Made by a program: the position numbers and the translations under genes
In this document: positions 1 to 64,000 of the stretch, in pieces
Layout: each line of letters begins with the position of its first letter
Numbering within the stretch: position 1 is the first letter of the stretch
The notes under the pieces: model-generated
The model's input: only the letters and a program-made list of their open reading frames with translations
Told to the model about the DNA's origin: nothing
Databases searched by the model: none
IMG/VR virus record: IMGVR_UViG_3300022745_000021
Span: 40,960 to 104,959 of that record
Source of the DNA: a virus
Length of the DNA stretch: 64,000 bases
Strand: one strand, 5' to 3'

Positions 1-624
1 CGAGCTTGCATCGGACACGCGGGTATCGTGCGATGGGTGGCAGCCGGCCGGACCGGGCAGCGCGGCGTCGATGCGGGAAAGAATGTCCTTGAACGTCGAG
101 TAGGTCGCCCGAGAGCGCACCTCACCCGCCTCGACCCGCGCCACGAACCGACGCGCTGCCGCGATAAGATCGGCGGTGGCTTGCGCGTCGGGTTCGGGCA
201 CGGGGACTGGCGATGCAACAGGCAGCGCGGAGCCGGTGGGCTTGGCCCGCTGCTTGGCGCGGATCGCGTCGAGCTTGCCCCAGACGCGGGTCAGTTCGTG
301 GCTGGCGCAGGTGCGCATGTCGTAGGAGCGCGCGTTGCACAGCGCCGCCAGCGTGACCATGACGCCGCCGATCTCCTGCCCCGGCTCGCCGACCTCGCGG
401 GCGAACACGTAATCGACCAGCGCGTGAGCGCGTTCCTTGGTCCAGCCGGGGGTGGTCTGCGCCAGTTCCAGCGCTTCCTCGATAAACCGGTCGGCGCGCT
501 CGGTGACATCGCTGGCGATGGCGATGCCGAAACAGGCGATCGTCCAGTCCTGCACGGCGCGCTGGAACACGCCCAGTTCGAGGCGCATGGGATCGAAGGT
601 CATTACGTCGGTGTCAGGGGTCAC
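1..624 (-). CDS. MazG-like (all-alpha NTP pyrophosphatase-type) phage protein, 3' end runs off window
   Basis: Own translation from GTG at 624 (GTGA overlap with the upstream stop): FQRAVQDWTIACFG..ERADRFIEEALELAQ..GEPGQEIGGVMVTLAALC, with EE..EL and E.GG motifs. Absent from the ORF track because it is truncated. Confidence 0.6.
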   Translation of the reverse strand, partial: MTPDTDVMTFDPMRLELGVFQRAVQDWTIACFGIAIASDVTERADRFIEEALELAQTTPGWTKERAHALVDYVFAREVGEPGQEIGGVMVTLAALCNARSYDMRTCASHELTRVWGKLDAIRAKQRAKPTGSALPVASPVPVPEPDAQATADLIAAARRFVARVEAGEVRSRATYSTFKDILSRIDAALPGPAGCHPSHDTRVSDASS

Positions 625-877
625 TTCTTGCCTTTCCGCCGGGCCTTGCCGGCTGCTTTGTTGGCCTTGCGGCTCTGGAGTTTGCGTTTGGCGCGGTGGC
701 CGTAGCGCGCGGCTTCGCGGTCCTTGGATTGGACCCTTCCCGCGCCCCAGTCGTAGATCGCCTGCTCCGGGTCGGGGTAACGGACATCCTCCGCGCACTC
801 GATCACGTAGGGCGTCCAGCCGTCGCGGCAGGGCCAGCTGTCGAACAGCAGGTTGGGCACCGTGGGGCTGCTCTGCA

Positions 878-881
<4 letters not shown>
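621..881 (-). CDS. hypothetical protein with basic C-terminus
   Basis: 3' part of ORF 621..1064; start overlaps the DUF1643 stop; K/R-rich tail. Confidence 0.5.
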
Positions 882-1438
<557 letters not shown>

Positions 1439-1565
1439 TGTGTCTGGTCTCCTCTAGCTACCTACATGTGTTCTACATCGCGCCGCCTACACGCGCAACA
1501 TAATTTTACGTCAAACGGTTGCACGGATATTTGCAACTCGTTGCACCGCGATTATCTCTCGGGGC

Positions 1566-1985
1566 ATGAAAACGCTCTTGCTTCTCGCCGCTCTGGCCCC
1601 GGTTGTTGCCGGCGCTGGCACACCCGCCCCGCGCACCGCGTCCGATCCGTTCATCCGCTACGCCCGGCACGCGCTCGATACCCGCCTCAAGGACTATCCC
1701 CGCGCCCGGTTCCGCGACGCCCATGTCACCGTCTACGGGGATACCCACCGCCGGGTGCTGTGCGGGCGGATCAACGCCCCCAATTCCTACGGGGCGATGA
1801 CCGGCTGGCACGATTTCGTGGTGGGGACCAACGACATCGGCGATCCCTACCTGTACGAAGGCACCGACGACGTGACCGTGGCGATCATTGCCCAGCGCTG
1901 CACCGACGGCGTTCAGGCAGAGGAGCAGGACGTGTCTGGGTTGATCGCGGCCAGTGCTCCCGGCGCGGGCGCCGGGGTCTCATAG
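1566..1985 (+). CDS. secreted/periplasmic protein (only convincing plus-strand gene)
   Basis: Signal-peptide-like N-terminus MKTLLLLAALAPVVA; LKD..RARFRD and LCG.INAPNSYG.MTGW pattern; divergent from 878..1438 across an AT-richer gap. Confidence 0.65.
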   Translation: MKTLLLLAALAPVVAGAGTPAPRTASDPFIRYARHALDTRLKDYPRARFRDAHVTVYGDTHRRVLCGRINAPNSYGAMTGWHDFVVGTNDIGDPYLYEGTDDVTVAIIAQRCTDGVQAEEQDVSGLIAASAPGAGAGVS

Positions 1986-2524
1986 TAGGGCGCGATCCCG
2001 CGATAGCGAAAGGCTTCGAGCGCCACGTCGTCGAGCTTGATGCCGAGATGCAGGTCAAGGTCGGCCTCTGCCTCGGCGATCAGGCTTGCCGCCAGCGCCG
2101 CCGGGTCGAGGAGGTCCTTGTCGGTGCCGTACTCGTGCAGCGCCCGGATCGCGAACACGATCAGCCCATCATCGCGGTCCAGCTGGCGCGTGCCGTGCGG
2201 GACGTACGGGTCGAGGTAGTAGACCGTGCCCTCGGCAAGCGGCAACGGTTCCTGCCCTTCCACCTCCAACCAGTGGCTGCCCTCGGCGTAGAGGATCAGG
2301 CCGCCGATGCGCACGTCCGACGCAAAGTCCCGGTCGGTGTGCGTGCCTACCCCGCCGCGCCAGCCGGACAGGCAGCCGCACACCATGATCCCTTCCCCGT
2401 CCTCGTCGCCGAAGCCCCAGTCCGCCTCGTGGCCGAGCACCACCTTGAGCGCGGACCGACGCAGGGCCTCGGGGATCGGCGCGACGCCGGGGTGAATCGA
2501 CGCGGCGGACGCAGCCCGGTGCAT
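1913..2524 (-). CDS. putative 2OG-Fe(II) dioxygenase / cupin-fold protein
   Basis: HxD (HTDRD) plus distal H in GTVYYLDPYVPHG; TGATG coupling to the upstream gene. Confidence 0.45.
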   Translation of the reverse strand: MHRAASAASIHPGVAPIPEALRRSALKVVLGHEADWGFGDEDGEGIMVCGCLSGWRGGVGTHTDRDFASDVRIGGLILYAEGSHWLEVEGQEPLPLAEGTVYYLDPYVPHGTRQLDRDDGLIVFAIRALHEYGTDKDLLDPAALAASLIAEAEADLDLHLGIKLDDVALEAFRYRGIAPYYETPAPAPGALAAINPDTSCSSA

Positions 2525-3231
2525 CAGTAGTCCCCCTTCCCGCGCGACACGTTGTCCTCGTCAAGCTCGATCTTGGTGCCACAGGCGACATAGGCGCGCA
2601 GGCGCTGTTCGACGCCGTACACCCGGCCGATGTAGGACTTGGACTCGGGCGTGATCGTGTTGTCGCCGACGTAGGCCCCGGCGAGCGTGCCGTCCTCGCG
2701 GATCAACAGCCGGTGCTTGCAGCGGTACTTGTCACGCTCGGCGTAGACGTTGTCCTCGTCGAGGTAGACCCACGTCGAGCCGTGGTCGTTATGCTCGACG
2801 ATCACGGTGATGATCTCGCCCCATGCGTCGCTGTCGTGGGTTTCGAGCATGTACTCGGCGATCTTCGAGAGCTTGACCTCCTTGGGGGCCAGCGAGAGCA
2901 GTTCATCCATGTCCTGCGCCAGCCTGCCGGCGACGACTTCGCTGACACGCGCCTCGATCTGCGCTTTCAGCATTTGCGTGACGACGTGGCCGTAGCTCGG
3001 CAGATCAATGCGATCGACCTTGAGCGCGTCTTGGACCGCCGCCTCGATCATCTTACCAACGTCGGAATAGGTGCGCAGTGCACGGTCGATGGTCTCGATG
3101 ACCAGCTTCTCGACACGGGTGTTCACTTCCTTCTCGACGAACTCGGGGGTCATCTTGGCCGCGACCGCGTTGGCGATCAGGCCGGTGAAGGCGTCGGGGG
3201 CGGTTTCGGTGAGGGTATCGGTGTCAGCCAT
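2524..3231 (-). CDS. hypothetical phage protein
   Basis: 235-aa ORF, GGAG SD, typical codon usage. Confidence 0.75.
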   Translation of the reverse strand: MADTDTLTETAPDAFTGLIANAVAAKMTPEFVEKEVNTRVEKLVIETIDRALRTYSDVGKMIEAAVQDALKVDRIDLPSYGHVVTQMLKAQIEARVSEVVAGRLAQDMDELLSLAPKEVKLSKIAEYMLETHDSDAWGEIITVIVEHNDHGSTWVYLDEDNVYAERDKYRCKHRLLIREDGTLAGAYVGDNTITPESKSYIGRVYGVEQRLRAYVACGTKIELDEDNVSRGKGDY

Positions 3232-3592
3232 TGCGGGTCTCCCAAGGCGAGCGGAAGGTGGGGGCGGCGGGGATGTTGTCGCGGTCGAGCACGTAGGAGG
3301 TGCGCTCGTCGGGGATACCTCCCCCGCGCTTCACGGTGACGTGCACCCTGCCCTCCCGATCGTCCGAGAAGCGGATGCTGTCCCGGAAGCTGCGCAGCAC
3401 GGCGTTGTAGATCATCGTGTCGGTGACCCAGAACATCCACCACTTGCGGCGGCCGATGGTCTCGTGCACCAGTTCGGGCACGGTGTCGGTCTCGATCAGG
3501 TTGATCTGGTCGAGCAGCATGGGAAGCTCGGCGAGGAAGCGGTCGCGCACGCCGCCTTCCTTGGGGATTTTCGCCATGTCGTGGATCGTCAC
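3224..3592 (-). CDS. hypothetical protein (may start at in-frame ATC 3652)
   Basis: ORF track; the strong SD lies upstream of the in-frame ATC at 3652. Confidence 0.6.
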   Translation of the reverse strand: MTIHDMAKIPKEGGVRDRFLAELPMLLDQINLIETDTVPELVHETIGRRKWWMFWVTDTMIYNAVLRSFRDSIRFSDDREGRVHVTVKRGGGIPDERTSYVLDRDNIPAAPTFRSPWETRNG

Positions 3593-3684
3593 GCACGGGT
3601 ACGTGCGGGGGCCTGATCCCTGACTGGTCTCGGGGTTGGTCTCGGTAGTGATGGGGCTTCTCCTCGTTGGTTACTTCCCAAGTG

Positions 3685-4194
3685 TTATACCACAAATGGG
3701 GTACATGTGTAGCTATTTCGGTTGCAACTCTCGAAGTCGGCGACCCCGTCCCGGGCGAAACCGCCGAACAACTCGAAGCGCAGCTGGCCGTTGCCATCCC
3801 GACTTGGCCCCTTGATGTGCAGCGCCATCACCGTCTCGAACGTCCGGGGGTAGCCGCCGCGATCGAGGTGCCGGCATATCGCGTTACCCGCGCCCCTCCC
3901 CTGTGCCACGAAGAACGCCGCGTCGATCGTGCCCGCCTCGGTGCGGTGGCCGTCGGTGTACGTCTCGTCCACGTCGATATTGCCGATCCACTCCAGCGGG
4001 ATTTCGAGGAGCTTGGGCGGCGGGGCTTGCTTCGCTTCGAGCGCGCAGGTGACGATCCGATAGGGCAGCAACCGCATTGCCCGCACACAGGTGTTCCCCG
4101 GGGCCGCGATCACCACCCGCCGGGGGCCGAGCGCATGGATAAACCCGCCGCGCAGCGCGCGCAGCATCAGCATGTCATCGTCGTGGGTCAGCAT
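3685..4194 (-). CDS. hypothetical protein
   Basis: Start MLTHDDD at 4194 with GGAGACC SD. Confidence 0.6.
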   Translation of the reverse strand: MLTHDDDMLMLRALRGGFIHALGPRRVVIAAPGNTCVRAMRLLPYRIVTCALEAKQAPPPKLLEIPLEWIGNIDVDETYTDGHRTEAGTIDAAFFVAQGRGAGNAICRHLDRGGYPRTFETVMALHIKGPSRDGNGQLRFELFGGFARDGVADFESCNRNSYTCTPFVV

Positions 4195-4616
4195 AGGATG
4201 TCGGTCTCCGTGACAAGGTGTTGGACGGGAACGAAGCCCGTGAGGCTTGGTTGCGCCTTGGCGTGCTCTTTCACGGTGCGCAGTGCTTCGGCTCGGGTGC
4301 AATCCCGGCCGACGCCGTGGACGAGGACGTGATCGACCGACGACAGGCTCTTGCGCCGCTCGAACAGCACCGACACCACGTGCACATGGAGCGTGGACGG
4401 CGCGGGGTCAGGCGCGGGCACGGGACCGGGGGCATCGTCTGCGTAGGGCGCGACCGGCCCCAGCACCACGAACCCGAAGTCGGCAAGCTCGGTGGTCGGG
4501 CACGTGTCCAGATGCCCGGCGAACTCCCACCAGCCGCGCCGGTACGACGCCACCTGCCGCGCGCCCTGCCCGTCGATGTCCTCGACCCAGTAGAAGCCGT
4601 CGGCGTAGTCCTTCAT
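4188..4616 (-). CDS. hypothetical protein
   Basis: Start MKDYADGFYW at 4616, ATGA overlap. Confidence 0.6.
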   Translation of the reverse strand: MKDYADGFYWVEDIDGQGARQVASYRRGWWEFAGHLDTCPTTELADFGFVVLGPVAPYADDAPGPVPAPDPAPSTLHVHVVSVLFERRKSLSSVDHVLVHGVGRDCTRAEALRTVKEHAKAQPSLTGFVPVQHLVTETDILC

Positions 4617-5008
4617 GCCCGGGCGATCTCCTCTACCGTCGCCCGCCGGACGCGCACGTAGTCGAAATCCATGTCGTCGTCGGACGAGAACCCGTCGCCC
4701 CGGTGGTACACGGCGGTGACGCCCTCCATGACCCACCAGCCCTCGCCGGGGCAGTCGATCAGCCCGCCCACGGCGTAGTCGAGGAAACTGCCGTACGCCT
4801 GTTCGTAGCTGGCCGCGCCGGTGACGCCCTCGGCGCCGTTCAGCACGGTCGCGCTCTCGATGCTGTGCTTGCCAACGCCCCAATGCGGATCGGTCTGGTC
4901 GGCGTACTCCTCGGCCACCACCTCGAAGATGACATCCTCGGGCGAGTTGAAGTCAAACTTCTCCGGTTCTTCGTCGCGGGCTGGATCGGCTGCGATCAGG
5001 TCGGTCAC
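4613..5008 (-). CDS. acidic hypothetical protein
   Basis: GTG start at 5008 overlapping the upstream stop; GGAGG SD. Confidence 0.6.
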   Translation of the reverse strand: MTDLIAADPARDEEPEKFDFNSPEDVIFEVVAEEYADQTDPHWGVGKHSIESATVLNGAEGVTGAASYEQAYGSFLDYAVGGLIDCPGEGWWVMEGVTAVYHRGDGFSSDDDMDFDYVRVRRATVEEIARA

Positions 5009-5469
5009 CGGCCGTCCTCCAGCAGGAAGCAGGCACCGTGCGGGATGCCGTAGGGGTAGCTGTCGAGCAGGACCATTATGTTCTTGTCGGTGCTGCCATA
5101 CAGGTAGATTTCCCACGCGCGCTTGGGGTCGTCCCAGCGGATGTAGTGCAGGCCCTTCTCGATGGCATCCACCTGAGACACCTGCTTGAGCACACTGCGG
5201 CGTTGCAACCAGTTGCACTCGCCCTTGAGCGCGGTCACCTCGGCGTCGAGCTTGTGCCACAGGTACGACATCACGAGGAAGCCGCCGCCGGTCACCATGA
5301 ACGCCGTCGCCAGCGGCAGCGCGGCAGGATGCAGGTCCCCCCGGGCGACGCCCATCATGCCGAACACGCCCATGCCGATGGTGATCGCCGCGCAGAGGTT
5401 GGCGACCTCCCGCCAGAAGCGGGACACGCGCGGGGGATGGTCGGTGGGGGACGATGTCGCCGATGCCAT
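5005..5469 (-). CDS. membrane protein (two predicted TM helices)
   Basis: Two hydrophobic stretches; SD GAGGAGACC; own promoter upstream. Confidence 0.65.
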   Translation of the reverse strand: MASATSSPTDHPPRVSRFWREVANLCAAITIGMGVFGMMGVARGDLHPAALPLATAFMVTGGGFLVMSYLWHKLDAEVTALKGECNWLQRRSVLKQVSQVDAIEKGLHYIRWDDPKRAWEIYLYGSTDKNIMVLLDSYPYGIPHGACFLLEDGR

Positions 5470-5540
5470 GGTGGGTGGTCTCCTCGCGGTTCGTTTGCTA
5501 CCTAGATGTGTTCATACCACAACAGGGGTACGTGTCAAGC
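5470..5540 (-). promoter_or_regulatory. sigma70-like early promoter without the AGGCAG hairpin
   Basis: Minus strand TTGACA-CGTACCCCTGTTGTGG-TATGAA, then GAGGAGACC SD. Confidence 0.6.
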
Positions 5541-5645
5541 CCAGCGTCAGGTTGGTGGTGTCGTAGGTCATGGCGTGACATCCCATGTCGGACCGCCCGG
5601 GCAGGTGCAGGTGCATTCGTTACCCGGTCCGCCGTCGCGCTGACA

Positions 5646-5936
5646 TCACTCCCCATCGCGCGCCTCCATAAGTGCAGCGCGGACGGCGGCAATTTGTGCG
5701 CTGGCGAACAGTTCACCCGGCAGGCTGTTTGGATCGGGATGGACGTACCCGACGACTATCCCCGCCGCCTCCTCCAGCCCGGCGAGACGGCCCGCTGCGA
5801 AGGCGGTTTCGCGGTGGGTGGCGATAGATTGAGCCTCAGCAGTGAAGGCTAGACCAGCGCGTACTCTGTCAGCCATTTCATCGTCGAGTTCCAGCAGGTC
5901 GATCAGTAGGGCAATGTCGTCGTCATTCACGGTCAT
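5646..5936 (-). CDS. hypothetical protein
   Basis: ORF with GGAG SD, in a lower-GC patch. Confidence 0.55.
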   Translation of the reverse strand: MTVNDDDIALLIDLLELDDEMADRVRAGLAFTAEAQSIATHRETAFAAGRLAGLEEAAGIVVGYVHPDPNSLPGELFASAQIAAVRAALMEARDGE

Positions 5937-6066
5937 GGCCTGTCTCCCTTACGGTATTTCATCCTGAGGGCGGCAACTGCGTCCACCATATCGCGCTTAA
6001 ACACGCACTCCGGCGTGACCTTGAGCCAGCACCACCACGCGGCAACTGATAGCCACCAACGAATGC

Positions 6067-6738
6067 TCATGGCTTGGCTCCGATGGCTGCGATAATCTTG
6101 TGGAGATGCGTGCCGACGCCGAACACGAAACGGATAGCCTCGTCGGAATCACAACCGTCTGAAACCCAAGCGGCGTACTGGTCTGACATTTCCGCCTCAA
6201 GTTCGGTCAGCGCCTCCACAGCCTCCCGCTCCCCCGTCGCTGCGGGCATGGCGGATAGGGCTGCGGCATTGAGATAGCGTTCGGCAGTTGGCCACTGATC
6301 CTCGTCGAGAACCCGCGCGAGATATTCGCCGAGTTCGCGCAAAGGCTCCGGCGCTTTGCTGACAACGGCATTCATGTGGGCCATCCACTCGACTGCCGCA
6401 GCCTCACGGTCTGGCGCGGGCATGGCGGATAGGGCTGCGTCGGCGATCCACAAATCCCAATCGCTCAAGTCCTCCGGGAACCCGTTCGCATAGTAGTCCG
6501 GCGTACGCTTGTGGTCCGCAAGACTGATCGCCCTTGCCACGCGCTCCCGCACGTCGTCGGCCACAGCCTCACGGTCTGGCGCGCGGAGTGCGGCGAGGTC
6601 AACAATCCAGCCATTGCCGCCGCAGCGAGTGCATTCGGTATGACAGGCGCCTTCATCCAGCCCGTCCGGATAACCCCCTTCGCCTTCGCACTGCGGGCAG
6701 ACTTTCACGGCGCGCTCATCCGCCAGTGTTCCGTTCAT
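6067..6738 (-). CDS. mosaic hypothetical protein with CxxCxGxG zinc-finger-like motif
   Basis: Start MNGTLAD at 6738; CPQCEGEGG and CTRCGGNG; internal repeated linkers. Confidence 0.55.
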   Translation of the reverse strand: MNGTLADERAVKVCPQCEGEGGYPDGLDEGACHTECTRCGGNGWIVDLAALRAPDREAVADDVRERVARAISLADHKRTPDYYANGFPEDLSDWDLWIADAALSAMPAPDREAAAVEWMAHMNAVVSKAPEPLRELGEYLARVLDEDQWPTAERYLNAAALSAMPAATGEREAVEALTELEAEMSDQYAAWVSDGCDSDEAIRFVFGVGTHLHKIIAAIGAKP

Positions 6739-6962
6739 GGTGCTTCCTTTCGGGTGTTCCAGACTGATGCGGCTTTGGCGCGGCCTCGGGCATCGTCGGG
6801 ATACCAGCAGCCGCGTTCGACCGCGCAATCCTCGTCGCTGCACTGGACCTTGCAGGCCATTCCGATATGGACGCGGTTCCGTGCCAACATGCCGGCGCTT
6901 CCGCAGAACGGGCACGGCAGCAGTTCCGCCGCTCTCACCGCTTCGGGTGTTGGGTTGCTCAC
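6735..6962 (-). CDS. Lar-family (restriction alleviation-like) zinc-ribbon protein
   Basis: ELLPCPFCGS..VQC..C..AASVWNTR pattern. Confidence 0.7.
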   Translation of the reverse strand: MSNPTPEAVRAAELLPCPFCGSAGMLARNRVHIGMACKVQCSDEDCAVERGCWYPDDARGRAKAASVWNTRKEAP

Positions 6963-7720
6963 TGCTCGGGGTTCCTTTCGAGATAGGTGCGGGCGGCTTC
7001 CTCTGTCGCGTGTTCGGTGAAAACAACGCGATCATCGCTTTCCAGCGCGTCCATTTCCTCGGTCGTGCGAACATGAACAGCGCACCAGATCGACGGCAGT
7101 GAGCGCGCGCATTCAACTTCAAGGATGTGATGGCCCGGTTCAGGGTCGTAACGGTCAATCACATCATAAACGTCGAAATCGCAGCTTTCCGTGTAGCTTG
7201 GGTGATAGAACCAAGTTGGCTGCTGCGCTTTCGCCAGTGCCGCCCTCGCCTCTGCCAGTTCGCGGGTGAGGCGGTCGATGGTGTCGCGGTTGGCTTCGAG
7301 CGGGTCATCGTCCTCGGTCTGGTTGTCCCGCCGCTGGCTGACAAGCTCGTCGTACATCGCAGCGAACTTCTGCGTCATCGCGATCTCGGCGGTCAGCTGC
7401 GCGTCACGGGCAGCGATAATCCGCTCTAGCTCCGCGATCTTGGCGGCCTGCACCGGGTCAGGCATGGTCTGCCACGTGCCGGCGTGGTTGATGTAGAACC
7501 ACTCGTTGGTCTTGGGGTTCACCGCGAACAGGTTCGTCCCCTTGGGCAGTGCCGGGTGGGTCGGCAGGGGGGCCGTCCAGTTCTCATCCTTGGCCGCCCG
7601 CGCGGAGCAGTGGTTTGGCCCGAGAATTTCGTTCTCTCGGGGCGTGCCACCGCACCAGCGGCACACGCTATTGGAATGCCCTAGGCTGGCGGACCGGTAT
7701 TCGTGGGGGCAATTCGTCAC
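6959..7720 (-). CDS. mosaic hypothetical protein with coiled-coil segment
   Basis: 253-aa ORF coupled to both neighbours. Confidence 0.6.
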   Translation of the reverse strand: MTNCPHEYRSASLGHSNSVCRWCGGTPRENEILGPNHCSARAAKDENWTAPLPTHPALPKGTNLFAVNPKTNEWFYINHAGTWQTMPDPVQAAKIAELERIIAARDAQLTAEIAMTQKFAAMYDELVSQRRDNQTEDDDPLEANRDTIDRLTRELAEARAALAKAQQPTWFYHPSYTESCDFDVYDVIDRYDPEPGHHILEVECARSLPSIWCAVHVRTTEEMDALESDDRVVFTEHATEEAARTYLERNPEQ

Positions 7721-8322
7721 GCGTGTTCTCCCTCGTTGGTTGCAACTGGTTGCACCGGGACACGTACCCGGATGCGGGGCTTGGGGAGCACGTCGGCTTC
7801 CTCGGCTTCCTGCGCCAGCGACATGCGTTGAAGCTCCCCGCGCCGCTCGTTGATGATCCGTTGCAGGGACGCCAGCCCTTGCGCGTCGCTTTCCCAGATG
7901 ATTTCCTCGACGCTGATCCGCTCGATGACGTTGCGGGCCTTGGTGGTCTTCGGGGCGCGTTCGACCAGCGGGTAGGCGCTGACGGGTTCAGGCTCGGCTT
8001 CCTCGGCGGCCAGCGCCAGCATGTGCGCCTTGGCCTTCTCCTGTTCGGCCACCGCGTCGATCACGATCGGCTCGCCACCGCCCACGGGGTACAGCAGCGT
8101 CATCGTGCCGGTCATGTCCGGCTGGCTCGCCATGTCCACGCCGAACAGCTTGACGTCGGCCGCCGGGGGCTTGCCCGGGGCGTGCTGGTTGAGCCATGCG
8201 ATCAGGCTCGGCTTGTCGGTGGGGACCTCGATCTTCTCCCAGCCCTTCATGCCGTCGTTGGCGGCCTTAGCGTCGGCCTCGGTGCCGGTCCACACGTGTC
8301 CCTTGGAGCGATAGAGCCGCAT
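7717..8322 (-). CDS. hypothetical protein
   Basis: 201-aa ORF, TGATG coupling to the upstream peptide gene. Confidence 0.65.
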   Translation of the reverse strand: MRLYRSKGHVWTGTEADAKAANDGMKGWEKIEVPTDKPSLIAWLNQHAPGKPPAADVKLFGVDMASQPDMTGTMTLLYPVGGGEPIVIDAVAEQEKAKAHMLALAAEEAEPEPVSAYPLVERAPKTTKARNVIERISVEEIIWESDAQGLASLQRIINERRGELQRMSLAQEAEEADVLPKPRIRVRVPVQPVATNEGEHA

Positions 8323-8420
8323 CAGAACATGTCCTCCAGCCCCTTGGCCGCGTCACGGCCGAGCTTGTACCCGAACCCGCGCAGGATGGCGCGCAGGAGG
8401 ATGGACAGGATATTTCCCAT
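8322..8420 (-). CDS. 32-aa amphipathic peptide
   Basis: MGNILSILLRAILRGFGYKLGRDAAKGLEDMF; first gene after the module SD; its stop overlaps the next ATG. Confidence 0.6.
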   Translation of the reverse strand: MGNILSILLRAILRGFGYKLGRDAAKGLEDMF

Positions 8421-8546
8421 GGTGGTTGGTCTCCTCGTTCTTGTAGCGTAGGGGCTGGCCTGCCTGCCGCCCTACACGTGTTGCTTAGACCAACGGGGCC
8501 TACACGTCAAGCGTTTTGAGGTGCAACTGGGTTGCAACTGGTTGCA
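8421..8546 (-). promoter_or_regulatory. early expression module copy 1 (palindromes, promoter, AGGCAG hairpin, SD)
   Basis: + strand GGCCTGCCTGCC at 8457-8468; -35 TTGACG; tandem TGCAAC palindromes 8522-8546. Confidence 0.75.
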
Positions 8547-8576
8547 GTCGCCGGAAGCGCTACCCCCCCTGCCCGC

Positions 8577-9104
8577 CTACCCGGCCTTGTCCGCGTTGGC
8601 GCTGGCCCATAACCGCGCCGCGCCCATGCCCGCCCGAATGCAGCGCAGGGCGAACGTCCCGGGGGCAGCACCCTTGGCGTTGACGAACCCGGCGAACGTC
8701 CGCTGCCAGCCTTGGTCGAAGAACTTCTGGTAGGTCTCGCGCGGCCAGTCAGGGTGCCCCGCAAAGAATACATCCGCCCGTCGCTGGCGGTAGGTCGCGC
8801 CGACGTCGGGGTCCGCCTCGGATAGTACCTGTTTGATCCGGGGCATGTTGTCGCGGCTGCGCTCCGGTGTCATACCGATCGCCAGTTGCGGGGCGCGCTT
8901 GGGGGGCGGCGGGGGCGTAGGCGCCGGCAGGTTTTCCAGCGCATCCCAGATCACGCCGTGGATGACTTCGCGCAGCTGGTCACGCGCCTTGGGTACGCGC
9001 CGCCGGGTGTCGGTCATCAATCGCTGCCACAGATCGCGGCGGCCGGTGACGTCTTGGGCAACCCGGGCGTGTATCGCCGCCGCCGCCGCACGTGGATCGG
9101 TCAT
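8577..9104 (-). CDS. hypothetical protein
   Basis: Start MTDPRAAA at 9104, ATGA overlap. Confidence 0.55.
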   Translation of the reverse strand: MTDPRAAAAAIHARVAQDVTGRRDLWQRLMTDTRRRVPKARDQLREVIHGVIWDALENLPAPTPPPPPKRAPQLAIGMTPERSRDNMPRIKQVLSEADPDVGATYRQRRADVFFAGHPDWPRETYQKFFDQGWQRTFAGFVNAKGAAPGTFALRCIRAGMGAARLWASANADKAG

Positions 9105-9379
9105 GTGTCTTCGCTTGCCCCCTCGATCACGCGCCAAAGCTCCCAGATCGCGGTCTTGCGGTAGCATTGTTCGGCGGCAAGCTCGATACCGTACGCCGCC
9201 TTGAACGCGTCGCGCATCCGGGCGTGATCGTCGGCGTAGATCATGCCGTCACCGAGATCGCCCAGCGTGTCGCCCATGTCGATCGGCACGGACGCAGGCA
9301 GCGCGTACACCCGGCGGACCAGCGCCAGCAGACGCAGTTCCTCGGGGGAGTAATCGGGGCCGGATACAGGGACACTCAC
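9101..9379 (-). CDS. possible acyl-carrier-protein-like protein lacking the attachment Ser
   Basis: DTLGDLG..AFKAAYGIEL..E....TAIWEL pattern resembles ACP helices; no DS motif. Confidence 0.35.
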   Translation of the reverse strand: MSVPVSGPDYSPEELRLLALVRRVYALPASVPIDMGDTLGDLGDGMIYADDHARMRDAFKAAYGIELAAEQCYRKTAIWELWRVIEGASEDT

Positions 9380-9495
9380 GGCGTCAGCCCCCGCTTCTGG
9401 TCGAGCCGACCGCAGCACGTGCACTTGTCAGACAGGTGGTCCCAGAACACCCAGTGGTGCCGGCCTAGGAACAGGCAGCGAAATAGCTGGATCAT
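9376..9495 (-). CDS. 39-aa Cys/His peptide
   Basis: MIQLFRCLFLGRHHW..CTCCGR; fills the gap with ATGA/GTGA overlaps. Confidence 0.45.
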   Translation of the reverse strand: MIQLFRCLFLGRHHWVFWDHLSDKCTCCGRLDQKRGLTP

Positions 9496-9833
9496 GCGTC
9501 CGTCTTTCCGCCGACCTCACTCGGCATAAACGTATGCGCCACCCGGGATGCTCTGTGCAGCAAATCGTACAGCCTTGGGTCGAAGTACCGCAGCGTCGGG
9601 GGCATATGGTGCACCGCGTCCATGATCGCCCCCCGCAATGCTGCCACAAGCTGTTCGGGGTCAACCGGGGTGTCCGGTCGTTTGCGCGGCTCGCGATCCA
9701 GCGCACCCGCCGCGATCTCCGCTAGGAACTTGGCGTTGTTGGCCTCCCGCTCGGCAAGCTCGGTAGCCATGCGGGATTGGGCAAGCCCCACCTGACTGTC
9801 CAGCAAATCGGCGTATGGGTGACGATCCGTCAC
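9492..9833 (-). CDS. hypothetical protein
   Basis: ORF track, GGAGG SD. Confidence 0.6.
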   Translation of the reverse strand: MTDRHPYADLLDSQVGLAQSRMATELAEREANNAKFLAEIAAGALDREPRKRPDTPVDPEQLVAALRGAIMDAVHHMPPTLRYFDPRLYDLLHRASRVAHTFMPSEVGGKTDA

Positions 9834-10186
9834 GCGTCATCCTCCGGTGTCTTGGCGCGCACCACCAGCAAAGCGTTGTTGGCGAACACATCGACGTATT
9901 CCAGCCACAGCCCTTGCTCGGCAAGGTAGACGTGATTGGCCTCCATCACCGCGCCCGGGAGCGTGAACGGGGTGACTTCCTCGGTCCACTTCTCGCCGAC
10001 CACCATCAGCGCCGGGCGGGTGCCCTGTGACCCCTCCAACTTGCCGATCTGCACGTCCAGCGCCGGGCCGACGTTCTTGAGGGCGACGCGCGCTTTCTGT
10101 TCGGGGGTAAGCGGTAGCTTGGTAACCATGGTGCGGGTATCTCCGTTGTCTGTCCCTGACCATACCACGCACGCGGTATTACGCAA
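9830..10186 (-). CDS. hypothetical protein (start may be ATG 10129)
   Basis: ORF track; GGAG SD precedes MVTKLP. Confidence 0.55.
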   Translation of the reverse strand: MRNTACVVWSGTDNGDTRTMVTKLPLTPEQKARVALKNVGPALDVQIGKLEGSQGTRPALMVVGEKWTEEVTPFTLPGAVMEANHVYLAEQGLWLEYVDVFANNALLVVRAKTPEDDA

Positions 10187-10223
10187 GCGAAAAAGCGCGC
10201 CCTAGTTGCAACTGGTTGCAAAC

Positions 10224-10493
10224 TTACTCCCCACGCGCCACGCTGGTGGCCTGCCCCGCCGCGAAGATGCCTTCCCAGAACCGCCACTGGTCATCGCTGC
10301 CGACAAGCTCGACCTCGGGGCCGTGCCCATGGGCCGCCCGCCACAGATCGCCGATCCAGCGGCGCACCTTGAGGCGTTCCGGCGGCAACGGGGTAGGGAT
10401 CAGCAGTTGATCCAGCGGCAGGCCGGGGGTCGGCTTCGTGCGGGTGACGTCGGCAGCGCTGCCGCGCGGATGTTCATTGGTGGTAGCGGGCAT
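10224..10493 (-). CDS. hypothetical protein
   Basis: MPATTNE start with GAGGAGACC SD. Confidence 0.6.
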   Translation of the reverse strand: MPATTNEHPRGSAADVTRTKPTPGLPLDQLLIPTPLPPERLKVRRWIGDLWRAAHGHGPEVELVGSDDQWRFWEGIFAAGQATSVARGE

Positions 10494-10578
10494 AGTTATG
10501 GGTCTCCTCGGATGTGGGACTACCTTAGCAGGGCGGGGCAGCCCTCGCCACCCCTGCCCTGCCCCGGTGTCGGTCGGA

Positions 10579-10983
10579 TCACGCCGCCTTGGCGAGCTTG
10601 GCGGCTGCCGTGGTGATGCAGCCAAAGCCGAGCAGCCGCACCTCGGCGGTCGCGGCATCGACGACGACGTAGCGGTTGCTGGTGTGGCACACGACGTAGA
10701 CGGTCCGGCCGACGGTGGTGCGCACCTTGCCCAGCACGGCCGAACGCGGCACGCCGTAGCGCTCGCAGGTATTCTGGATGGTTTCCTCGACCTTGGCCGC
10801 CATGTCCACCGGGGCCATCACCCCGTTGGGGTACGCCTTGTCGAACCTGGCGCGCAGCACGATCGGGTTGGCGTCGTAGTCGCGGGCCACCTCGGTGATG
10901 GACTGGTCGAGGTCCTTGCCGTTGCGGACGTCCATGGTGACGTCGAGCAGCAGGTCGTTCCAGTTGATCGGGGTCTGGGTCAT
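10579..10983 (-). CDS. hypothetical early protein
   Basis: MTQTPINW start directly after module copy 2. Confidence 0.7.
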   Translation of the reverse strand: MTQTPINWNDLLLDVTMDVRNGKDLDQSITEVARDYDANPIVLRARFDKAYPNGVMAPVDMAAKVEETIQNTCERYGVPRSAVLGKVRTTVGRTVYVVCHTSNRYVVVDAATAEVRLLGFGCITTAAAKLAKAA

Positions 10984-11085
10984 CGTTGGTCTCCTCGGTA
11001 ATCGGTCTGGCCTGCCTGCCGTTCCGATGCCCCCTTGTACCACGCTGGCGGTGCACGTCAACAGAAAAGTGCAACCGGGTTGCAA
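10984..11085 (-). promoter_or_regulatory. early expression module copy 2
   Basis: TTGCAACCCGGTTGCA-CTTTTCTG-TTGACG-TGCACCGCCAGCGTGG-TACAAG..ATCGGAACGGC AGGCAG GCCAGACCGAT..GAGGAGACC. Confidence 0.8.
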
Positions 11086-11086
11086 A

Positions 11087-11266
11087 TTATTCGTCGCCCC
11101 CGGGCGTCGCGGCGAGTGCAGCCTGCGCGTCCTCGAAGGTGTCAGCGTGGCCCAGCACGTCGAAGACATCCTTGCGGCGGTTGCCCGGGTTCGGCCGGTG
11201 CGTGCCATAGTCGTACCCGTCCGCGCCGTCGCGGCGATTGGTGGCGGTGATGAACGTGCGAAGCAT
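11087..11266 (-). CDS. small hypothetical protein
   Basis: MLRTFIT start, GGAG SD. Confidence 0.5.
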   Translation of the reverse strand: MLRTFITATNRRDGADGYDYGTHRPNPGNRRKDVFDVLGHADTFEDAQAALAATPGGDE

Positions 11267-11297
11267 GGGGGTCACTCCCGTTGCAACTGGTTGCAGC

Positions 11298-11327
11298 AAA
11301 AAGGGGAGAGGATCGCTCCCCTCCCCC
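11298..11327 (-). terminator. intrinsic terminator
   Basis: Minus strand GGGGAGGGGAGCGATCCTCTCCCC followed by a T-run. Confidence 0.7.
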
Positions 11328-11343
11328 GGTTGGATCGGCTGGA

Positions 11344-11646
11344 TCAGGCGACGGCCAGCGCGTGGACCTGTTCTGCGGTCAGCGTGGGGGCCAGCTTCTT
11401 TTCCTCGCGGGCCAGCTTCACGAACGGCTGGAGGTACTTGTAGACGTTGTTCTTTGCCTTGAACTCGGACTTGGTCTTGCCGATCAGCGCCAGCACCTCG
11501 TCGCGCGTCATGTCAGCGGCGTCGAGCATCGCCAGCAGAATGTCCCAGCCCCGGCCGTTGTCCTTGTAGGTCTCGGCGTGGGCGACGACGACGGCGAACA
11601 GGTCGGCGGCGGGGACGATCGCGGGAACAGTGGCTTCGATGGTCAT
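11344..11646 (-). CDS. hypothetical early protein
   Basis: Follows module copy 3. Confidence 0.7.
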   Translation of the reverse strand: MTIEATVPAIVPAADLFAVVVAHAETYKDNGRGWDILLAMLDAADMTRDEVLALIGKTKSEFKAKNNVYKYLQPFVKLAREEKKLAPTLTAEQVHALAVA

Positions 11647-11741
11647 GGTAGGTCTCCTCTATCAGCGGGGCGGTGGCCTGCCTGCCAACCGCTCTTGATG
11701 TCTGATAGTACCACGCTGGCGGTACACGTCAACCGAAAAAA
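11647..11741 (-). promoter_or_regulatory. early expression module copy 3
   Basis: TTGACG-TGTACCGCCAGCGTGG-TACTAT; hairpin GCGG-T-TGGC AGGCAG GCCA-CCGC; SD GAGGAGACC. Confidence 0.8.
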
Positions 11742-11900
11742 GCACGGGCGCACCAATTATTTTCCCGGGGTCCGAAATTCAGGCGCGCGACGGCATGTCA
11801 GTTTTTCGCACCACACTGGCGGTATGATGCAGCCACGTCCACGGTATGGGTGGGCGGTATGGGTCACGGTATGGGCGTAGTTGCAACCGGGTTGCAATAC

Positions 11901-12254
11901 CTACCCTAGGTCGATCACCCGACGCATACGGGTGTCACGGGTGTGCACCCTCGGTCCACGTTCCCACTCATCCCGTCGGCAGTTCCACAGCAACTCGTCA
12001 TTGCCGTCTGGTCGCTTGACTGCGACAGCGAAGCGATAGTGGTTCAGTGCGTATACGGTCCCCTGCACAAGGTGCGAGTTGGTTGACAGGATGCGTCCCG
12101 GCCTCTCCGGGTGTGGGTAGTCCGCGAAGTACCCGCATATCACGGGTACACGGCTATGGACGATCTCTCCGTCCTTGAAGGGGTGGGTGTTCTCCGCGCC
12201 CTCCTGCTGTGGATCGTCTCCCGCGCGTTCGGTGAAGTCGAGTTGCCGTGCCAT
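11901..12254 (-). CDS. hypothetical protein
   Basis: ORF track; atypical codon usage. Confidence 0.55.
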   Translation of the reverse strand: MARQLDFTERAGDDPQQEGAENTHPFKDGEIVHSRVPVICGYFADYPHPERPGRILSTNSHLVQGTVYALNHYRFAVAVKRPDGNDELLWNCRRDEWERGPRVHTRDTRMRRVIDLG

Positions 12255-12255
12255 G

Positions 12256-12462
12256 TCAGTCCGTATCCAGCTTCCGTCTGATCCTGCGTCCTATGGTGTT
12301 ACGTGTGCTCGGTGTCCTCTGCGCCTCACTGGTTTGGCTTTCCCCCGCGCCCTGCACGTCGTTGGTCACTGCGTCAGCTTCCCCGCGCGTTTGTCGGCCC
12401 GCATGATCCCGGTAGGCGATCACGACGTTCAGCAGCGCGTTGAGCAGTCGGAATACCATCAT
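12256..12462 (-). CDS. small hypothetical protein
   Basis: ORF track, GGGAG SD. Confidence 0.5.
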   Translation of the reverse strand: MMVFRLLNALLNVVIAYRDHAGRQTRGEADAVTNDVQGAGESQTSEAQRTPSTRNTIGRRIRRKLDTD

Positions 12463-12480
12463 GGGTGATCTCCCCGCGCG

Positions 12481-12996
12481 TCAGTCAAGGTCGATGATCC
12501 TCTTGGTGCGCTTGCGGGTGTTCTCCCGCGCGTTGCGTTCGGTCTCGATCTCCGCTTTGGTCTCTCCCCGGCGCCGTTCGTAGGCGAGCAGCATCGTGCG
12601 CAAGTGCAGGTCTGCCTTCGGCCCCAGCGTCACGTGCACGTCCAGCGTCATCATGTCGCGCTCGGTTGCGATCAGTCCCTGCGCCTCTGCGTTGCGGATG
12701 GCCCACGCGCTGTCGCGGTCACGATCGGTCATACCAAACGCCACCACCACCTTGCCGTCGAGGTAGGCGTCCAGTAGGAGGTCGGCGATGTCTATCCTGT
12801 CGCGTGATCTCCCCGGTCGGCGTTCCTCGCGCAGTTGCTTGGCGGCTGCCAGCAGGCGGTGGCCTAGCTCGTTCTCCTCGCGCTGCATTGCAGCCAGTTG
12901 CAACATTTGGTCATCGGACAAGCTCGTGGAGGGCACGCCCAACGCGGCCAACCGGTCCAGTTCTGCGCGTAGGCGGCTGCGGCCTTCGGGCGACAT
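12481..12996 (-). CDS. hypothetical protein
   Basis: MSPEGRS start with TGATG coupling. Confidence 0.6.
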   Translation of the reverse strand: MSPEGRSRLRAELDRLAALGVPSTSLSDDQMLQLAAMQREENELGHRLLAAAKQLREERRPGRSRDRIDIADLLLDAYLDGKVVVAFGMTDRDRDSAWAIRNAEAQGLIATERDMMTLDVHVTLGPKADLHLRTMLLAYERRRGETKAEIETERNARENTRKRTKRIIDLD

Positions 12997-13202
12997 CAGT
13001 CTTCGTCCTCGTCTTCGGCGTTCCCCGCGCCCGGCGACACGACGGTGCAGGTGTAAACCGGCACGCGCTCGATCGTGCATTCCAGCGCGACGCCGCAACC
13101 CTCGCACACGGTCACGCTCTTGTGGTGGTCGTGGTAGCATTCCGGGCACGTGTACCGGTTGTCCCACGGGGTGTTGGTGAGTTGGTCTCCGACTGCCATC
13201 AT
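12996..13202 (-). CDS. small zinc-ribbon protein
   Basis: CPEC..CEGC motif, acidic tail. Confidence 0.55.
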   Translation of the reverse strand: MMAVGDQLTNTPWDNRYTCPECYHDHHKSVTVCEGCGVALECTIERVPVYTCTVVSPGAGNAEDEDED

Positions 13203-13513
13203 GCGTCTCCCTGCGCGGGCAGATAGTGCCGCCTGCGCATTTCCCTGCCGTACTCGATACCGGTGGCGATCCACCACGACGCCGGCATGTCGCCAAGGTA
13301 GGGGATCATTTCACTGCGGTCGTCGCTGACCCACGTGTCCCCCGCGCCCGGCTTGAGGCTGGTCGGGCGGTACTGGTTCGCCTTGCGCTCGGCAGCGTCG
13401 GTGGGGAAAAGGCCGTTGTCGAACGAGTAGTAGTGGTAGCCCTCCCCGCGCACCAGTTCGACGCACGGCTCCACGCGCTGGATGCGCTCGTTGATCTGTT
13501 TCAGCGTCGCCAT
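13199..13513 (-). CDS. hypothetical protein
   Basis: ORF track, GGAGG SD. Confidence 0.65.
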   Translation of the reverse strand: MATLKQINERIQRVEPCVELVRGEGYHYYSFDNGLFPTDAAERKANQYRPTSLKPGAGDTWVSDDRSEMIPYLGDMPASWWIATGIEYGREMRRRHYLPAQGDA

Positions 13514-13516
13514 GCG

Positions 13517-13810
13517 TCAGCCCTCCGTTACGCGGTAGCTGGCAATACCCTCGCGATCGGAGCGCGTCGAGTAGACCAGCATGAAGCGGTCGTTCGGGTC
13601 TTCGGCCGATGCGGCGACGCCGTTGGCGTAATCGCCGATCTTCATGGCCTGCCCCGCGTTCGCCGCGCGGATCGACAGGTAGACCTCACCCATCACGGGG
13701 ATGAACGCAACCTCGGGCTGGTCGGCGCCGACGAAAGCAGCGGCATCGTTGATCGCACGCTGCACGACGGTCATCACCCGGGCGGCACGGAAAAGGCTTT
13801 CGGTCTGCAT
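13517..13810 (-). CDS. hypothetical early protein
   Basis: MQTESLF start after module copy 4. Confidence 0.65.
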   Translation of the reverse strand: MQTESLFRAARVMTVVQRAINDAAAFVGADQPEVAFIPVMGEVYLSIRAANAGQAMKIGDYANGVAASAEDPNDRFMLVYSTRSDREGIASYRVTEG

Positions 13811-13920
13811 CGTTGGTCTCCTCGGTCCCGGTCGGCCTGCCTGCCTGCCCGGTGAAATCACCTTAGAACATGTGGGTTGCAACGCAAGCGAAATCTGCCG
13901 GCGTTGCAACCCGGTTGCAA
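13811..13920 (-). promoter_or_regulatory. early expression module copy 4
   Basis: Palindrome 13905-13919; hairpin CCGG..GGC AGGCAG GCC..CCGG; SD GAGGAGACC. Confidence 0.7.
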
Positions 13921-13931
13921 ATTGTTGCCCG

Positions 13932-14141
13932 TCACGCGTGGGCGTGTGACCAGCGGTAGCTGGCCTCCAACCCGGACGGCTTGCCCTCGATCATCCAGCG
14001 CCCGTCGGTGTCGGGGTGCAGGCGGTCGTTGGCCTGTGCCATGGCGCGCAAGCTGTTCGGCGCTTCCACCTCGCAGGACCGGGTTGCCCCCGCGCCCTGC
14101 GGCTGGAACGTGAAACGGTAGCGCTTGGTGGTCCCGTTCAT
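13932..14141 (-). CDS. small hypothetical protein
   Basis: MNGTTKR start, ATGA overlap. Confidence 0.55.
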   Translation of the reverse strand: MNGTTKRYRFTFQPQGAGATRSCEVEAPNSLRAMAQANDRLHPDTDGRWMIEGKPSGLEASYRWSHAHA

Positions 14142-14647
14142 GCCACCGCCTCCAGACCTTCGCGGCTGGCGAACCACGCCGGGACCGTAGCACGGGCGAC
14201 GGCGTCATCCTCGGGCCAGCCCTCGACGAACGAGATCAGCGAGCGCGGCACCCAAACGCGCTTCCCGTAGCGAGCGCGCTGCGGCAGCACGTCCACGAAC
14301 AGCGCCTTGGCGCTTTCCTTCTGGATCGCCACCTCGACCACCACCGGCGCCGGGTCCTCGCGCTCGGGCTTGGCCGGGGCCGCCTCGGCGCGCACGGCAT
14401 CAACCGTGAAGTCGTCCAGCTTGGCGGCGGCCTGCTTGCGGTACTTGACCGCGAGCTTCTGCGCGGCGGCGAACTGGCGATCGGACCAGCCGAAGCGCTG
14501 ACCCTTCTCGATCAGATCGCGGGCGAAGCCGGCGTCGTAGCCGGAAAAGCCCTTGCCGTCGTCGGAGCGCGCGCCGTCGCAGTCGCCGCGAACGGCCAGC
14601 AGCGCGCGGAACGTGAGGGTGTCGGTCAGGGTGATCGTGGTGCTCAT
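14138..14647 (-). CDS. hypothetical early protein (DG.GFS..DA.FA motif)
   Basis: MSTTITL start after module copy 5. Confidence 0.7.
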   Translation of the reverse strand: MSTTITLTDTLTFRALLAVRGDCDGARSDDGKGFSGYDAGFARDLIEKGQRFGWSDRQFAAAQKLAVKYRKQAAAKLDDFTVDAVRAEAAPAKPEREDPAPVVVEVAIQKESAKALFVDVLPQRARYGKRVWVPRSLISFVEGWPEDDAVARATVPAWFASREGLEAVA

Positions 14648-14757
14648 GGTCGGTCTCCTCGGGTGGTCGGGCCTGCCTGCCCGGCCGATGTCTCTACGTA
14701 CCATGCGGGCGGTACATGTCAAGCGTGATCGACGAGAAAAGTGCAACCGGGTTGCAA
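14648..14757 (-). promoter_or_regulatory. early expression module copy 5
   Basis: Palindrome 14742-14756; TTGACA-TGTACCGCCCGCATGG-TACGTA; CGGGC AGGCAG GCCCG; SD. Confidence 0.8.
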
Positions 14758-14761
14758 AATG

Positions 14762-14977
14762 TTAGGCCCTGCCCTCCTGCATGGCGCGCACCACGTCGAG
14801 CTTGCCGTAGTGCGCCAGCGCCAGTCGCGCCGTGTGGCTGGTAGCCCTGCCGTGGATCGGTTCGCGGCCATTGACCCACGGGCCATCGGGAAGCAGCCGC
14901 ACGCGGTAGGAGAACATCCCCCGTCCGCGCATCGGCGTCGTCTCGAACTCCATGCCGTTGACGGCGATGCGGGCCAT
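14762..14977 (-). CDS. small hypothetical protein
   Basis: ORF track, GGAG SD. Confidence 0.6.
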   Translation of the reverse strand: MARIAVNGMEFETTPMRGRGMFSYRVRLLPDGPWVNGREPIHGRATSHTARLALAHYGKLDVVRAMQEGRA

Positions 14978-14980
14978 GGA

Positions 14981-15433
14981 TCAGGCTCCCCCGTGATCGC
15001 AGCCGGGGCGCAGGTTGCCGTCATCGTCGTAGTCGGGATCATCGTCCCCGTCGTCATCCTCGTCGCCGAGCACGCGGGTCGGAAAGTCCGGCTGGCCGGG
15101 CACCTCGATCTCGACCAGTTCGCAGGCGGCGGTGACGGCCGACATCATGGCGTCGTCTTCCCCGTCGAGGGCGTCCTCCCATGCCGGCGTGTTCGTCGCC
15201 TCGTCGATCAGGTCGATGACGACGCTGCGGACGCGCTCGGGGATGGCCCCCGGCCCGCCGTCCAGCACGCGCTGCCCGTAGGCGATGGCATCATGGATCG
15301 CGGTCACCGCTTCCTCGCACTCGGGCGCGTCGGTGTAGTAGTCCCCGGTCGCCTTGGCGATCAGGTTTTCGAGTGCGTCACGCAGCTTGAGGTTCTCCTC
15401 GGCGAGGTCGGGCTGGGTGTTGGTGTCGGTCAT
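14981..15433 (-). CDS. acidic hypothetical protein
   Basis: MTDTNTQ start, GGAGG SD. Confidence 0.65.
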   Translation of the reverse strand: MTDTNTQPDLAEENLKLRDALENLIAKATGDYYTDAPECEEAVTAIHDAIAYGQRVLDGGPGAIPERVRSVVIDLIDEATNTPAWEDALDGEDDAMMSAVTAACELVEIEVPGQPDFPTRVLGDEDDDGDDDPDYDDDGNLRPGCDHGGA

Positions 15434-15437
15434 GGTC

Positions 15438-15857
15438 TTACGCCTCCACGTAGTCGGCTTCAAAGCCGGTGGTCAGGTTGATGCGGGCGGGGAGCTTGTA
15501 GTGGTCACGCGCCTTGGTCGTGATCCAGAAGCGGTTGCAGGTCTTGTAGGGGTTGTAGGTGTGGTCCTTGACCACGTAGCCCATCTGAACGAGCGCGTTG
15601 AACGCCAGCTGGCCCATTTCCTCCAGCGTCTCGATCGTGTCGATCACGCGCTTGGTGAGGAGGAACGTGCGGACCTCGTCGTACATCGGGCGCGACTGGC
15701 GCACGCGGCGGCCCTTGGCGTCGATCTCGTAGGTTTCCTCGGCCGGCTGGCTGATCGCCTTGGCGAGGATGGCGGTCGCCTTGCGGTTGGCGTCGCGCTC
15801 ACGGGCGGCGGCGCGGTTGGCGAGCACACGGGCGGAAACGGTCGTCTCGAAGGTCAT
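15438..15857 (-). CDS. hypothetical early protein
   Basis: Follows module copy 6. Confidence 0.7.
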   Translation of the reverse strand: MTFETTVSARVLANRAAARERDANRKATAILAKAISQPAEETYEIDAKGRRVRQSRPMYDEVRTFLLTKRVIDTIETLEEMGQLAFNALVQMGYVVKDHTYNPYKTCNRFWITTKARDHYKLPARINLTTGFEADYVEA

Positions 15858-15945
15858 CGTCGGTCTCCTCGTTGGGGTGGGCCTGCCTGCCCGTCCCCGT
15901 TGATGTCCCTACGTACCATGCTGGCGGTACACGTCAAGCAAAAAA
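15858..15945 (-). promoter_or_regulatory. early expression module copy 6
   Basis: TTGACG-TGTACCGCCAGCATGG-TACGTA; GGGG-AC-GGGC AGGCAG GCCC-A-CCCC; SD. Confidence 0.8.
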
Positions 15946-15975
15946 GTGAGTGGGCGGGGATTTTTTCGCCCACTC
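15941..15975 (-). terminator. intrinsic terminator abutting the next promoter
   Basis: GAGTGGGCG/CGCCCACTC stem followed by a T-run on the minus strand. Confidence 0.55.
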
Positions 15976-15982
15976 GTGTTGG

Positions 15983-16429
15983 TCAGGCCGCCTTGCGGGT
16001 GTCGGTGGTGGCGGACAGGTTCTCGCCGTAGTGGTCGTCCACGGCATCGCGGACCGCCTGCACCTCGCGCTCGGTCGGCGCGCGGGAGAACATGAACTCA
16101 AGGTCCAGTTCCATCCCCTGCCAGTCGAGGATCAGGTTGTTGGTGCCCGAGCCGTCGCCCTCGTGGTCGTAGTAGATTTCCGCGTTGCGCGTGGGATCAT
16201 GCGCGTCGATCAGCGCGAACGTCCGGTTGCCCAGTTCGACCAGCGCGTGGTCGGCCGGCTCCCAGACCTTGACGACGGTGGCGTGCAGCGGGGCCAGCAC
16301 CACGTCGCGCTTGAACATGGCGCGGCCGATCGGACCGGACATCAGTTCGGTCACCGATGCGTAGAGCGAGCGGGTCGCGGCGTTGCGGGCGCGGTTCTCG
16401 GCGATAGCGGCTTGGACGTCGTAAGTCAT
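15983..16429 (-). CDS. hypothetical early protein
   Basis: MTYDVQA start after module copy 7. Confidence 0.7.
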   Translation of the reverse strand: MTYDVQAAIAENRARNAATRSLYASVTELMSGPIGRAMFKRDVVLAPLHATVVKVWEPADHALVELGNRTFALIDAHDPTRNAEIYYDHEGDGSGTNNLILDWQGMELDLEFMFSRAPTEREVQAVRDAVDDHYGENLSATTDTRKAA

Positions 16430-16523
16430 GGTCGGTCTCCTCGGTTGCAGGGCCTGCCTGCCCTGCCCCATCACCATACCGTTATGGCGGTACGATGCAA
16501 GCGAAAAGTACAGCCCGTTGCAA
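16430..16523 (-). promoter_or_regulatory. early expression module copy 7
   Basis: TTGCAT-CGTACCGCCATAACGG-TATGGT; perfect 7-bp stem GCAGGGC AGGCAG GCCCTGC; SD. Confidence 0.8.
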
Positions 16524-16528
16524 ACCGA

Positions 16529-16786
16529 TCAGAGCGCGAGCGGCATCACCCGGTTGGTCGGCTCATAGGTGCCAGTCCGGTCCAGCGCCGTGATCCCGCC
16601 CAGCCTGATCTTGTCCGCCGCGTCACGCCACTCGAACGGCACGGCCGACAAGGGCAGGCGCCGGCCATCCTCGATCAGCAGCAGTTCGCCGCGCATGTGC
16701 AGCGCGCGCACGAACACATCGGCGGGCACGCAGACTTCGGCGATCTCGTCGAGGTTCATGCGAGAGAACGTAGGGGTGCGTGTCAT
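16529..16786 (-). CDS. small hypothetical protein
   Basis: MTRTPTF start, ATGA overlap. Confidence 0.55.
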   Translation of the reverse strand: MTRTPTFSRMNLDEIAEVCVPADVFVRALHMRGELLLIEDGRRLPLSAVPFEWRDAADKIRLGGITALDRTGTYEPTNRVMPLAL

Positions 16787-17034
16787 AAGGCTTCGTCTCC
16801 ATGGCGCGGCTCGGACCAGTCCTCGAACCGGCCGTACTCGAACGTGTCGCGTGCCACCTTGCCGATGTCGTCCTTGCGCGCGATGGCGATGCACTGGCTC
16901 GGGTAGCGTTCGGGTTCGGGGAGCGACGACGCCGCCGCCCACCCGTGTTGCGTCCCGACGACGTGGTAATCGCCGGTGTCCAAGTCAATGACCAGCTTGG
17001 CGTAAATCGGCGCATCGAGCACAAGCGCGGTCAC
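16783..17034 (-). CDS. small hypothetical protein
   Basis: GTG start overlapping the upstream stop. Confidence 0.55.
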   Translation of the reverse strand: MTALVLDAPIYAKLVIDLDTGDYHVVGTQHGWAAASSLPEPERYPSQCIAIARKDDIGKVARDTFEYGRFEDWSEPRHGDEAL

Positions 17035-17249
17035 GGGGTGTTCCCCAGCCGGGCCACCCGGCTCGTCCCTGCAACGCGTTGCACCCGGGTGCGCGGGCGT
17101 TCGGTCAGGAACACCGCGTCGCACTTGCGCACGTCCCCCGGGCCGGGGCCGAACCGGACCGTCGTCCAGCCGCCCTTGACCCGGGGGGAGACCACGACGC
17201 CATCGCCGTACTGGCTGTGCGTCACGCGCTTTCCATAGGAGAGCTTCAC
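17031..17249 (-). CDS. small SH3/Tudor-like hypothetical protein
   Basis: G.RV.H..YG.GVV..TVRF pattern. Confidence 0.5.
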   Translation of the reverse strand: MKLSYGKRVTHSQYGDGVVVSPRVKGGWTTVRFGPGPGDVRKCDAVFLTERPRTRVQRVAGTSRVARLGNTP

Positions 17250-17253
17250 GTGT

Positions 17254-17895
17254 TCAGCCCTCCCGAAGCGGGTCGTTGGGTTTCAGGATCGCGGCCTTGG
17301 CGTCATACGCGTCGGGGTTGGCCTCAAAGTCGTCGCCGGTCTCGAACTCGGGGATCACGTTGCGCGGATCGGACCAGCTGTGGTCGGTCCCGGTCACCCG
17401 GCCCCGGTCGCTGTCGCGGTTGTAGCGCCAGCCGCCCGCGTCCGTCACGGGGTCGTCGAAGCGTGCGCTCTCGTAGTGTGGATGGTCGTGAAGTTCGAGG
17501 CAGGTGACTTCCTTGCCCCCCTGCGTCCTATACGTGTTCCCCACGACAAAAGGCTTGGTCACACGCTGGAAGTGACGGTGCACCGGCGTAGGCGTAGCGG
17601 GGGCGGCTGCCTCGGTCGAGGCGGGGGCCTCGAACAGCCCGGGCCAGAACGTCTTCGGGTCGATCCACATTTCCTCGCGGGACAGGTTCTCGTGTTCCTC
17701 GATCGCCTCGATCACGTCTTCGATCACGGTGTCCGCGTCCAGCGCCGGGTTCTCGTCTTCGTCGGCGTGCGCCTCGTTGTAGTAGGCGATCAGTTCGCCG
17801 CGCAGGTGCTCCTCGTCCGGGTGGATCGAGAAGCGCGGACCAGACGACGTTTCGATGTGGCAGACGATCAGCTTGGGGGTGTTGTTATCGGTCAT
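17254..17895 (-). CDS. two-domain hypothetical protein
   Basis: MTDNNTP start, GGAGG SD. Confidence 0.65.
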   Translation of the reverse strand: MTDNNTPKLIVCHIETSSGPRFSIHPDEEHLRGELIAYYNEAHADEDENPALDADTVIEDVIEAIEEHENLSREEMWIDPKTFWPGLFEAPASTEAAAPATPTPVHRHFQRVTKPFVVGNTYRTQGGKEVTCLELHDHPHYESARFDDPVTDAGGWRYNRDSDRGRVTGTDHSWSDPRNVIPEFETGDDFEANPDAYDAKAAILKPNDPLREG

Positions 17896-17899
17896 GGGA

Positions 17900-18520
17900 T
17901 CAATCCTCCAGTGCAGTGACGTGAACGCTCGCGCTCTCGTCGTCGTTGACGGTAAATTCGGTAACCAGCGGCTGGCCGTAGTCACTGCCGGACAGGCACT
18001 CGTTGGCTTCGCGGACACGCTCGGCCAGCTGCCGGCCGATCTCGGCGGCGTGGTCTTCATCGCGTGCCCCACGCACGATCAGGTTGAGCGTCATGTCAAC
18101 CGACACCGTGAAGTCGCCGGACGCGGGGTCCGGGTCAACGTCGGTGACCAGTCGGGAGAGCTTGAAAACGCCCATGCAGCGCTTACCCATCAGGGTCGGC
18201 GTGCCGTTGAGCGGCGGATAGATGACGGTGTCGGTGTCCTCGGTCAGAAACTTGCCATGGCGGCGACGGATCGAGCGCACGCGGTAGCGCGGGCAGCCCT
18301 CCAGCACGTCCTCACCGATGGCCTCGACGGTGCCGTCAACCCACGCGGCGTACTCGCCGGTGCGGGTGGTGCCGCCGATCTTGCCGTTCGGCATAACGCC
18401 CATAGCGAAGTCGAAGCAACGCACGGTGTCGCCCACGGCGATCGGCTGGTCGAGCATGTCCTTGTCGGCCGACAGGTCGGACAGGGGGATGGCGGGGGTG
18501 ATCTCGGTGAAGGTGGTCAC
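17900..18520 (-). CDS. hypothetical early protein
   Basis: GTG start after module copy 8. Confidence 0.7.
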   Translation of the reverse strand: MTTFTEITPAIPLSDLSADKDMLDQPIAVGDTVRCFDFAMGVMPNGKIGGTTRTGEYAAWVDGTVEAIGEDVLEGCPRYRVRSIRRRHGKFLTEDTDTVIYPPLNGTPTLMGKRCMGVFKLSRLVTDVDPDPASGDFTVSVDMTLNLIVRGARDEDHAAEIGRQLAERVREANECLSGSDYGQPLVTEFTVNDDESASVHVTALED

Positions 18521-18613
18521 GGTCTTGGTCTCCTCGGGCGGCCTGCCTGCCGCCGATGTCTCTACATACCATGCAGGGGGTACGTGTCAAGCGTCAAGTG
18601 CAGCCGGTTGCAA
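18521..18613 (-). promoter_or_regulatory. early expression module copy 8
   Basis: TTGACA-CGTACCCCCTGCATGG-TATGTA; GGCGGC AGGCAG GCCGCC; SD. Confidence 0.8.
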
Positions 18614-18840
18614 CTTGGCGAACACTTTTCCGCGCTTGCGGGGGCGGACCGTGAAGCCCTCCCCCGTGCGGTGCGATCCGCGCTGCGCCAGTTCGGGCAC
18701 CGGCTGGAGCGGTGCCCAGCCCCAGCCGTGCCGGTCCTCGGCCAGTCGGAACGCGTGGCCGATCCGGGCCTCCGCGCCGTAGCACAGCCGGGCGTTGTCG
18801 AGCGCAGCCGCACGTGAGGCGAACCGGGCGGCGGTCAGGG

Positions 18841-19221
18841 TCACCAGTCGCGGCCCCGGTCGCGGCATTCGGCCTCACGGCCGGGGATGCGAGCACGTTC
18901 GCGCGGGTCGCAGTAATCGAGCGGGCGCGGGCCGAAGATCGTCCGGTGCAACGGGTGCAGCGGATGTGTGATCGGCATCGCCGGGTGCACCGCGACCGGT
19001 GCCGGACGAGCAGGGGCCGCACGCACGATCACCGGCGCCGGGCGGGTGATGACGACAGGACGGGAGACGACCGGCGCGGAGACGTGCGGCGTCGCGACGT
19101 GTGGCGCAGATATGTGCGGTGCGGAAAAATGCGGCACCGACACGTGCGCGGTGAAGCTGGCGTGAGCGGCAGTGCCGGTCAGTGCCAAGGCGGCGGTCAG
19201 GAGGGCGAGGCATTGGCGCAT
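18841..19221 (-). CDS. secreted His/Pro-rich low-complexity protein
   Basis: Signal peptide, then repeats PHFSA-PHISA-PHVAT-PHVSA; AGGAG SD. Confidence 0.55.
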   Translation of the reverse strand: MRQCLALLTAALALTGTAAHASFTAHVSVPHFSAPHISAPHVATPHVSAPVVSRPVVITRPAPVIVRAAPARPAPVAVHPAMPITHPLHPLHRTIFGPRPLDYCDPRERARIPGREAECRDRGRDW

Positions 19222-19305
19222 TGAATGGGTCTCCTAGCAACACGTGTAGGTGTACGAAAACAGGGGAGCCGTGTCAAGCTCACCTGCCCGTCTGGTGGCG
19301 CTGGA

Positions 19306-19893
19306 TCAGTCCAGCTTGTTGTAATACTGGCCCTTGCCATCCCATGCGTGCGCCCACGCGTGGCTGGACACCTTGGGACGGTTGTCGGCACCGCACCGCA
19401 CCTTGAACGGCGTGCCCTTGACGGCGGTCTCGTCGGCTACCTCGTAACCGTAGAAGCCGGGTTCCGACGACGCGGCGCGCTCGGGGTCGAGCTTGCTGCC
19501 CAGCGGCTGGAGCGTCAGTCCGTTCGGCGTGGTGGCGACCACCTTGTAGAAGGAGTTGAGGCTCATGGAATATCCCCAATTGGACACGAGGATGTCACCG
19601 ACTTTGTAGGTGTGCGGCGCGGCGCGCTCGGCCTTGCGAGCGGCTTTGCGATCGGCGTCCTGCCGGTAGGCTTCAACGGTGCCGGCGATGCGCGCGGCGC
19701 GCTTCTCGGCGGTCAGGTAGACCTCCCAGTAGATCGGCTTGGCCTTCTTGCCATGGAACGCCTTGACGACGGGGCGGCCGGTGGTCTCGTGGTCGTAGGT
19801 GTAGAAGACAAGGCCGAGTTCGGTGGCCTCGACCTGTTCGAGGTTCGGCTTGTCGGTGGGGATGTAGAACTCGCGGTTCAGGGTCATGTGCAT
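19306..19893 (-). CDS. hypothetical early protein (VGDILVS.WGY...FYKVV motif)
   Basis: Start at 19893 after module copy 9. Confidence 0.7.
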   Translation of the reverse strand: MHMTLNREFYIPTDKPNLEQVEATELGLVFYTYDHETTGRPVVKAFHGKKAKPIYWEVYLTAEKRAARIAGTVEAYRQDADRKAARKAERAAPHTYKVGDILVSNWGYSMSLNSFYKVVATTPNGLTLQPLGSKLDPERAASSEPGFYGYEVADETAVKGTPFKVRCGADNRPKVSSHAWAHAWDGKGQYYNKLD

Positions 19894-19996
19894 CGAATGT
19901 CTCCTCGGTGGTCGGTCCGGCCTGCCTGCCGTTCCGATGTCTCTTAGTACCACGCTGGCGGTACGTTGCAAGCGAAAAAGTGCAACCGGGTTGCAA
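19894..19996 (-). promoter_or_regulatory. early expression module copy 9
   Basis: Palindrome 19981-19995; TTGCAA-CGTACCGCCAGCGTGG-TACTAA; TCGGAACGGC AGGCAG GCCGGACCGA; SD. Confidence 0.8.
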
Positions 19997-20000
19997 AATG

Positions 20001-20630
20001 TCAGGCGTGCTGCCTGCCCGGTTCGGCGACGAAGAACTCGGCGATCTGTTCTGGCGAGAACCCCCAGCCCTGCCCGGCTTGGCCCTTGCCCTCGCGGGAC
20101 AGCACGATGGCCCCGCTGGTGACCTGTCCGTGGCGCGCGTTGGTGACGTGGAACTTGTCGCGCGGCTTGAAGGTGACGAGCCGCCCGGTGCCGCCGGGCC
20201 GGAAGGCAACCGGCTTGGTGCACATCAGCACCGTCCATTGTAGGATGGGCTGGCCCGGGTCGATCGGGACCATGCTGTGCTCGAACAGCACGTTGTCGAT
20301 GATCTTGATCGCCTGCGCGACCGATAGCGCGATCTCCCGGCCCTCGGTGCGACACGACACCACGCCCACGGGCCTGCCCAGTCCGCCGTCGAAGCTGGCG
20401 GCGTACAGCTTCTCGAACTTCTCGGCGGCGGCCGGCGAGACGGTGTAGCCCTTTGAGCGGTGGACCCAGCGCCCCCCTACGGCCTCGGCAAGCCATGACG
20501 CGCGGCCCTTCATGCCCTCGCGGCTGTCGAGCGGCTGGATCACCTTCTTGCCCTTGGCGTAGCGCGCGTCGGTGATCCGGTAGGCGAGGTTGGCGGCGCC
20601 GTCGATGGCGATGCGGGTCTCGGCGGTCAT
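20001..20630 (-). CDS. hypothetical protein
   Basis: MTAETRI start, ATGA overlap. Confidence 0.6.
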   Translation of the reverse strand: MTAETRIAIDGAANLAYRITDARYAKGKKVIQPLDSREGMKGRASWLAEAVGGRWVHRSKGYTVSPAAAEKFEKLYAASFDGGLGRPVGVVSCRTEGREIALSVAQAIKIIDNVLFEHSMVPIDPGQPILQWTVLMCTKPVAFRPGGTGRLVTFKPRDKFHVTNARHGQVTSGAIVLSREGKGQAGQGWGFSPEQIAEFFVAEPGRQHA

Positions 20631-20914
20631 GCTACGATCTCCCCGGCCGGGTGGGTGTAGACCGCGCTGCCGGTCTGGAGCACGCGGCGCTCCTGATCGA
20701 GCGCGGTGATCTCGGCGGCGATGCCGGCGGCGCGGTCCTGCGCGTCGAACAGCGCGATCAGGGCGCGGGCCTGCGCGATGCGGCCCCGGGCGTTGTGGTA
20801 GAGGCGTTCGCGGCGCACTTCCTCGCCGACGGCGAGCATCAGGTCGATGTCGAGCAAGCCGATCGCGTGGGTGATGGCGTCGATGCGGGCTTCGGTGACG
20901 GTCTGGAACGACAT
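20627..20914 (-). CDS. hypothetical early protein
   Basis: Follows module copy 10. Confidence 0.65.
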   Translation of the reverse strand: MSFQTVTEARIDAITHAIGLLDIDLMLAVGEEVRRERLYHNARGRIAQARALIALFDAQDRAAGIAAEITALDQERRVLQTGSAVYTHPAGEIVA

Positions 20915-21000
20915 GGTATGGTCTCCTCGTATCGGGCCGGGACTGCCTTCCCTGCCGATGACCTTTCATACCACGCCGGGGGTACGGTGCAAGCGAAAAG
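20915..21000 (-). promoter_or_regulatory. early expression module copy 10 (covariant hairpin)
   Basis: TTGCAC-CGTACCCCCGGCGTGG-TATGAA; GGGA AGGCAG TCCC (20939-20952), same loop with a compensatory closing pair. Confidence 0.75.
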
Positions 21001-21011
21001 TGCGGGCGGCC

Positions 21012-21254
21012 CTAGAGCAGGCCCTCTTTTTTCGCGAGCCAGCCTTGGATCGAGACCGTCCCCGCGCGCTTGCCCCGGTAGTCGGGGTGGTCGCTCACGC
21101 CCTCCTCGTGGAAGTCGGCTTGGCTCTTGGGGAACCACATCGGCGTCACGACGCGGGCGAGCTTGAGCAGGTAGCTCCGGTCGCTTTCCTTGACGACGAT
21201 CGCGGCGGCCTCGTACGGGGGCGTTTCGCGGCGAGCGGTGTAGCCTAGGGCCAT
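21012..21254 (-). CDS. small hypothetical protein
   Basis: MALGYTA start, AGGAG SD. Confidence 0.6.
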   Translation of the reverse strand: MALGYTARRETPPYEAAAIVVKESDRSYLLKLARVVTPMWFPKSQADFHEEGVSDHPDYRGKRAGTVSIQGWLAKKEGLL

Positions 21255-21264
21255 GGGTATACTC

Positions 21265-21480
21265 CTACTTGCGCTTGCCCCGCGCCCGGCGGCGCTGGCG
21301 CTTGGTCTGGGGCACGGTGCTGGTGAAGCGTTCGACGTTGCGGTCCGCGATCGGCGTGTTCCAGCCGGTGTCCGGCCTGCCCCGACGGGGATAGCCGAGC
21401 AGATCATCGAACGGACTGTCCATCGGGACGCCATACGACGTGGCGGTGAGACCAATGGCGTAGGCGAGTGCGGGGAACAT
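21265..21480 (-). CDS. small hypothetical protein with basic tail
   Basis: MFPALAY start. Confidence 0.45.
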   Translation of the reverse strand: MFPALAYAIGLTATSYGVPMDSPFDDLLGYPRRGRPDTGWNTPIADRNVERFTSTVPQTKRQRRRARGKRK

Positions 21481-21488
21481 ACGGCGCG

Positions 21489-21860
21489 TCAGTGCACGTC
21501 CTGACACATGATTGTCCGGGCACGGTGTCGCACATTGCTGAACGCATCGTCTAGTTGTTCGCGGGTCAGCCCCGACGACGACACGAAAACAACCGGGCGG
21601 GGCGGCGGGGTGATCCGCTTCTCGCATACCCATGCCAGCGCCAGCAGGGCGACGGCGACCGGCAGCAGCAGCGCGGCGAGCAGCCAGTCGTGATGCCCGA
21701 AGGCAAAGCCGGCGACGGCGCCGGTGACGAGCGTCAGCCCGCAAGCGACGCTGGTCAGTGCGGCGTAGCCCCGGTGGTAGTACTCGCCGGTGTGCTTGTC
21801 CTGCGCGTAGCCATTGACATAGGCGCGGGCTATAGGGATCAGGTAGTGTAGCGGCAACAT
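21489..21860 (-). CDS. membrane protein
   Basis: MLPLHYL start, GAGGAG SD, two hydrophobic segments. Confidence 0.6.
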   Translation of the reverse strand: MLPLHYLIPIARAYVNGYAQDKHTGEYYHRGYAALTSVACGLTLVTGAVAGFAFGHHDWLLAALLLPVAVALLALAWVCEKRITPPPRPVVFVSSSGLTREQLDDAFSNVRHRARTIMCQDVH

Positions 21861-21985
21861 GTGGGTGTCTCCTCGTCTCTGCCAAGAACACATGTAGCCT
21901 ACACATTAGCGGGCGTCAAGCGGCTTGGTTCCAGCCCGTGCTACGATTTTCCCGGCTCGCGCTTTACCGTTGCAACTGGTTGCAC

Positions 21986-22249
21986 CTATTCCGGCCTCGG
22001 CCCGGGGTCGCGGCGCTCCCCGCCCTGCCGGATCGTCTGTCCCGCCTCGGTCTGCGTGATGTGCGCCGCCCGGACGATGCGCGACTGGCGGATTGCGAAG
22101 ATCGTGCCGCACACCGCGTCGGCGACGTCCTTCGAGTTGTGGACGAACACGCCTGCGGCCAGCGCGAAGTTTTCAGTCCCCGGCACCGTCAGGTCGAACA
22201 CCGGAACGGGCTGCGAGGTAGTTATCCGCGTCACGCGAGTGCATTTCAT
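21986..22249 (-). CDS. terL: split intein C-fragment (38 aa) fused to TerL C-terminal extein (49 aa)
   Basis: MKCTRVTRITTSQPVPVFDLTVPGTENFALAAGVFVHN|SKDVADAVCG: intein block F (VFDLTV..TENF), block G (VHN), Ser+1; GGAGACC SD; ATGA overlap with the HNH gene stop. Confidence 0.9.
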   Translation of the reverse strand: MKCTRVTRITTSQPVPVFDLTVPGTENFALAAGVFVHNSKDVADAVCGTIFAIRQSRIVRAAHITQTEAGQTIRQGGERRDPGPRPE

Positions 22250-23055
22250 GGTAGGTCTCCCCCCTTGGCAGGAGCGTGTTTGCGTCGGCCGGGGTACGGA
22301 ACAGCCGCCTCCTCCCATACCCGTCGTGCGTGCTCGGCGGCTTCGGCCTCGTCATCGAAGTACCCCTTCGTCACCTTGCGGAAGATCACGCGCCATCGCC
22401 CTTGCGGCGCGAACCACGACACGCCGGTCCACTCGGACGACTTGACCGCTCGCCTCGTACACGTGTTGAAGTTGGGGATGACGAAGTCTTCGGGCAAGGG
22501 GTCGTCGGGGAAGTTAAGCTCCCGGCCCTGACCCGGGTAACGCGCCCGCGCCACGCGGTCGTAGACCTTGGCCGCGATGGTGATGTCTCGGTATTGCCCG
22601 TAGTGGACCGTGCCCACTGTCACGCGCCAGAACCCGGCTTCCTTGGCGGGCTTTACCCCGCGATAGCCGTGCGGCGGCGCGTCTCCCATGTAGCCACGGA
22701 TTGCCACGCGTGTCCTCCCGCAGTTGACGGCGTCCGGCAGGTGGCGAAGGTTTCGCCGCCGGCAGTCAAGTCGGTCGTGGTTTTCATGGTCAATATGCAT
22801 ACCCGGCGGTGCCCTGCCCGCGATCAGGCTGTGCAGCGATCGGTTTTCCGTGCGCTTGCAGCTGACCCGGCTGTGCCCCTGTCGGTGCCGGATGCTGTAC
22901 GCGTAGCCGTTGTTCAGGTGTAGCGCCAGCCCGTCCACCAAGGGCACGTCGGCATAGTCGATCTTGGCCCACACCCACGTGCCCTTGGGTCCGCGCACCG
23001 GAACCTCGACGTAGTCGGGCAAAAACCGAAAGGGCGGCCAGTCGATGTAGGTCAC
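22246..23055 (-). CDS. HNH homing endonuclease with AP2-like DNA-binding domains
   Basis: LHSLIAG..IDHENHDRLDCRRRNLR HNH motif; GYRGV..WRV..AAKVYD and WTGVSW..RWRV..GYFDDEAEAA AP2-like repeats; GAGGAG SD. Confidence 0.85.
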   Translation of the reverse strand: MTYIDWPPFRFLPDYVEVPVRGPKGTWVWAKIDYADVPLVDGLALHLNNGYAYSIRHRQGHSRVSCKRTENRSLHSLIAGRAPPGMHIDHENHDRLDCRRRNLRHLPDAVNCGRTRVAIRGYMGDAPPHGYRGVKPAKEAGFWRVTVGTVHYGQYRDITIAAKVYDRVARARYPGQGRELNFPDDPLPEDFVIPNFNTCTRRAVKSSEWTGVSWFAPQGRWRVIFRKVTKGYFDDEAEAAEHARRVWEEAAVPYPGRRKHAPAKGGDLP

Positions 23056-23096
23056 GGGTTGTTCTCCTCACCGACTATATCGTACCACCCCCCTAG

Positions 23097-25238
23097 TTAG
23101 TCAAGCCCTTGAATATCATCCGTTTCGCCCAAATGCTGCGCTTCCTTGTACGTGCCGTCCGTCAGCAGGAAGCGGTGGTCAGGCGTGCAACGGATTACCG
23201 CGCCGTTTTCCAGTTCGACCTCGACCAGATCGCAGGTGCGCATGGTCTCGCGCGGCTTGCAGCCGGTTGCAATCCGGGCCTCACCGTCAAACGTCACGAT
23301 CTCCACGTCGGCGCCGGTCGCTGCCAGTTCGTCGAACCGCACGTCCCTGCCATCAGCGAGGCGAACTAGCGTATCGCCCGTGAAGCAGCCGTTCGGCGGG
23401 TGATCGACCTTCTGTTTCTCGGTGTTCAGTTCCAGCTGGGTCAGTTCGACCTTGAGTTGTTCGCTGTCGAGCAGCGCCAGCCGGTCCTCGTACATCGACC
23501 GGCGAAATTCCTCGTACGGCTCGGTGGTGCGGTCCATGGACAGCGCCCACGACTTGATCCCGGTCTTGTTGATCGCCTGCCTGCTTTCCGCGCTCTGGAA
23601 GCCGTCGTAGGTGATCGCGTACAGGTTGAAGCCATAGTAGGTGGACAGCAGCATGACCCACCGGCGGACCTCGGCGATGTCCAGTTCGCGCTGCGGACTT
23701 GGCTTGATCGCGCAGGCCATGACGTTGGTGATGACCGGCGCGCGCTCGATCACCCCGTCGCGCAGCACGTTCTGCAAACCCTCCAGACGCGACACGGCGA
23801 CGCCGCAACAGTCGCCGGTGAGCGACAAGTCGATATGCGCGAAGTGGGGGCGCTGCTTGATGCTGGCGGGCAGGCTCTCCAGATATTGCCCCTGCCACTG
23901 CGGCATCCCCCGCGTCGCCAGTTCGGCGTAAGTGTCGGTGCAGTAGGGCCGCGTCTTGCGCTCGGTGCGGCGCTGGATCGCCTCGATGATCTTGTGGCGC
24001 TGGCCGATGAACGGGCTGATCGCGTCGGTGGCGACGCCGACGATGTCGCGCAGCGCGCCCTCGGGATCGACGATGAAGCGTTCGCGGTACTCGATCGGCA
24101 GCGTCTCGATCTTGGCGCGCTCGGGGTAGTCGATCCCCGGCATCATGCCATTCTCGATCACCTTGGTCCGGTACTCGTCCGTGCCCACGACGATCTGGAA
24201 CTTCTCGCCCGAGAAGCGGTCCTGCGGCACCACCTCGTACTGTTTGCGGCGCAGGCACAGGATGCCTTGCAGGTTGTGCTTCTTGACCTCGTCCATGCGC
24301 TGGTCGAGGAAGTCGGACTTGTAGCGGGTGGACGACAGGATGCACAGCACCCCCAAGGTGTAGCCCCGCGTCGTGAACGAACGGCCCTGACGACGGGCGA
24401 TGTTGTCGTAGACCTCGCGGGCCTGATCGAACTTGCCCCCGCCGCCGCGCGAACCCACGGCCTGCTTGGAGTTTTCGATGATCCGCATGAAGTTGACTTC
24501 GTCGAGCATCGACCCGGCGATGGCCTGACCAAGGATCGCCTCGATGTTGGCGAGCGCGGGCACGATGGTGACGCCCGAGTTGAAGATCAGTTCGGTCTCG
24601 CGCTGCTTGTCCCACGTCAGCCACCGCTGCACGAACGGCATCGACGTGAACATTTGCCGGAACGGGCGGTAGATGACGCGCCGGGTGATCGCCTGACTGA
24701 CGCTCTGGAACATGAACACGATCGGCGTGATCGCGGCGAGGTTGTACATCAGCTGCGGGGTGTTGAAGCACTCGAACAGGTAGGCTTGGTGCGCGATGGT
24801 GACGTAGCTCAAGGTCGTCTTGCCGGTGCCGGTCGCGCCGCCGAGCAACGCCTGCCGGACCGGTGCGGCGCCGGTGAAGACGTCGGGGTTCATCATGCGG
24901 ATGTCACGGCGCAGCGCGGGCCAGATTTCCTGAATGTTGCCAAGGAACTCGGGGCTTTCGCAGAACTCGTCGATGGTGACGGGCACGCGTTTCATGAAGG
25001 CGAGGTGGCGCAGCTTGTGCAGGTTGTCGCGTTCGCTGGCTTCCTCCAGCGCGTGGGCGTAGATTTTCGCCATGCGGCTGTGCGGACCGTGCAGGCCCTC
25101 GGCCTCGGACTGCAACCGCTCGGCCTCGTTGAGCAGGACATGGCGGACGCGTTCCCGGCGCTCGTTGCGCACGTCCTCGATCCGCGAGCGCAGGCGCGGG
25201 GCGACTTGGCTGTCGGGGTAGCGGGCAGCGTCGGTCAT
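23097..25238 (-). CDS. terL: terminase large subunit N-terminal part fused to split intein N-fragment (96 aa, 23387-23100)
   Basis: Walker A GGATGTGKT, Walker B MLDEVNF, RNase-H HIDLSLTGD, ITYDGFQS, KVDHPPNG, then CFTGDTLV..IRCTPDHRFL (intein blocks A/B) and stop. Confidence 0.88.
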   Translation of the reverse strand: MTDAARYPDSQVAPRLRSRIEDVRNERRERVRHVLLNEAERLQSEAEGLHGPHSRMAKIYAHALEEASERDNLHKLRHLAFMKRVPVTIDEFCESPEFLGNIQEIWPALRRDIRMMNPDVFTGAAPVRQALLGGATGTGKTTLSYVTIAHQAYLFECFNTPQLMYNLAAITPIVFMFQSVSQAITRRVIYRPFRQMFTSMPFVQRWLTWDKQRETELIFNSGVTIVPALANIEAILGQAIAGSMLDEVNFMRIIENSKQAVGSRGGGGKFDQAREVYDNIARRQGRSFTTRGYTLGVLCILSSTRYKSDFLDQRMDEVKKHNLQGILCLRRKQYEVVPQDRFSGEKFQIVVGTDEYRTKVIENGMMPGIDYPERAKIETLPIEYRERFIVDPEGALRDIVGVATDAISPFIGQRHKIIEAIQRRTERKTRPYCTDTYAELATRGMPQWQGQYLESLPASIKQRPHFAHIDLSLTGDCCGVAVSRLEGLQNVLRDGVIERAPVITNVMACAIKPSPQRELDIAEVRRWVMLLSTYYGFNLYAITYDGFQSAESRQAINKTGIKSWALSMDRTTEPYEEFRRSMYEDRLALLDSEQLKVELTQLELNTEKQKVDHPPNGCFTGDTLVRLADGRDVRFDELAATGADVEIVTFDGEARIATGCKPRETMRTCDLVEVELENGAVIRCTPDHRFLLTDGTYKEAQHLGETDDIQGLD

Positions 25239-26143
25239 GCGCGCGTCCTCACCCGTGCCGGCGGCAAGCCGGGGCCATCGTCGATCCGGGTATCCCAGCC
25301 GCCCGCGCTGTCCTCGGTGTCCGCGAAATCGTCGCCGTCGGGGTCAAGCGTGTCACCCGGCTCCGGTTCGGCCGGGATGCCGCCGGTGTCGCCCAGCGAC
25401 CGTGCCGCCGGGTCCTGCCAGCCGCCCCCTGCCCCGTCACCGCCCGGGCCGCCGCCGGGATCGCCGGGGATGTCGATGGCGTCCTCGTCGCCGATGTCGT
25501 CGATCGGGCCGTGCGCGGCGTCCACCAGCGCGTCGATGACGCCGTTGATCGCCCCGGACAGCGCGCGGACGGCGGTCACGCTCTCGTCCTCGTTGCTGGC
25601 TTGCAGCGACACGCCCCGGAAGCCGCCGACCTTCTCGATGAACTCGAACTCGTTGCGCATGACGGTCATAAGGCTGTCGCGGGCGCGGTGCTTGTCCACC
25701 TCGGACGAGCCGCCGCGCTGGAGCGCGAAGAACGCGCTTTCGCGGAGCGAGCGGAACATTTGCACGTGCTCGGCGATGACCCCCATCCCGTCGAAGCGGG
25801 TGACGGCGGCCTCGCGCATTTCCTTGCGCGCCTCGGTCAGCAGGGCGCGGGTCCACGTCAGGCCGAACTGGAAGGTCTTGGCGATGTCCTCGTCGCGCAC
25901 CCCGGCCATCGCCATGCGCAGCATTTGCTGTTTGGCGTAGACGCGTGCGGACGAACCACCCTCGACCGCCTTGATCTGGCGGTAGCGCACGGCGGGTTCG
26001 GCCGAGAGGCTATCGCCGTAGATGAACGTCCCCTCGGCGGTGGGTGCCGGTTCAGGCTGCGCGGCAGCGACGTTGTCGTCCACGGCGATCACCCGCCGGG
26101 TGCGGGGCCGGGCCGGCGGGAGGGGTCGAGGTGCCTGCGCCAT
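25235..26143 (-). CDS. probable terminase small subunit (HTH-like region, acidic Gly-rich tail)
   Basis: Directly upstream of and coupled to terL; GVRDEDIAKTFQ HTH-like segment. Confidence 0.5.
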   Translation of the reverse strand: MAQAPRPLPPARPRTRRVIAVDDNVAAAQPEPAPTAEGTFIYGDSLSAEPAVRYRQIKAVEGGSSARVYAKQQMLRMAMAGVRDEDIAKTFQFGLTWTRALLTEARKEMREAAVTRFDGMGVIAEHVQMFRSLRESAFFALQRGGSSEVDKHRARDSLMTVMRNEFEFIEKVGGFRGVSLQASNEDESVTAVRALSGAINGVIDALVDAAHGPIDDIGDEDAIDIPGDPGGGPGGDGAGGGWQDPAARSLGDTGGIPAEPEPGDTLDPDGDDFADTEDSAGGWDTRIDDGPGLPPARVRTRA

Positions 26144-26305
26144 GGGTCAATCCCATGCGAACGGGGGAAGATAGATCACGGGCGCGCTCCCTCATACCCC
26201 TTGACGGGGATTGGCTGGACCCTACACATGTAGGGAGGCCGTTAGGGAAGTGCAACGCCGTAACTCGCTGCAACCAGTTGCAACCGGCGGGAACGCGCCG
26301 GAAAA

Positions 26306-26647
26306 TCAGGCGAGGATTTTGCCCGGCGCGGTCTGGCCCGACGTGCGCACGGTCGTGCCCCGGGCGCGCAGTTCGTCGGCGACGCGCTGGATCGTGGAGA
26401 TACCCACGCCGTACTTGTCGCGCAGCTTGGCGTACGACAGCCCGCCCTTGGTCAGGTCAGCGGCGATGGCCGCGCGGGTGTCGTCGGGGACGGTCGGCTG
26501 GCCGTACTTGGCCGCGCGTTCCTTCCAGAAGGCATCGGCGATCTGCGAGGCGAGGGCATGGGCGTCTTCGGGCGAGTGCACGCCGAGCAGGCCGTTATAG
26601 ACCGCGTCCCATACTTCCTGTCGGATGATCGTCTGCTTTGCCACCAT
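26306..26647 (-). CDS. HTH DNA-binding protein
   Basis: LSYAKLRDKYGVGISTIQRV helix-turn-helix; own TTGACA promoter near 26700. Confidence 0.65.
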   Translation of the reverse strand: MVAKQTIIRQEVWDAVYNGLLGVHSPEDAHALASQIADAFWKERAAKYGQPTVPDDTRAAIAADLTKGGLSYAKLRDKYGVGISTIQRVADELRARGTTVRTSGQTAPGKILA

Positions 26648-26804
26648 GCCCTCGTCTGATACCGGGGGCTTGGTATGTGCCGTTGACGTGGTACTGTCAA
26701 GGGGCAAAATGGGGTAAGGCATGGTAGCGCATAGGGTCGGGGGTGAGGTGGGCTGGGTCGCAGGTGCCCCCCTCACCCCCTTCGTGGGTACGCCGGGACG
26801 GGGG

Positions 26805-26957
26805 TCAGGCATACGCACGATCTCGCTTGAACTCGCGGGCCTCGCAGCGGGCCATGTCACGGGCCTTGGCGTTCGCGCGGCGCTCGCGGGTGCGAACCCG
26901 GGCGGCCTGCGCTTCACCGTCGATGACGAGGACGACGTTCTGGAAAGTCTTGCTCAT
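26805..26957 (-). CDS. 50-aa basic peptide
   Basis: MSKTFQN start after module copy 11; downstream hairpin 26740-26780. Confidence 0.6.
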   Translation of the reverse strand: MSKTFQNVVLVIDGEAQAARVRTRERRANAKARDMARCEAREFKRDRAYA

Positions 26958-27037
26958 GGGTGGTCTCCTTGTTTGCCGGGCCTGCCTGCCCTGCCCCATG
27001 ACCATACCGGTTTGGCGGTACGGTGCAAGCGAAAAAA
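26958..27037 (-). promoter_or_regulatory. early expression module copy 11
   Basis: TTGCAC-CGTACCGCCAAACCGG-TATGGT; GGGC AGGCAG GCCC; SD AGGAGACC. Confidence 0.75.
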
Positions 27038-27103
27038 CAGCCCGGGAGAAAATATCTCGCCGGGCTGCCGTCGCTCTATGTCGTGTCTGTCTAGGGGCGG
27101 GGA

Positions 27104-27349
27104 TCAGCCCGGGCCGTCGCGGGCGTAGACAGTCACGATACGCTCCTTGGAGGGAACAAGGCGGGTGCGGCGCAGGCGTTGCTCTGCCCATTGGCCGGGG
27201 AAGCTCGCCCACTCCCAGACAGCGTTGCCGCACATGCCGATCCCGGCGCAGATCAGCAACCCGGCGGCGGCGATCAGTGACACCGCCCCGCCCAGCGCCC
27301 AGAGCACCAGATGGAGCGGCAGACACAAGGCGCGGACCAGCCCGATCAT
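27104..27349 (-). CDS. small membrane protein
   Basis: Hydrophobic N-terminal half, ATGA overlap. Confidence 0.5.
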   Translation of the reverse strand: MIGLVRALCLPLHLVLWALGGAVSLIAAAGLLICAGIGMCGNAVWEWASFPGQWAEQRLRRTRLVPSKERIVTVYARDGPG

Positions 27350-28086
27350 GCAGGGGCTTCCGCGTTGGTGTCAGGGTGCGCGTCAGGGCGGACATCGGCC
27401 AGCGTGTTGGCCTTGCCGTTGCCCACGGCGGGACGCCATGCCTGACTGTAGGCGTGGTTCTCGATGTCGAGCTTGACGAACACGTTGTCCATCATCAGCC
27501 GCTCGATCTCGTGGCGGTCCGCGCCGATGCCCGCGCAGACTTCCTCGATCGGCACGCCGTGGTCTTCGACCAGCCCCTTGATAAGCGTGTGCATAAGGCT
27601 GGCTTGGTGCGACCCCTTGGCGCGGTTGATGCGCACGGTGAGCATCATGCGCTCGGCGACCGAGAGCTTGAGCACGGCGGCGGGCACCCGGCCCCCCGAC
27701 ATCGCCGCCACGTCCTTGTCGATCTTGGTCATCGTCGAGCGGTGGAAGCCGTCGATGATCTCGTAGTAGGTCGTGGGCGCGCAGTCGCAGGGACCGGCCG
27801 GCGACGCCGGTTCGTTGTGCACCGCGCAGTCGGAGGCGTGCTCCACTTCCTCGCTGACCAGCACCGGCTGTATCCAGCCGTTGGTGAGCAGGCTGTGCTT
27901 GATGAGCTTGAACTCGGGACCGAGCACGTGGTTGGGGTTCCACGAGTTGGAGCGCAGGTCGTCGGTGTGTATCCAGCGGATGTTGTTGATCGGCAGGTCA
28001 TCGAACGCGACGACGTGGATGCCGGCGTCGGCCGGGGTCAGCGCCTCGGCGGCCAGCTTGGGCCGGGCGGTTTTCGTGCTAGTCAC
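27346..28086 (-). CDS. IbrB-like ParB/Srx-domain protein
   Basis: NSWNPNHV..SLLTNGWIQPVLV..YEIIDGFHR..TVRINRAKGSH. Confidence 0.8.
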   Translation of the reverse strand: MTSTKTARPKLAAEALTPADAGIHVVAFDDLPINNIRWIHTDDLRSNSWNPNHVLGPEFKLIKHSLLTNGWIQPVLVSEEVEHASDCAVHNEPASPAGPCDCAPTTYYEIIDGFHRSTMTKIDKDVAAMSGGRVPAAVLKLSVAERMMLTVRINRAKGSHQASLMHTLIKGLVEDHGVPIEEVCAGIGADRHEIERLMMDNVFVKLDIENHAYSQAWRPAVGNGKANTLADVRPDAHPDTNAEAPA

Positions 28087-28639
28087 GCATCTTCTCCTCG
28101 TCACTATCGGGGAAATCATCACCCACAAGTGTCGTGTAGGTGAAACGCCGCTCCATCGTGTGACCCTCACAGAAGTGCACCATGGTGCGGCGGTTATCGA
28201 CGGCGATGCTCTGCCCCGGGGCGAGCAGCACGCGGGTCGCGTAGTCGGGTGCCTGCGCGAGGACATGAGCCAAAGCCTCGTGCGCGCGCTGTGTCAGTGG
28301 CAAGGCGTTGGTGTGGCCCCGGAACAGCGTCTCGCCGGTCTCCGGGCAGGGTTCGGCCATGGCGAACAGCACCTGCCCTTCCCCATGCTCCCGAAAGGTC
28401 ACGAACTGGCGGTAGAACAGCACCTCGACCAGTTCGTCGGGCATGTCGCGCACCAGACTGACAATGTCGATCACGTCGATACTGACGTTGTCGAAAAGGC
28501 CGACGTTGTGCCACGTCACCATGTCGGCAGGCGCCGGGCGGTCAGTATCGCAGGCGAACACCACGCCGGGGGCGGGCTTGAAGAAATCCATGCGGTCGCA
28601 TTGCAACCCGCTGCAACGGGTGACGGTAGCGGTACTCAT
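28079..28639 (-). CDS. TauD/clavaminate-synthase-like dioxygenase-fold protein (degenerate)
   Basis: LAPGQSIAVDNRRTMVH resembles the TauD C-terminal motif; WHN replaces the WHxD ligand motif. Confidence 0.4.
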   Translation of the reverse strand: MSTATVTRCSGLQCDRMDFFKPAPGVVFACDTDRPAPADMVTWHNVGLFDNVSIDVIDIVSLVRDMPDELVEVLFYRQFVTFREHGEGQVLFAMAEPCPETGETLFRGHTNALPLTQRAHEALAHVLAQAPDYATRVLLAPGQSIAVDNRRTMVHFCEGHTMERRFTYTTLVGDDFPDSDEEKMRD

Positions 28640-29805
28640 GGGCGTGGCTCCTCGAAGGCGATCATCGCCCGGGTCGGGTTGTGCTTCTTGGGGATGCCCC
28701 GGCGGTAGTTGCCGTTGACGAGGTTCTGCCAGACCCAAAGCAGCGGCATGTTGTAGCAGGGCGCTGCCCCCTTGCCGCGCAGGCGCTGTCCGTCGCGGCA
28801 GGTGCGGGCCTTGTGGATCGCCTTCATCGCCAGCGCTTGCGCCACCGGGTCGGCGATATTCTCACGCACGTATTGGGTCATGCCGCCCCAGCCGCGCGCG
28901 TAGCGGGCGACGGTGCCTTCGATGTCGATGTCCTGCGCGTACCGCTCGTGGGTCAGCATTTCAGGCCACATCGTGGTGATCTGCGTGAACAGGGTCGGGT
29001 AGCTCTGGCGAAGGCCCTCCAACTTCCCCGACGTTACAAGGTCGAGTGGGGGTGTTCCGGCCCGCAAGGCGCTACCCGAATGCATATTGATGTCGTAGGC
29101 CAGCGTGTAGGGCACGCCCTCCTCGTAGAAGAAGCGGAACACGTCCTTGACCGACCAGTCGTAGATCGGCCGGGCCAAGTCCACGCCCTTCATGCCCTCG
29201 GTGTGCTTGAACACCCAGCACGTCTCGGGCTGGCCCTTCATCAGGACCATGCGGATCATTTCGTTCTCGGTGAAGCGGTGCGAGTTGATAAGCACCGCCC
29301 GGCCCTTGGGCTTCATGCAGGCGACGATCGCGCGGCGCTCATGCTCGCGCACGAACGGTTCGTTCTTCCCCAGCCCCGGCACCGTCAGCACCGCGTGTTC
29401 GGGCGGCAGGCGGCCCCACTTGTCCTTGCGGGTCTTGTCCCACAGGATCACGTTCTTGCGCTCGCCTATGACTACCATCGGCTCGACCTGCGGCGCGGCG
29501 ATCCAGCACCCCTCGAAGCGCGGATCGGCGAAGTAGGTCTCGACGGTGCGGATCACCTCGTCTTCGATGAACTCCATGTCCACGAACGAGAAGCGCACCG
29601 GCCGGGCCGTCATCCCCATCTTGTCGTAGGTGCGGCGCAGAAGCTCCAGCGTGAGACCGCTGTCCTTGCCGCCCGAGTACGTGACGATGATGTCGTCGTA
29701 GCTGCGGACAAGGTACTCCATCCGGGCGTAGGCGGCTTCGAGCACGGTGTAGGGCAGGAACTCGGTCTTGCCCGCGTACGTGACCTGTTCGTAGCTCTCG
29801 CTCAT
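28636..29805 (-). CDS. PAPS-reductase-family (IbrA/DUF3440-like) PP-loop protein
   Basis: VTYSGGKDSG PP-loop; FVDMEF; ARPIYDWSVKDVF; close to the IbrB-like gene. Confidence 0.8.
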   Translation of the reverse strand: MSESYEQVTYAGKTEFLPYTVLEAAYARMEYLVRSYDDIIVTYSGGKDSGLTLELLRRTYDKMGMTARPVRFSFVDMEFIEDEVIRTVETYFADPRFEGCWIAAPQVEPMVVIGERKNVILWDKTRKDKWGRLPPEHAVLTVPGLGKNEPFVREHERRAIVACMKPKGRAVLINSHRFTENEMIRMVLMKGQPETCWVFKHTEGMKGVDLARPIYDWSVKDVFRFFYEEGVPYTLAYDINMHSGSALRAGTPPLDLVTSGKLEGLRQSYPTLFTQITTMWPEMLTHERYAQDIDIEGTVARYARGWGGMTQYVRENIADPVAQALAMKAIHKARTCRDGQRLRGKGAAPCYNMPLLWVWQNLVNGNYRRGIPKKHNPTRAMIAFEEPRP

Positions 29806-30443
29806 TACAGCGCCCCCCCGAACTCGGCCATGAACGCGGTGATGCGCTCGGCCACGGTGATTGCGTCGGGGTAGCGCGCGGCCAGCCAGTCCATGCGGTC
29901 GAGGAACTGGAACAGGCGCGGCTGGTCGGTGAACTGGAGCGTGGTGGTCGGGGACTTGTCGATGGCAAACTTGGCCCCTGCCCCACTGCCCGAACCGCCG
30001 CCGCCTTGCGCGGCGCCTTCCTGTTCCTGCCGGAAGCGCATGAACGCGACGTCGTCCTCGGTGAAGCCAACGGCCTCATACTGCGCACGGTCGAGCGCGA
30101 TGCGGTCGAACTCGTTCAGCACCTCGCGCTCGTCCATCGGGGACAGCTGCTGGATGCGGTTGTGCGCGATGGCGTAGGCGCGGCGCTTCTCGGCGCTCTC
30201 GAACTTGATCGGCAGCACCGGCACCTGCGCGATGCCCATGCGCTTGGCCGCGTAGAGCCGCCCGTGGCCTTCAATGACGATCAGCGTGTCGGCGCAAACC
30301 CCGATCGGGTCGTTGAACCCGAAGTCGCGGATCGACGCCTCGATCTGGCGCAGCTGCTCGTCGGAGTGGGTGTTGACGTTGCCCTCGTCGGGGATAAGCG
30401 TGGCGACGTCCGCAAGGACGATGGTGCCGGGGGTCAGTGCCAT
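29805..30443 (-). CDS. ParB N-terminal-domain protein
   Basis: NVNTHSDEQ..IEASIRDFGFNDPI..IEGHGRL..AHNRI. Confidence 0.85.
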   Translation of the reverse strand: MALTPGTIVLADVATLIPDEGNVNTHSDEQLRQIEASIRDFGFNDPIGVCADTLIVIEGHGRLYAAKRMGIAQVPVLPIKFESAEKRRAYAIAHNRIQQLSPMDEREVLNEFDRIALDRAQYEAVGFTEDDVAFMRFRQEQEGAAQGGGGSGSGAGAKFAIDKSPTTTLQFTDQPRLFQFLDRMDWLAARYPDAITVAERITAFMAEFGGAL

Positions 30444-31138
30444 GACAGGTTCTCCACGTTCTCGGCGCTCGCCGGGTTGGCGCGAAGGCCGGTGGGCGTG
30501 AGGTTGCCGGCGACGGCGTCGGCCAGCACCGCCTCAAAGGTATCCCCGGACCCCTCGCCGTAGGTCGCCTGCGCCTTGACCATGAACGCCTTGAAGCGGT
30601 CGCGCTCGGCCTCGGTCGCCCAGACGATCTCGAACTCGGCGGGGGCGGCGTTGGTGTGGCGGGTCTCGGTGGTGGTGCCGTTGGTCGGCACCGGGGCATC
30701 GACCATCTGGAACAGCGTCGCGGCCGATGCGCTGTCGAAGCCCATGTCGGCGAAGTTGGCGTGGGCACCCTCGACGATCTCGCGCAGCTGCGCGGCGAGC
30801 GCGGCGAAGTCGAACGTCGAGTTGAGCGCGATCTTGTTGTGGGCGATGCGGTACAGGTCGATCATGTCCTGCGTCAGGTCGGCAGACAGCACGATCACCG
30901 GCACCGTGTCCATGCCCAGCTGCATCGCGGCCATCAGGCGGCCATGCCCCTCGACGATCACCCCGTCCTCGGTGATGCCGATCGGATCGTTGAACCCGAA
31001 CGCGGTGATCGACGCCTTGATCGCCTCGATCTGGCTTTGCGGGTGGGTCTTGCTGTTGTGCGCATAGGCCCGAAGCTCGCTGACAGCGCGGGTGTCTTGG
31101 CGAATGCGCAGAACGGGTGTGGGGCTGGCTTTGCTCAC
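30434..31138 (-). CDS. ParB N-terminal-domain protein (paralog)
   Basis: NSKTHPQSQ..IKASITAFGFNDPI..VEGHGRL..AHNKI. Confidence 0.85.
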   Translation of the reverse strand: MSKASPTPVLRIRQDTRAVSELRAYAHNSKTHPQSQIEAIKASITAFGFNDPIGITEDGVIVEGHGRLMAAMQLGMDTVPVIVLSADLTQDMIDLYRIAHNKIALNSTFDFAALAAQLREIVEGAHANFADMGFDSASAATLFQMVDAPVPTNGTTTETRHTNAAPAEFEIVWATEAERDRFKAFMVKAQATYGEGSGDTFEAVLADAVAGNLTPTGLRANPASAENVENLSWH

Positions 31139-31187
31139 AGGGCGGGTTCCTTCGTTATTTGCTACCTACATATGTTGCCTGCACGCG

Positions 31188-32006
31188 TCAACCGGCTTGC
31201 GGCGAATTGCGCGCCGGGTTGCGTTCCGGGGTGCGCGCCGAGTTGCCAAGGAAGGCGGGCACGTGGGCTTCGGTGTAGGTTTTCCAGCCCTTGACCCAGC
31301 GCGCCGTCAGCGCCGAGCGGACGATGTCGCGCTCCGTCAGGCGGACCACGGCGACGTCTTCCATGCGCGCGGCGTTGGCGATGGCGATCACCGCTTGCAG
31401 CCCGTTGCAAAGTTCGAGGTCGGTCTGCTCGATGTCGCCGTCGATCACGACCTTGGTGTTCTCGCCGATGCGGGTGGTGAACAGCTTCATCTGTTCGACC
31501 GTGGTGTTCTGCGCCTCGTCGAGGATCACGAACGCGTCCTCGAACGTCAGGCCGCGCATGTAGGTGAACGGCTCGACCCGCAGCGTCTTGGCGCCGATCA
31601 TCGCCTTGATCGCGGCGTCCCCCAGCCGCTTGCGCAGCACCGCGACGATCGGTTCGGCCCACGGCGCGAGCTTCTGGTCGATGTTGCCGGGCAGGAAGCC
31701 GTGCTTCTCGCCGCCCGCTTCGACCGCCGGGCGTACGAGGATGATCTGCTTGATCTGGCCCGCCTTGAACATTTGCGCGGCGAGGCTGGCGGCAAGGAAC
31801 GTCTTGCCAGTGCCCGCCGGTCCCAAGGCGATCGTCATGGTGTTGGTCTTGAGGCTGGCGAGGTAGCGTTCCTGTCCGGGGGTCTTGGGTTTGACGGGGG
31901 CTTGGGTGGTCTGGAAGGTCTCGGCTTGGGTCTCCTGCCGGGCGCGGCGCTTCTCGGCTTTAGTCGGCCGGGCGCTCTGACGTGGGGTCGGACGGGGAGC
32001 ATTCAT
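31188..32006 (-). CDS. phoH: PhoH-family ATPase
   Basis: GPAGTGKTFLA, GFLPG, YMRGLTF, ILDEAQN, IVRS motifs. Confidence 0.95.
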   Translation of the reverse strand: MNAPRPTPRQSARPTKAEKRRARQETQAETFQTTQAPVKPKTPGQERYLASLKTNTMTIALGPAGTGKTFLAASLAAQMFKAGQIKQIILVRPAVEAGGEKHGFLPGNIDQKLAPWAEPIVAVLRKRLGDAAIKAMIGAKTLRVEPFTYMRGLTFEDAFVILDEAQNTTVEQMKLFTTRIGENTKVVIDGDIEQTDLELCNGLQAVIAIANAARMEDVAVVRLTERDIVRSALTARWVKGWKTYTEAHVPAFLGNSARTPERNPARNSPQAG

Positions 32007-32400
32007 CGTCGTGTCCTTTCAGGGAGGCGCGCTGCTCTGCCGTCGTCTTGCGAACGTGACAGGGGATGCACAAAATCTGGATGTTTTCCGGTAGCCAGTA
32101 CCGGATGTCGCGCGGCGCATCGCGCAGGCGGCGCACGTGATCGACGTGCCACGCATCGTCGAGACGGTCGGCCTTCTTGCCGCACGACGCGCACTTCCCC
32201 TTGTCCCGGCGGAACAGGAAAATGCGCGCACACTTGGGATCGGATGCGACCAGATAGAGGTCGAGGCAGCGCGCGTGCCAGCGGCGCGGGCGGCCATTCT
32301 TGCCGGGGATAGTCGGTTCGCCGCACATACGACACAGGCCAGCCGGCGCGTTGCCAAACGGCAATTCAGGCGGTCGGCGGTGGTCGGTCGTGTCGGCCAT
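31960..32400 (-). CDS. HNH endonuclease
   Basis: RDKGKCASCG..WHVDHV..NIQILCIPCH..KT. Confidence 0.8.
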   Translation of the reverse strand: MADTTDHRRPPELPFGNAPAGLCRMCGEPTIPGKNGRPRRWHARCLDLYLVASDPKCARIFLFRRDKGKCASCGKKADRLDDAWHVDHVRRLRDAPRDIRYWLPENIQILCIPCHVRKTTAEQRASLKGHDDECSPSDPTSERPAD

Positions 32401-32455
32401 CGGTCCCTCCGGGGTCACCCCCTAGATAGGGATCGTCCCCCTAGACGTGTAGGGG

Positions 32456-33634
32456 TCAGTCAAGCATTTCGGGTGTGATCGTATGCGAGCCGAACTCGCC
32501 GTAGGCACGGTGGTAGATCACCGTGTCGATCCGGCGTTCGCTCCACCAGCCGCCGCGTGCCGCGTGGGCATCGCGCGCCGCCATGGTCGGGTGCTGGCGC
32601 AGTTCGCAGCCGGGGTAGTCCTTGATCTCGCGGTGGTGGCGGTGGCCGGTGTGGATGTAGACCTTGGCGCAGCGCCCCCATGCTTCGCGGAACTGCGCGG
32701 CGAACAGCGCGGGCAGGCTCTCGTTCTTGCGCAAGTGGCCGTGGTGGAAGCCCAGCAGCGTGTTGCCCCACTCGATCGCGTAGAACGGCAGGTCGCTATC
32801 GTGGACGGTGACGCGCGGCTCGTTCTCGTAGAGGCAGGCGAACAGCTTGCGGAGCCACAGCGACGAGACGATGTCGTGGTTGCCCTCGGCGATCAGCAGG
32901 ATGACGTGGCGGTGCTTGGTCAGCGCCTGCGCGACGAGGCCCCGGATCAGGCGGATGGCGATCTCGACGACCTTGCCGAAGCGGCTGTCGGCATCGAGCA
33001 CGTGCCCGTGGGTCGGGGTGATGGCGGCGAGGCCATCGTAGTGCATGAAGTCGCCTTGGATGTTGACGAGGCCGGTGTCGGCCGCCGGGCTGCCCGCCAC
33101 CATCGCGGCCATGGCCTTGCGGGCGGTGTCCTCGGCGATGCCGGTGTCCCAGTCGGCCCCGCCTTCGCGGTGCCACGCCATCATGCCCAGATGGTAGTCG
33201 GTGAAGGTGTAGAGCGCCAGCAGGTCCTTCTTGACCTTGGCGCTGAACGGCACCGGCGCAGCGTGCTTGATCTGCTCGGACATCGCCGCGACCGCGTGTT
33301 CGAGCGCGCGCAGCACGTGCGCCGCGTCGGGGTTCTGGCGCTCCCATGTACGCTCGACGACGCCGTCCCGGTCCCGCGCCACGGTGACCTTGCCCATGGC
33401 GTAGCCCGGGGCGACGCCGTGGTTGAAGTGGCCGGGCGCGAAGCCCGACAAGGACGCCTTGGTCTTGAGCGCGCGGAGCGAGCGGGCGACCACGTCGTTG
33501 GACAAGCCCAGCGCGGCGTTGGCGGCGGTGGCATTGCCGTGCTTGGCGATGGCGTCGAGAAATTCGCGCTGCCGGGGCGAGGCGAGATCGTACAAGCGTT
33601 GCTGGTACTCGGCGGATTGGTCGATGTCGGCCAT
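32456..33634 (-). CDS. calcineurin-like metallophosphoesterase with N-terminal HTH
   Basis: TDYHLG, GDFMH, EGNHD, HHGH, TGHRHH motifs. Confidence 0.8.
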   Translation of the reverse strand: MADIDQSAEYQQRLYDLASPRQREFLDAIAKHGNATAANAALGLSNDVVARSLRALKTKASLSGFAPGHFNHGVAPGYAMGKVTVARDRDGVVERTWERQNPDAAHVLRALEHAVAAMSEQIKHAAPVPFSAKVKKDLLALYTFTDYHLGMMAWHREGGADWDTGIAEDTARKAMAAMVAGSPAADTGLVNIQGDFMHYDGLAAITPTHGHVLDADSRFGKVVEIAIRLIRGLVAQALTKHRHVILLIAEGNHDIVSSLWLRKLFACLYENEPRVTVHDSDLPFYAIEWGNTLLGFHHGHLRKNESLPALFAAQFREAWGRCAKVYIHTGHRHHREIKDYPGCELRQHPTMAARDAHAARGGWWSERRIDTVIYHRAYGEFGSHTITPEMLD

Positions 33635-33713
33635 AAGTCCCTCCGGGGGTTGCACCCGGTAGATAGGGACTTATGGCTACATGTGTAGGGTTGGTGTCAA
33701 CTACGCCCCGCAA

Positions 33714-34106
33714 CTACGCCTTGTCGGCGCGGTCCTGCGCGGCCTTGTCCGAGTAGACCAACCCGGCGTAGCGCTTGGCGAGCTTGGCCTTGTTGGCACC
33801 GAGCGTAGTCTCGCGGCTGATGCCGAGCGCGGTGCGGATGCCCTGCATGAAGAACTCCAGATCGCCCAGTTCCTCGATCACGTTCGTCATGTCGAGCGGC
33901 TTCTGGTAGACGACGTGCGCCTTGATCGCGTCGAGCAATTCGCCCGCCTCGCCGGCAACGCCCGTCCCCATGTGCCACAGGTTGGCCTGTTCCGCCGTCA
34001 GGGCGGCGCGCACGTCCTCGCCGGGCTTGTTCAGCGTTGCGACAAATTCATGGTAGGGCAGGCTCGCGAGCTTGGCGTCGGTGATGTCAGGATTGGTGTC
34101 GGACAT
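33714..34106 (-). CDS. MazG-like nucleotide pyrophosphohydrolase
   Basis: GVAGEAGELLDAIK..EELGDL..NKAKLAKRY. Confidence 0.85.
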   Translation of the reverse strand: MSDTNPDITDAKLASLPYHEFVATLNKPGEDVRAALTAEQANLWHMGTGVAGEAGELLDAIKAHVVYQKPLDMTNVIEELGDLEFFMQGIRTALGISRETTLGANKAKLAKRYAGLVYSDKAAQDRADKA

Positions 34107-34132
34107 GGGGTAGGCTCTCCGGTTGGTTGGGG

Positions 34133-35980
34133 TTACTGGCAGGCTTCGCAGGTTTCGTACTTGGCATCGCCCTCGGGGACGAACACCGACGGCTTGTCGA
34201 GGGTGTTGTCGGCGTCCACCGCGCCCGCGATTGCAGCGCGTTGCACCGACTTCGAGCGCAGGTAGTACAGGCTCTTGCTCCCGCCTTCCCACGCCAAGAA
34301 GTGCAGCAGGAACATTTCCCACTTGTCCACGTCGCCGGGCACGAACAGGTTCACGCTCTGCGCCTGCGAGATATACTCGGCGCGCGCATTCGACATGCGC
34401 ACCAGCGCGAACTGGTCGATCTCGAAGCTGGTCTTGAACACGTCCTTCTCGTCGGCAGCTAGAAATTCCAGATGCTGCACCGAGCCGCCGTGTTCGAGGA
34501 TCGAGGTCCACGTCGCCTCGTTGTCGGCGCCGTAGCGCGCCAGCGTCTCGGCAAGGTAGGGGTTCTTGACGACGAAGCTGCCCGACAGCGTCTTGTGCGT
34601 GTAGACGTTGGCGGGGATCGGCTCGACGCCCGCGCTGGTCCCCCCGGCGATGATCGAAATGCTCGCGGTCGGGGCGATCGCCATGGTGTTGGAGAAGTAT
34701 TCGGCCTCCTCCATCGGGAACGCCTCGGGGTCGAGGTCATGCGCGTCCTGCCAGTCGGCGCACGGGCCGCGCTGCGCGGCGAGCTTGCGGCTGGCCTTGG
34801 TCGCCTCGGCGTTGATGTGAGCGAAGATCACCTCGTTCCACTGGTCGGCGGACGAGCTATCGAACGGCACCAGCAGGCTCTGGAGCAGCGAGTGCAGCCC
34901 CATCACCCCCAGCCCCACCGAACGCTCGTTGAGCGCGGCATAGACCGCCCGCGACATCCCCGCCGGGGCCTTGTCGGCAAAGTCGGTGAGCACGTTGGCG
35001 AGGAAGCGCATGACGTCTTCGATGAAGCGCTCGTCGCGGCCCCACTCGAAGAACTTCTCGGCGTTGAGCGAGGACAGGCAGCACACGGCGGTGCGGTCGA
35101 TGCCGTGGTGGTCGGGGCCGGTCGGTAGGGTGATTTCCGAGCACAGGTTGCTCGTCGTCACCATGAGGCCCAGTCGCTTGTGGTGCTTGGGGATCGCCCG
35201 GTTCACCGTGTCGGAGAACACGATGTAGGGTTCGCCGGTGGCAAGCCGCGTGTCGATGATCTTCTCGAACAGCGTGCGCGCGTGCACGGTCTTGCGCACC
35301 GAGCCATCCTTGGGGGAGCGCAGGTCCCACGTGGTGTCGGCGCGCACCGCCTCCATGAACGCGTCGGGGATCAGCACGCCGTGGTGCAGGTTCAGGCTCT
35401 TGCGGTTGAAGTCGCCCGACGGCTTGCGGATTTCGAGGAACTCCTCGATCTCGGGATGGGCGACGTCGAGGTAGACCGCCGCCGAGCCGCGCCGCAGGCT
35501 GCCTTGGCTGATCGCCAGCGTCAGGCTGTCCATGACGCGCACGAACGGGATGATGCCCGACGTCTTGCCATTGAGGCCCACCGGCTCGCCGATGCCGCGC
35601 ACCTTGCCCCAGTAGGTGCCGATGCCGCCGCCGTTCGAGGACAGCTTGAGGTTTTCCGAGTAGATCGCGTCGATACCGTCGAGACTGTCGGGCACCTGAT
35701 TGAGGTAGCACGAAATGGGAAGGCCCCTGCCCGTTCCGCCGTTGGACAGCACCGGCGTCGCCGGCATGAACCACAGCTGCGAAATGTAATCGTACAGCCG
35801 CTGCGCGTGCGGGCCGTCATCGGCGAACGCGCAGGCAACCCGGGCGAACATCATCTGGTAGTTCTCGCCGGGCAGCAGGTAGCGATCGTCGAGCGTCGCC
35901 TTGCCGAAGTCGGTGAGGAGCGCGTCGCGGTCGCGGTCGATGGCGATGGCGAAACGGGGTCCGAAATAGGTTTCCAACAT
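34133..35980 (-). CDS. nrdA: ribonucleotide reductase class Ia alpha subunit
   Basis: PATPVLSN, PISCYL, SNLCSEI, AIAPTAS, LYYLRS, C-terminal CEACQ. Confidence 0.97.
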   Translation of the reverse strand: MLETYFGPRFAIAIDRDRDALLTDFGKATLDDRYLLPGENYQMMFARVACAFADDGPHAQRLYDYISQLWFMPATPVLSNGGTGRGLPISCYLNQVPDSLDGIDAIYSENLKLSSNGGGIGTYWGKVRGIGEPVGLNGKTSGIIPFVRVMDSLTLAISQGSLRRGSAAVYLDVAHPEIEEFLEIRKPSGDFNRKSLNLHHGVLIPDAFMEAVRADTTWDLRSPKDGSVRKTVHARTLFEKIIDTRLATGEPYIVFSDTVNRAIPKHHKRLGLMVTTSNLCSEITLPTGPDHHGIDRTAVCCLSSLNAEKFFEWGRDERFIEDVMRFLANVLTDFADKAPAGMSRAVYAALNERSVGLGVMGLHSLLQSLLVPFDSSSADQWNEVIFAHINAEATKASRKLAAQRGPCADWQDAHDLDPEAFPMEEAEYFSNTMAIAPTASISIIAGGTSAGVEPIPANVYTHKTLSGSFVVKNPYLAETLARYGADNEATWTSILEHGGSVQHLEFLAADEKDVFKTSFEIDQFALVRMSNARAEYISQAQSVNLFVPGDVDKWEMFLLHFLAWEGGSKSLYYLRSKSVQRAAIAGAVDADNTLDKPSVFVPEGDAKYETCEACQ

Positions 35981-35983
35981 GTG

Positions 35984-37063
35984 TTACGCTCCCACCTTGC
36001 AACGCGTTGCACTGGCAGCGCTGGCGGCCTGCAATCGGTCAAATTTCGCCCACACGCCGTCGGCGCCGGACCACGTCCCCCGGCTTGCGCCCTTGGAGTA
36101 TTCGGTCGCGCGGGTCTCGAAGAAGTTGGCGTGCTCGACGCCGTTGAGGAGCGGCGACAGCCACGGCAGCGGGTGCGCACTCTGCCCCGGGTGATAGCCG
36201 TAGAGGTTGGCGTCGAGCCGCAGCTGCGCCAGCCGCCAGTCGGCGAGGTAGCGGATGTACGCCTTGAGGTCGTCGGCCGTCATGCCCTCGACCGGCCCGG
36301 CCTCGAACGCGAGGTCGATGAACGCGTCCTCCAGCCTGACCGTGTTGCGGCAGCATTCGACGATGTCGTCGCGCACCGCCGGGGTCATCGCCCCGGTCTC
36401 GCGGCACCACTCATGGAACAGGCGGATGATGCCCTCGCAGTGCAGGCTCTCGTCGCGCACCGACCACGTGACGATCTGCCCCATGCCCTTCATCTTGTTG
36501 AAGCGCGGGAAGCCCATCAGCATCGCGAACGAACCGAACAGCTGCAAGCCCTCGGTGAAGCCGCCGAACATCGCCAGCGTGCGCGCCACGTCCTGCACGG
36601 TGTCCACCCCGAAGGTGCCCATGTAGTCGTGCTTGGCGCGCATGGCGTCCAGCTGCATGAACACCCCGTACTCGCTTTCCGCCATGCCGATCGTGTCGAG
36701 CAGGTGCGAGTAGGCCGCGACGTGGACGGTCTCCATGTTGGAGAACGCCGCCAGCATCATCTTGACCTCGGTGGGCTGGAAGATGCGCCCGTACTTGTCG
36801 TGGTAGCAGTTCTGCACGTCGATGTCGGCCTGCGTGAAGAACCGGAAAATCTGCGTGAGCAGGTTGCGCTCGGCGTCGGTGATCGTGCCGTCCACCCATT
36901 GCTTGCAGTCTTCGCCGAGCGGCACTTCCTCGGGCATCCAGTGGATTTGCTGCTGGCGCTGCCAGAACATATGCGCCCACGAGTAGCGAAAGGGCTTGTA
37001 GGCGGTGCTCGCGGTGAGCAATCCGGGGGTCGGGGCGGCGAGATTTGGGGCGTTTTCGATCAT
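35984..37063 (-). CDS. nrdB: ribonucleotide reductase class Ia beta subunit
   Basis: HWMPEEV, ETVHVAAY, EGLQLF, RDESLH, NFFETRATEY. Confidence 0.97.
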   Translation of the reverse strand: MIENAPNLAAPTPGLLTASTAYKPFRYSWAHMFWQRQQQIHWMPEEVPLGEDCKQWVDGTITDAERNLLTQIFRFFTQADIDVQNCYHDKYGRIFQPTEVKMMLAAFSNMETVHVAAYSHLLDTIGMAESEYGVFMQLDAMRAKHDYMGTFGVDTVQDVARTLAMFGGFTEGLQLFGSFAMLMGFPRFNKMKGMGQIVTWSVRDESLHCEGIIRLFHEWCRETGAMTPAVRDDIVECCRNTVRLEDAFIDLAFEAGPVEGMTADDLKAYIRYLADWRLAQLRLDANLYGYHPGQSAHPLPWLSPLLNGVEHANFFETRATEYSKGASRGTWSGADGVWAKFDRLQAASAASATRCKVGA

Positions 37064-37136
37064 ATTGGTAACCTACACGTGTTGCCCTTGGGGGTCAAGC
37101 GAAATGGGTGTCCCTGCACCGGGTTGCAATGGGTGT

Positions 37137-37177
37137 TCCGCACGTGATCCGCACGTGATCCGCACGCGATCCGCGCT
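37137..37177. repeat. short 11-bp tandem repeat (TCCGCACGTGA, about 3 units)
   Basis: tccgcacgtga tccgcacgtga tccgcacgcga tccgcgc upstream of nrdB. Confidence 0.6.
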
Positions 37178-37190
37178 GACGCAGGACAGC

Positions 37191-37226
37191 AAAAAGCCCG
37201 GAAGGGATTGCTCCCAACCGGGCTTT
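37191..37226 (-). terminator. intrinsic terminator
   Basis: AAAGCCCGG/CCGGGCTTT stem with a T-run on the minus strand. Confidence 0.7.
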
Positions 37227-37251
37227 CCGGGGCCGTGAGGCCGCAGCGCCG

Positions 37252-38595
37252 TTAGGCGACCTGCGCTTCCTCGGCACCCTCGGGGCCGTGCTCCCCTTGG
37301 GTCAGGTTCTCGCCCGCCTGCCCGACGATCTCGCCGTCCGCCGCAGTGGCAGTGAGCGTGACGCCAAAGCGGACCGCGACGACTTCGAGCATCGTCTGGA
37401 GGTCAACCGCCGTGCCCTCGGTCATCAGCGACCAGTCGTCGCAGATGTACTTGAACGCGTCCGACAGGTCCTCGGTTCCGGCCAGCGACTTGGCGTGCTG
37501 GAGGGCACGCTCGGCCGACGCCGCCGCATCGCTCTGGAGGCGGAAGTTGAACTGCGAGACGGCAACCTTTTCGTTGCTCCCCGCCGTCTGGCGCCGGGCC
37601 ACCTCGTAGGACGAACGGATGTGCGAGGTCAGTTCGTCGCGGGTGTGTTCCTTGGCGTAATCGACCAGCGCGTCGAAGTCCTCGGCCAGCTTGTCGGGGC
37701 TGACGTTGCCGACCCGGACGATCTGGATGGCCTTCGACCAGCCGATTTCGCGCAGGCGCTGTTCGTTGATGCCGGCGGCCTGCACCTGATCGAACACCGA
37801 GATCAGGTAGCGAGCCTTGCGGTAGTCGATCGCCAGTTCCGCCTTGGCATAGTCGGCGAACCCGCGCTTGCCGTCGTAGCCGAGCCGCTTGTAGACGCCG
37901 CTCTCCGCGACGTAGGCCAGCACGCCGCCGAGCGTGTAGTAGGTCTCGTCGATGCGGTTGGCGAGGCTCTTGGCCGCGATCAGCGCCGCGTCGGCCTCGG
38001 CCATTTCGTCCTCGCTGACCGATGCCAGCGCCGCCCGGACCATCGCCGAACGCATGCTGCCGGTGTGCTCGATCACCGCGAGATCGGTGCCGGTCGTGCC
38101 CTCGGCCGTGTCGTCGGAAGTGCCCTCGGCCGGGACCTCGGTCGTGTTCGCGGCGGCAGGCTTGATGGCCTTGCCCGCGTCCTTGGTGCCAGCTTCCTTG
38201 GCCGCCTTGGCAGCCGCCGCCTTGGTGGCCTTCGCGCCCTTGGCCGCGCCCTTGCCCTTGGCCGGGGCCTTGGCTTCGGTTTCCTCGGTCACCAGCGGAA
38301 GCTCGTCGCCCGGCTGTTCATCGACGCCCTCGCGGCCCTCGACAGCGGGGTCGATCTGGTTGGCTTCGTCGGGCTGGATCACCTCGACTTCCTCGGGGAA
38401 CAGCGTGTCGGTCTCGGTGACGTCGGTACGGGCGTTGCCCGCTTCGTCGAGCATATCGATCACGAGGCCGCCGTCGGGGTTGATCGCGCGGATGCGCACG
38501 GTGTCGCCCGCCGTCAGCAGCGGATCATCGACCTGATCGGTGTAGCCCTTGAAGCGGACCACCTGCCCGACGTTCAGTTCCTTCAGTTCAGCCAT
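37252..38595 (-). CDS. hypothetical protein (acidic/Ala-Lys linker, helical C-domain)
   Basis: MAELKEL start, GAGGAG SD, 447 aa. Confidence 0.75.
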   Translation of the reverse strand: MAELKELNVGQVVRFKGYTDQVDDPLLTAGDTVRIRAINPDGGLVIDMLDEAGNARTDVTETDTLFPEEVEVIQPDEANQIDPAVEGREGVDEQPGDELPLVTEETEAKAPAKGKGAAKGAKATKAAAAKAAKEAGTKDAGKAIKPAAANTTEVPAEGTSDDTAEGTTGTDLAVIEHTGSMRSAMVRAALASVSEDEMAEADAALIAAKSLANRIDETYYTLGGVLAYVAESGVYKRLGYDGKRGFADYAKAELAIDYRKARYLISVFDQVQAAGINEQRLREIGWSKAIQIVRVGNVSPDKLAEDFDALVDYAKEHTRDELTSHIRSSYEVARRQTAGSNEKVAVSQFNFRLQSDAAASAERALQHAKSLAGTEDLSDAFKYICDDWSLMTEGTAVDLQTMLEVVAVRFGVTLTATAADGEIVGQAGENLTQGEHGPEGAEEAQVA

Positions 38596-38699
38596 GGTAT
38601 TTGTCTCCTCTGTGATGTGCTGCCAACACGGTAGCGGGGTTTGGTCCGGTAGGGTTTCTCCCCGCCGATGCATCCCTTCTACAATGCGCGGGCTACAAG

Positions 38700-39383
38700 T
38701 CAAGCCATTTGCAACCCGGTTGCACTTTTTTCGGGCGGGTTTTCGGGCGGGTTCGGTCTGGCGCGCTCGCGCACCTTGGGCAGCGGCAGCGGCGCGACGT
38801 ACTCGATCTTGGCGAGACCCGCCGCGTGATCCTTGGTCGGCGGGGTGATCTGCCCGGTGAGCATGCCGGCGACGACGGCAAGGCTGGCGCTGTCCGCCAT
38901 GTCGTCCTGCGGGAGTTCAATGCCGAAGCGCTTGAACAGTTCGAGCGCGCCCGTGCCCTTCCCCTTCGACGCCCCGCTCCCGGTGATCGCCTTGAGCCAG
39001 CAGCCCTTGGCGGCAATCGCCATCGGCACGCCGATCTGGCCGAGCGTCAGCTTGATGATGCCGCCCAGTTCGCCGAGCGAGTGCGCATGACTGTTGGCCG
39101 AGCCGAACGAATACCCCTCGATCACGATCAGCTGCGCCTGATAGCGCAGGACCTCGGTCACGATCTGGTCGCGCAGCCATGCCAGCCGCGCCAATCCGCG
39201 CAGCGATCCCGGCGCGAACCGCTTGGTCACCGCCTGCCCCGCGATGAAAATCGTCAGCGCCGTGGACGTCAGCGACAGGTCGAGACCCATCACGCAGGTC
39301 GCCACCGGCAACGCATGGTCCTGCAAGTGCGTCTGCACCTTGGGTTCGACCGGCTTGGGCGGGTGGCGCGGGGATGTCGGCAT
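38700..39383 (-). CDS. ruvC: RuvC-like Holliday junction resolvase
   Basis: MGLDLSLTST, IVIEGYSFG, DDMADSASLA. Confidence 0.8.
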   Translation of the reverse strand: MPTSPRHPPKPVEPKVQTHLQDHALPVATCVMGLDLSLTSTALTIFIAGQAVTKRFAPGSLRGLARLAWLRDQIVTEVLRYQAQLIVIEGYSFGSANSHAHSLGELGGIIKLTLGQIGVPMAIAAKGCWLKAITGSGASKGKGTGALELFKRFGIELPQDDMADSASLAVVAGMLTGQITPPTKDHAAGLAKIEYVAPLPLPKVRERARPNPPENPPEKSATGLQMA

Positions 39384-39427
39384 GGGAAATTCCTTTAGGT
39401 GTTCGGGGGGCCGGTGTTCGGCGGGGT

Positions 39428-40450
39428 TCAGGGGACTTGGAAGCACGGCACCAGCGCCGGGCATTTCTTGGCGCGGGGGCGGTCGATAGCCGAGCAGCTG
39501 GTGAGGCGCGGCGGGGGCGTGCCCTCGGCGATGGCGTCGCGCAGGCGCACGGCGCGCTCCAAGGATCGTTCCAGCACGCCAACCCACCGGGCGGTGGTGA
39601 CGTCCACGTCGAACACCTTGTAGGGCGATCCCCAGCGGAACTCCTTCTTGGCGTAGACGAGGAGCACCTTGTCGTGGACGAGCAGCCCGGCCTTTTGCGC
39701 GAGGTAGCGATAGAGCAGCGCTTGGTTGATGTGCTCGGTCAGCGGCTCGGTGAGGCCGTCCCACTGGTCCGCCGTCATGGACTTGATCTCGACCGGGAAG
39801 AACCAGCGCGCGATGAACAGGCCCAAGTCGGGGTTGCCCACGATCTTGTTGTCGTGATCGAACCACGGCTGTTCGTGGTAGCGGTTGAGCGGCAGCTGGC
39901 ACGTCGGGCACAGCTTGTCCTGCTTCGGCCGGGCGCCGATGTGCACGCTCGCCTCGCACGCGCACTTCCACTGCCCGTAGACCTTGAAGCCGGTTGCATC
40001 CCCGTCGGTGATGTTGTCGCGGATGTGTGCTTCGGCGGCGCGGCCATATTTCCACATCAGCCGGTGCCCGCCGGTGACCGCCTCGAAGTCGATGCGGCCC
40101 TGCACCGCGTTCAGCACATAGTGCCGCTCGCACACGTCCGAGCAGAGCGTGCTGACGTGGGCATAGCCGGGCCGCCCGACGCGGCTGGCCTCGACGCGGC
40201 GATCCTTGTTGTCGAGCAGCGTCTTCAAGCGGTCGCCGGTGAGATCGGGCATCGCCGGACGGATCGCGCCGGTATAGACCGCCGGGGCCATCGGATCGTC
40301 GTCGGTGTTGCCCCCCTGCCCGGTGCGCCCGGCCATGATGCGGATGCCGCCGGTGGGGGCGATTGCAACTGGTTGCACCTCGCCGGTGCCCTGCCCCGCC
40401 GCGACGCCGGCCAGCTTGCGCGCGGCGATCCGCGCCAACAGCCCGGTCAC
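39428..40450 (-). CDS. Cas4-like PD-(D/E)xK exonuclease
   Basis: GNPDL..PVEIKS nuclease motif, QALLY, N- and C-terminal Cys ligands. Confidence 0.7.
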   Translation of the reverse strand: MTGLLARIAARKLAGVAAGQGTGEVQPVAIAPTGGIRIMAGRTGQGGNTDDDPMAPAVYTGAIRPAMPDLTGDRLKTLLDNKDRRVEASRVGRPGYAHVSTLCSDVCERHYVLNAVQGRIDFEAVTGGHRLMWKYGRAAEAHIRDNITDGDATGFKVYGQWKCACEASVHIGARPKQDKLCPTCQLPLNRYHEQPWFDHDNKIVGNPDLGLFIARWFFPVEIKSMTADQWDGLTEPLTEHINQALLYRYLAQKAGLLVHDKVLLVYAKKEFRWGSPYKVFDVDVTTARWVGVLERSLERAVRLRDAIAEGTPPPRLTSCSAIDRPRAKKCPALVPCFQVP

Positions 40451-40860
40451 ACGTCCTCCCGGTACTGCGCCAGCGCGGCGATGATGTCCGCGCCCGCCCA
40501 GCCGGGGAACACCAGACAGGTCTTGGGGTCGTGGCTCTGGTCGTCCACGACGATCTCCATGTAGGGGATTTCGGTGCTGCCCGCCGTGACGCTGGCCTCG
40601 ACCTTCTCGATCATGTCGCGGGTGAGTGAATAGCTCCGGTTCTTGGTGGTCTTGCACTCCAGCCGGAACAACCCGACGCCGCGCACATCGCCCTTCTCGC
40701 GCCCTGCCCCCGATCCGCGCACCGCCCTGACCTTGCTGGCGGGCGTTGCTGCCCGGCCCAGCGCCTTGACCGCGCGCGCCTCGTGGGCGCGGCCCTTGCG
40801 CTGGTTGTCGTTGGTGGTGTTACCCCCCAGACGCTTCGGGTTGCGGATCACGGGCGGCAT
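40447..40860 (-). CDS. Hjc-type PD-(D/E)xK resolvase/endonuclease
   Basis: GRAHE..GSGAGREKGDV..LECKTT. Confidence 0.7.
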   Translation of the reverse strand: MPPVIRNPKRLGGNTTNDNQRKGRAHEARAVKALGRAATPASKVRAVRGSGAGREKGDVRGVGLFRLECKTTKNRSYSLTRDMIEKVEASVTAGSTEIPYMEIVVDDQSHDPKTCLVFPGWAGADIIAALAQYREDV

Positions 40861-40864
40861 GGGT

Positions 40865-41065
40865 TCAGCGTACTTCCGTGACCGTGACGACAGCGGACGT
40901 GCGCACGTAGGACACGTCGTCAGGTCCGCTATCCGAGATCGAGACGACGTGCGCGTCCGCGTCGTAGATTGTGCCCATGGATTGCCCCCCGTCGATGCGC
41001 GACAGGACCACCCGCTTGCCAATCAGTCCGTGCAACCACGTTGCAAACGCTGCGTCTCGGCCCAT
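40865..41065 (-). CDS. small hypothetical protein
   Basis: ORF track, GGAGG SD. Confidence 0.5.
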   Translation of the reverse strand: MGRDAAFATWLHGLIGKRVVLSRIDGGQSMGTIYDADAHVVSISDSGPDDVSYVRTSAVVTVTEVR

Positions 41066-41068
41066 CAG

Positions 41069-42373
41069 TTACAACCTCCAGTTCTTGGTATCCATGCCCA
41101 TGATCCCCCGGGCGTGGCAGATCACTTGGTGCTTGAGCGCGTCATAATAGTCGAGATCGCTATACAAGTAGGCGACCATTTCTGCAAGCGATTTGAACTT
41201 CTCGTCGAGGTTCCACAGGCGGTACGGCGGCTTGCGGCCATCGTCGCCCGAGCCGGTGCACAGGCCGCGTTTCTTCGCCTCGCCCAGCACCGCCTCGGCC
41301 TCGTCGTAGGCGCGCTCGCCCAGCGGGTGGAACGGGTTGCGGATGAACGTGGTCTCGGCTTCCTTGAGGCCGTTGCCCAGCTTGTTCTTCATGCGCTTGA
41401 AGGTCATCAGGTTGTGGCTGGCCCCGCCGATGTCGAGACCGGTCGGCGAGTGGCTGTTCTTGCCGGTGACCACCTCCTCCTTGGCGAGGATGTCGTAGTG
41501 GTAGCTGGCGAGGTACGGCGTTGCCTTGCCGCCGGGCAGGACGCGCGGATCGCCGTACTGCACCATGCCCATGCGCCACTGGTTGACCAGTAGCACGGTG
41601 ACCCAGTGATCGCGTTTGCGCTCGTCGAGGATCGCTTGCTGGAGCTTGCGGCAGAAGCGGCTGACCAGCTGCGCGTACTTGCCCATGACGCTGTCCTCGG
41701 TCGATGCTTCGATCTCTTTGAGCGGGATCAGGCCGGCGATGCTGTCCACCATGACGATCGAGGTTTCACGGGCGCGCACGACGCTGTCCACGAGGTCGCA
41801 GGCGTCCTCGCCGGTGGTCGGCTGGATCAGCAGCAGGTTCTCGTTGTCCATGCCGCCCTTCGCCCCCCAGATCGGGTCGTAGGTGCCTTCGATGTCCACC
41901 TTGGAGGCGACCATGTCAGGGAGCGCCTTCTGGAAGTTGGCGGTGATCGCATCGCCCGTCGCCGACTTGCCGCAGTGCTGCCAGCCGGTGAGCATGGTGA
42001 CGAGACCCATCGGCACCCCGCCGAGCATGGCAAGGTCGAGCATGAAGCTGCCGGTGGTGCAGTGCCGGAAGGTCGGCCGGGCCGATGCGCGCATGATCGT
42101 GTGCGTGCCGAACCGCTTCTGGCTGGCCTTGAGCAGCTGCGCGATCTCGCTGTCCTTGTCGTCGAGCGGCGATGGCGGCGCGTCGGCGGCAAGGTCGAGG
42201 TCCAGCCCGGTCAGGTCACCGTCGAGGGTATCGGCCAGATCGTCCCCCGTGGGGCCTACACGTGTTCCTTCTGCAACGGGTTGCACTTTCGCGGCGGGTG
42301 CAGGACGGGCACGCTGGCGGACGCGGGTGGCAGGGAGCGCGGTGGCGGGCGTGGTCTCGGTGGTGTCGGCCAT
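41069..42373 (-). CDS. recA: RecA/UvsX recombinase
   Basis: TGSFMLDLAMLGGVPMG, GWQHCGKS, VDIEGTYDP, VDSIAGL, NQWR, PGGKA. Confidence 0.9.
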   Translation of the reverse strand: MADTTETTPATALPATRVRQRARPAPAAKVQPVAEGTRVGPTGDDLADTLDGDLTGLDLDLAADAPPSPLDDKDSEIAQLLKASQKRFGTHTIMRASARPTFRHCTTGSFMLDLAMLGGVPMGLVTMLTGWQHCGKSATGDAITANFQKALPDMVASKVDIEGTYDPIWGAKGGMDNENLLLIQPTTGEDACDLVDSVVRARETSIVMVDSIAGLIPLKEIEASTEDSVMGKYAQLVSRFCRKLQQAILDERKRDHWVTVLLVNQWRMGMVQYGDPRVLPGGKATPYLASYHYDILAKEEVVTGKNSHSPTGLDIGGASHNLMTFKRMKNKLGNGLKEAETTFIRNPFHPLGERAYDEAEAVLGEAKKRGLCTGSGDDGRKPPYRLWNLDEKFKSLAEMVAYLYSDLDYYDALKHQVICHARGIMGMDTKNWRL

Positions 42374-42412
42374 GGGGCAGTGCTTTCGTCAGGGGGAAGT
42401 GACCTAGATAGG

Positions 42413-42799
42413 TCAGGCAGGCGGCGCTTGCCAGTTGGGGGTGGTGTTGCGGGCGACCTCGCGTTCGAGCCAACGCTCGACGGTGTCGCTCATCATCGCG
42501 TAGACGCGGGCGATCTCGGTTTCCTCGGGCAGGCACGGCAGGGTAAGCTCGACGTCCACGCGCACCGAGTTGAAGTCGCCCATGTTGATGGTCTCGCCCG
42601 CCGCGAGCTTGAGCCGGGCGGGATCGGTCGGAAACGCGGGCACAAGGATGGTCTCGTTCACCACGGTCTCGCTCTCCGAGCCGTAGCGGGTCCGCTTCAC
42701 CCGCAGGTAACCTTCGACGTGGCCGGCATCGGCGCTGGCGTCGAGGCTGCGCACGCGCTGGCGAATGCGCGGGGTCGGGGTGGCGGCGGTCTGGGTCAT
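42413..42799 (-). CDS. conserved phage protein (TINMGDFNSVRVDV motif)
   Basis: MTQTAAT start, GAGGAG SD. Confidence 0.65.
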   Translation of the reverse strand: MTQTAATPTPRIRQRVRSLDASADAGHVEGYLRVKRTRYGSESETVVNETILVPAFPTDPARLKLAAGETINMGDFNSVRVDVELTLPCLPEETEIARVYAMMSDTVERWLEREVARNTTPNWQAPPA

Positions 42800-43269
42800 G
42801 GGGTCTCCTCTGTCATGGCCGCGAACAGCCGGTGGCGGGTTTCGGTGTGGTCGGCCCGGTAGGTCGAGGCCACGGTGTCGATGTGGTCGGCGAACACGCC
42901 GAGCAGGCGGTGCACCTGCGCCGGGGTGTACGTGTACGGCGCATGCGGATCGTCGCGCGCGGGCGCGGGCCACATGCCCTTGCCGATCACGTGGGCGACG
43001 TAGCCGCGTGCCCGGCCGAGCATCAGCGACAGGTCCTCGACCGAGTAGAACGCGTGAGCGTCCAAGGTCTGGTCGAGCGAGGCGCGGGCGTGGTTGACCA
43101 CACTGACGCCGGTGCGTTCCCGGTAGAGCGCGCGCTGGCGCTGCTTTTCGGCGAGCGCAACCGACGGGTCCTTGTAGCGTTCCTTGCGGCGCTCACGGTG
43201 CTTTTCGAGAACCTTGGGGTCCTTCCAGTAGTCCTTGCGCGCCAATGCAGCAGCCCTCATGACGATCAA
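42796..43269 (-). CDS. putative DNA-binding protein (MerR/excisionase-like HTH)
   Basis: FYSVEDLSLMLGR..WPAP..YT..QV. Confidence 0.5.
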   Translation of the reverse strand: MIVMRAAALARKDYWKDPKVLEKHRERRKERYKDPSVALAEKQRQRALYRERTGVSVVNHARASLDQTLDAHAFYSVEDLSLMLGRARGYVAHVIGKGMWPAPARDDPHAPYTYTPAQVHRLLGVFADHIDTVASTYRADHTETRHRLFAAMTEETP

Positions 43270-44891
43270 CCCTCCATCGCCATAATCGTGGCCCCGCTCT
43301 CGCGATAGTCCTTGCAGCGGCGTGCAAACAATTTCCGCGACATATTACAGCTATCGTCGAACGGCGTGCGCCAGTAGGGGTCCGGTTTTTCCGGTAATGG
43401 GCGGCGGATACGCCCAATCAACTGGGTAGCTTTACCTCGCGGCAGCAAGTCCATGCCGGCGTCCCAGCGCGGCTCGTCGATGCCCTCGACGATCATACCG
43501 TAGGTTGCGAACACGAGTTGGCAGCGTGTCTTGGCGTGGGTCAAGTCCTCGTCGGAAATGTCCGTCTTCTTTACTTGGGTAACCACCCGCCCCCGGTCGT
43601 CGCGCAGCGGCCCCATCACCGGGCGCGGCTTGCCGTCAACCCACGCGACGCGACTGGCGAGGATATGCGCGGTCCACGAGACGATCTCGCCGGTCGCCTC
43701 GTCGATGTCGCGCTCGATGTACTCGGCTACCACGAACGTCTGGGGCACGACGGGGCAGTACCTGCCGCCATGGCGCTGCCCGGTGAACTGGCCCATCGCT
43801 TCCTTGGGTATGCCCAGCTGGTGGCAGGCTTCCATCACCGCCTGCACGTGTTCGACGTACTCGGAAACGTAGAGGCCGTTACGCCCGGCGCGGTAGTCCT
43901 GCCGGATCATGTCGGCCAGCCAGCGGTTGCGGCGCTTGTCCTCGGCCATCGCCTTGAGCTTGGCGGTGGACGACTTGGCGCGATTGGGGGTGCGCGCGGC
44001 ATAGCGCACCGGGCGGATGGCGACGTCGAGCGCGGCGGCGTTGGAGCGCACCGCGATCCGGCCCAGATGGCAGAAGAAGATGGTCTCGCCGTTGTCGGTG
44101 CGCTCGACGGTCGCCGACAGACCCAGCCAGTGGTACGACGGAAACCGGAACGCGACCGGCGCGAAGAACTCGGTGCCGATCTTGTGCACCTCGTCGTAGA
44201 TGACGTGGCCGAAGTGCCGGTAGAACGCGCGCGGGTACTCGCGCTGCGCCACCGAGTGCAGCATACCGACGACGAAGTCCTTGCCCTCGTACTCGCAGCG
44301 ATCGGACTGGACCACGCCGATGCGCGACGGGTCCACGCCGAGCTTGTCGCCGATCTCGTCGTACCACTGGAGCATCAGCCGTTCAAGGTGGAGCAGGATC
44401 AGGGTCGGGCGGCGGATGACCTCACCCGCTTCGCGCAGGCTCACCACGGTCTTTCCGGACCCTGTTGCTGCCTTGGCGATGCCGCCGCGCTGCGTGGCGT
44501 GCAGGCGGCACAGGCCGTCGAAAAACTCGCGCTGCGCAGCGGGATCGAGCACGCGCGGATGGTTGAAGTCGGGGAGGCGCGGCACGGTGATCTCGTGCGC
44601 GCCGTGGGTGGTCTTGTCGAGCAGGTCGAGGCCCCTGCCCCGGAACGCCGTCAGCCCCCAAGCGCGCGGCACGCCGAGATATTCCCGCGCGGACCAGTCA
44701 TGGTAGAGCGCGATTTCCTTCGGCTGCCCGGGATCGGAGAACCGGGGCTTGAAGGTCAGGCGAGCCTTGAGTTGGTCGCGGTGGTGCCGCGCACCGATGA
44801 CCTCGTAGGGCACATAAAGCCACCCCGATAGGATCACCGGACGCGCGGAACCATTTACCGCTACGGGAGTTGCAACGTGTTGCACGGTCAA
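43266..44891 (-). CDS. superfamily 2 DNA helicase (UvsW-like)
   Basis: AATGSGKT, IYDEVH, GLSAT, EGID, QLIGRIRR. Confidence 0.9.
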   Translation of the reverse strand: MTVQHVATPVAVNGSARPVILSGWLYVPYEVIGARHHRDQLKARLTFKPRFSDPGQPKEIALYHDWSAREYLGVPRAWGLTAFRGRGLDLLDKTTHGAHEITVPRLPDFNHPRVLDPAAQREFFDGLCRLHATQRGGIAKAATGSGKTVVSLREAGEVIRRPTLILLHLERLMLQWYDEIGDKLGVDPSRIGVVQSDRCEYEGKDFVVGMLHSVAQREYPRAFYRHFGHVIYDEVHKIGTEFFAPVAFRFPSYHWLGLSATVERTDNGETIFFCHLGRIAVRSNAAALDVAIRPVRYAARTPNRAKSSTAKLKAMAEDKRRNRWLADMIRQDYRAGRNGLYVSEYVEHVQAVMEACHQLGIPKEAMGQFTGQRHGGRYCPVVPQTFVVAEYIERDIDEATGEIVSWTAHILASRVAWVDGKPRPVMGPLRDDRGRVVTQVKKTDISDEDLTHAKTRCQLVFATYGMIVEGIDEPRWDAGMDLLPRGKATQLIGRIRRPLPEKPDPYWRTPFDDSCNMSRKLFARRCKDYRESGATIMAMEG

Positions 44892-44918
44892 GCTACTAGC
44901 CTAAGCCATTGACTTTCC

Positions 44919-45965
44919 TCAAAATGGAATATCGTCGTCAAGGTCGTCGGCGAAACCGTTGCCGGTGGAGCCACCCTCGCCGCCCGTGCCGCCTTCACCC
45001 GCGCCGGACGCGCCGGACGCTGCGCTGCGGATGGTGCTGCCGCCGAAGCCGCCCGTGCCGGTGCCCGAGTTGCCGTCGTCGAACTGGTTGCGGGAATAAC
45101 CGGACGAGCCGGGCAGGCCCGAACCGCCGCCAGCCGCGCCGAGATTGAAGCGCAGGCGGATCGCCTCGGCCGACGGCTTGGGGAAGGCGCGGGCGTAGTC
45201 GATCGGGTAGCAGTCCTCGTTCTCGACCTTGACCAGCTTGTTGTCCTTCTCGGTGTAGATCGCCGGGTGCGAGAACGTCTCCATGATGTCCTTTTCCGAG
45301 CAGCGCTCGACGAACACCGGCAGGCCAGTGCGCAGGCTCTGGTCGCCATTACCGCGCTTGAACACGACGTGGACACCGCGCAGCGGCGCATCGACGTGAC
45401 CCGCCTTGACCTGCTGTGCGCGGATCGTGCTCATCATTTCCATGGCATCGCCCTTCAAGGAGACGAGGCGGCGCTGGTAGGCGTGCTGGGTGCCGTTCTT
45501 GTCGGTCCACGGACGCAGCACGTCGATGGTCAGGTAGGTGTTGTAGGACGGCGACAGGCCGACCTCCTGTTCGAGCGGATCGACCTCCCACTGGCGCGGG
45601 CTGGTGACGTACTGTTCGATCGGCCTGCCATTCTTCGGGTTCACCCGCTTGAAGCGGTCGTTGAACGTCAGGTCGTGCTCATACAGGCCCGGACCGAAGT
45701 CGTTGTCGAGGATGATCGCATCGACCTCGTCGCCCTTGGGCAGGAACAGGCGGTAGGGCACGCCGTACTCGGCCTGACGCTCCTCGCGGCGCTGCGCGAC
45801 GTATTCCTGATGCTTCTGGTGACCTTCGATGGCGGCGGCGCCGGTGGTCATCCAGTCGGCGGTTGCGCCGGGGTTCTGCTGCGCGGGGCTGGCATTGCCG
45901 GCGTTCGGGTTCGGGTTACGCGACCGGGCGCGTACCGACGGCTGGGTCGTGGAGGTGATTGCCAT
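44919..45965 (-). CDS. single-stranded DNA-binding protein
   Basis: Gly-rich tail ending DDLDDDIPF; position in the replication block. Confidence 0.7.
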   Translation of the reverse strand: MAITSTTQPSVRARSRNPNPNAGNASPAQQNPGATADWMTTGAAAIEGHQKHQEYVAQRREERQAEYGVPYRLFLPKGDEVDAIILDNDFGPGLYEHDLTFNDRFKRVNPKNGRPIEQYVTSPRQWEVDPLEQEVGLSPSYNTYLTIDVLRPWTDKNGTQHAYQRRLVSLKGDAMEMMSTIRAQQVKAGHVDAPLRGVHVVFKRGNGDQSLRTGLPVFVERCSEKDIMETFSHPAIYTEKDNKLVKVENEDCYPIDYARAFPKPSAEAIRLRFNLGAAGGGSGLPGSSGYSRNQFDDGNSGTGTGGFGGSTIRSAASGASGAGEGGTGGEGGSTGNGFADDLDDDIPF

Positions 45966-45970
45966 GAGGA

Positions 45971-46375
45971 TTACTCCTTGTCTCTAGGGCCATTTCGGCG
46001 TTCTTCGATTAGCCTTTCGGCTTCCAATTCCGGCACGTGCCGGTTGTGTCCGTCGAGGCCGCCGGGGCGGCTACCCAGACACTCACCTACACGTTGTAGG
46101 ATACGTGCTAACTGTGGAGCAACAGTAAGCGCAAACCCGGCAGTAATCAAGCTAAAAGGGCTGATTTTGCTACCTACATTCCAAAAAAATGCGCCCTTGC
46201 CCTCCCATGCGACAAGGATTTTACCCGCGCCCTCGGGGCCTTGATCCATATCGAGCACCCGGCTCGACACGAACGCCAGCGGCGTTCCCCCCGCGTCGGG
46301 GATCACGGCAGAGCCGGTGCGTTGCAGCCGGTTGCAAAGTTCCTCGATCATCATGTCGTCGTCGGGGATGTCCAC
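45971..46375 (-). CDS. hypothetical protein (AT-richer)
   Basis: ORF track, GAGGAG upstream; atypical codon usage. Confidence 0.5.
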   Translation of the reverse strand: MDIPDDDMMIEELCNRLQRTGSAVIPDAGGTPLAFVSSRVLDMDQGPEGAGKILVAWEGKGAFFWNVGSKISPFSLITAGFALTVAPQLARILQRVGECLGSRPGGLDGHNRHVPELEAERLIEERRNGPRDKE

Positions 46376-47458
46376 TCACATTGCTCCTCGTCCAGCCAAC
46401 TGCAACCGCTTGGCCTGCCTGCGGTCCGGTCGCCACATCCGGGTTTCAGCGATCATCGTCAGGACCATGTCCCGCGTGAGATTATCCACGTCGGGCTGGA
46501 CGCCCTCGGGGAAGTCGGGGAAGTCGGGAACCAGCAGCGGAACGTGGCCGTAGAGCTTGCCGATGGCACTCTCCTCGATCTTGCGCTCCTCGGCCTCGGG
46601 GTCGAACACCCCGAACGTCGCGCCGTCGCCGGCCTCGTCGGGGTCGAACAGCAGGACGGTGGTGTCCCCGGCCAGCCGCACGATCGCCGCCTTCTCGTCG
46701 GTCATCGCCGAGCCAAGGATGGCGCCGACGTCGTGGGTCTCCTCCATGCCGATCTCGTGCATGCGGGCATAGGCGATCAACCCCTCGACGAGCAGCTTGG
46801 GCACGCCCGGCCGCCAGCGCTCCGCGCCCAGCACCAGATGCCGCTTGGGCAGCCCGCCATAGTCGAGCACCTTGGGTTCGTGGCCCGGGATCACCGTGCG
46901 CCCGGAAAACCCGTAGAGCAGACCATCGGTGTGCCGGACCGGGAACACGACGCGCCGCTTCTCGGGGTCGAACACCAGTCCGAGCTTATCGCAGGTCGCC
47001 CGCGACACCCCGCGCTGGACCATGAACCGGGCGGCCTCGCGGTGCGCCTCGATCTTGTCGAACAGCCCGTGCCACATGTCCTCGTCGAGCGGTTCGATCT
47101 CGTCCTCGGGCAGGTAGACCGGATCGTCGAAGGCGCGGTAGACGCGGCTGCCGCGCTCGTTGTCCTCGGCCTCGGTGAACAGGTCCGAGTAATCGCGCTG
47201 CCGGAACTTCTGGAGCAGGCGGATCAGCTTGCCCACCGACCCCTTCTGGTGGCAGGCCCAGCACTGGAAAATGCTGGTGCCGGTGTCGTTGACGACGATG
47301 CCGAACGACGAGCGCCGGTCGGTGCCGCGCTCGTGGGTCCACGGGGCCAGCGGGCAGGAAGCATTCAGCCACGTGGCATGCTTGATCCGGTCCCGGCGGG
47401 TTTCGATGCCGCCGATGCCGAGCTTTGCCATGACCTGCCGAAGGGCTTCCTCCCGCAT
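46376..47458 (-). CDS. DNA primase (Zn finger + TOPRIM)
   Basis: CPLAPWTH..FQCWAC, FPVRH..GFSGR, LLVEG, FDPDEAG. Confidence 0.88.
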   Translation of the reverse strand: MREEALRQVMAKLGIGGIETRRDRIKHATWLNASCPLAPWTHERGTDRRSSFGIVVNDTGTSIFQCWACHQKGSVGKLIRLLQKFRQRDYSDLFTEAEDNERGSRVYRAFDDPVYLPEDEIEPLDEDMWHGLFDKIEAHREAARFMVQRGVSRATCDKLGLVFDPEKRRVVFPVRHTDGLLYGFSGRTVIPGHEPKVLDYGGLPKRHLVLGAERWRPGVPKLLVEGLIAYARMHEIGMEETHDVGAILGSAMTDEKAAIVRLAGDTTVLLFDPDEAGDGATFGVFDPEAEERKIEESAIGKLYGHVPLLVPDFPDFPEGVQPDVDNLTRDMVLTMIAETRMWRPDRRQAKRLQLAGRGAM

Positions 47459-47471
47459 TGCCGATCACCCC

Positions 47472-48050
47472 TTACGTGCGCTTGCGCACCTTGAACTCGG
47501 GTTCCTTGGTAACGGTCGAGAGCACCTTGTCCAGCAGCGGCTTGCCGCCGAAGTTGGTGACCGCCTCGCGGCTGATCTTGCACAGGCCGATCGCGTCCTT
47601 GGGGCCGATCTCGGCGAACAGCTTCACCGGATCGACTTCCTCGGCGACGGCGGACATTTCGCCGACGTCGTAGATGGTCTCGCCGAGCTTGATCGCGAAG
47701 TTGGCGACCTTGTGCTGCTTGACGAACTTCGCCAGCGCGCGTTCCGCCTTGGTCTCGGCCGACTTCGCCTTGGCGGCGATGTCCTTGAGGCGCAGGAACT
47801 CCTGCACGTCGGCGATGGCCTTGGTCTTGGCTTCCTCGGGCGTGAGGTTGCTGGCCTCGACCAGCACCTCGACCTCGGCGATCACGGTGGGGACGAGCGT
47901 GGTGTTGCTGGTGGCCGGGGGAGCCACGTCGGCCGCCGACACTTCCGGCTGCGACGCCGGGGCGGGACGGTTGCGGGCGCGCACCCGGGGGGCCGGGGCG
48001 CTGGTGGTCTCGGGTGCGGAAGCCTTCGCGGCGACTGCGGTGATGGTCAT
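47472..48050 (-). CDS. hypothetical protein
   Basis: MTITAVA start, GAGGAG SD. Confidence 0.65.
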   Translation of the reverse strand: MTITAVAAKASAPETTSAPAPRVRARNRPAPASQPEVSAADVAPPATSNTTLVPTVIAEVEVLVEASNLTPEEAKTKAIADVQEFLRLKDIAAKAKSAETKAERALAKFVKQHKVANFAIKLGETIYDVGEMSAVAEEVDPVKLFAEIGPKDAIGLCKISREAVTNFGGKPLLDKVLSTVTKEPEFKVRKRT

Positions 48051-48106
48051 TGTCTGGGTCTCCTCTTTTGCTGCCGGCACCCTTGTACCGTTATCGTGGT
48101 TCTACG

Positions 48107-48613
48107 TCAAGCGGGTTTTTCGTACTCGCCGCAACCCTTGCCGATCTGGCCCTTGTCGTCGCGGGCAGTGAACTCCTGCCACGGCACCCAGCCCTGCGGG
48201 CAGGCAAAGCCCCAGTCGCGCTCGAACACGCCCGACATGAACAGCGTGATCGCGGGCTGGTTGTCGATCAGTTCGACCCGGTGCAGCGCGGTCGCCGGGC
48301 GGCTGATGACGTCGCCGGCATAGCGGCGGAAGCTGCCCTCGGGGGTGTGCTCGATGTAGCCGCCTTCGAGCACGATGCTGGTGTTCGCCCACGGGTGATC
48401 GTGGAACGCGCGGTCGTCGTCGGACGCGCGGAACTCGTGCAGGTAGACGTTCTGGAGCACGTTGCGCGGGATCACCCACCAGCGGCGCAGATAGTCAGCC
48501 CCGATGACGAAGTCGGGTTCGCGCGACGCCATAAGCTCGCGTGCCCATGCCGCCATGCCGGCGAGATCGAGGCGGTGGTCGGTGGCGGGGGCGGTAATTG
48601 GTTGGTTGTCCAT
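48107..48613 (-). CDS. cupin-like phage protein
   Basis: YLHEF..SDDDRAFHDHPW..GGYIEH..LHRV..WGF. Confidence 0.7.
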   Translation of the reverse strand: MDNQPITAPATDHRLDLAGMAAWARELMASREPDFVIGADYLRRWWVIPRNVLQNVYLHEFRASDDDRAFHDHPWANTSIVLEGGYIEHTPEGSFRRYAGDVISRPATALHRVELIDNQPAITLFMSGVFERDWGFACPQGWVPWQEFTARDDKGQIGKGCGEYEKPA

Positions 48614-48706
48614 ACGTGTTCCTTTCCGGTCTGTCTTGCCCCTACACGTGTTGCTCGGGGCGGGGTTGCAACGCGTTGCAGGGTTCGGGTGGTTACTCGG
48701 GGGTGG

Positions 48707-51700
48707 TTACGCGGTGAGCCTGACGTGCACCGACGCCAGCGCGTCCTCGGGCGACATGCTCGGGGTGAGCACCCACTGCGGATCACCCTCGACGAACGCC
48801 TTGAGGATCGCGTCCTCGTCGCTGTGCTGATACCACGTCGGCATCACCGAGTTGATGTCCTCGCGCTCGGCCATTTCGCCAAGGCTGGCCGGCGAGATTT
48901 CGGCGTCGGAGCCGAACGGCAGCGGCGCGGTGATCCCGAACCACTCCTCCAGCGGCGGGTTCTGCATGAACCAGCACAGGACCGGAAGCACGGCCTCCTC
49001 GTAGCCTTCCTCGATCTCCAGCACGACCTGATCGTGGACGGTGAGCACGACGCGGGCGATGTCGGGGTGGACATGCGCTTGGAAGCGGTAGGCCCCGATC
49101 AGGCACAAGTCCGACCCCACACGCTGGATCGGCGCGTTGATCGCCTGCCGCTCGGTTTCCGAAACGGTCGAGCGGTTGTCCGACTTGATGCTTGGCAGGT
49201 GGCGGGCCGCGCCAAGCAAGCCGCGCACCATGCAGTCACGGTGTACGATTTCGCGCATGACGGCATGCCACGGCTCAAGCCGGTAGCGATCGAAGTAGCG
49301 GTTGCGGATCGTCACCGCTTCCTCGCTGGTGAAGTCCACCCCGTAGTTGGTCTTGGCGTAGGTGCGGAAGGTCTCGGCCATCGCGCCGTAAACGAACCCG
49401 AACGAAACTGCCTTGGCGCGGAAGCGTTGCAGTGCGTGCAGCGACTTCAAGGTCAGCGCCGCGCGCTTCTCGGGGCTGGTCTGGTCGAACAGCTGCTTGG
49501 CGCCGGGCAGGTCGAGCACATCGCGCAGGAACACCGCGTCGGTCTTCCACGTCGCGAACTCCTCGGCGGATAGCCCCAACGACACAGCTGCCGTCGCGGC
49601 GTGAATGTCGCCATTCGCCCGGTAAATGTCGATCATGTTGGCTTCGTTTGCCATCCACGCGACCAGCCGAAGCTCGATCTGGCTCATGTCCGATGCGCCG
49701 AACACCTTGCGCGGCCCGGGGCGCATGATGCGCTGGTACGGCTTCGCCCAGCGGCCCCGCTTGGGGAAGTTCTGACCGTTCGGCTCGCGGCTGGCGGTGC
49801 GCCCGGTGTTGGTCCCGGTCAGCGTGAAGCTCGGGTGGATTTTGCTCTGGTCCGACAGGTACTGCCAGAAGCCGGTGCCGTGCTCCTGTTTGCCGACGTA
49901 GGTCGAAGACATTTTCTTCGCCTTCATGAAGTCGGTCAGGTCGAGCACGAAGTTGCCGGCCTTGGCGTCGGTGACGAAGTACGGCAGGTGGTCCTTGGTC
50001 GAGACGGAGGCCACGCGCTGGTGCGCGGGCAGCCGCGCAGTCGAGGGCGTGAACACGCTCGGCTTGAGGCCGAAGCCGTCCTTGGAGAACAGCACGTCGC
50101 GGGTGAACTCGTCGCGGGTGAACGACAGCGCCTTGGACAACGCCTCCTGTTGCTTCTTGGTGCCCACCTTCCCGGCTGCCGTCGCGGCGGCCATGTGCTT
50201 GCGGCGGACAGGCGCGGGCACGCGGCGGATCAGCGAGCGGTAGAGGTCGCGGGTATAGGTGTCCACTTCCTCGCCAAGCGCGGTCAGGCGCTCTTGGTCG
50301 ATGGTGACGCCGGCCGGTTCGGTGACCTGCGCGAACATCATCAGCGAGGGCATCTGTACCTTGTGCAGCAGCTTCCACTGCTTGGGATCGCGGCGCAGGA
50401 TGTCGCGCAGGCGCTGCGCCAGTCGGAACACCGCGTCCGGGTCGCCGCCTGCGTAGCTGCGCATGCCGTGGGTGGTGATCTTGCCCGTCTCGTCGAGGAT
50501 GTCCTCGGGCGGCACCTCGATCATGCGGTCCTTGTTGGTGGTCTGGTTGAACGCGTCGGCGTAGCCTGCCATTTCGGGCACCCACACCCGGGTGCACTCG
50601 TCGAGGTTCCGCTGGATCATGTTCTCGTCCGCTTGGAACGACATGATCTCGGTGTCCATGTACCAGCCGCGCGGTTGCAACCGGCTGCAACTGCCGTCGC
50701 CGCGCCGCACGTTGACCTTGGAGAGGATGTGGTGATCGTACTTGAGGTTGTGCCCCAGCTTCTTGATCGACCGGTCCTCCATGAGGTCGGCCAGCTGGCG
50801 GATGCCCTCCTCCATCTGCGAGAACGGCAGGCCCGGGAACACCTTCTCCCAGTAGCGCTCGTGGATCGGCAGCAGGTAGCTCTCGCCGGGCTTGACGCAC
50901 AGCTGCGCAAGGAAGCCGAACACCTCGTCGCTGTACCAGCGCAGGCCGGTGGTTTCCGTGTCGGCCGCCATCACCGTCGGGCGGTTCTCGATAAGCTCGT
51001 GCAGGTCGGGCACCCAGCGGTAGTTGGTTACCTGCTTGACCATACCCGACGACTGGAAGTCATTGGCGCGCAGCTTGGCGATCGTGCGCCAGTCCGCCTC
51101 GAACACCGGGCGATGCTCGGGGTTGCGCAGCACGAAGCCCGGCGCGAACATCGGCATCACCGGCACCGGGGCACCGCCCACGGTGACGCCCTTGGCCTGC
51201 TCGATCGCACCGCGCGACTTGGTGATCTGCACCGAGCGGCCCAGCAGCGCCCGGCTGGCAAGCTCGCCCGTGGTCACCACCAGCCGGGGCTGGCGCGCGG
51301 TGATGATCTCGCGCAGCGCCTCGACGTGGGCCTCGACGTGCGCCCACTTGCGCGCGGCGGACGTGAGCGCGATGTCGCCGATAGGCGGGGCCAGCCGGAC
51401 GAACGCGACGTCGGTAAGGTCGATCCCGGCGGCCCGGGCGGTCTCGCGCATCAGGTGCATCGCCTCGGCCGTCGCCGGCAGCCCGGCGTTCCATGCCTCC
51501 ATTGCCTTGCGGTTACTCTCGACCAGCGCGTCGCACACGACAAGCACCTTGGCCTCGGCGTTGCCCCACACGAGGTTGACGCGGTTGGGGGCCTTGGCCT
51601 GCGCCGCGACGCCGGTGATCGCGCCGACGCGCGCCGGGGTCTGGGGCGTGTCCGGGGTGTTCTGGGGGGCGGCGCTGACCGCGCGGGGGATGATCGGCAT
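48707..51700 (-). CDS. polA: family A DNA polymerase with 3'-5' exonuclease and N-terminal UDG-like domain
   Basis: AADTETTGL, GHNLKYD, TGRTAS.EPNGQNFP, DMSQIELR, RAKAVSFGFVYG, TVHDQV; N-terminal VVTTG..A..LLG..ITKSRG..PMFAP. Confidence 0.93.
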   Translation of the reverse strand: MPIIPRAVSAAPQNTPDTPQTPARVGAITGVAAQAKAPNRVNLVWGNAEAKVLVVCDALVESNRKAMEAWNAGLPATAEAMHLMRETARAAGIDLTDVAFVRLAPPIGDIALTSAARKWAHVEAHVEALREIITARQPRLVVTTGELASRALLGRSVQITKSRGAIEQAKGVTVGGAPVPVMPMFAPGFVLRNPEHRPVFEADWRTIAKLRANDFQSSGMVKQVTNYRWVPDLHELIENRPTVMAADTETTGLRWYSDEVFGFLAQLCVKPGESYLLPIHERYWEKVFPGLPFSQMEEGIRQLADLMEDRSIKKLGHNLKYDHHILSKVNVRRGDGSCSRLQPRGWYMDTEIMSFQADENMIQRNLDECTRVWVPEMAGYADAFNQTTNKDRMIEVPPEDILDETGKITTHGMRSYAGGDPDAVFRLAQRLRDILRRDPKQWKLLHKVQMPSLMMFAQVTEPAGVTIDQERLTALGEEVDTYTRDLYRSLIRRVPAPVRRKHMAAATAAGKVGTKKQQEALSKALSFTRDEFTRDVLFSKDGFGLKPSVFTPSTARLPAHQRVASVSTKDHLPYFVTDAKAGNFVLDLTDFMKAKKMSSTYVGKQEHGTGFWQYLSDQSKIHPSFTLTGTNTGRTASREPNGQNFPKRGRWAKPYQRIMRPGPRKVFGASDMSQIELRLVAWMANEANMIDIYRANGDIHAATAAVSLGLSAEEFATWKTDAVFLRDVLDLPGAKQLFDQTSPEKRAALTLKSLHALQRFRAKAVSFGFVYGAMAETFRTYAKTNYGVDFTSEEAVTIRNRYFDRYRLEPWHAVMREIVHRDCMVRGLLGAARHLPSIKSDNRSTVSETERQAINAPIQRVGSDLCLIGAYRFQAHVHPDIARVVLTVHDQVVLEIEEGYEEAVLPVLCWFMQNPPLEEWFGITAPLPFGSDAEISPASLGEMAEREDINSVMPTWYQHSDEDAILKAFVEGDPQWVLTPSMSPEDALASVHVRLTA

Positions 51701-52989
51701 CAGATATTCCCCGTGAGGCGGGCCATCAGCTGTTCGTGCTCGTCCTCGCGGGGAAGCTCGCTGAAATCCATCGGGTTGAACAGGAAGTTGGTGTCGAAGT
51801 CGAACAGTTCACCGTCGCGGTTCTTGCCGCCGGTGTACTTGCGCTTGGTGCGCCGGAAGGTCGGGTCATCGACGTAGTCCACCGCGACGACGACGCTGGA
51901 GATTTGACCGATCACGTCACCGCCCGCGATCTGGTTCATGTCGAAGGCGACGCCCTCTTTCTTCTCGCGCGACAGCTGGAGCGACTGGATCACCGGCAGG
52001 TTGCGGTCCTGCGCGATGCCCTTGATCTCCTCGCCGACGTCGTAGATTTTCTCCCAGCGCGCGCCGTTGTTGCGCTGCTTCTTCTGCGAGCCGACGAGGT
52101 ACGACGCGTCGATGTAAAGCCCGTCGGGTCCGAACTCCTGCACCAGCCGGTCGATGTCGGCGGTGGTTTTCTTGAAGGACCCCGACATCAGGTGGAACGG
52201 CGGCAGGTTGCGGGCGCGCTCGACCCATTCGTGGAGGATTTCCTCGCCGTGCATGGTGATCCGGCCCCGGCGGATGTCGTCGGGGTTCATGCCGGACGCC
52301 AGCGCCAGCATACGCCGCGCCATCTGGTGGTCGGTCATTTCCATGGTGACCAGCACCACGGGGTGCCCGGCGAGCCACGCCGTGAGCGCCATGAACAGGA
52401 TCGTCCACGACTTGCCGACGTTGGGGCGGGCGACGACGGAAATCACGTCACCGGGCTGGCCGCCTGCGGTGGCCCGGTTCATGGTGTACCAGCCGAACGG
52501 GACGCCGGTAAGCTCCCCTGCCCCGTTCATGCGCAGCAAGAGCGCTTCTTCGAGCACGGTCGCCATGGCGTCGGCGAGCGGCACGGTGTCCCGGCGCCCG
52601 TCAAATTCCGACATCGCCCGGTACAGGTCGCGCACGATCTGGCGCACGCCCTCGACGTTGCGCGCGGTGATCGCGGTGTCGAGGTCGGTCATGCAGGCCG
52701 CCGCCGCCGAGTACACCGCCCGGTCGCGCAGGCGGTCGATCCAGTAGTCGAGCGGCCCCGTCGCGGTCGGCAGGTTGAAGCCGTTCTGGCGCATGATGTC
52801 CACCGACGGCAGCGAGCCGTGGCGCTGGTAGAAGCCCGACAGGAAGTCGTAGGCGGACTGCTCCTCGGGGAAGAACAGGCCCGGCGACAGCGAGCGCATG
52901 GTGGTGCGGCTGCCGGCGTCGATCACCGCGCGCAGCGCTTGCAGCGCCGTGGACGCGATCGAACTGGAGGCGGTCGGCTGGATCGTCAC
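51700..52989 (-). CDS. dnaB: DnaB-like replicative helicase
   Basis: ARPNVGKS, VTMEM, YIDASYL, QLSR, KNRDGE. Confidence 0.9.
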   Translation of the reverse strand: MTIQPTASSSIASTALQALRAVIDAGSRTTMRSLSPGLFFPEEQSAYDFLSGFYQRHGSLPSVDIMRQNGFNLPTATGPLDYWIDRLRDRAVYSAAAACMTDLDTAITARNVEGVRQIVRDLYRAMSEFDGRRDTVPLADAMATVLEEALLLRMNGAGELTGVPFGWYTMNRATAGGQPGDVISVVARPNVGKSWTILFMALTAWLAGHPVVLVTMEMTDHQMARRMLALASGMNPDDIRRGRITMHGEEILHEWVERARNLPPFHLMSGSFKKTTADIDRLVQEFGPDGLYIDASYLVGSQKKQRNNGARWEKIYDVGEEIKGIAQDRNLPVIQSLQLSREKKEGVAFDMNQIAGGDVIGQISSVVVAVDYVDDPTFRRTKRKYTGGKNRDGELFDFDTNFLFNPMDFSELPREDEHEQLMARLTGNI

Positions 52990-53549
52990 TTGGCTGCGCC
53001 CTCGGTGATGCGCACCACGCGGTTGTGCTGTTCGAGGGTCTGCTCGATCAGGCCGTCCCACCAGCCCACCGGCTCGGCGGCGCGGCGGGTCACGGTGACG
53101 GCGCGGTTATCGGTCACCCGGTCTTCGATGAAGGCTTCGACCAGCGCGATCTCGTAGCTGCGCAGCGGGTTCTCGTGGCCGGTCTCGAAGTCGCGGATCA
53201 CGAGGTGGCGGATGGCGCGAAGCTCGGCTTCGTTCTCGGCGAGGAGCTTGGGCAGGCGGACCAGCGGCACGACGCGGGTGGTGAGGCCGACGAACAGCAT
53301 GGCCCGGGCGGTGAGCATGACGATCTCGGTGGCCTTGGGGGTCGCGCCCCGGAAGTCGAAGCCCAGCCCTTCATCGCGAATGCGCAGTGCGTGGTCGATG
53401 ATGAACTTCTTGAGCGCCGCGCCGGTCTCGCCCAGTTCTTCGAGGCTGCGGTTGTGGAACGACCGACCGATGCCAGCGTCGGCGAGCGCCTGAATGGCGT
53501 CCTCGCTGCGCTGTTCGCTGTGCGTGCCGACGTACCGCTGCTCGATCAC
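52986..53549 (-). CDS. DnaC-like helicase loader (degenerate P-loop)
   Basis: Lies between initiator and helicase; AGI..F..RSL, HLVIRDF, R..NRAVTVT; no intact Walker A. Confidence 0.5.
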   Translation of the reverse strand: MIEQRYVGTHSEQRSEDAIQALADAGIGRSFHNRSLEELGETGAALKKFIIDHALRIRDEGLGFDFRGATPKATEIVMLTARAMLFVGLTTRVVPLVRLPKLLAENEAELRAIRHLVIRDFETGHENPLRSYEIALVEAFIEDRVTDNRAVTVTRRAAEPVGWWDGLIEQTLEQHNRVVRITEGAAK

Positions 53550-55183
53550 GAATTGGTTTCCCCGTTGTTGGTGGTGGCCTTGCCGAAGAAGGCGCGATCG
53601 GCGTCCGCCGCGCTCATTCCCGTCCGTGCCAGTAACTGCCTAGCAACACTTGTAGGCTTCTCCTCGCCGCGTGGCAACCCCCTTTCGGTTGCAACTGGTT
53701 GCAACGGCGCGGGGGCCACCGGGGCGGGACGGGTCCGCACCCGCGCCTTGGGTAGCCGGGCCGCTTCGCGCTCGGCGGCGGCGCGCACCTTGGCCTCGGC
53801 GACGATCTGGATCGCGTTGTCCTGACTGTAGCCCTTGGCGACCAGTTCCTCGACCTGCGACAGCGAAAGGTCATCCAGCGCCCGGGCACGGGCCTTGGTC
53901 ATGAACTCGTTGTGGAAGTGCTCGAAGAACGCGCCGAGAAACCCGATCTTGGGCAGCGTCGGCGGCGGGGTATGCAGGCCCGAGAGCTTGCCGGTCACCG
54001 GACGCCAGTTGGTCACGGCGAACGTGAGGAAGTCGCAGAACGCGCCGTTGACCTTGGGCCAGCGGGCAAACAGCGCCATGGCCTGTCCGCGCTCCTGCTT
54101 GCTCCACAGCGGCGGCCGGGTCTCGTCGCGGAAGGCGTCCGCCCATGCCACGCCCCAGACCAGTTCGAGGTCCGCGCCACGGATCACGCCGGCAATCGTG
54201 CTGGACTTCTGACCCGGCGGCAGCGGTGCGGCGCAGTTCACGCGGTTGATCGCGGATTGCAACCGGGTTGCAACTTTCTTGGCAGCGGCAGCGCGGTGCG
54301 CTTCGACGATTTCACGGACGGATGGTTCGTCGGATTTTTCAGCGCGAGCCTTGTTCAGCTGACTTTCGGCGAAAGGCATTTCGATCTGGCCTGCCCGTTC
54401 GTCTTCGGAAAACTCGTCCTCTGAAAATCCATCGTCGAACAAGGTGGCAGGCACGGCGGCAGCCGTGACCGGCGCGGCAGCGCCGTGGTGAGAAGTATCA
54501 GTGAAGGTACTAGTGTAGGTATCAGTATTATGTGGTCGCGTGGCGACCAAGGGTCGGTCGCGTGGCGACCAAGGGTCGGTCGTCTCCTGACCTAGGGTAG
54601 GTCGCGTGGCGACCACCCCTGCATTCAATCGCTTAGGGGTCGGAATGGTTGGCGGCACGGCGGTAATCTCCCACGGGGCGAGCACGAGTTCGACGTTCAC
54701 GGACAGCTTCAAGCCGATCATGCAGCCGGTTTTCTGGTCGTAGCGCAGCGTCTGGTTGACGATGCCAAGGTCCACGAGCTTGGCGAGGCACGCCTTCACG
54801 GTCGTGCGGCCGATGCCGATAGGTGGGGTGTTCCACTGCCCCTTGCCAGAGGTGCGCCCGTCCACGATCTCGCCGATCGTCGTGTCGATGTGGTCGAAGC
54901 CCCACTGTACGGTCATGTCCTGAATGCGCAGGAACACCGCCCGATCGTTCGGGTTCAGGAGCGCGCCCCATCGCCGCTCGATCGCCTGCGGGACCAAGAC
55001 TTTGATGGACACACCCCCGGGGTCCGGGGTAGCCGGGTATAGATCATCATCCGCCGGGGACATGCCTCGTCGCTTTGCCAGATGCCTTACACCGTCAAGC
55101 GGGCCTGCCACGGCCTTCTCGTCGGGACCACTGGAATCAGTGGTGCCAGTTTGGTACGATTTTACGTCTGCCATGTCCAGCAC
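53546..55183 (-). CDS. replication initiator protein (wHTH N-terminus, iterons inside the gene)
   Basis: IGIGRTTVKACLAKLVDLGIV wHTH; internal direct repeats; upstream of DnaC-like and DnaB. Confidence 0.6.
   Translation of the reverse strand: MLDMADVKSYQTGTTDSSGPDEKAVAGPLDGVRHLAKRRGMSPADDDLYPATPDPGGVSIKVLVPQAIERRWGALLNPNDRAVFLRIQDMTVQWGFDHIDTTIGEIVDGRTSGKGQWNTPPIGIGRTTVKACLAKLVDLGIVNQTLRYDQKTGCMIGLKLSVNVELVLAPWEITAVPPTIPTPKRLNAGVVATRPTLGQETTDPWSPRDRPLVATRPHNTDTYTSTFTDTSHHGAAAPVTAAAVPATLFDDGFSEDEFSEDERAGQIEMPFAESQLNKARAEKSDEPSVREIVEAHRAAAAKKVATRLQSAINRVNCAAPLPPGQKSSTIAGVIRGADLELVWGVAWADAFRDETRPPLWSKQERGQAMALFARWPKVNGAFCDFLTFAVTNWRPVTGKLSGLHTPPPTLPKIGFLGAFFEHFHNEFMTKARARALDDLSLSQVEELVAKGYSQDNAIQIVAEAKVRAAAEREAARLPKARVRTRPAPVAPAPLQPVATERGLPRGEEKPTSVARQLLARTGMSAADADRAFFGKATTNNGETNS
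54534..54615. repeat. four 22-bp-phased iterons, putative replication origin
   Basis: GGTCGCGTGGCGACCAAGGGTC x2, a degenerate third copy and a partial fourth; AT-richer tract alongside at 54491-54533. Confidence 0.75.
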
Positions 55184-55240
55184 TTATCAACAGGTTTATG
55201 CGCAGGCCGCCTTGACCTGCGCTTGGGATTTTCGAGGTGC

Positions 55241-55543
55241 CTACACGTGTTCGGGCGGCCCCAAAGCACGGTGCTGCGCACACGTGTGATCCCGGTCGGT
55301 GCGCCGGTGCTTGGGCATCAGCTGGCATATCCCTGACCGGTTCCACTTGGCGGTGCGTTCGCGCACGATCGCGTTGTGGAGCAGCTGCGCCTCGGAATAC
55401 TTGTCGCAGGTGAAGCCAAGGAAGCCCCTCACCCGCTCCTGCACAAGTTCAGGCGGCAGGGGCGCGTCCTCGCCCTCGGGAGCACAGGGTTTCCAGCACT
55501 GGCAGCTGGCGCACGTCCAGCCGGTCGGGTCAGCGCCGGCCAT
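55241..55543 (-). CDS. Cys-rich small protein
   Basis: CASCQCW..GICQLMP..CAQH. Confidence 0.55.
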   Translation of the reverse strand: MAGADPTGWTCASCQCWKPCAPEGEDAPLPPELVQERVRGFLGFTCDKYSEAQLLHNAIVRERTAKWNRSGICQLMPKHRRTDRDHTCAQHRALGPPEHV

Positions 55544-55896
55544 CAGAACTGGCCCTGCAAACGCAGCGCGTCGAGGTAGGCGATCTCGGCCTTAACCGCG
55601 TCGTCGTACTCGGCGAACAGCATCGGCCGGTCGTCCACGTAGTTGGCCGCGCCCACGAAGCCTTCCGGTTCCACCGTACCGACCGCCTCGATCCAGCGCC
55701 GGTAACTGACAGGGCCGCGCCCCGCGTCCTGCAACACGTCTATGAACCACGCCTGCACATCCTCGGCCCACTCGATCAGACTAGCGCGCTGGATGTCGGC
55801 CTTGCCGAACTGGCGCAGGTCCAGCCCCTGTCCCGGCTTGCGTTGCAGCCCCGAAACAGTCCCGTCAGGGGCCACGGAGATTACTTGGGTCGTCAT
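55543..55896 (-). CDS. hypothetical protein of the AAA module
   Basis: MTTQVIS start; LDLRQFG.ADIQRAS.IEW..AEI.YL. Confidence 0.65.
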   Translation of the reverse strand: MTTQVISVAPDGTVSGLQRKPGQGLDLRQFGKADIQRASLIEWAEDVQAWFIDVLQDAGRGPVSYRRWIEAVGTVEPEGFVGAANYVDDRPMLFAEYDDAVKAEIAYLDALRLQGQF

Positions 55897-55973
55897 GGGG
55901 TCGTTTCCTCTCGTCTTCGCGCTGACGCGCCCTGCCACGGGCAATGGGGGCAGGTTTCCCCGCCCCCGTCGGG

Positions 55974-56186
55974 TTACCACTTGAGCGTGTTGTGCTCGGT
56001 CTCGCCCTCGGTTTCGATCGAGTGGTACTCGGTCTTGAGGGTACGGGTGGCGCTGATCGAACCGTCCGACAGCGCCTTCTCGATCGCCTTTGTGGCATCA
56101 GTGCAGCCAACCCCGTTGAAGCCGACGGCCTCGACGGTGGGCAGCCCGAGCGGGCTGATCGTGATCTTGATGCTCTTGCCGTCCAT
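55974..56186 (-). CDS. DUF2997-like protein
   Basis: IKITISP.G..TVEAVGF.G.GC.DATKAIEKAL..TEY. Confidence 0.75.
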   Translation of the reverse strand: MDGKSIKITISPLGLPTVEAVGFNGVGCTDATKAIEKALSDGSISATRTLKTEYHSIETEGETEHNTLKW

Positions 56187-56218
56187 GTGTCTGGGTCTCC
56201 TCTGGCTGGCGGGTGGGG

Positions 56219-56665
56219 TTAGGCGACGCGCACTTCGAGTTGCACGTTGCCGTGCTCGTCGAAGTAGTCCCGCTCGATCATGTAGCCCTGCGCGGTGGCG
56301 GCGTTGATCGCGGCGAAGCGGGCGTACTGCTGCCCGAACTGGCCGATGGCCCACAGCGCGCGCTCCTCGGCCGTCTTGGGGACCGGGCAGCTGGCGCCGA
56401 CCGCGCGGGCAACGGTGCCGCCGTACTCGTCGGTGATGACGTTGTAGGTGCCGTCCGCCTGCTTGACGAGGCCGACGTCGTAGTTGGCGTTTTCGAGCTT
56501 GAGCACGAAATCGCACATCACTTCCTGCTGGCGGTAGTACATGCGCGGCTTGGTGTTCTCCGCGAGGGAAATCTTGACCCCCTTGCTCTGGAGTTCGGCG
56601 ACCGCGCGGCGGATCGCGCCGACGTCCTTGATGGCAAGTCCGCGAATAGTTGTAGTGTGGCTCAC
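56219..56665 (-). CDS. DUF1257 (Ycf35)-like protein
   Basis: MSHTTTI..IKD..A..AV.EL..YDVGL..DGTY..D.Y..QQYA..GY. Confidence 0.7.
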   Translation of the reverse strand: MSHTTTIRGLAIKDVGAIRRAVAELQSKGVKISLAENTKPRMYYRQQEVMCDFVLKLENANYDVGLVKQADGTYNVITDEYGGTVARAVGASCPVPKTAEERALWAIGQFGQQYARFAAINAATAQGYMIERDYFDEHGNVQLEVRVA

Positions 56666-56760
56666 TGTTTGTCTCCTCTTTGCTGCCTAGAAGTTTGGTA
56701 TAGCATAATTACGTTTCTACGTCAAACGGATGGGAAAACCCCGCCCTACGCCAAGTCCCC

Positions 56761-57402
56761 CTACGACAGGTCAAGGCTGCGCTTGCTGCGCACGCGGGTG
56801 ACTTCGACCGCCTGCCCCTCGGCGTTCTCGATCGTGCGCTTGTCGAGCACCGGGGCCGCCGCGATCTCGGGGGACAGGTCCTTGGGCGTAATCATCGCCC
56901 GCGCCGTCACCGGGTTGAACTGCTTTTCGTGCAGCGGGTTCACCCGCACGCCGAGCGCCTTGGCCTGCGCCAGCGAGAGCACGTCGAAGCGCCCCTCGAC
57001 ATAGCCGTTGCGCAGCGTCGCCCGGTTGAAGCCGGTCAGCGCTACCTCGTAGCGCCGCAGCGCCGCCGTCGCCCGGGCGCGCAGGAACACCGAGCCGACA
57101 TGGGGCAGGCCCGTGCCGACCTTGCGCATCGCGAACAGCTTGAGGATCATGCCCTCGGGGATCGCGTAGTCGCTCTTGGTGAAGAAGCCGGCGTTGGTGT
57201 CGCCGTTCTCGTGGGCGTTGATCCGCCCCCCTGCCCGCAGCGCCGAAACCCCGTGCAGCCCGGTCTTGGCGGCAGCGAACAGCTGCTGCTCGCCCATCGG
57301 GTTGGGGAACGCGTAGCTCGGGGTGTAGAACAGGTAGACCTTGGACTGCATGCCCGGGAAGTTCTCGCTCCCGCACATCGTCTCGATCATCGTGGTGGTC
57401 AT
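56761..57402 (-). CDS. hypothetical protein
   Basis: MTTTMIE start, GAGGAGACC SD. Confidence 0.65.
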   Translation of the reverse strand: MTTTMIETMCGSENFPGMQSKVYLFYTPSYAFPNPMGEQQLFAAAKTGLHGVSALRAGGRINAHENGDTNAGFFTKSDYAIPEGMILKLFAMRKVGTGLPHVGSVFLRARATAALRRYEVALTGFNRATLRNGYVEGRFDVLSLAQAKALGVRVNPLHEKQFNPVTARAMITPKDLSPEIAAAPVLDKRTIENAEGQAVEVTRVRSKRSLDLS

Positions 57403-57528
57403 CGTCTCGGTCTCCTCGTGACGGGGTTGGGGTGTTAACCCTGCATACCACAATCACGGTATAACGCAACAGGCGGGGGCAGGTGCAACCAGTTGCAACC
57501 GGCTGCAAGCCCTGCCCCCATACCCGGA

Positions 57529-59181
57529 CTAGCTGTCGAGTTCCAGCGCCCGGCCCGCGACGCCCACGGCTGCCCGGGTGCGCTGGCGCGGCCGGGGTTC
57601 AGCACGCGCCGCCTCGTCGATCGCGGTGCCGTTGGCAGGCCGCGCATTCTGTTCGGCCCAGCGCCGCATCGAGGCGAACTGGTCGGGGAACGCCTGCGAG
57701 AGCGGCGTCATCAACCGGAGTTGCCGCACGATCATCGCGCCGGTGAGCGTCTTGTCGGGCGCGTTGAACGCGGTGATCTTGGCGTCCTTGACGGCGGCTT
57801 CGAGTTCGGCCGGAACATACCCCTCGCTGGCCTCGATCGCCTCGTCGAGGTTCACGGTCGCCGGGTCCACCTTGCGTTTCTTGAGGTGGATGTTGAAGAT
57901 TTCCCGGCGCTCGGTGGCGTTGGGCACGCTGACCGAGAAAATCTCGTCGAGACGCCCGCGCCGGATCAGTTCGGTCGGCAGCTGCTCGACACGGTTGGCC
58001 GAGAACACGCAGAAGATCGGCGCGTCGTTCTCTTGCAGCCACGTCAGGATTTTGCCGAGCACGCGCTTGGTGACGCCGCTGTCGCCGCCGCCCTCGTGGC
58101 TGCCCCCGAGCGCCTTGTCTATTTCGTCGAGGAACAGCACGCACGGGGCCATGGCCTGCGCGGTGCGCAAGGCTTCGTCCACCCGCGCCTCGGACTGGCC
58201 GACCAGCGAGCCGAACACCCGCGACACGTCGAACTTGATAAGCGGCAGCGACAGGCTCCACGCGATGGCCTTGGAGACAAGGCTCTTGCCGGTGCCCGGC
58301 GGGCCGGCGAGGAGGATGCCCTTCAACGGGTCGATGCCGTAGTCCGCCGCGTCCTGCCCGAAGCACGCGCGGCGCTCGATCACCCACGCTTTCAGGTTTT
58401 CGAGGCCGCCGACTTCCTCCATGTTGCCCACCGGCATGACTTCGAGCACTTCCGTGCGCTTGACCGCCTCGACTTTGACCGCGAGAACTTCGGCGGTCAT
58501 CGTCTCGATCGGCAGCCGGGGCAGCAGCGCGCGGTTGGCGATCAGTGCCCGGCTGACTGCGCTTTCAAATTCGTGGCTGGTCATACCGCCGCCCGCCGAA
58601 ATGATCCGGTCGATGTCGTCGTCGAGGTAGTGGGGCCGCTTGGTGCGGTCGAGCGCTTCCAAGGTGCGGTGGTAGACGTCGCGCAGTTCCGCGAAGCTGG
58701 GAAGGTCGAAGTCGAGCACGGTGATGTCGTTCTGGAGTTCGGGCGGGAGCACGAACCCGGGGATGGTGAGGATCACCAGCCGCTTCTTGGTCTCGGGCAG
58801 CGAGCGCGCGAAGTCCTTGTAGACCTGCGTCAGCGGCGGGGCCTTGCCGATCCACGGGTGCGGGTACATCATCACGTAGACGCCGCGCCCGAAGCCCTCG
58901 ATCGCCTTGGCGGCGCCGAGCACGTCGGCATTGCCGTCGGCGTCCGGCTGGGTGCCGGGCTTGGTGCGGTCGAAGGTGTGCCAGCCGCCCGCGATCGTCC
59001 AGTAGCGGAACGTCGCGTCCTTCTCGGCGAGCGTGTAATCGTACAGCGTGTCGATGACCCGGTAGGGTTCGGCCGCGCGGATCATGGTCACGCCGACACC
59101 GGCCTTGTCGAGAATGCCGAAGCGCTGGCGGAAGGTGTCCGCGTTGAGGGTCGTGCGCTGTTCGCGCGTCATCGTCGTCAT
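57529..59181 (-). CDS. Ycf46-like AAA+ ATPase
   Basis: VGGLENLKAW, GILLAGPPGTGKSL, LVGQSE, APCVLFLDEIDK, SAN, ELIRRGRLDE. Confidence 0.9.
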   Translation of the reverse strand: MTTMTREQRTTLNADTFRQRFGILDKAGVGVTMIRAAEPYRVIDTLYDYTLAEKDATFRYWTIAGGWHTFDRTKPGTQPDADGNADVLGAAKAIEGFGRGVYVMMYPHPWIGKAPPLTQVYKDFARSLPETKKRLVILTIPGFVLPPELQNDITVLDFDLPSFAELRDVYHRTLEALDRTKRPHYLDDDIDRIISAGGGMTSHEFESAVSRALIANRALLPRLPIETMTAEVLAVKVEAVKRTEVLEVMPVGNMEEVGGLENLKAWVIERRACFGQDAADYGIDPLKGILLAGPPGTGKSLVSKAIAWSLSLPLIKFDVSRVFGSLVGQSEARVDEALRTAQAMAPCVLFLDEIDKALGGSHEGGGDSGVTKRVLGKILTWLQENDAPIFCVFSANRVEQLPTELIRRGRLDEIFSVSVPNATERREIFNIHLKKRKVDPATVNLDEAIEASEGYVPAELEAAVKDAKITAFNAPDKTLTGAMIVRQLRLMTPLSQAFPDQFASMRRWAEQNARPANGTAIDEAARAEPRPRQRTRAAVGVAGRALELDS

Positions 59182-59280
59182 GGTGGGTTGTCTCCTCTGT
59201 CTGTTCACAACTGCCGACGCCTTCCTAGCACAATCGGGCCGAGGGTCAAGCCATAGGTGTAGGCTACACGCCGTGCGTGT

Positions 59281-59314
59281 TGCAGCCGGTTGCAACTGGT
59301 TGCAACTGGTTGCA
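59281..59314. repeat. triple overlapping TGCAAC-NN-GTTGCA palindrome
   Basis: tgcagccggt tgcaactggt tgcaactggt tgca, 10-bp period. Confidence 0.75.
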
Positions 59315-59360
59315 CGGGGGTTACCGGCGCGTTACAGTCTGGTTACCTCTCGGGCGCACC

Positions 59361-59397
59361 AAAGGAAACCCCCGCCGGTTTCCCGACGGGGGTTTCA
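59361..59397 (-). terminator. intrinsic terminator
   Basis: GAAACCCCCG/CGGGGGTTTC stem followed by CTTT on the minus strand. Confidence 0.65.
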
Positions 59398-59509
59398 ATG
59401 TGGCAGTTGCGGCATCTGGCGCGAGGGAGGAAACCACCCCGCGACCGCGCTACCTTGATACCTACACCACGCAAACGGCGCAAGCGTTTTTTTGCCGCGA
59501 CTCGCGTTT

Positions 59510-59863
59510 TTAGGCGGATTTCTTGGCCGGGGTCGGTGAGTCAATCGCCGCGCCCGGTTTTCCCCGGTTTGCGCACCACTTGGCGGCGGCGCTTGCCGAA
59601 TTGTCGCGCTCGTGTGCCCAGTCGGCGAAGTCGTGGAGCCATGTGAGGAAGGCCCGGGTTGCGGTCGCCTCCATCGCGTCGCCCGGCGCAAGGATGCCCG
59701 CGCCGTCCGGCACACGCGGTTCAGTGGCGGGCGGGGTCGTCACCTCCAGCGGGCAGTCGAGCGGCTTGGTCAGTTCCGGCCTGCCCTGCGATCCGGCGCA
59801 GGCTGTCAGCACCGATGAGAGGGCGAGGAGCGCGAGGAGCGCCCGGCGTTTCAGGGTAAACAT
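59510..59863 (-). CDS. o-spanin (Rz1-like lipoprotein)
   Basis: Lipobox LTA-C after a signal peptide; Pro-rich; overlaps the i-spanin 3' end. Confidence 0.75.
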   Translation of the reverse strand: MFTLKRRALLALLALSSVLTACAGSQGRPELTKPLDCPLEVTTPPATEPRVPDGAGILAPGDAMEATATRAFLTWLHDFADWAHERDNSASAAAKWCANRGKPGAAIDSPTPAKKSA

Positions 59864-60182
59864 GGCTGGTCACCTCATTGATGACGCGCGCGGCGTCCTT
59901 GGCGATGGCAACGCGGCTGGTGCAGCGCGCCGACTGGTTGGCGAACGAGGAAGCGTTCTGATCGTGCTCGGCGGCGCGCAGCGCCTTCTCCTGCGTCAGG
60001 CTGACGCGGGTGTCGGCCAGCTGGCGCTTGGCGTCGGCCAGTTCGGACACGAGGCCCGGCACGTGGAGGACGCCGACGTGGACCCCGTCGATGCGCACGG
60101 TCTGCACGGCAAGTCCGAGGAGCGCGGCAGCGGCGATGCCGGCGGCGATGCTGGTGGACAGCGGGGGCGAGAAGCCGAACAT
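59721..60182 (-). CDS. i-spanin (Rz-like)
   Basis: MFGFSPP start coupled (TAATG) to the endolysin stop; N-terminal TM plus coiled coil. Confidence 0.7.
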   Translation of the reverse strand: MFGFSPPLSTSIAAGIAAAALLGLAVQTVRIDGVHVGVLHVPGLVSELADAKRQLADTRVSLTQEKALRAAEHDQNASSFANQSARCTSRVAIAKDAARVINEVTSHVYPETPGAPRAPRPLIGADSLRRIAGQAGTDQAARLPAGGDDPARH

Positions 60183-61075
60183 TACGCCCCCTCCCCCTTG
60201 AGGTCGCTGGCCTTGAAGAACGCCGCGAGGAAGCTCGCCGCCGTCGCGGTCAGCACGAGGCCGACCATGACCGACTTGAGCAACCCGTCGTTGGCAAACG
60301 GGGCAAGCGTGGCGATCCCCGCCGAGACCGCCGTGCCCACGCCCGACAGGCCCGCCACCAGCGACGCCTTGAAGGTGCGGCTGGTCATCGGGTGGGCGAT
60401 CGGCGCGGCCGAGACCGGCGCCGGACCCATCGGCACGGTAACCGGGACCGGGGCAGGTGCGGGCATGGCGACCAGCGAGGGCGTGGGCGCGGGGAGCACG
60501 ATGCTTGGCGCGGGCAGGTTGACCGGCGGCGCCGGGGTCGGGATCATCGTGGTCTGGATCACCGTCACCGGCGCGGGGACCGGCGTGTGCCACAGGTCGA
60601 TTTCCTTGCGGCGGCGGTTGACGAGACCCTGCACGCGCACGCCGTCGTCGTAGACGAACCGTTCCAGCTGGCCCGGGACTTCATCGAGCCGCCCGGCATT
60701 GAGCAGCGCCACGATCTTCCACGTCGAGACGAGACCGCAGTTGAACACGAAGCTGACGAGCGCGGCGTACTGGTTGTCGTTGAGCGCGGCGATGGCTTCG
60801 GGTTTCACGCAGGCCGCGATCTTGCGGTAGGCGTCGGCGAGGTCCATGCGGAGCAGCTGGCGGCCGGTCGCCTCGTCGATGGTCTCGCCGCGCACGACGT
60901 CGAGCTTGGTAACGGTGCGGGTGTGGCCCCAGCCGATGGTCGGCACGCCGATGACGTCGCTGGTCGTCGCGTACTTGGTGCGCTTGGGCTGCTTGTCGTC
61001 ATAGGCAACGGCCCGGAATTGCTCGCCGCTGGTGATTTCATCCAGTCCGGCGTCGTTGATCTCACGCAGCTGCAT
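60182..61075 (-). CDS. endolysin, GH24 lysozyme with Pro-rich linker and C-terminal TM helices
   Basis: E.FR..AY.D..PTIGWGHT, LNDNQYAALVSFVFNCG, GLVNRRRKE. Confidence 0.88.
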   Translation of the reverse strand: MQLREINDAGLDEITSGEQFRAVAYDDKQPKRTKYATTSDVIGVPTIGWGHTRTVTKLDVVRGETIDEATGRQLLRMDLADAYRKIAACVKPEAIAALNDNQYAALVSFVFNCGLVSTWKIVALLNAGRLDEVPGQLERFVYDDGVRVQGLVNRRRKEIDLWHTPVPAPVTVIQTTMIPTPAPPVNLPAPSIVLPAPTPSLVAMPAPAPVPVTVPMGPAPVSAAPIAHPMTSRTFKASLVAGLSGVGTAVSAGIATLAPFANDGLLKSVMVGLVLTATAASFLAAFFKASDLKGEGA

Positions 61076-61772
61076 GGTCTGTCTCCTTAACGTGTTCCCC
61101 AGCGCTCGCGGCGGTGCGTTCTAGCAGCGCGTGGAGTTGGGCTTTGAGTTCGTCCTTCGACCCCTCGTTGAAAAATTCGGCGTCCACCGGCGCGTTCGGC
61201 CAGTGGAACTCGCTTTCGTGCAGCGGCTCCCAGCCGGCGGCGCGGGCGAACGAGGCGAGCAGGTAGGCGGCTATGCGTTGCAACGCGTTGCCATGCGCGC
61301 GCCAGCGGTCGAGGTAGAACGGCATGCGCTCGACTTCGGGGCGGCGCACCATCCACAGCTGGCCTTGCATGCGCTCGATCATCGCCCATTCGTTGGGGAA
61401 GCGCACGTCCTCGACGACGACGCCCCGGATCGGCTTCTTGGTGCGGGTGCGCCCGGCGATCAGCGCGATGATCTGTTCCTGCACCGCGTTGACCCAAATG
61501 TCCTCGCCGATCATTTCGCGGCCCCACTCGGTGCCGATCGTCATCATCGCGTAGCGGGGCGACTTGCCGCACAGGAACGCCGACGGCGCGGCGCGGTGGG
61601 CTTGCGGGCCGTAGAGGTCCTGCTTGGTCAGGCCCATCGCCTTGAGCGCGTCCTTCAACGGCTTTGCCATGGCGATGCGTACGAACCCCTCGGCTTCGAG
61701 CATTTCGGCAAGGGTGGTCTTGCCCGCGCCCGACGCGCCGACCAGACCGATGACGGGGAAGTTGGTGAACAT
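61062..61772 (-). CDS. deoxynucleoside monophosphate kinase
   Basis: IGLVGASGAGKTT, MAKPLK, SPR..M..IGTEWGR, EDVRFPNE, HESE. Confidence 0.85.
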   Translation of the reverse strand: MFTNFPVIGLVGASGAGKTTLAEMLEAEGFVRIAMAKPLKDALKAMGLTKQDLYGPQAHRAAPSAFLCGKSPRYAMMTIGTEWGREMIGEDIWVNAVQEQIIALIAGRTRTKKPIRGVVVEDVRFPNEWAMIERMQGQLWMVRRPEVERMPFYLDRWRAHGNALQRIAAYLLASFARAAGWEPLHESEFHWPNAPVDAEFFNEGSKDELKAQLHALLERTAASAGEHVKETDHAAA

Positions 61773-61783
61773 CGCGCGTTCTC

Positions 61784-62401
61784 CTACTTGGTGTGGACGT
61801 GCAAGGGCGGCGCGAGCAGCGCGTCAGTCAGTTCGAGCCACAGATGGTAATGCGTAGACGTGTTGCACAGCGCGAAGTCGGCGGGGATGTCGCGCCAGTG
61901 GTATTCGCTCTCGTGGATACGCGGGTGCCAGCCCAACATATGCGCCAGCTTGTCGAACACGGTGCGCCGGGGTGCCTCGCCGTTGTCCACGCTCCACACC
62001 CGGCCGCCGAGCGCGTGGATCATCGCGCCCTCGTTGGGAAAGCGCATGCCGTCGATCACCAGTTTGCACCCGGTTGCAAGTCGCGCCACGATCCGCTCGC
62101 GGACGGCGTTGACCAGCAGGTCGGGGTGGACCATGTTGCGCGCCCACTCGGTGCCGAGCTTTTGGGCGACTTCGCGGGGGGACATGCCGCCCAGCCGGTC
62201 CTGCGGCGTGGCGCGGTGGCGCTGACTGCCCGACAGGTCCGCCTCGGTGAAGCCGAGCACACGCAGCATATCCTTGAGTACGCACGACATCGGCAGGACG
62301 GCGTAGCCGTGGTCTTCGGCGAGCATGCGGGCAACGGTGCTCTTGCCAGCACCAGAGGCACCGATCAGGCCGATCAGCTGGGGGTAGTTGGCAAGCGTCA
62401 T
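61784..62401 (-). CDS. deoxynucleoside monophosphate kinase (tandem paralog)
   Basis: IGLIGASGAGKST, SPRE..QKLGTEWAR, DGMRFPNE, HESE. Confidence 0.85.
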   Translation of the reverse strand: MTLANYPQLIGLIGASGAGKSTVARMLAEDHGYAVLPMSCVLKDMLRVLGFTEADLSGSQRHRATPQDRLGGMSPREVAQKLGTEWARNMVHPDLLVNAVRERIVARLATGCKLVIDGMRFPNEGAMIHALGGRVWSVDNGEAPRRTVFDKLAHMLGWHPRIHESEYHWRDIPADFALCNTSTHYHLWLELTDALLAPPLHVHTK

Positions 62402-62757
62402 GCGGGTTCCTTCTGGAGTTCCCGGCAGGTGGGGCAGGTCGCGTTGAACAGCGCCTTCTGCATGCGCTCCAGTTCAGCTTCGAGCGCGCGGATGCGGTCT
62501 TGGTAGCGCGCTTCCTTGGCGTCCCACTCCTCGGCGTCGCGTTCGCGGTCCTCGCGCAGCCGTGCCAGTTCTTGGCTCATCATGTTGAAGCCAGCCTGCA
62601 ACGAGCGGTTGAGGTTGGCGTGGGCGTTGGTAACATCCTCGGCGGCCGGATCGGGCTTGGCGCGCAGCTTGGCGATCAGGACGTTGGCGGTCTGGGTGAC
62701 CACCGCGCCGGCAAATGCCCAAAGCGGCGCCGACTGCAAGATGCTGGAAAGGTCCAT
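62398..62757 (-). CDS. putative holin/lysis-associated membrane protein
   Basis: One N-terminal hydrophobic segment plus coiled coil; upstream of the endolysin. Confidence 0.4.
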   Translation of the reverse strand: MDLSSILQSAPLWAFAGAVVTQTANVLIAKLRAKPDPAAEDVTNAHANLNRSLQAGFNMMSQELARLREDRERDAEEWDAKEARYQDRIRALEAELERMQKALFNATCPTCRELQKEPA

Positions 62758-62829
62758 GGCACGCTCCGGGGGTACATGTCTATCGGGGTAGGCCCTACAT
62801 GTGTAGCTTACCCCGACAAAACAAGAGCG

Positions 62830-63357
62830 TCAGGCGGCTTCGGCACCCGCCGACGCCGCTTCCGGCACCCATAGGACGTCGGTGGTGGGAGCGCCGTCGG
62901 CGGTGGGGGCGTCGGGAGCGTCAAGCGCGGGGGCGTCGGCGGCCGGGCGCAGATCGGTAATAGGCGGCAGGCTCGGCGGGTTCATCGCCGCGCGCAGGTC
63001 CGCCAGCGACACCGAGAAGTCGAACACGATCGTCTCGCCCTGCACCGACAGCGTGAGGCTGCTGGTTTCAGCGTCGCCGCGACGCGTCACCACGTCCTGC
63101 GGGCGCAGCAACACGCGGTTGCCGTCGGCGCCGGTCAGCGCCAGCATGCCTTGGCCCGCCGTGGCGGCGAGCAGCGCTTCAAACGGGGTGTTGGTGAGCA
63201 GCACAATCGTGCCCTCGGGCGCGATGACGCGCACGAAGCTCTTGGCGTCGGGGAACGTGGTGTTGTGCAGGGTGTCGAACGCCTGCGCGGTGACGATGCT
63301 GGTGGCCGGAATATCGTAGCCGCTGCCATCGACCAGTTCGAGGTTGGTAAGGTTCAC
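62830..63357 (-). CDS. hypothetical protein
   Basis: GTG start VNLTNLEL with GAGGAG SD. Confidence 0.6.
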   Translation of the reverse strand: MNLTNLELVDGSGYDIPATSIVTAQAFDTLHNTTFPDAKSFVRVIAPEGTIVLLTNTPFEALLAATAGQGMLALTGADGNRVLLRPQDVVTRRGDAETSSLTLSVQGETIVFDFSVSLADLRAAMNPPSLPPITDLRPAADAPALDAPDAPTADGAPTTDVLWVPEAASAGAEAA

Positions 63358-63475
63358 GTGGGTTGCTCCTCTTGTGGGAGCGATCATCGTACACGTGTAG
63401 GTATCATGCGTCAAGGGACGGGTTGCAACATCGCATAGTTGCAACCGGGTGCAACCCGTCCCCCTGCGCCGGGGC

Positions 63476-63844
63476 TTACTTGGTGGCCGGGGTGTCGCCA
63501 GCCGGCGGCGTCGGCGTGGCGCTCGGGACCACCGGCGCGGGCAGCGACGAGGCCAGCGCGGTGACCTGCGAGATCAGGGCGAGGCCGTCGTTGGTCAGGA
63601 TCAGCACCATCCGGTCGAGGCGCTGCGCCACGTCGAGGTCGGTCGCGGCGTCCTTGGCGGCCGACAGCGCGGCGATCTGCGCCCGCATCGCGGCATCGGT
63701 GCCGAGCGCGTCAGCGACCGGCTTGAGCGCGGCGTACTTGGCCTTGCGATCGGCTTCGGCCTGTTCGTAGTTGGCCTGCGCCTGCTTGGCCTGCAAGGCG
63801 GCGAGCGTGGCGGCGTCGGCATCGGTGAAGGTGGTAGCGGGCAT
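63476..63844 (-). CDS. hypothetical Ala-rich protein
   Basis: ORF track, AGGAG SD. Confidence 0.65.
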   Translation of the reverse strand: MPATTFTDADAATLAALQAKQAQANYEQAEADRKAKYAALKPVADALGTDAAMRAQIAALSAAKDAATDLDVAQRLDRMVLILTNDGLALISQVTALASSLPAPVVPSATPTPPAGDTPATK

Positions 63845-64000
63845 GTCGGTTCTCCTAGTGTCGTGGTGTGGGTCGGGGGGGGGAACTACAGGGGAAATTC
63901 GTCGGCAGCCTCGCGCAGCGCTGCGTTGGCGCAGTGCCCTTTGCCGAAAACGTCATCGACGAGGCCGGACAGGACGACACACCAGCGGTAGCCGTTGGCC

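What the first reader, a model, noticed from the sequence alone, without database searches (positions are those of the whole stretch)
8421..27037. Eleven copies of a 5'-UTR hairpin with invariant AGGCAG loop and covarying stems, each just before a GAGGAGACC SD: candidate new cis-regulatory RNA
Seen in sequence (minus-strand sense; stem | loop | stem): about 8457 GGC|AGGCAG|GCC inside GUAGGG/CCCUAC; 11009 AUCGG..GGC|AGGCAG|GCC..CCGAU; 11675 GCGG.UGGC|AGGCAG|GCCA.CCGC; 13834 CCGG..GGC|AGGCAG|GCC..CCGG; 14670 CGGGC|AGGCAG|GCCCG; 15880 GGGG..GGGC|AGGCAG|GCCC.CCCC; 16451 GCAGGGC|AGGCAG|GCCCUGC; 18540 GGCGGC|AGGCAG|GCCGCC; 19919 UCGG..CGGC|AGGCAG|GCCG..CCGA; 20939 GGGA|AGGCAG|UCCC; 26979 GGGC|AGGCAG|GCCC. 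Stem sequences differ while pairing and loop are kept, including a compensatory closing pair at 20939. This is the signature of selection on structure. Each copy sits between the predicted transcription start and the SD. Inference: the loop is bound by a protein (antiterminator, translational regulator or RNA-stability factor) that coordinates about 11 early transcription units. I do not recognise it as a described motif.
Basis: partly seen in the sequence, partly recalled or inferred. Interest (0 to 1): 0.85.

Follow-up and report, generated by a model that had tools for sequence, protein, structure and literature searches.

The report
Phage leader hairpins with AGGCAG loop
Eleven transcription units of an uncultured 105-kb freshwater phage carry the same small hairpin, with variable but always pairing stems and an invariant AGGCAG loop, just upstream of the ribosome-binding site; it is a real, selected and uncatalogued leader signal, but what reads it is still unknown.

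Summary
All 11 hairpins are at the stated places, on the minus strand, between a sigma-70-like promoter and a GAGGAGAC(C) Shine-Dalgarno. The loop is invariant and the stems covary, including one clean C-G to A-U change of the closing pair. The flanks outside the invariant 12-mer GGCAGGCAGGCC add pairing beyond composition-matched shuffles in every copy (Stouffer Z -5.7). There is no Rfam match. A covariance model finds only these 11 copies, and none in the nearest known phages (Rhizobium phage L338C group, about 52% portal identity). No closer relative could be fetched, so all evidence comes from paralogs in one genome.

The hairpin is one block of a roughly 100-bp cassette that heads blocks of ORFan genes. 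The cassette resembles T4 PeSL cassettes and Aca-regulated 5'UTR hairpins. GGCAG (or GGUAG) also occurs unpaired at the predicted +1 of the phage's other promoters, so the loop displays a phage-wide leader signature.

My best reading is a 5'-proximal RNA hairpin that is read by a trans factor. One candidate is a phage sRNA with an anti-SD loop and a CUGCC loop; a protein is equally possible. "Early" timing and protein binding are unproven. This scan has noted the same kind of element, with other loops, in other phages.

The parts
8446..8477 (-). Leader hairpin 1: GUAGGG.GGC|AGGCAG|GCC...CCCUAC; heads a 32-aa ORF (8322-8420) and the genes downstream
11001..11028 (-). Leader hairpin 2: AUCGG...GGC|AGGCAG|GCC...CCGAU; heads the 134-aa ORF 10579-10983
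11670..11692 (-). Leader hairpin 3: GCGGU.GGC|AGGCAG|GCCACCGC; heads the 100-aa ORF 11344-11646
13826..13855 (-). Leader hairpin 4: CCGG...GGC|AGGCAG|GCC..CCGG, with a tandem AGGCAGGCAG; heads the 97-aa ORF 13517-13810
14665..14686 (-). Leader hairpin 5: CGGGC|AGGCAG|GCCCG; heads the 169-aa ORF 14138-14647
15874..15898 (-). Leader hairpin 6: GGGG..GGGC|AGGCAG|GCCC.CCCC; heads the 139-aa ORF 15438-15857
16443..16469 (-). Leader hairpin 7: GCAGGGC|AGGCAG|GCCCUGC (7 bp); heads the 148-aa ORF 15983-16429
18534..18556 (-). Leader hairpin 8: (UC)GGCGGC|AGGCAG|GCCGCC; it ends 1 nt before the SD and heads the 206-aa ORF 17900-18520
19912..19937 (-). Leader hairpin 9: UCGG..CGGC|AGGCAG|GCCG..CCGA; heads the 195-aa ORF 19306-19893 (phrog_37844, function unknown)
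20931..20959 (-). Leader hairpin 10: GGGA|AGGCAG|UCCC, the copy with the compensated closing pair (A-U); heads the 95-aa ORF 20627-20914
26970..26998 (-). Leader hairpin 11: GGGC|AGGCAG|GCCC; its SD is AAGGAGACC. It heads a 50-aa Arg-rich ORF (26805-26957), which lies just upstream of the HTH regulator gene 26306-26644
19894..19995 (-). One complete cassette, shown as an example. In order: TGCAACCCGGTTGCA plus a T-run (terminator-like), -35 CTTGCA, spacer palindrome GTACC-N8-GGTAC, weak -10 TACTAA, conserved GACATCGG (predicted start), the hairpin, then GAGGAGAC. The other ten copies follow the same plan.

Best explanation
The eleven elements are transcribed RNA hairpins: a GC stem of 3-7 bp, usually extended by a second helix, closed on an invariant AGGCAG hexaloop. 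Each is one block of a roughly 100-bp cassette that has been copied in front of eleven blocks of ORFan genes. The cassette consists of a terminator-like palindrome, a -35 box, a spacer palindrome RTACC-N8-GGTAY, a weak -10 box, the hairpin and a GAGGAGACC Shine-Dalgarno.

The hairpin starts 0-8 nt from the predicted 5' end and ends 12-25 nt before the start codon. I propose two jobs for it.

(1) As a 5'-proximal stem-loop it shields the message from 5'-end-dependent decay. This is inferred from established knowledge of RNase E and RppH.

(2) Its loop displays, in single-stranded form, the GGCAG signature that the phage's other leaders carry unpaired at their predicted first bases. One trans-acting factor could therefore read all these leaders next to the ribosome-binding site and tune their translation or stability together.

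Candidates are a phage sRNA (genome 33775-33903, outside the window) whose two apical loops are UCUCCU (anti-SD) and CUGCCAAU (anti-GGCAG), or an RNA-binding protein such as a dual DNA/RNA-binding HTH of the Aca type.

Shown here: the structure, its selection and its position. Inferred: transcription of the hairpin, its stabilising effect, and the existence and identity of a reader.
For: - Structure and selection. All 11 leader copies fold as a hexaloop hairpin, against 2 of 36 other AGGCAG in the genome. Four stem pairs change on both sides, and the covariation score is 0.218 against 0.062 in shuffles. The flanks outside the conserved 12-mer add pairing in all 11 copies (Stouffer Z -5.7). Variable arms around a conserved centre are the signature of a hairpin, not of a dimer operator.
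- One orientation only. All copies lie on the coding strand, in intergenic leaders.
- Variable spacing. The hairpin lies 16-24 nt from the spacer palindrome, 7-23 nt from the SD, and 12-25 nt from the start codon (read). This fits an autonomous RNA module and argues against a DNA site phased with RNA polymerase.
- The conserved GACATCGG puts a C/A start 6-7 nt after the -10 box, and the outer stem (UCGG) begins at +2 in several copies.
- Phage-wide signature. About 20 of roughly 24 promoter-proximal GAGGAGAC leaders carry GGCAG, against 0.11 expected per 55-nt window. Three or four of the rest carry GGUAG, which can still pair with CUGCC through a G-U wobble. In the hairpin-less class the motif begins 6-9 nt after the -10 box.
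- The sRNA candidate. Its 9-nt GGUCUCCUC is the only complement of GAGGAGACC on that strand in the genome. The anti-SD core UCUCCU and the second CUGCC are unpaired with probability of about 1.0 in two apical loops.
- A published precedent exists for promoter inverted repeats combined with 5'UTR hairpins that co-regulate several small-gene operons: Aca2 and Aca1 (PMC13551039).
Against: - All the evidence is from paralogs within one genome. No relative carrying the element could be fetched, and the nearest known phages lack it.
- The top three stem pairs never vary apart from one compensated change, so a 12-bp DNA site is not excluded.
- The transcription starts are predictions. The -10 boxes are weak, and only 1 of 11 passes a strict sigma-70 scan.
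- The link to the sRNA is statistically thin. CUGCC is common in this GC-rich genome (about 2.5 per kb in the gaps between called genes), loop-loop pairing would span only 5 bp, and duplex and cofold energies do not separate hairpin leaders from other SD-bearing leaders. The sRNA's promoter and terminator do not pass the simple consensus scan.
- No recognisable RNA-binding protein was found.
Confidence: 0.45

Rival explanations
1. Processive antitermination of the lambda N/boxB type. The nascent hairpin is a nut-like site that loads a phage protein onto RNA polymerase, so that transcription reads through the terminator-like TGCAAC-N3-GTTGCA plus T-run elements between cassettes.
For: It is a short GC-stem hairpin with an invariant purine-rich loop close to the promoter. 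Terminator-like hairpins with T-runs precede several cassettes. The 50-aa ORF behind hairpin 11 has an Arg-rich stretch RTRERRANAKAR, which recalls N-type arginine-rich motifs (the resemblance is from memory and is only a lead).
Against: - Every unit has its own promoter, so read-through is not needed to express it.
- There are 11 sites rather than the usual 2.
- No boxA-like element is present, and the loop is not a GNRA-like pentaloop.
- No NusG-like protein was found.
- Arg-rich windows of equal density occur in five other ORFs, and the 50-aa ORF has no PDB relative.
Confidence: 0.1
2. A purely structural leader element with no specific reader. It would act as a 5' stabiliser and as an insulator that keeps the GC-rich leader from pairing with the SD. 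On this view the loop is conserved only because the cassettes are young copies or are homogenised by recombination.
For: The hairpin lies 0-8 nt from the predicted 5' end. The cassettes are clearly paralogous and resemble PeSL-type recombination modules.
Against: The rest of the cassette has diverged strongly: mean column identity is 51%, with length changes on both sides of the hairpin. The loop is nevertheless 11/11 identical, and the one copy with a changed closing pair changed both sides. The same GGCAG is kept in leaders that have no hairpin. A mere stabiliser does not need a fixed loop.
Confidence: 0.2
3. A DNA-level site. The asymmetric 12-bp GGCAGGCAGGCC would be bound as duplex DNA by a phage regulator just downstream of each promoter, in one orientation. 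That would make it a stoperator-like roadblock or operator, as in mycobacteriophage L5 (from my own knowledge of Brown et al. 1997).
For: Ten identical 12-mers all lie in one orientation relative to transcription and all in short intergenic spaces. The top three stem pairs are invariant. The phage has at least one HTH regulator with its own operator family.
Against: The variable flanks keep their complementarity (Z -5.7), which a duplex site does not need. The one variant of the 12-mer changes two symmetric positions in a compensatory way. Spacing to the promoter varies from 16 to 24 bp with no helical phase. The hairpin-less leaders keep only GGCAG.
Confidence: 0.13
4. A target for RNA processing. 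A host or phage endoribonuclease would cut in or beside the loop, giving mature 5' ends that begin with GGCAG, the same as the primary 5' ends predicted for the hairpin-less promoter class.
For: GGCAG begins 6-9 nt after the -10 box, at the predicted +1, in the other promoter class. Cleavage in the loop would therefore unify the two classes.
Against: There is no evidence of cleavage and no RNA data. No candidate nuclease with such specificity was identified. The stem is too short for RNase III.
Confidence: 0.07

Closest known systems
PeSL (promoter-early stem-loop) cassettes of T4-type phages (Arbiol et al. 2010, PMC2839356; Comeau et al. 2014, PMC4122927)
   Same: Both are repeated composite regulatory cassettes of about 100 bp: stop codon or terminator, sigma-70-like promoter, stem-loop, SD and start codon. 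Both flank small ORFan genes in a plastic part of the genome. [quoted passage not shown]
   Different: The PeSL stem-loop lies in or next to the promoter, has no conserved loop, and is read as a terminator or attenuator. Here an additional hairpin lies downstream of the predicted start. It has an invariant loop and no U-tract.
Aca2 / Aca1 control of anti-CRISPR operons through a promoter inverted repeat plus 5'UTR RNA hairpins (PMC13551039 and work cited there)
   Same: Both combine a promoter inverted repeat with a conserved, covarying hairpin in the 5'UTR next to the RBS. Both stand in front of several small accessory-gene operons and have an HTH regulator gene nearby. Here the HTH gene is at 26306-26644, directly after cassette 11.
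   Different: The local HTH is only weakly TrpR-like and was not tested as an Aca family member. The hairpin does not resemble a half-site of the promoter palindrome (GTACC), whereas my recollection is that the Aca2 RNA hairpins mimic its DNA site. No anti-defence function is known for the cassette genes.
Lambda/P22 nut boxB hairpins bound by N protein
   Same: Both are small GC-stem hairpins with an invariant purine-rich loop in promoter-proximal RNA, read sequence-specifically.
   Different: This element has a hexaloop AGGCAG rather than a GNRA-like pentaloop, and no boxA. There are 11 sites, each with its own promoter. No N homologue and no NusG-type factor were found.
5'-terminal stabilising stem-loops (the E. 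coli ompA 5'UTR type; from my own knowledge of Emory, Bouvet and Belasco 1992)
   Same: Both are stem-loops within a few nucleotides of the (here predicted) 5' end, upstream of the SD.
   Different: Stabilisers need no fixed loop sequence. Here the loop is the most conserved part.
Phage P1/P7 c4 antisense RNA, which has two loops pairing with two leader elements, one covering the RBS (from my own knowledge)
   Same: The candidate phage sRNA shows an anti-SD sequence and an anti-GGCAG sequence in two apical loops, in the order required for antiparallel pairing with the leaders.
   Different: The candidate is a stand-alone gene far from its presumed targets, and it would address about 25 leaders. 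The pairing is untested and statistically weak for the GGCAG part.
Mycobacteriophage L5 stoperators (from my own knowledge)
   Same: Both involve many identical asymmetric sites of about 12-13 bp, in one orientation relative to transcription, in short intergenic spaces.
   Different: Stoperators are duplex DNA sites without covarying flanking arms. Here the flanks keep hairpin complementarity.

Membership tests
Any Rfam 15 family | Match to a curated covariance model | tested here: not met
   There were no matches at gathering score over the whole window and none at E<=1 over 8000-27500.
Lambda-type nut site (boxA + boxB, N protein) | boxB: a 5-bp stem with a GNRA-like pentaloop (GAAAA/GACAA) | tested here: not met
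   The loop is the hexamer AGGCAG in all 11 copies. The boxB consensus is taken from my own knowledge.
Lambda-type nut site (boxA + boxB, N protein) | A boxA element a few nucleotides upstream, and an N-type arginine-rich protein | tested here: inconclusive
   The upstream conserved block is GACATCGG, which is not boxA-like. One 50-aa Arg-rich ORF carries RERRA, but it is not unique and has no relatives in the PDB.
PeSL cassettes | [quoted passage not shown] | tested here: met
   Eleven to 13 homologous cassettes are present. The genes they head have no Pfam or PHROG function.
PeSL cassettes | The stem-loop sits within or beside the promoter and acts as a terminator or attenuator | tested here: not met
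   The AGGCAG hairpin lies 16-24 nt downstream of the spacer palindrome, after the predicted start, and has no U-tract. Other cassette elements (the spacer palindrome and the TGCAAC hairpin) do fit this feature.
Aca-type dual DNA/RNA control | A promoter inverted repeat plus a conserved 5'UTR hairpin next to the RBS | tested here: met
   RTACC-N8-GGTAY lies in the spacer of 8 of the 11 cassettes, and the hairpin ends 12-25 nt before the start codon.
Aca-type dual DNA/RNA control | An Aca-family HTH that binds both the DNA repeat and the RNA hairpin | not testable with these tools
   The local HTH is only weakly TrpR-like. Binding can only be tested at the bench.
CsrA/Rsm target leaders | GGA in a hairpin loop plus GGA at the SD, with a CsrA protein present | tested here: not met
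   The loop has GGC, not GGA. No CsrA domain was found in the phage. The host is unknown.
N4-type virion-RNA-polymerase hairpin promoters | A giant virion RNA polymerase gene | tested here: not met
   The 3449-aa ORF is a GpJ-like tail tip protein (PF24801, PF13550), not an RNA polymerase.

The most novel reading that the evidence does not exclude
The AGGCAG loop and the GAGGAGACC Shine-Dalgarno together form a two-part address shared by about 25 phage leaders. A single phage sRNA reads it through two apical loops (CUGCC and UCUCCU). In the hairpin class the contact would begin as a loop-loop kiss. The result would be a regulon-wide, RNA-only translational switch for the phage's accessory genes. 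A similar anti-SD loop matched to a different extended SD in Rhizobium phage L338C hints that this design is shared by the family.
Probability: 0.15. Interest if true: 0.8.

Novelty: new variant of a known kind. Interest (0 to 1): 0.55.

Why it matters
If a single factor reads this loop, one small RNA tag would coordinate eleven units, about 35 ORFan genes, of a large phage after transcription. That would add a layer of phage gene control beyond promoters. It would also give a handle, through pull-down with the hairpin, for finding a new RNA-binding protein or sRNA partner.

Earlier notes of this scan describe the same architecture (promoter cassette, leader hairpin with a fixed loop, SD) with other loop sequences in unrelated phages. 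The general phenomenon may therefore be widespread and under-described. This case is a clean one, with eleven copies and a visible candidate partner.

It also matters for annotation. The cassettes mark transcription-unit boundaries and probable recombination joints in the phage's plastic region.

Tried and rejected
**N4-like hairpin promoters.** Rejected. The giant ORF is a tail tip protein J homologue, and the phage is a siphovirus related to Rhizobium phage L338C.

**Searches for relatives that carry the element.**
- A loop+SD pattern in IMG/VR gave 42 single chance hits.
- A promoter-palindrome+SD pattern gave chance hits only: 1 in IMG/VR and 2 in JGI metagenomes.
- The 12-mer+SD pattern in GTDB genomes gave 120 or more single chance hits, none with cassette hallmarks.
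- The portal protein, and an alignment of a cassette-gene protein, found no loci in IMG/VR.
- A cassette searched by blastn against INPHARED phages gave only short chance matches.
- One IMG/VR scan was wasted on a mistyped spacer (NN instead of NNN). It still turned up contigs rich in TGCAAC-N3-GTTGCA, but none had AGGCAG hairpins.

**Closer homologues of the cassette gene 19306-19893.** Homologues at 60-62% identity exist in Logan assemblies.

**Sequencing runs.** No RNA holder is listed. A second freshwater run holds identical fragments of the same phage and shows no variants at the hairpins.

**sRNA-leader energies.** Cofold and duplexfold energies do not separate hairpin leaders from other SD-bearing leaders. 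Kissing interactions cannot be modelled with these tools.

**Simple consensus scan.** It does not flag the sRNA's promoter or terminator.

**RNA-binding and elongation-factor domains in the phage.** NusG, CsrA, CSD and ProQ were not found. Pfam and PHROG scans of about 39 ORFs around the cassettes gave almost no functions.

**Other ideas considered and dropped.**
- An RfaH ops-like non-template DNA hairpin: the extended stems are too long for a transcription bubble, and there is no NusG paralog.
- A sigma-54 reading of TGCAAC-N3-GTTGCA: there is no GG at -24.
- Pairing of the loop with 16S rRNA: the host is unknown and I recall no accessible complement.

Full report
**Context**

The window is bases 40960-104959 of a 104,959-bp IMG/VR virus record. 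It has 66% G+C and comes from a freshwater metagenome. Nearly all genes are on the minus strand.

The phage is a siphovirus. It has a 3449-aa GpJ-like tail tip protein, a tape measure protein, a tail tube protein and a portal, plus a family-A DNA polymerase and an AAA+ ATPase. The nearest known phages are Rhizobium phages RHph_I4, vB_RleS_L338C and P11VFA, at 51-52% portal identity. Rhodobacter RcTiptonus-type phages follow at 42%. Gene order is shared with L338C.

The finding lies in the ORFan-rich stretch between the ParB/PAPS-reductase module and the structural genes. It surrounds the terminase region.

**The observation**

AGGCAG as a bare hexamer is not enriched in the window (33 found, 30.3 expected). 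Each lies in an intergenic leader 7-23 nt upstream of GAGGAGAC(C) or, once, AAGGAGACC.

- All eleven have at least 3 consecutive flanking pairs and fold with the hexamer as a hexaloop. Of the other 36 AGGCAG in the genome, two fold that way.
- Ten share the 12-mer GGCAGGCAGGCC, always on the minus strand.
- The eleventh has GGGA|AGGCAG|UCCC, a compensated change of the closing pair.
- On a loop-anchored alignment, 77.9% of stem cells pair (65.7% in shuffles). Four of seven pairs change on both sides. The covariation score is 0.218 against 0.062 (0 of 500 shuffles reach it), and slid controls stay at or below 0.065.
- These are paralogs and the core 12-mer is nearly fixed, so I asked separately whether the variable flanks contribute. 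With the core held fixed, native flanks fold better than shuffled flanks in all eleven copies (z -1.0 to -2.7, Stouffer Z -5.7).

Variable, complementary arms around a fixed centre are what a hairpin shows. A dimer operator shows the reverse.

**What the hairpin belongs to**

Aligning the regions shows a cassette of about 100 bp (example 19894-19995). Its blocks, in order, are:

- a palindrome TGCAAC-N3-GTTGCA followed by a T-run, which the scanner flags as terminator-like;
- a -35 box, CTTGAC or CTTGCA;
- a spacer palindrome RTACC-N8-GGTAY, present in 8 of the 11 cassettes (16 copies genome-wide);
- a weak -10 box (TACTAA, TACGTA, TATGGT);
- a conserved GACATCGG that offers a C/A start 6-7 nt after the -10 box;
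- the hairpin;
- the SD and the start codon.

Outside the conserved blocks the copies have diverged to about 51% column identity, with length changes. Only one of the promoters passes a strict sigma-70 consensus scan, so the transcription starts remain predictions.

From those predictions the hairpin begins 0-8 nt from the 5' end. Its 3' edge lies 12-25 nt before the start codon. Its distance to the spacer palindrome (16-24 nt) and to the SD (7-23 nt) varies without helical phase.

The genes behind the cassettes are ORFans. PHROGs names only two families, both of unknown function, and Pfam names nothing. Together the eleven units cover about 35 small genes.

One degenerate copy lies outside the window at genome 35103. 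It has an 8-nt loop AAGGCAGC and ATT in place of ATG. An AGGCAG leader without a hairpin lies at genome 35776.

**A wider signature**

I looked at every GAGGAGAC on the coding strand, 28 sites in all. About 20 of the roughly 24 sites that follow a promoter-like sequence carry GGCAG in the leader. Three carry GGTAG. A further GGTAG leader (genome 22087) has a different SD.

In a second promoter class (for example TTGACG-17-TATACT) there is no hairpin. There GGCAG starts 6-9 nt after the -10 box, at the predicted first transcribed bases, and the SD follows 3-5 nt later (GGCAGCAA-GAGGAGAC).

GGCAG is expected in only about 11% of 55-nt windows. GGTAG is rare in the genome, with 32 copies on the strand. 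The loop therefore displays, in single-stranded form, a motif that other leaders of this phage carry unpaired at their 5' ends. The only variant seen, C to U, would keep pairing with a G.

**A candidate partner**

A TTGACA-17-TAGTTT promoter-like sequence and a 15-bp hairpin followed by UUUUU bracket about 125 nt with no ORF.

- The RNA contains GGUCUCCUC. This is the only complement of GAGGAGACC on that strand in the genome.
- Three bases later comes CUGCCGG, and further on a second CUGCC.
- In the ensemble, the anti-SD core UCUCCU and the second CUGCC are unpaired with probability of about 1.0, in two apical loops.
- The contiguous stretch is almost the exact antisense of the hairpin-less leaders. 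CCGGCAG-N3-5-GAGGAGACC gives 7 plus 8-10 matches at genome 38394 and 89017.
- For the hairpin class, only a two-site or loop-loop contact is possible (GGCAG with CUGCC, 5 bp).

This is suggestive but weak, for four reasons. CUGCC is common, at about 2.5 per kb in the gaps between called genes. The energy models I could run do not separate the leader classes. The simple scanner does not flag the promoter or the terminator. No relative is available for a co-variation test.

One supporting hint comes from L338C. Its extended SD is GGAGAACCAC, present in 20 copies. It has a non-coding stretch (42174-42320) whose terminator-type hairpin loop reads GGUGGUUCUCC, the complement of its own SD.

**Relatives and databases**

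- Rfam gives nothing at gathering score or at E<=1.
- A covariance model built from the eleven copies scores them at 25-39.5 bits. The next best site in the genome scores 16.4 bits. It finds nothing significant in L338C or RHph_I4.
- L338C has the same family design: 22 copies of a promoter TTGACAAAGGATCGGTTC...TTAGAT, often preceded by TGCAAC-N3-GTTGCA, with short leaders. It has no AGGCAG hairpin.
- Pattern and protein scans of IMG/VR, JGI metagenomes, GTDB genomes and INPHARED found no other carrier.
- No RNA-seq run holds the phage. A second run holds identical fragments only.

The element is therefore specific to this lineage as far as can be seen, and all evidence for selection is intragenomic.

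**Mechanism**

*Best reading (0.45).* The element is a transcribed 5'-proximal hairpin that protects the 5' end and presents GGCAG to a trans-acting reader beside the ribosome-binding site, so that the leaders are controlled together. The structure, its selection, its orientation and its flexible placement are shown.

*Who reads it is open.* The sRNA is one candidate. The other is a protein, for example an HTH with dual DNA/RNA binding as published for Aca2 and Aca1. Those proteins combine a promoter inverted repeat with covarying 5'UTR hairpins and are predicted to co-regulate several neighbouring small-gene operons (PMC13551039).

The cassette has just that layout, and an HTH gene (26306-26644) follows cassette 11. 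However, the HTH is only weakly TrpR-like, and the hairpin does not resemble the palindrome's half-site. No NusG, CsrA, cold-shock or ProQ domain is encoded.

*Rivals.*
- A structure-only stabiliser or insulator (0.2). This is weakened by the fixed loop and by the GGCAG in hairpin-less leaders.
- A duplex DNA site of the stoperator type (0.13). This is weakened by the covarying flanks, the compensated variant and the unphased spacing.
- N/boxB-like antitermination (0.1). Against it: each unit has its own promoter, there is no boxA, and there is no N or NusG-type protein. A 50-aa Arg-rich ORF with RERRA behind hairpin 11 is a weak lead.
- A processing site (0.07).

**Comparison and novelty**

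As a cassette, this element works like the PeSLs of T4-type phages (PMC2839356, PMC4122927). It adds a post-start hairpin with a fixed loop. As a leader operator, it resembles the Aca 5'UTR hairpins and boxB. It is not a member of any catalogued RNA family.

Earlier notes of this scan report the same architecture with other loops (ACHGN, AGCGAG, CAGCAC, GUAGGA, AACGGA) in unrelated phages. I did not test those notes. They suggest that the kind recurs while this loop, its copy number and its candidate partner are new. I rate it a new variant of a known kind, with interest 0.55. It is real and clean, it is supported in only one genome, and its reader is unknown.

Noticed in passing
outside the window: genome (G000:C1) 33775-33903, minus strand = L053:5775-5903: A candidate stand-alone sRNA of about 125 nt lies between a TTGACA-17-TAGTTT promoter-like site and a 15-bp hairpin followed by UUUUU. 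Its apical loop 1 reads UCUCCU, within GGUCUCCUC, the only complement of GAGGAGACC on that strand. Its apical loop 2 reads CUGCCAAU. The contiguous stretch is almost the exact antisense of the hairpin-less leaders (CCGGCAG-N3-5-GAGGAGACC).
   Followed up: partly
L054 (Rhizobium phage vB_RleS_L338C, NC_023502.1) 42174-42320: This non-coding stretch after the AAA+ ATPase gene folds into hairpins. The loop of its terminator-type hairpin reads GGUGGUUCUCC, which is complementary to this phage's own extended SD GGAGAACCACC (20 copies). It is a possible family-wide anti-SD RNA that co-varies with the SD.
   Followed up: partly
window, many sites, e.g. 19981-19995, 14742-14756, 11070-11084; also L054-L056, L065, L067, L077, L082: The palindrome TGCAAC-N3-GTTGCA is often tandem, as GTTGCAACCAGTTGCAAC. 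GTTGCAAC occurs 37 times in this genome, usually just upstream of promoters and sometimes followed by a T-run. The same motif is frequent in L338C and in several unrelated-looking IMG/VR contigs. It could be a weak terminator or a protein-binding site.
   Followed up: partly
genome-wide leaders, e.g. window 21867, 38603, 48058, 56671, 59190 (SD positions); outside the window genome 38394, 39243: In a second promoter class without the hairpin, GGCAG (three or four times GGTAG) begins 6-9 nt after the -10 box, at the predicted first transcribed bases, and the SD follows 3-5 nt later.
   Followed up: partly
window 26805-26957, minus strand: A 50-aa ORF directly behind hairpin 11 has an Arg-rich helix-like stretch, AARVRTRERRANAKARDMAR, that recalls N-type arginine-rich RNA-binding motifs. 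Its coding bias is acceptable (GC3 0.80-0.82). It has no PDB or PHROG relatives, and five other ORFs have equally Arg-dense windows.
   Followed up: partly
window 26306-26644, minus strand, and its promoter at about 26650-26720: A small HTH protein, weakly TrpR-like (Pfam E 1e-5, below the cut-off), has its own promoter carrying the RTACC-N8-GGTAY dyad family. It is the likely regulator of the 16 dyad promoters.
   Followed up: partly
outside the window: genome 35080-35130, minus strand: A decayed cassette. It keeps the promoter, the dyad, a hairpin with the 8-nt loop AAGGCAGC and GAGGAGAC, but has ATT where the other cassettes have ATG, and no ORF of 25 aa or more opens within 15 nt after the SD.
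   Followed up: no
window, e.g. 26215-26235, 62700-62757, 33640-33680: Another repeated palindrome family, CCTACATGTGTAGG (the word AACACGTGTAGG occurs 8 times), is found in other intergenic regions and is distinct from the dyad and from the hairpin.
   Followed up: no
L054-L056 (L338C), 22 sites such as 8533, 10920, 42328: L338C carries 22 copies of a highly conserved promoter, TTGACAAAGGATCGGTTCYAAGTTAGATT, including a conserved spacer. Repeated promoter cassettes are therefore a family trait, while the AGGCAG hairpin is not.
   Followed up: yes

Follow-up and report, generated by a model that had tools for sequence, protein, structure and literature searches.

How does a phage whose single gene for the large terminase subunit (TerL) is broken in two obtain a complete packaging nuclease? 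The question is raised by a locus on the minus strand of an uncultured phage (positions 21986–25238 of the window, the 64,000-nucleotide stretch of DNA analysed here), the genome of which is 105 kb long and 96% complete and contains one copy of TerL in a genome-wide count. Since TerL is encoded as two genes, its nuclease site has to be reassembled post-translationally. The original prediction held that a naturally split intein joins the two parts and that a free-standing endonuclease gene lies between them; the coordinates and peptides that it quoted all agreed with the sequence to the base. On the evidence presented below, the locus is very probably a fractured terminase gene with a genuine split intein, canonical and of class 1.

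Three genes in a fractured terminase locus

The locus consists of three ORFs on the minus strand, each in a different frame. The first, a 713-aa ORF (23097–25238), codes for a 617-aa TerL N-extein (23388–25238), which contains the ATPase with its Walker A motif GGATGTGKT and most of the RNase-H-like nuclease and ends in KVDHPPNG, followed by a 96-aa N-terminal intein half (IntN, 23100–23387), which starts with CFTGDTLVRLADG, continues through IRCTPDHRFL to the acidic tail GETDDIQGLD and is closed by a TAA stop codon (23097–23099). A 41-nt spacer (23056–23096) carrying the Shine-Dalgarno sequence (SD) GAGGAGAA leads to the endonuclease gene (22246–23055; 810 bp, GTG start), which encodes a 269-aa HNH_3 protein with two predicted AP2-like DNA-binding repeats. 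The third, an 87-aa ORF (21986–22249), reads MKCTRVTRITTSQPVPVFDLTVPGTENFALAAGVFVHN, then SKDVADAVCG, and comprises a 38-aa C-terminal intein half (IntC, 22136–22249), beginning with MKCTRVTRIT, and a 49-aa C-extein with its stop codon (21986–22135), which starts at Ser+1. The ATG of this ORF at 22249 overlaps the stop codon of the endonuclease gene (ATGA).

Each of the three genes is preceded by a Shine-Dalgarno sequence. As had been proposed, IntC is encoded by a separate ORF with its own SD, GGAGACC (22254–22260), located 4 nt upstream of the ATG, and this start is conserved in 15 ORFs. GGAGACC is the recurrent SD word of this phage: it occurs 27 times in the window, where 11.4 copies would be expected, and 26 of these occurrences are on the coding strand. 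Starting the IntC ORF further upstream, from an ATG at 22318, would give a 110-aa product; this reading was dropped in favour of the ATG at 22249 on the basis of the family alignment and the SD. Potential hairpins over the SD and start of the endonuclease gene (z = -1.19) and masking the SD of the IntC gene (z = +0.46) were no better than shuffled sequences; between 21700 and 26400 no sigma-70-like promoter was found, and terminator-like sites were not above shuffles.

The phage record is a metagenome assembly, and a related locus, L075, looks like a frame-broken full-length intein, both of which would be in line with a decaying or mis-assembled gene, that is, a frameshift-broken intein that leaves no functional terminase, the phage being defective or the contig chimeric. 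Against this reading stand the three clean ORFs, each with an SD and each in its own frame, so that one sequencing error is unable to fuse them, the occurrence of the same architecture with a conserved IntC start in independent metagenomes, and the single TerL of a nearly complete genome. Moreover, BLASTP showed no relationship between the endonuclease ORF, which is complete, and the HNH domain found in-frame in contiguous inteins at this site; this ORF is therefore not a broken intein domain. We consider decay or mis-assembly highly improbable.

The exteins and the intein halves

The N-extein showed 44% identity to the large terminase of Rhizobium phage L338C in a tblastn search of annotated large terminases, and no cultured phage matched the locus in a megablast search. 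The closest TerL homologues, P0079 and P0080 (78% identity, 662 aa), are without an intein. A phmmer search of the N-extein against the PDB returned AAA+ Walker-A noise only, and the identity of TerL was instead taken from the fold. In the AlphaFold2 (AF2) model of the intein-free P0080 (pLDDT 89), which Foldseek matched best with the large terminases of D6E, HK97, Sf6 (gp2) and T4 (gp17) (E-values down to 3.5e-14) and also with the isolated nuclease domains of G20c and P74-26, a helix at residues 616–630 comes after the strand 606–608. By this modelled fold the gene was confirmed as a large terminase with an ATPase and an RNase-H-like nuclease. It had been claimed that joining the exteins restores the C-terminal acidic motif of the nuclease; in agreement with this, the joined exteins aligned without gaps to intein-free terminases, restoring VDHPPxG-SKDxAD, and the C-extein contributes D616 and D619 (P0080 numbering), the two aspartates of the last nuclease helix, which are invariant in the alignment with intein-free TerL proteins.

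The sequence between the exteins has the blocks of an intein: Cys1 in block A (CFTGDT, immediately after DHPPNG), the T-x-x-H of block B (CTPDH in IRCTPDHRFL), block F (VFDLTV) and block G (VFVHN) with the terminal His-Asn and a +1 Ser (VFDLTVPGTENFALAAGVFVHN, then S). The predicted split intein was borne out by an HMM search, in which the halves gave complementary matches to the Pfam profile Intein_splicing (IntN to positions 11–92 and IntC to positions 121–155 of 155), with scores of 22.5 and 25.6 bits that are each under the gathering threshold of 35.8. IntN also matched the solved structure of the Ssp DnaE intein (E = 1.2e-5), with the CTPDHRFL region aligned to SDHRFL, and IntC the solved DnaB mini-intein. 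Residues 590–713 of the query (28 extein residues plus IntN) shared 48–61% identity with TerL inteins of other contigs, and 40–61% with proteins for which the precomputed Pfam assignment was PF14890 as well as with contiguous TerL inteins at the same insertion site. Both halves are collinear with mini-inteins at the same site (P0009, L030 and P0014), and the end of IntN and the start of IntC fall exactly at their 2–4-residue linker. The expected charge pattern was likewise found: the last 30 residues of IntN carry -5 and the first 15 of IntC +3, with net charges of -11 for IntN and +1 for IntC, which is weakly basic overall. From these sequence features we infer that the IntN/IntC pair would carry out protein trans-splicing.

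The inserted endonuclease and the family of inteins at this site

The endonuclease ORF matched Pfam HNH_3 with 29.8 bits, above the curated cut-off of 24.8, and its product was assigned to PHROG 99; it has 5037 relatives, and D89, H90 and N102 are invariant in 54 full-length aligned homologues. Of the HNH-AP2 label given originally, the HNH part follows from Pfam; the AP2 part had no Pfam match in this protein, yet 38 of the 54 homologues match AP2, and the predicted fold points in the same direction. The AF2 model (pLDDT 88.7) contains two units of three strands plus a helix and matched the double AP2 of WRINKLED1 (probability 0.98), I-HmuI and AtERF1 (TMt 0.70, rmsd 1.8 over 60 columns), with Foldseek E-values of only 0.016–0.6. 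An origin of the free-standing HNH gene from the in-frame HNH of contiguous alleles was considered and rejected, as the two have no BLASTP similarity. The gene is present in one copy in the phage genome and is probably a selfish passenger, which would spread the cassette by homing after cutting TerL alleles of related phages that lack the interruption.

IMG/VR locus searches with the 713-aa protein and with P0080 gave no confirmed relative. Relatives at the site were retrieved from IMG/VR with a degenerate nucleotide pattern encoding DHPxxGCFxG[DE]T, which identified 72 TerL loci with an intein at the same position. The majority are contiguous with an in-frame HNH, 16 are mini-inteins and eight are split, representing six distinct IntN sequences. 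Split N-halves were also found as proteins (P0005, P0006, P0007, P0012 and P0023). About a dozen distinct split copies were found; the stand-alone IntC ORFs number 15 (this one and 14 others), all starting at the same residue and with H37, N38 and S39 invariant. The split layout recurs independently, and the split TerL intein of this phage is one of a family in which such alleles number about a dozen, not a one-off. In the tree the split copies group with the mini-inteins and not with the HNH-bearing ones, the split clade itself being weakly supported (69/91).

The distance between the halves varies within the family. In L038 and L044 an HNH_3 gene homologous to the one described here lies between them (in L038 over the full length, E = 5e-16), in L025 they are 138 nt apart with no ORF between, and in G002, a complete 100-kb phage, they are separated by 5.7 kb with many genes. 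The latter two arrangements bear on removal of the insert at the level of RNA or translation, by a group I or II intron with an HNH ORF or by ribosomal bypassing, which would leave a contiguous mini-intein to splice in cis: neither fits an intron. Phage group I introns often carry HNH ORFs, and P0009, a contiguous mini-intein, likewise has a Met at the position that aligns with the start of IntC; against such removal, an Rfam search of 21800–23600 gave no intron or other RNA family at E <= 1, and the IntC ORFs each come with an SD and with a Met start that is conserved in 15 loci. Of all the alternatives considered, we find this one the least credible, its probability being close to negligible.

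Comparison of L038 with L044, a sister lineage that does not include the copy of this phage, gave dN/dS values of 0.125 (IntN), 0.126 (endonuclease gene) and 0.05 (IntC), and this pair is under purifying selection. These values are also relevant to the idea that the intein halves act as a non-covalent dimerisation module only, with TerL-N and TerL-C forming a two-chain enzyme without ligation. There are known examples of phage enzymes made in pieces that come together with no splicing, such as the intein-less split NrdA of phage Aeh1 (cited in PMC2677866; see also PMC3045599). If binding were the only role, residues needed solely for the chemistry would be free to drift; in contrast, Cys1, the T..H of block B, the terminal His-Asn and Ser+1 are retained in every split copy examined, and IntC has the low dN/dS given above. 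Their conservation disfavours a binding-only role, which we regard as unlikely by a wide measure, if somewhat less so than decay or mis-assembly.

Known split inteins and the proposed assembly of the terminase

The layout had been predicted to be that of fractured genes, and it agrees with the one described by Dassa et al. 2009 (PMC2677866), in which gp41-1 to gp41-8, NrdJ-1, IMPDH-1 and NrdA-2 are arranged as N-extein-IntN, endonuclease gene and IntC-C-extein, with the free-standing endonuclease gene between the halves on the same strand. Like these genes, which are also phage or metagenome derived, TerL is split between blocks B and F, where endonucleases are canonically inserted, the lengths of IntN (96 aa) and IntC (38 aa) are within their ranges (88–105 and 33–54 aa), and an acidic IntN is paired with a basic IntC start. 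The endonucleases of that set are of the GIY-YIG or Vsr-like type, a descriptive and not a required feature, whereas the one found here is HNH_3/AP2; moreover, the host protein is a siphovirus-type TerL, unlike those of the set, and the intein sequence shows no close similarity to gp41-1 or NrdJ-1 (the latter matched with E = 0.1 only). An HNH gene between split-intein halves has a precedent in the PolB of phage MIJ3 (PMC6892783), the putative split intein of which, compared by motif blocks, is an unrelated one with Ser1 in another host gene.

Natural split inteins also occur in the phage large terminases AceL-TerL, GOS-TerL and the Lake Gatun gp17-like terminase. These are atypically split (IntN of 25–37 aa, IntC of 104–122 aa; the IntN of AceL-TerL has 25 aa and that of GOS-TerL 37 aa), in contrast to the canonical 96/38 split claimed and found here, and they interrupt gp17-like myovirus terminases with Cys+1, whereas this intein has Ser+1 and interrupts a TerL of another family at its last nuclease motif. 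The contiguous TerL inteins at the same site (DHPxxG, C...HN, SKD), either mini or with an in-frame HNH_3, are allelic to it but are single polypeptides. HNH-AP2 homing endonucleases reportedly occur in phages, cyanobacteria and ciliates, with an HNH_3 nuclease followed by AP2-type repeats; compared with these, the predicted AP2 repeats of the present protein are too diverged for single-sequence Pfam, and the site between split-intein halves is unusual. Our literature search turned up no TerL intein with a canonical split. The layout is of an already known kind, and the terminase split-intein family appears to be undescribed.

We propose that the three genes would be co-transcribed in a late operon and translated separately. 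TerL-N-IntN (713 aa) and IntC-TerL-C (87 aa) would be made alongside a 269-aa homing endonuclease (HNH_3/AP2), and the HINT fold would form when the acidic IntN associates with the basic N-terminus of IntC. In the splicing reaction, an N-S acyl shift at Cys1 would be followed by transesterification to Ser+1 and then by cyclisation of Asn38. With VDHPPNG ligated to SKDVADAV, the product would be a TerL of about 666 aa in which the nuclease regains its last helix with the two invariant aspartates. The association of the halves, this chemistry, the target of the endonuclease and the dependence of packaging on splicing are features that we infer.

Naturally split inteins are scarce and are prized for ligating and labelling proteins and for delivering split genes, and the best of them (gp41-1, NrdJ-1 and IMPDH-1) originate from such fractured phage genes. 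The locus and its dozen or so relatives constitute a new, diverse, canonically split Cys1/Ser+1 family, the natural variation of which can be mined for speed and orthogonality. With five forms at one insertion site (in-frame HNH, mini, split with the endonuclease gene, split without it and separated by 5.7 kb), they provide a near-complete series for testing the origin of split inteins. A wider scenario, which is speculative and in our estimate rather unlikely to hold as a whole, is that the split TerL intein and the HNH/AP2 gene form one composite mobile cassette homing between distantly related phages, that splicing, without which the last catalytic helix of the nuclease would not exist, acts after translation as a timer or checkpoint controlling when the genome is cut and packaged, and that the family yields new fast, orthogonal Cys1/Ser+1 split inteins. 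If trans-splicing occurs as proposed, an essential packaging nuclease of this phage would be completed post-translationally.

Organization of the fractured terminase locus

The window comprises the 3' 64 kb of a 104,959-bp IMG/VR record of 96% completeness, carries almost all of its genes on the minus strand and has a G+C content of ~66%. Within 21986-25238 (minus strand), three ORFs were found, each in a different frame. The first (23097-25238, minus strand; 713 aa, ATG start, TAA stop), whose ATG overlaps the stop codon of the upstream gene (ATGA), encodes the N-extein of the large terminase (TerL) with the Walker-A box GGATGTGKT, runs to ...KVDHPPNG and then continues into the N-terminal intein part, IntN (CFTGDTLVRLADG...IRCTPDHRFLLTDGTYKEAQHLGETDDIQGLD), before the TAA. 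A 41-nt spacer containing GAGGAGAA follows, downstream of which the endonuclease ORF begins (22246-23055, minus strand; 269 aa, GTG start, TGA stop). The TGA of this ORF overlaps, again as ATGA, the ATG (22249, minus strand) of an 87-aa ORF encoding the C-terminal intein part, IntC (MKCTRVTRITTSQPVPVFDLTVPGTENFALAAGVFVHN), and the C-extein (SKDVADAVCG...). The lengths given in the original prediction (96-aa IntN, 810-bp intervening gene, 38-aa IntC) were all exact. The sequence GGAGACC, located 4 nt before the ATG of the 87-aa ORF (22254-22260), has 27 copies in the window where 11.4 are expected, 26 of the 27 on the minus (coding) strand (other examples: 20920-20926 and 26962-26968), and acts as the preferred extended Shine-Dalgarno of the phage. 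No promoter-like sites and no excess of terminator-like sites were found within this three-gene stretch, and co-transcription is probable; hairpins over both internal ribosome-binding sites were no better than in shuffles. Upstream, a 302-aa ORF (25235-26143, minus strand) with an acidic, Gly/Asp-rich C-terminus is coupled to the TerL start by ATGA; it had no match in a PHROG search and, judged by its position, is a candidate small terminase.

Three reading frames plus an intact foreign gene are more than a single assembly error could produce, and other loci show the same architecture. A group I or II intron was likewise rejected, with no Rfam family found at E <= 1 in 21800-23600.

In tblastn searches, the N-extein matched 345 phage records, with annotated large terminases of the Rhizobium phages L338C, RHph_I4 and P11VFA (44% identity), and also of Vibrio phages, as the best matches. 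Because a PDB sequence search with the N-extein returned nothing useful, the intein-free homologue P0080 (78% identity over residues 60-617) was modelled instead from a 66-sequence TerL alignment (mean pLDDT 89.2). Foldseek placed the D6E, HK97, Sf6 gp2 and T4 gp17 large terminases at the top (E down to 3.5e-14) and also matched isolated ATPase and nuclease domains. In the nuclease half of the alignment H463, D465, D471, D541, E594, H609, D616 and D619 are invariant (P0080 numbering). The intein lies between G613 and S614, after the strand 606-608 and before the helix 616-630 of the model, so that two invariant aspartates of the active-site region fall in the 49-aa C-extein. This is the only TerL copy in the 96% complete genome. 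Assemblies of Rhodospirillales, Paracoccus, Roseomonas and Reyranella contain related TerL genes, as do Rhizobium phages, and the host is probably an alphaproteobacterium.

The split intein and the intervening endonuclease

The two halves cover complementary parts of the 155-position Pfam Intein_splicing profile (IntN 11-92, E = 1e-4; IntC 121-155, E = 1e-5), with neither reaching the gathering score. IntN also matched solved Ssp DnaE inteins (E = 1.2e-5; VIRCTPDHRFL aligned with VIRATSDHRFL) and IntC matched DnaB mini-inteins (VFDLTVPG..NF...VHN), and Cys1, the block-B Thr/His, the block-F Asp, the terminal His-Asn and Ser+1 are all present. The joined exteins, predicted to restore DHPPNG-SKDVADA, did so in an alignment without gaps to the L338C and HJ05 terminases (VDHPP[NRK]G-SKD[VI]AD). 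When an alignment of contiguous mini-inteins that occupy this TerL site was extended with the two halves as fragments, the end of IntN and the start of IntC met at the 2-4-residue linker of these mini-inteins (...LTPEHDLKSL-VE-MKIKSVRRIK... in the mini-intein P0009 versus ...LGETDDIQGL-D* / MKCTRVTRIT... in the window). The proposed charge complementarity also held, with a net charge of -11 for IntN and +3 for the first 15 residues of IntC. The original observation is confirmed and its interpretation supported: the fractured terminase gene contains a genuine, naturally split class-1 intein of the canonical type, for which trans-splicing is predicted and which may have value as a tool.

The 269-aa protein, encoded by a single gene copy in the genome, matched Pfam HNH_3 above the cut-off, in line with the first half of its proposed HNH-AP2 label. 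Pfam AP2 was below significance on the protein itself, and this part of the label comes from the family and the model: an exhaustive phmmer search returned 5037 representatives at E <= 1e-3, and 38 of 54 aligned full-length homologues carry Pfam AP2. In the AF2 model (pLDDT 88.7), an HNH core is followed by two three-strand-plus-helix units, and the best structural matches, all with weak Foldseek E-values, were WRINKLED1 (double AP2 on DNA), I-HmuI, TEM1 AP2 and AtERF1 (TMt 0.70, rmsd 1.8 Å). The label is thus reasonable, and the gene in the gap can be described as an HNH/AP2-type homing-endonuclease gene, whose product would probably cut the uninterrupted TerL allele. This protein has no BLASTP similarity to the HNH domain that the contiguous allele P0002 carries in frame, which at this level of comparison rules out a detached intein domain and identifies the gene as an invader. 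P0002 itself (1109 aa, metagenomic) contains two inteins, both with in-frame HNH-like inserts: the first interrupts the early ATPase region (...SDPEG then CFTGET), the second the DHPxxG / SKD site.

Split, mini and full-length alleles at the TerL site

Three kinds of relative emerged when a 5.8-billion-protein collection was searched with the junction region: contiguous TerL inteins, many with in-frame HNH_3; mini-inteins, also contiguous; and 650-960-aa TerL N-halves (P0005, P0006, P0007, P0012, P0023 and P0025) whose terminal IntN shares the acidic tail of the window's IntN. A degenerate DNA pattern for DHPxxGCFxG[DE]T added 72 IMG/VR loci, and the combined set (n=88) comprised 52 full-length, 16 mini and 14 split inteins, with 5 more cut off at contig ends and 1 broken in frame; the eight split IMG/VR loci represent six distinct IntN sequences. 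For the 87-aa ORF, 14 homologues exist as stand-alone ORFs (68-132 aa), 13 of which share its start column (M[RK][VI] in 11 of these), the remaining one, P0068, being N-terminally truncated; P16, V17, D19, N27, F28, H37, N38, S39, K40 and D41 are kept in all IntC homologues. When the N-terminal splicing parts were placed in a maximum-likelihood tree, one side contained every one of the 12 distinct split copies along with three mini-inteins and no HNH-bearing intein; split P0006 and P0005 were nearest to the window's intein. This sequence-based grouping may reflect a single origin of splitting, the branch being weak (69/91).

What separates the halves varies. The gap of L038 and L044, two loci from independent metagenomes, encodes a 238-aa HNH_3 protein with homology to the window's endonuclease along its entire length (27% identity, E = 5e-16), whereas that of L015 (2475-2957, plus strand) encodes a 161-aa protein of PHROG 3377 'HNH endonuclease' (E = 3e-52) without a Pfam HNH_3 match; this difference in type implies that endonuclease genes turn over at the split site. 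Between L038 and L044, dN/dS was 0.125 for IntN, 0.126 for the endonuclease, 0.05 for IntC and ~0.03 for the exteins. Their dS of ~1.5 in the N-extein versus 0.3-0.6 from IntN through the HNH gene and IntC to the C-extein, although from small counts, hints that the intein-endonuclease cassette was recently transferred laterally and that the downstream extein was co-converted with it. In L025 the halves are 138 nt apart with no gene between them, and L075 has the appearance of a frame-broken full-length intein. In a complete 100,142-bp phage genome (IMGVR_UViG_3300001765_000001) with a split TerL intein of this family, 5.7 kb separate the TerL-N-IntN ORF (L093:440-3328, plus strand; 962 aa) from the IntC-C-extein ORF (L093:9064-9336, plus strand; 90 aa). 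The interval contains about ten small ORFs, which makes the layout a dispersed one instead of a plain insertion of an endonuclease.

In the cultured Streptococcus phage vB_SagM-GXN1 (PQ819873.1, about 122.5-125.5 kb; L094:2336-5306), the terminase is unannotated and broken into three or more pieces. One ORF opens with an IntC (...VVSHN then CALMDEIEF, Walker-B site) and later reads DHPPNS then CLVEDT..., an IntN in frame with a Vsr/DUF559-like stretch; IntC and the C-extein (...LVVHN then SKDISD) lie in another, overlapping ORF, at the same site as in the window. This phage could offer a culturable test system, unless the breaks are sequencing frameshifts.

Relation to known fractured genes

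Fractured genes were defined by Dassa et al. 2009 (PMC2677866), whose examples carry GIY-YIG or Vsr-like endonuclease genes and include a sole terminase case, an atypical split with a 122-aa C-part; HNH enzymes were considered able in principle to fracture genes. AceL-TerL (25-aa IntN) and GOS-TerL (37-aa IntN, Ser1/Cys+1) are atypical (PMC11766414), with the short N-parts that the original prediction had ascribed to them. In phage MIJ3, PolB has a putative split intein whose halves flank an HNH ORF (PMC6892783), and a 2025 survey of actinophage inteins reported out-of-frame endonucleases and a single split intein, which interrupts a nucleotidyltransferase. Full-text literature searches found no TerL intein with a canonical split, an absence of evidence given the incomplete coverage. 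The locus is of the known fractured-gene kind and differs from the genes of Dassa et al. in its host protein family and endonuclease type. It is one of about a dozen split alleles, which coexist with mini and full-length alleles at this one TerL site and form a previously unreported family.
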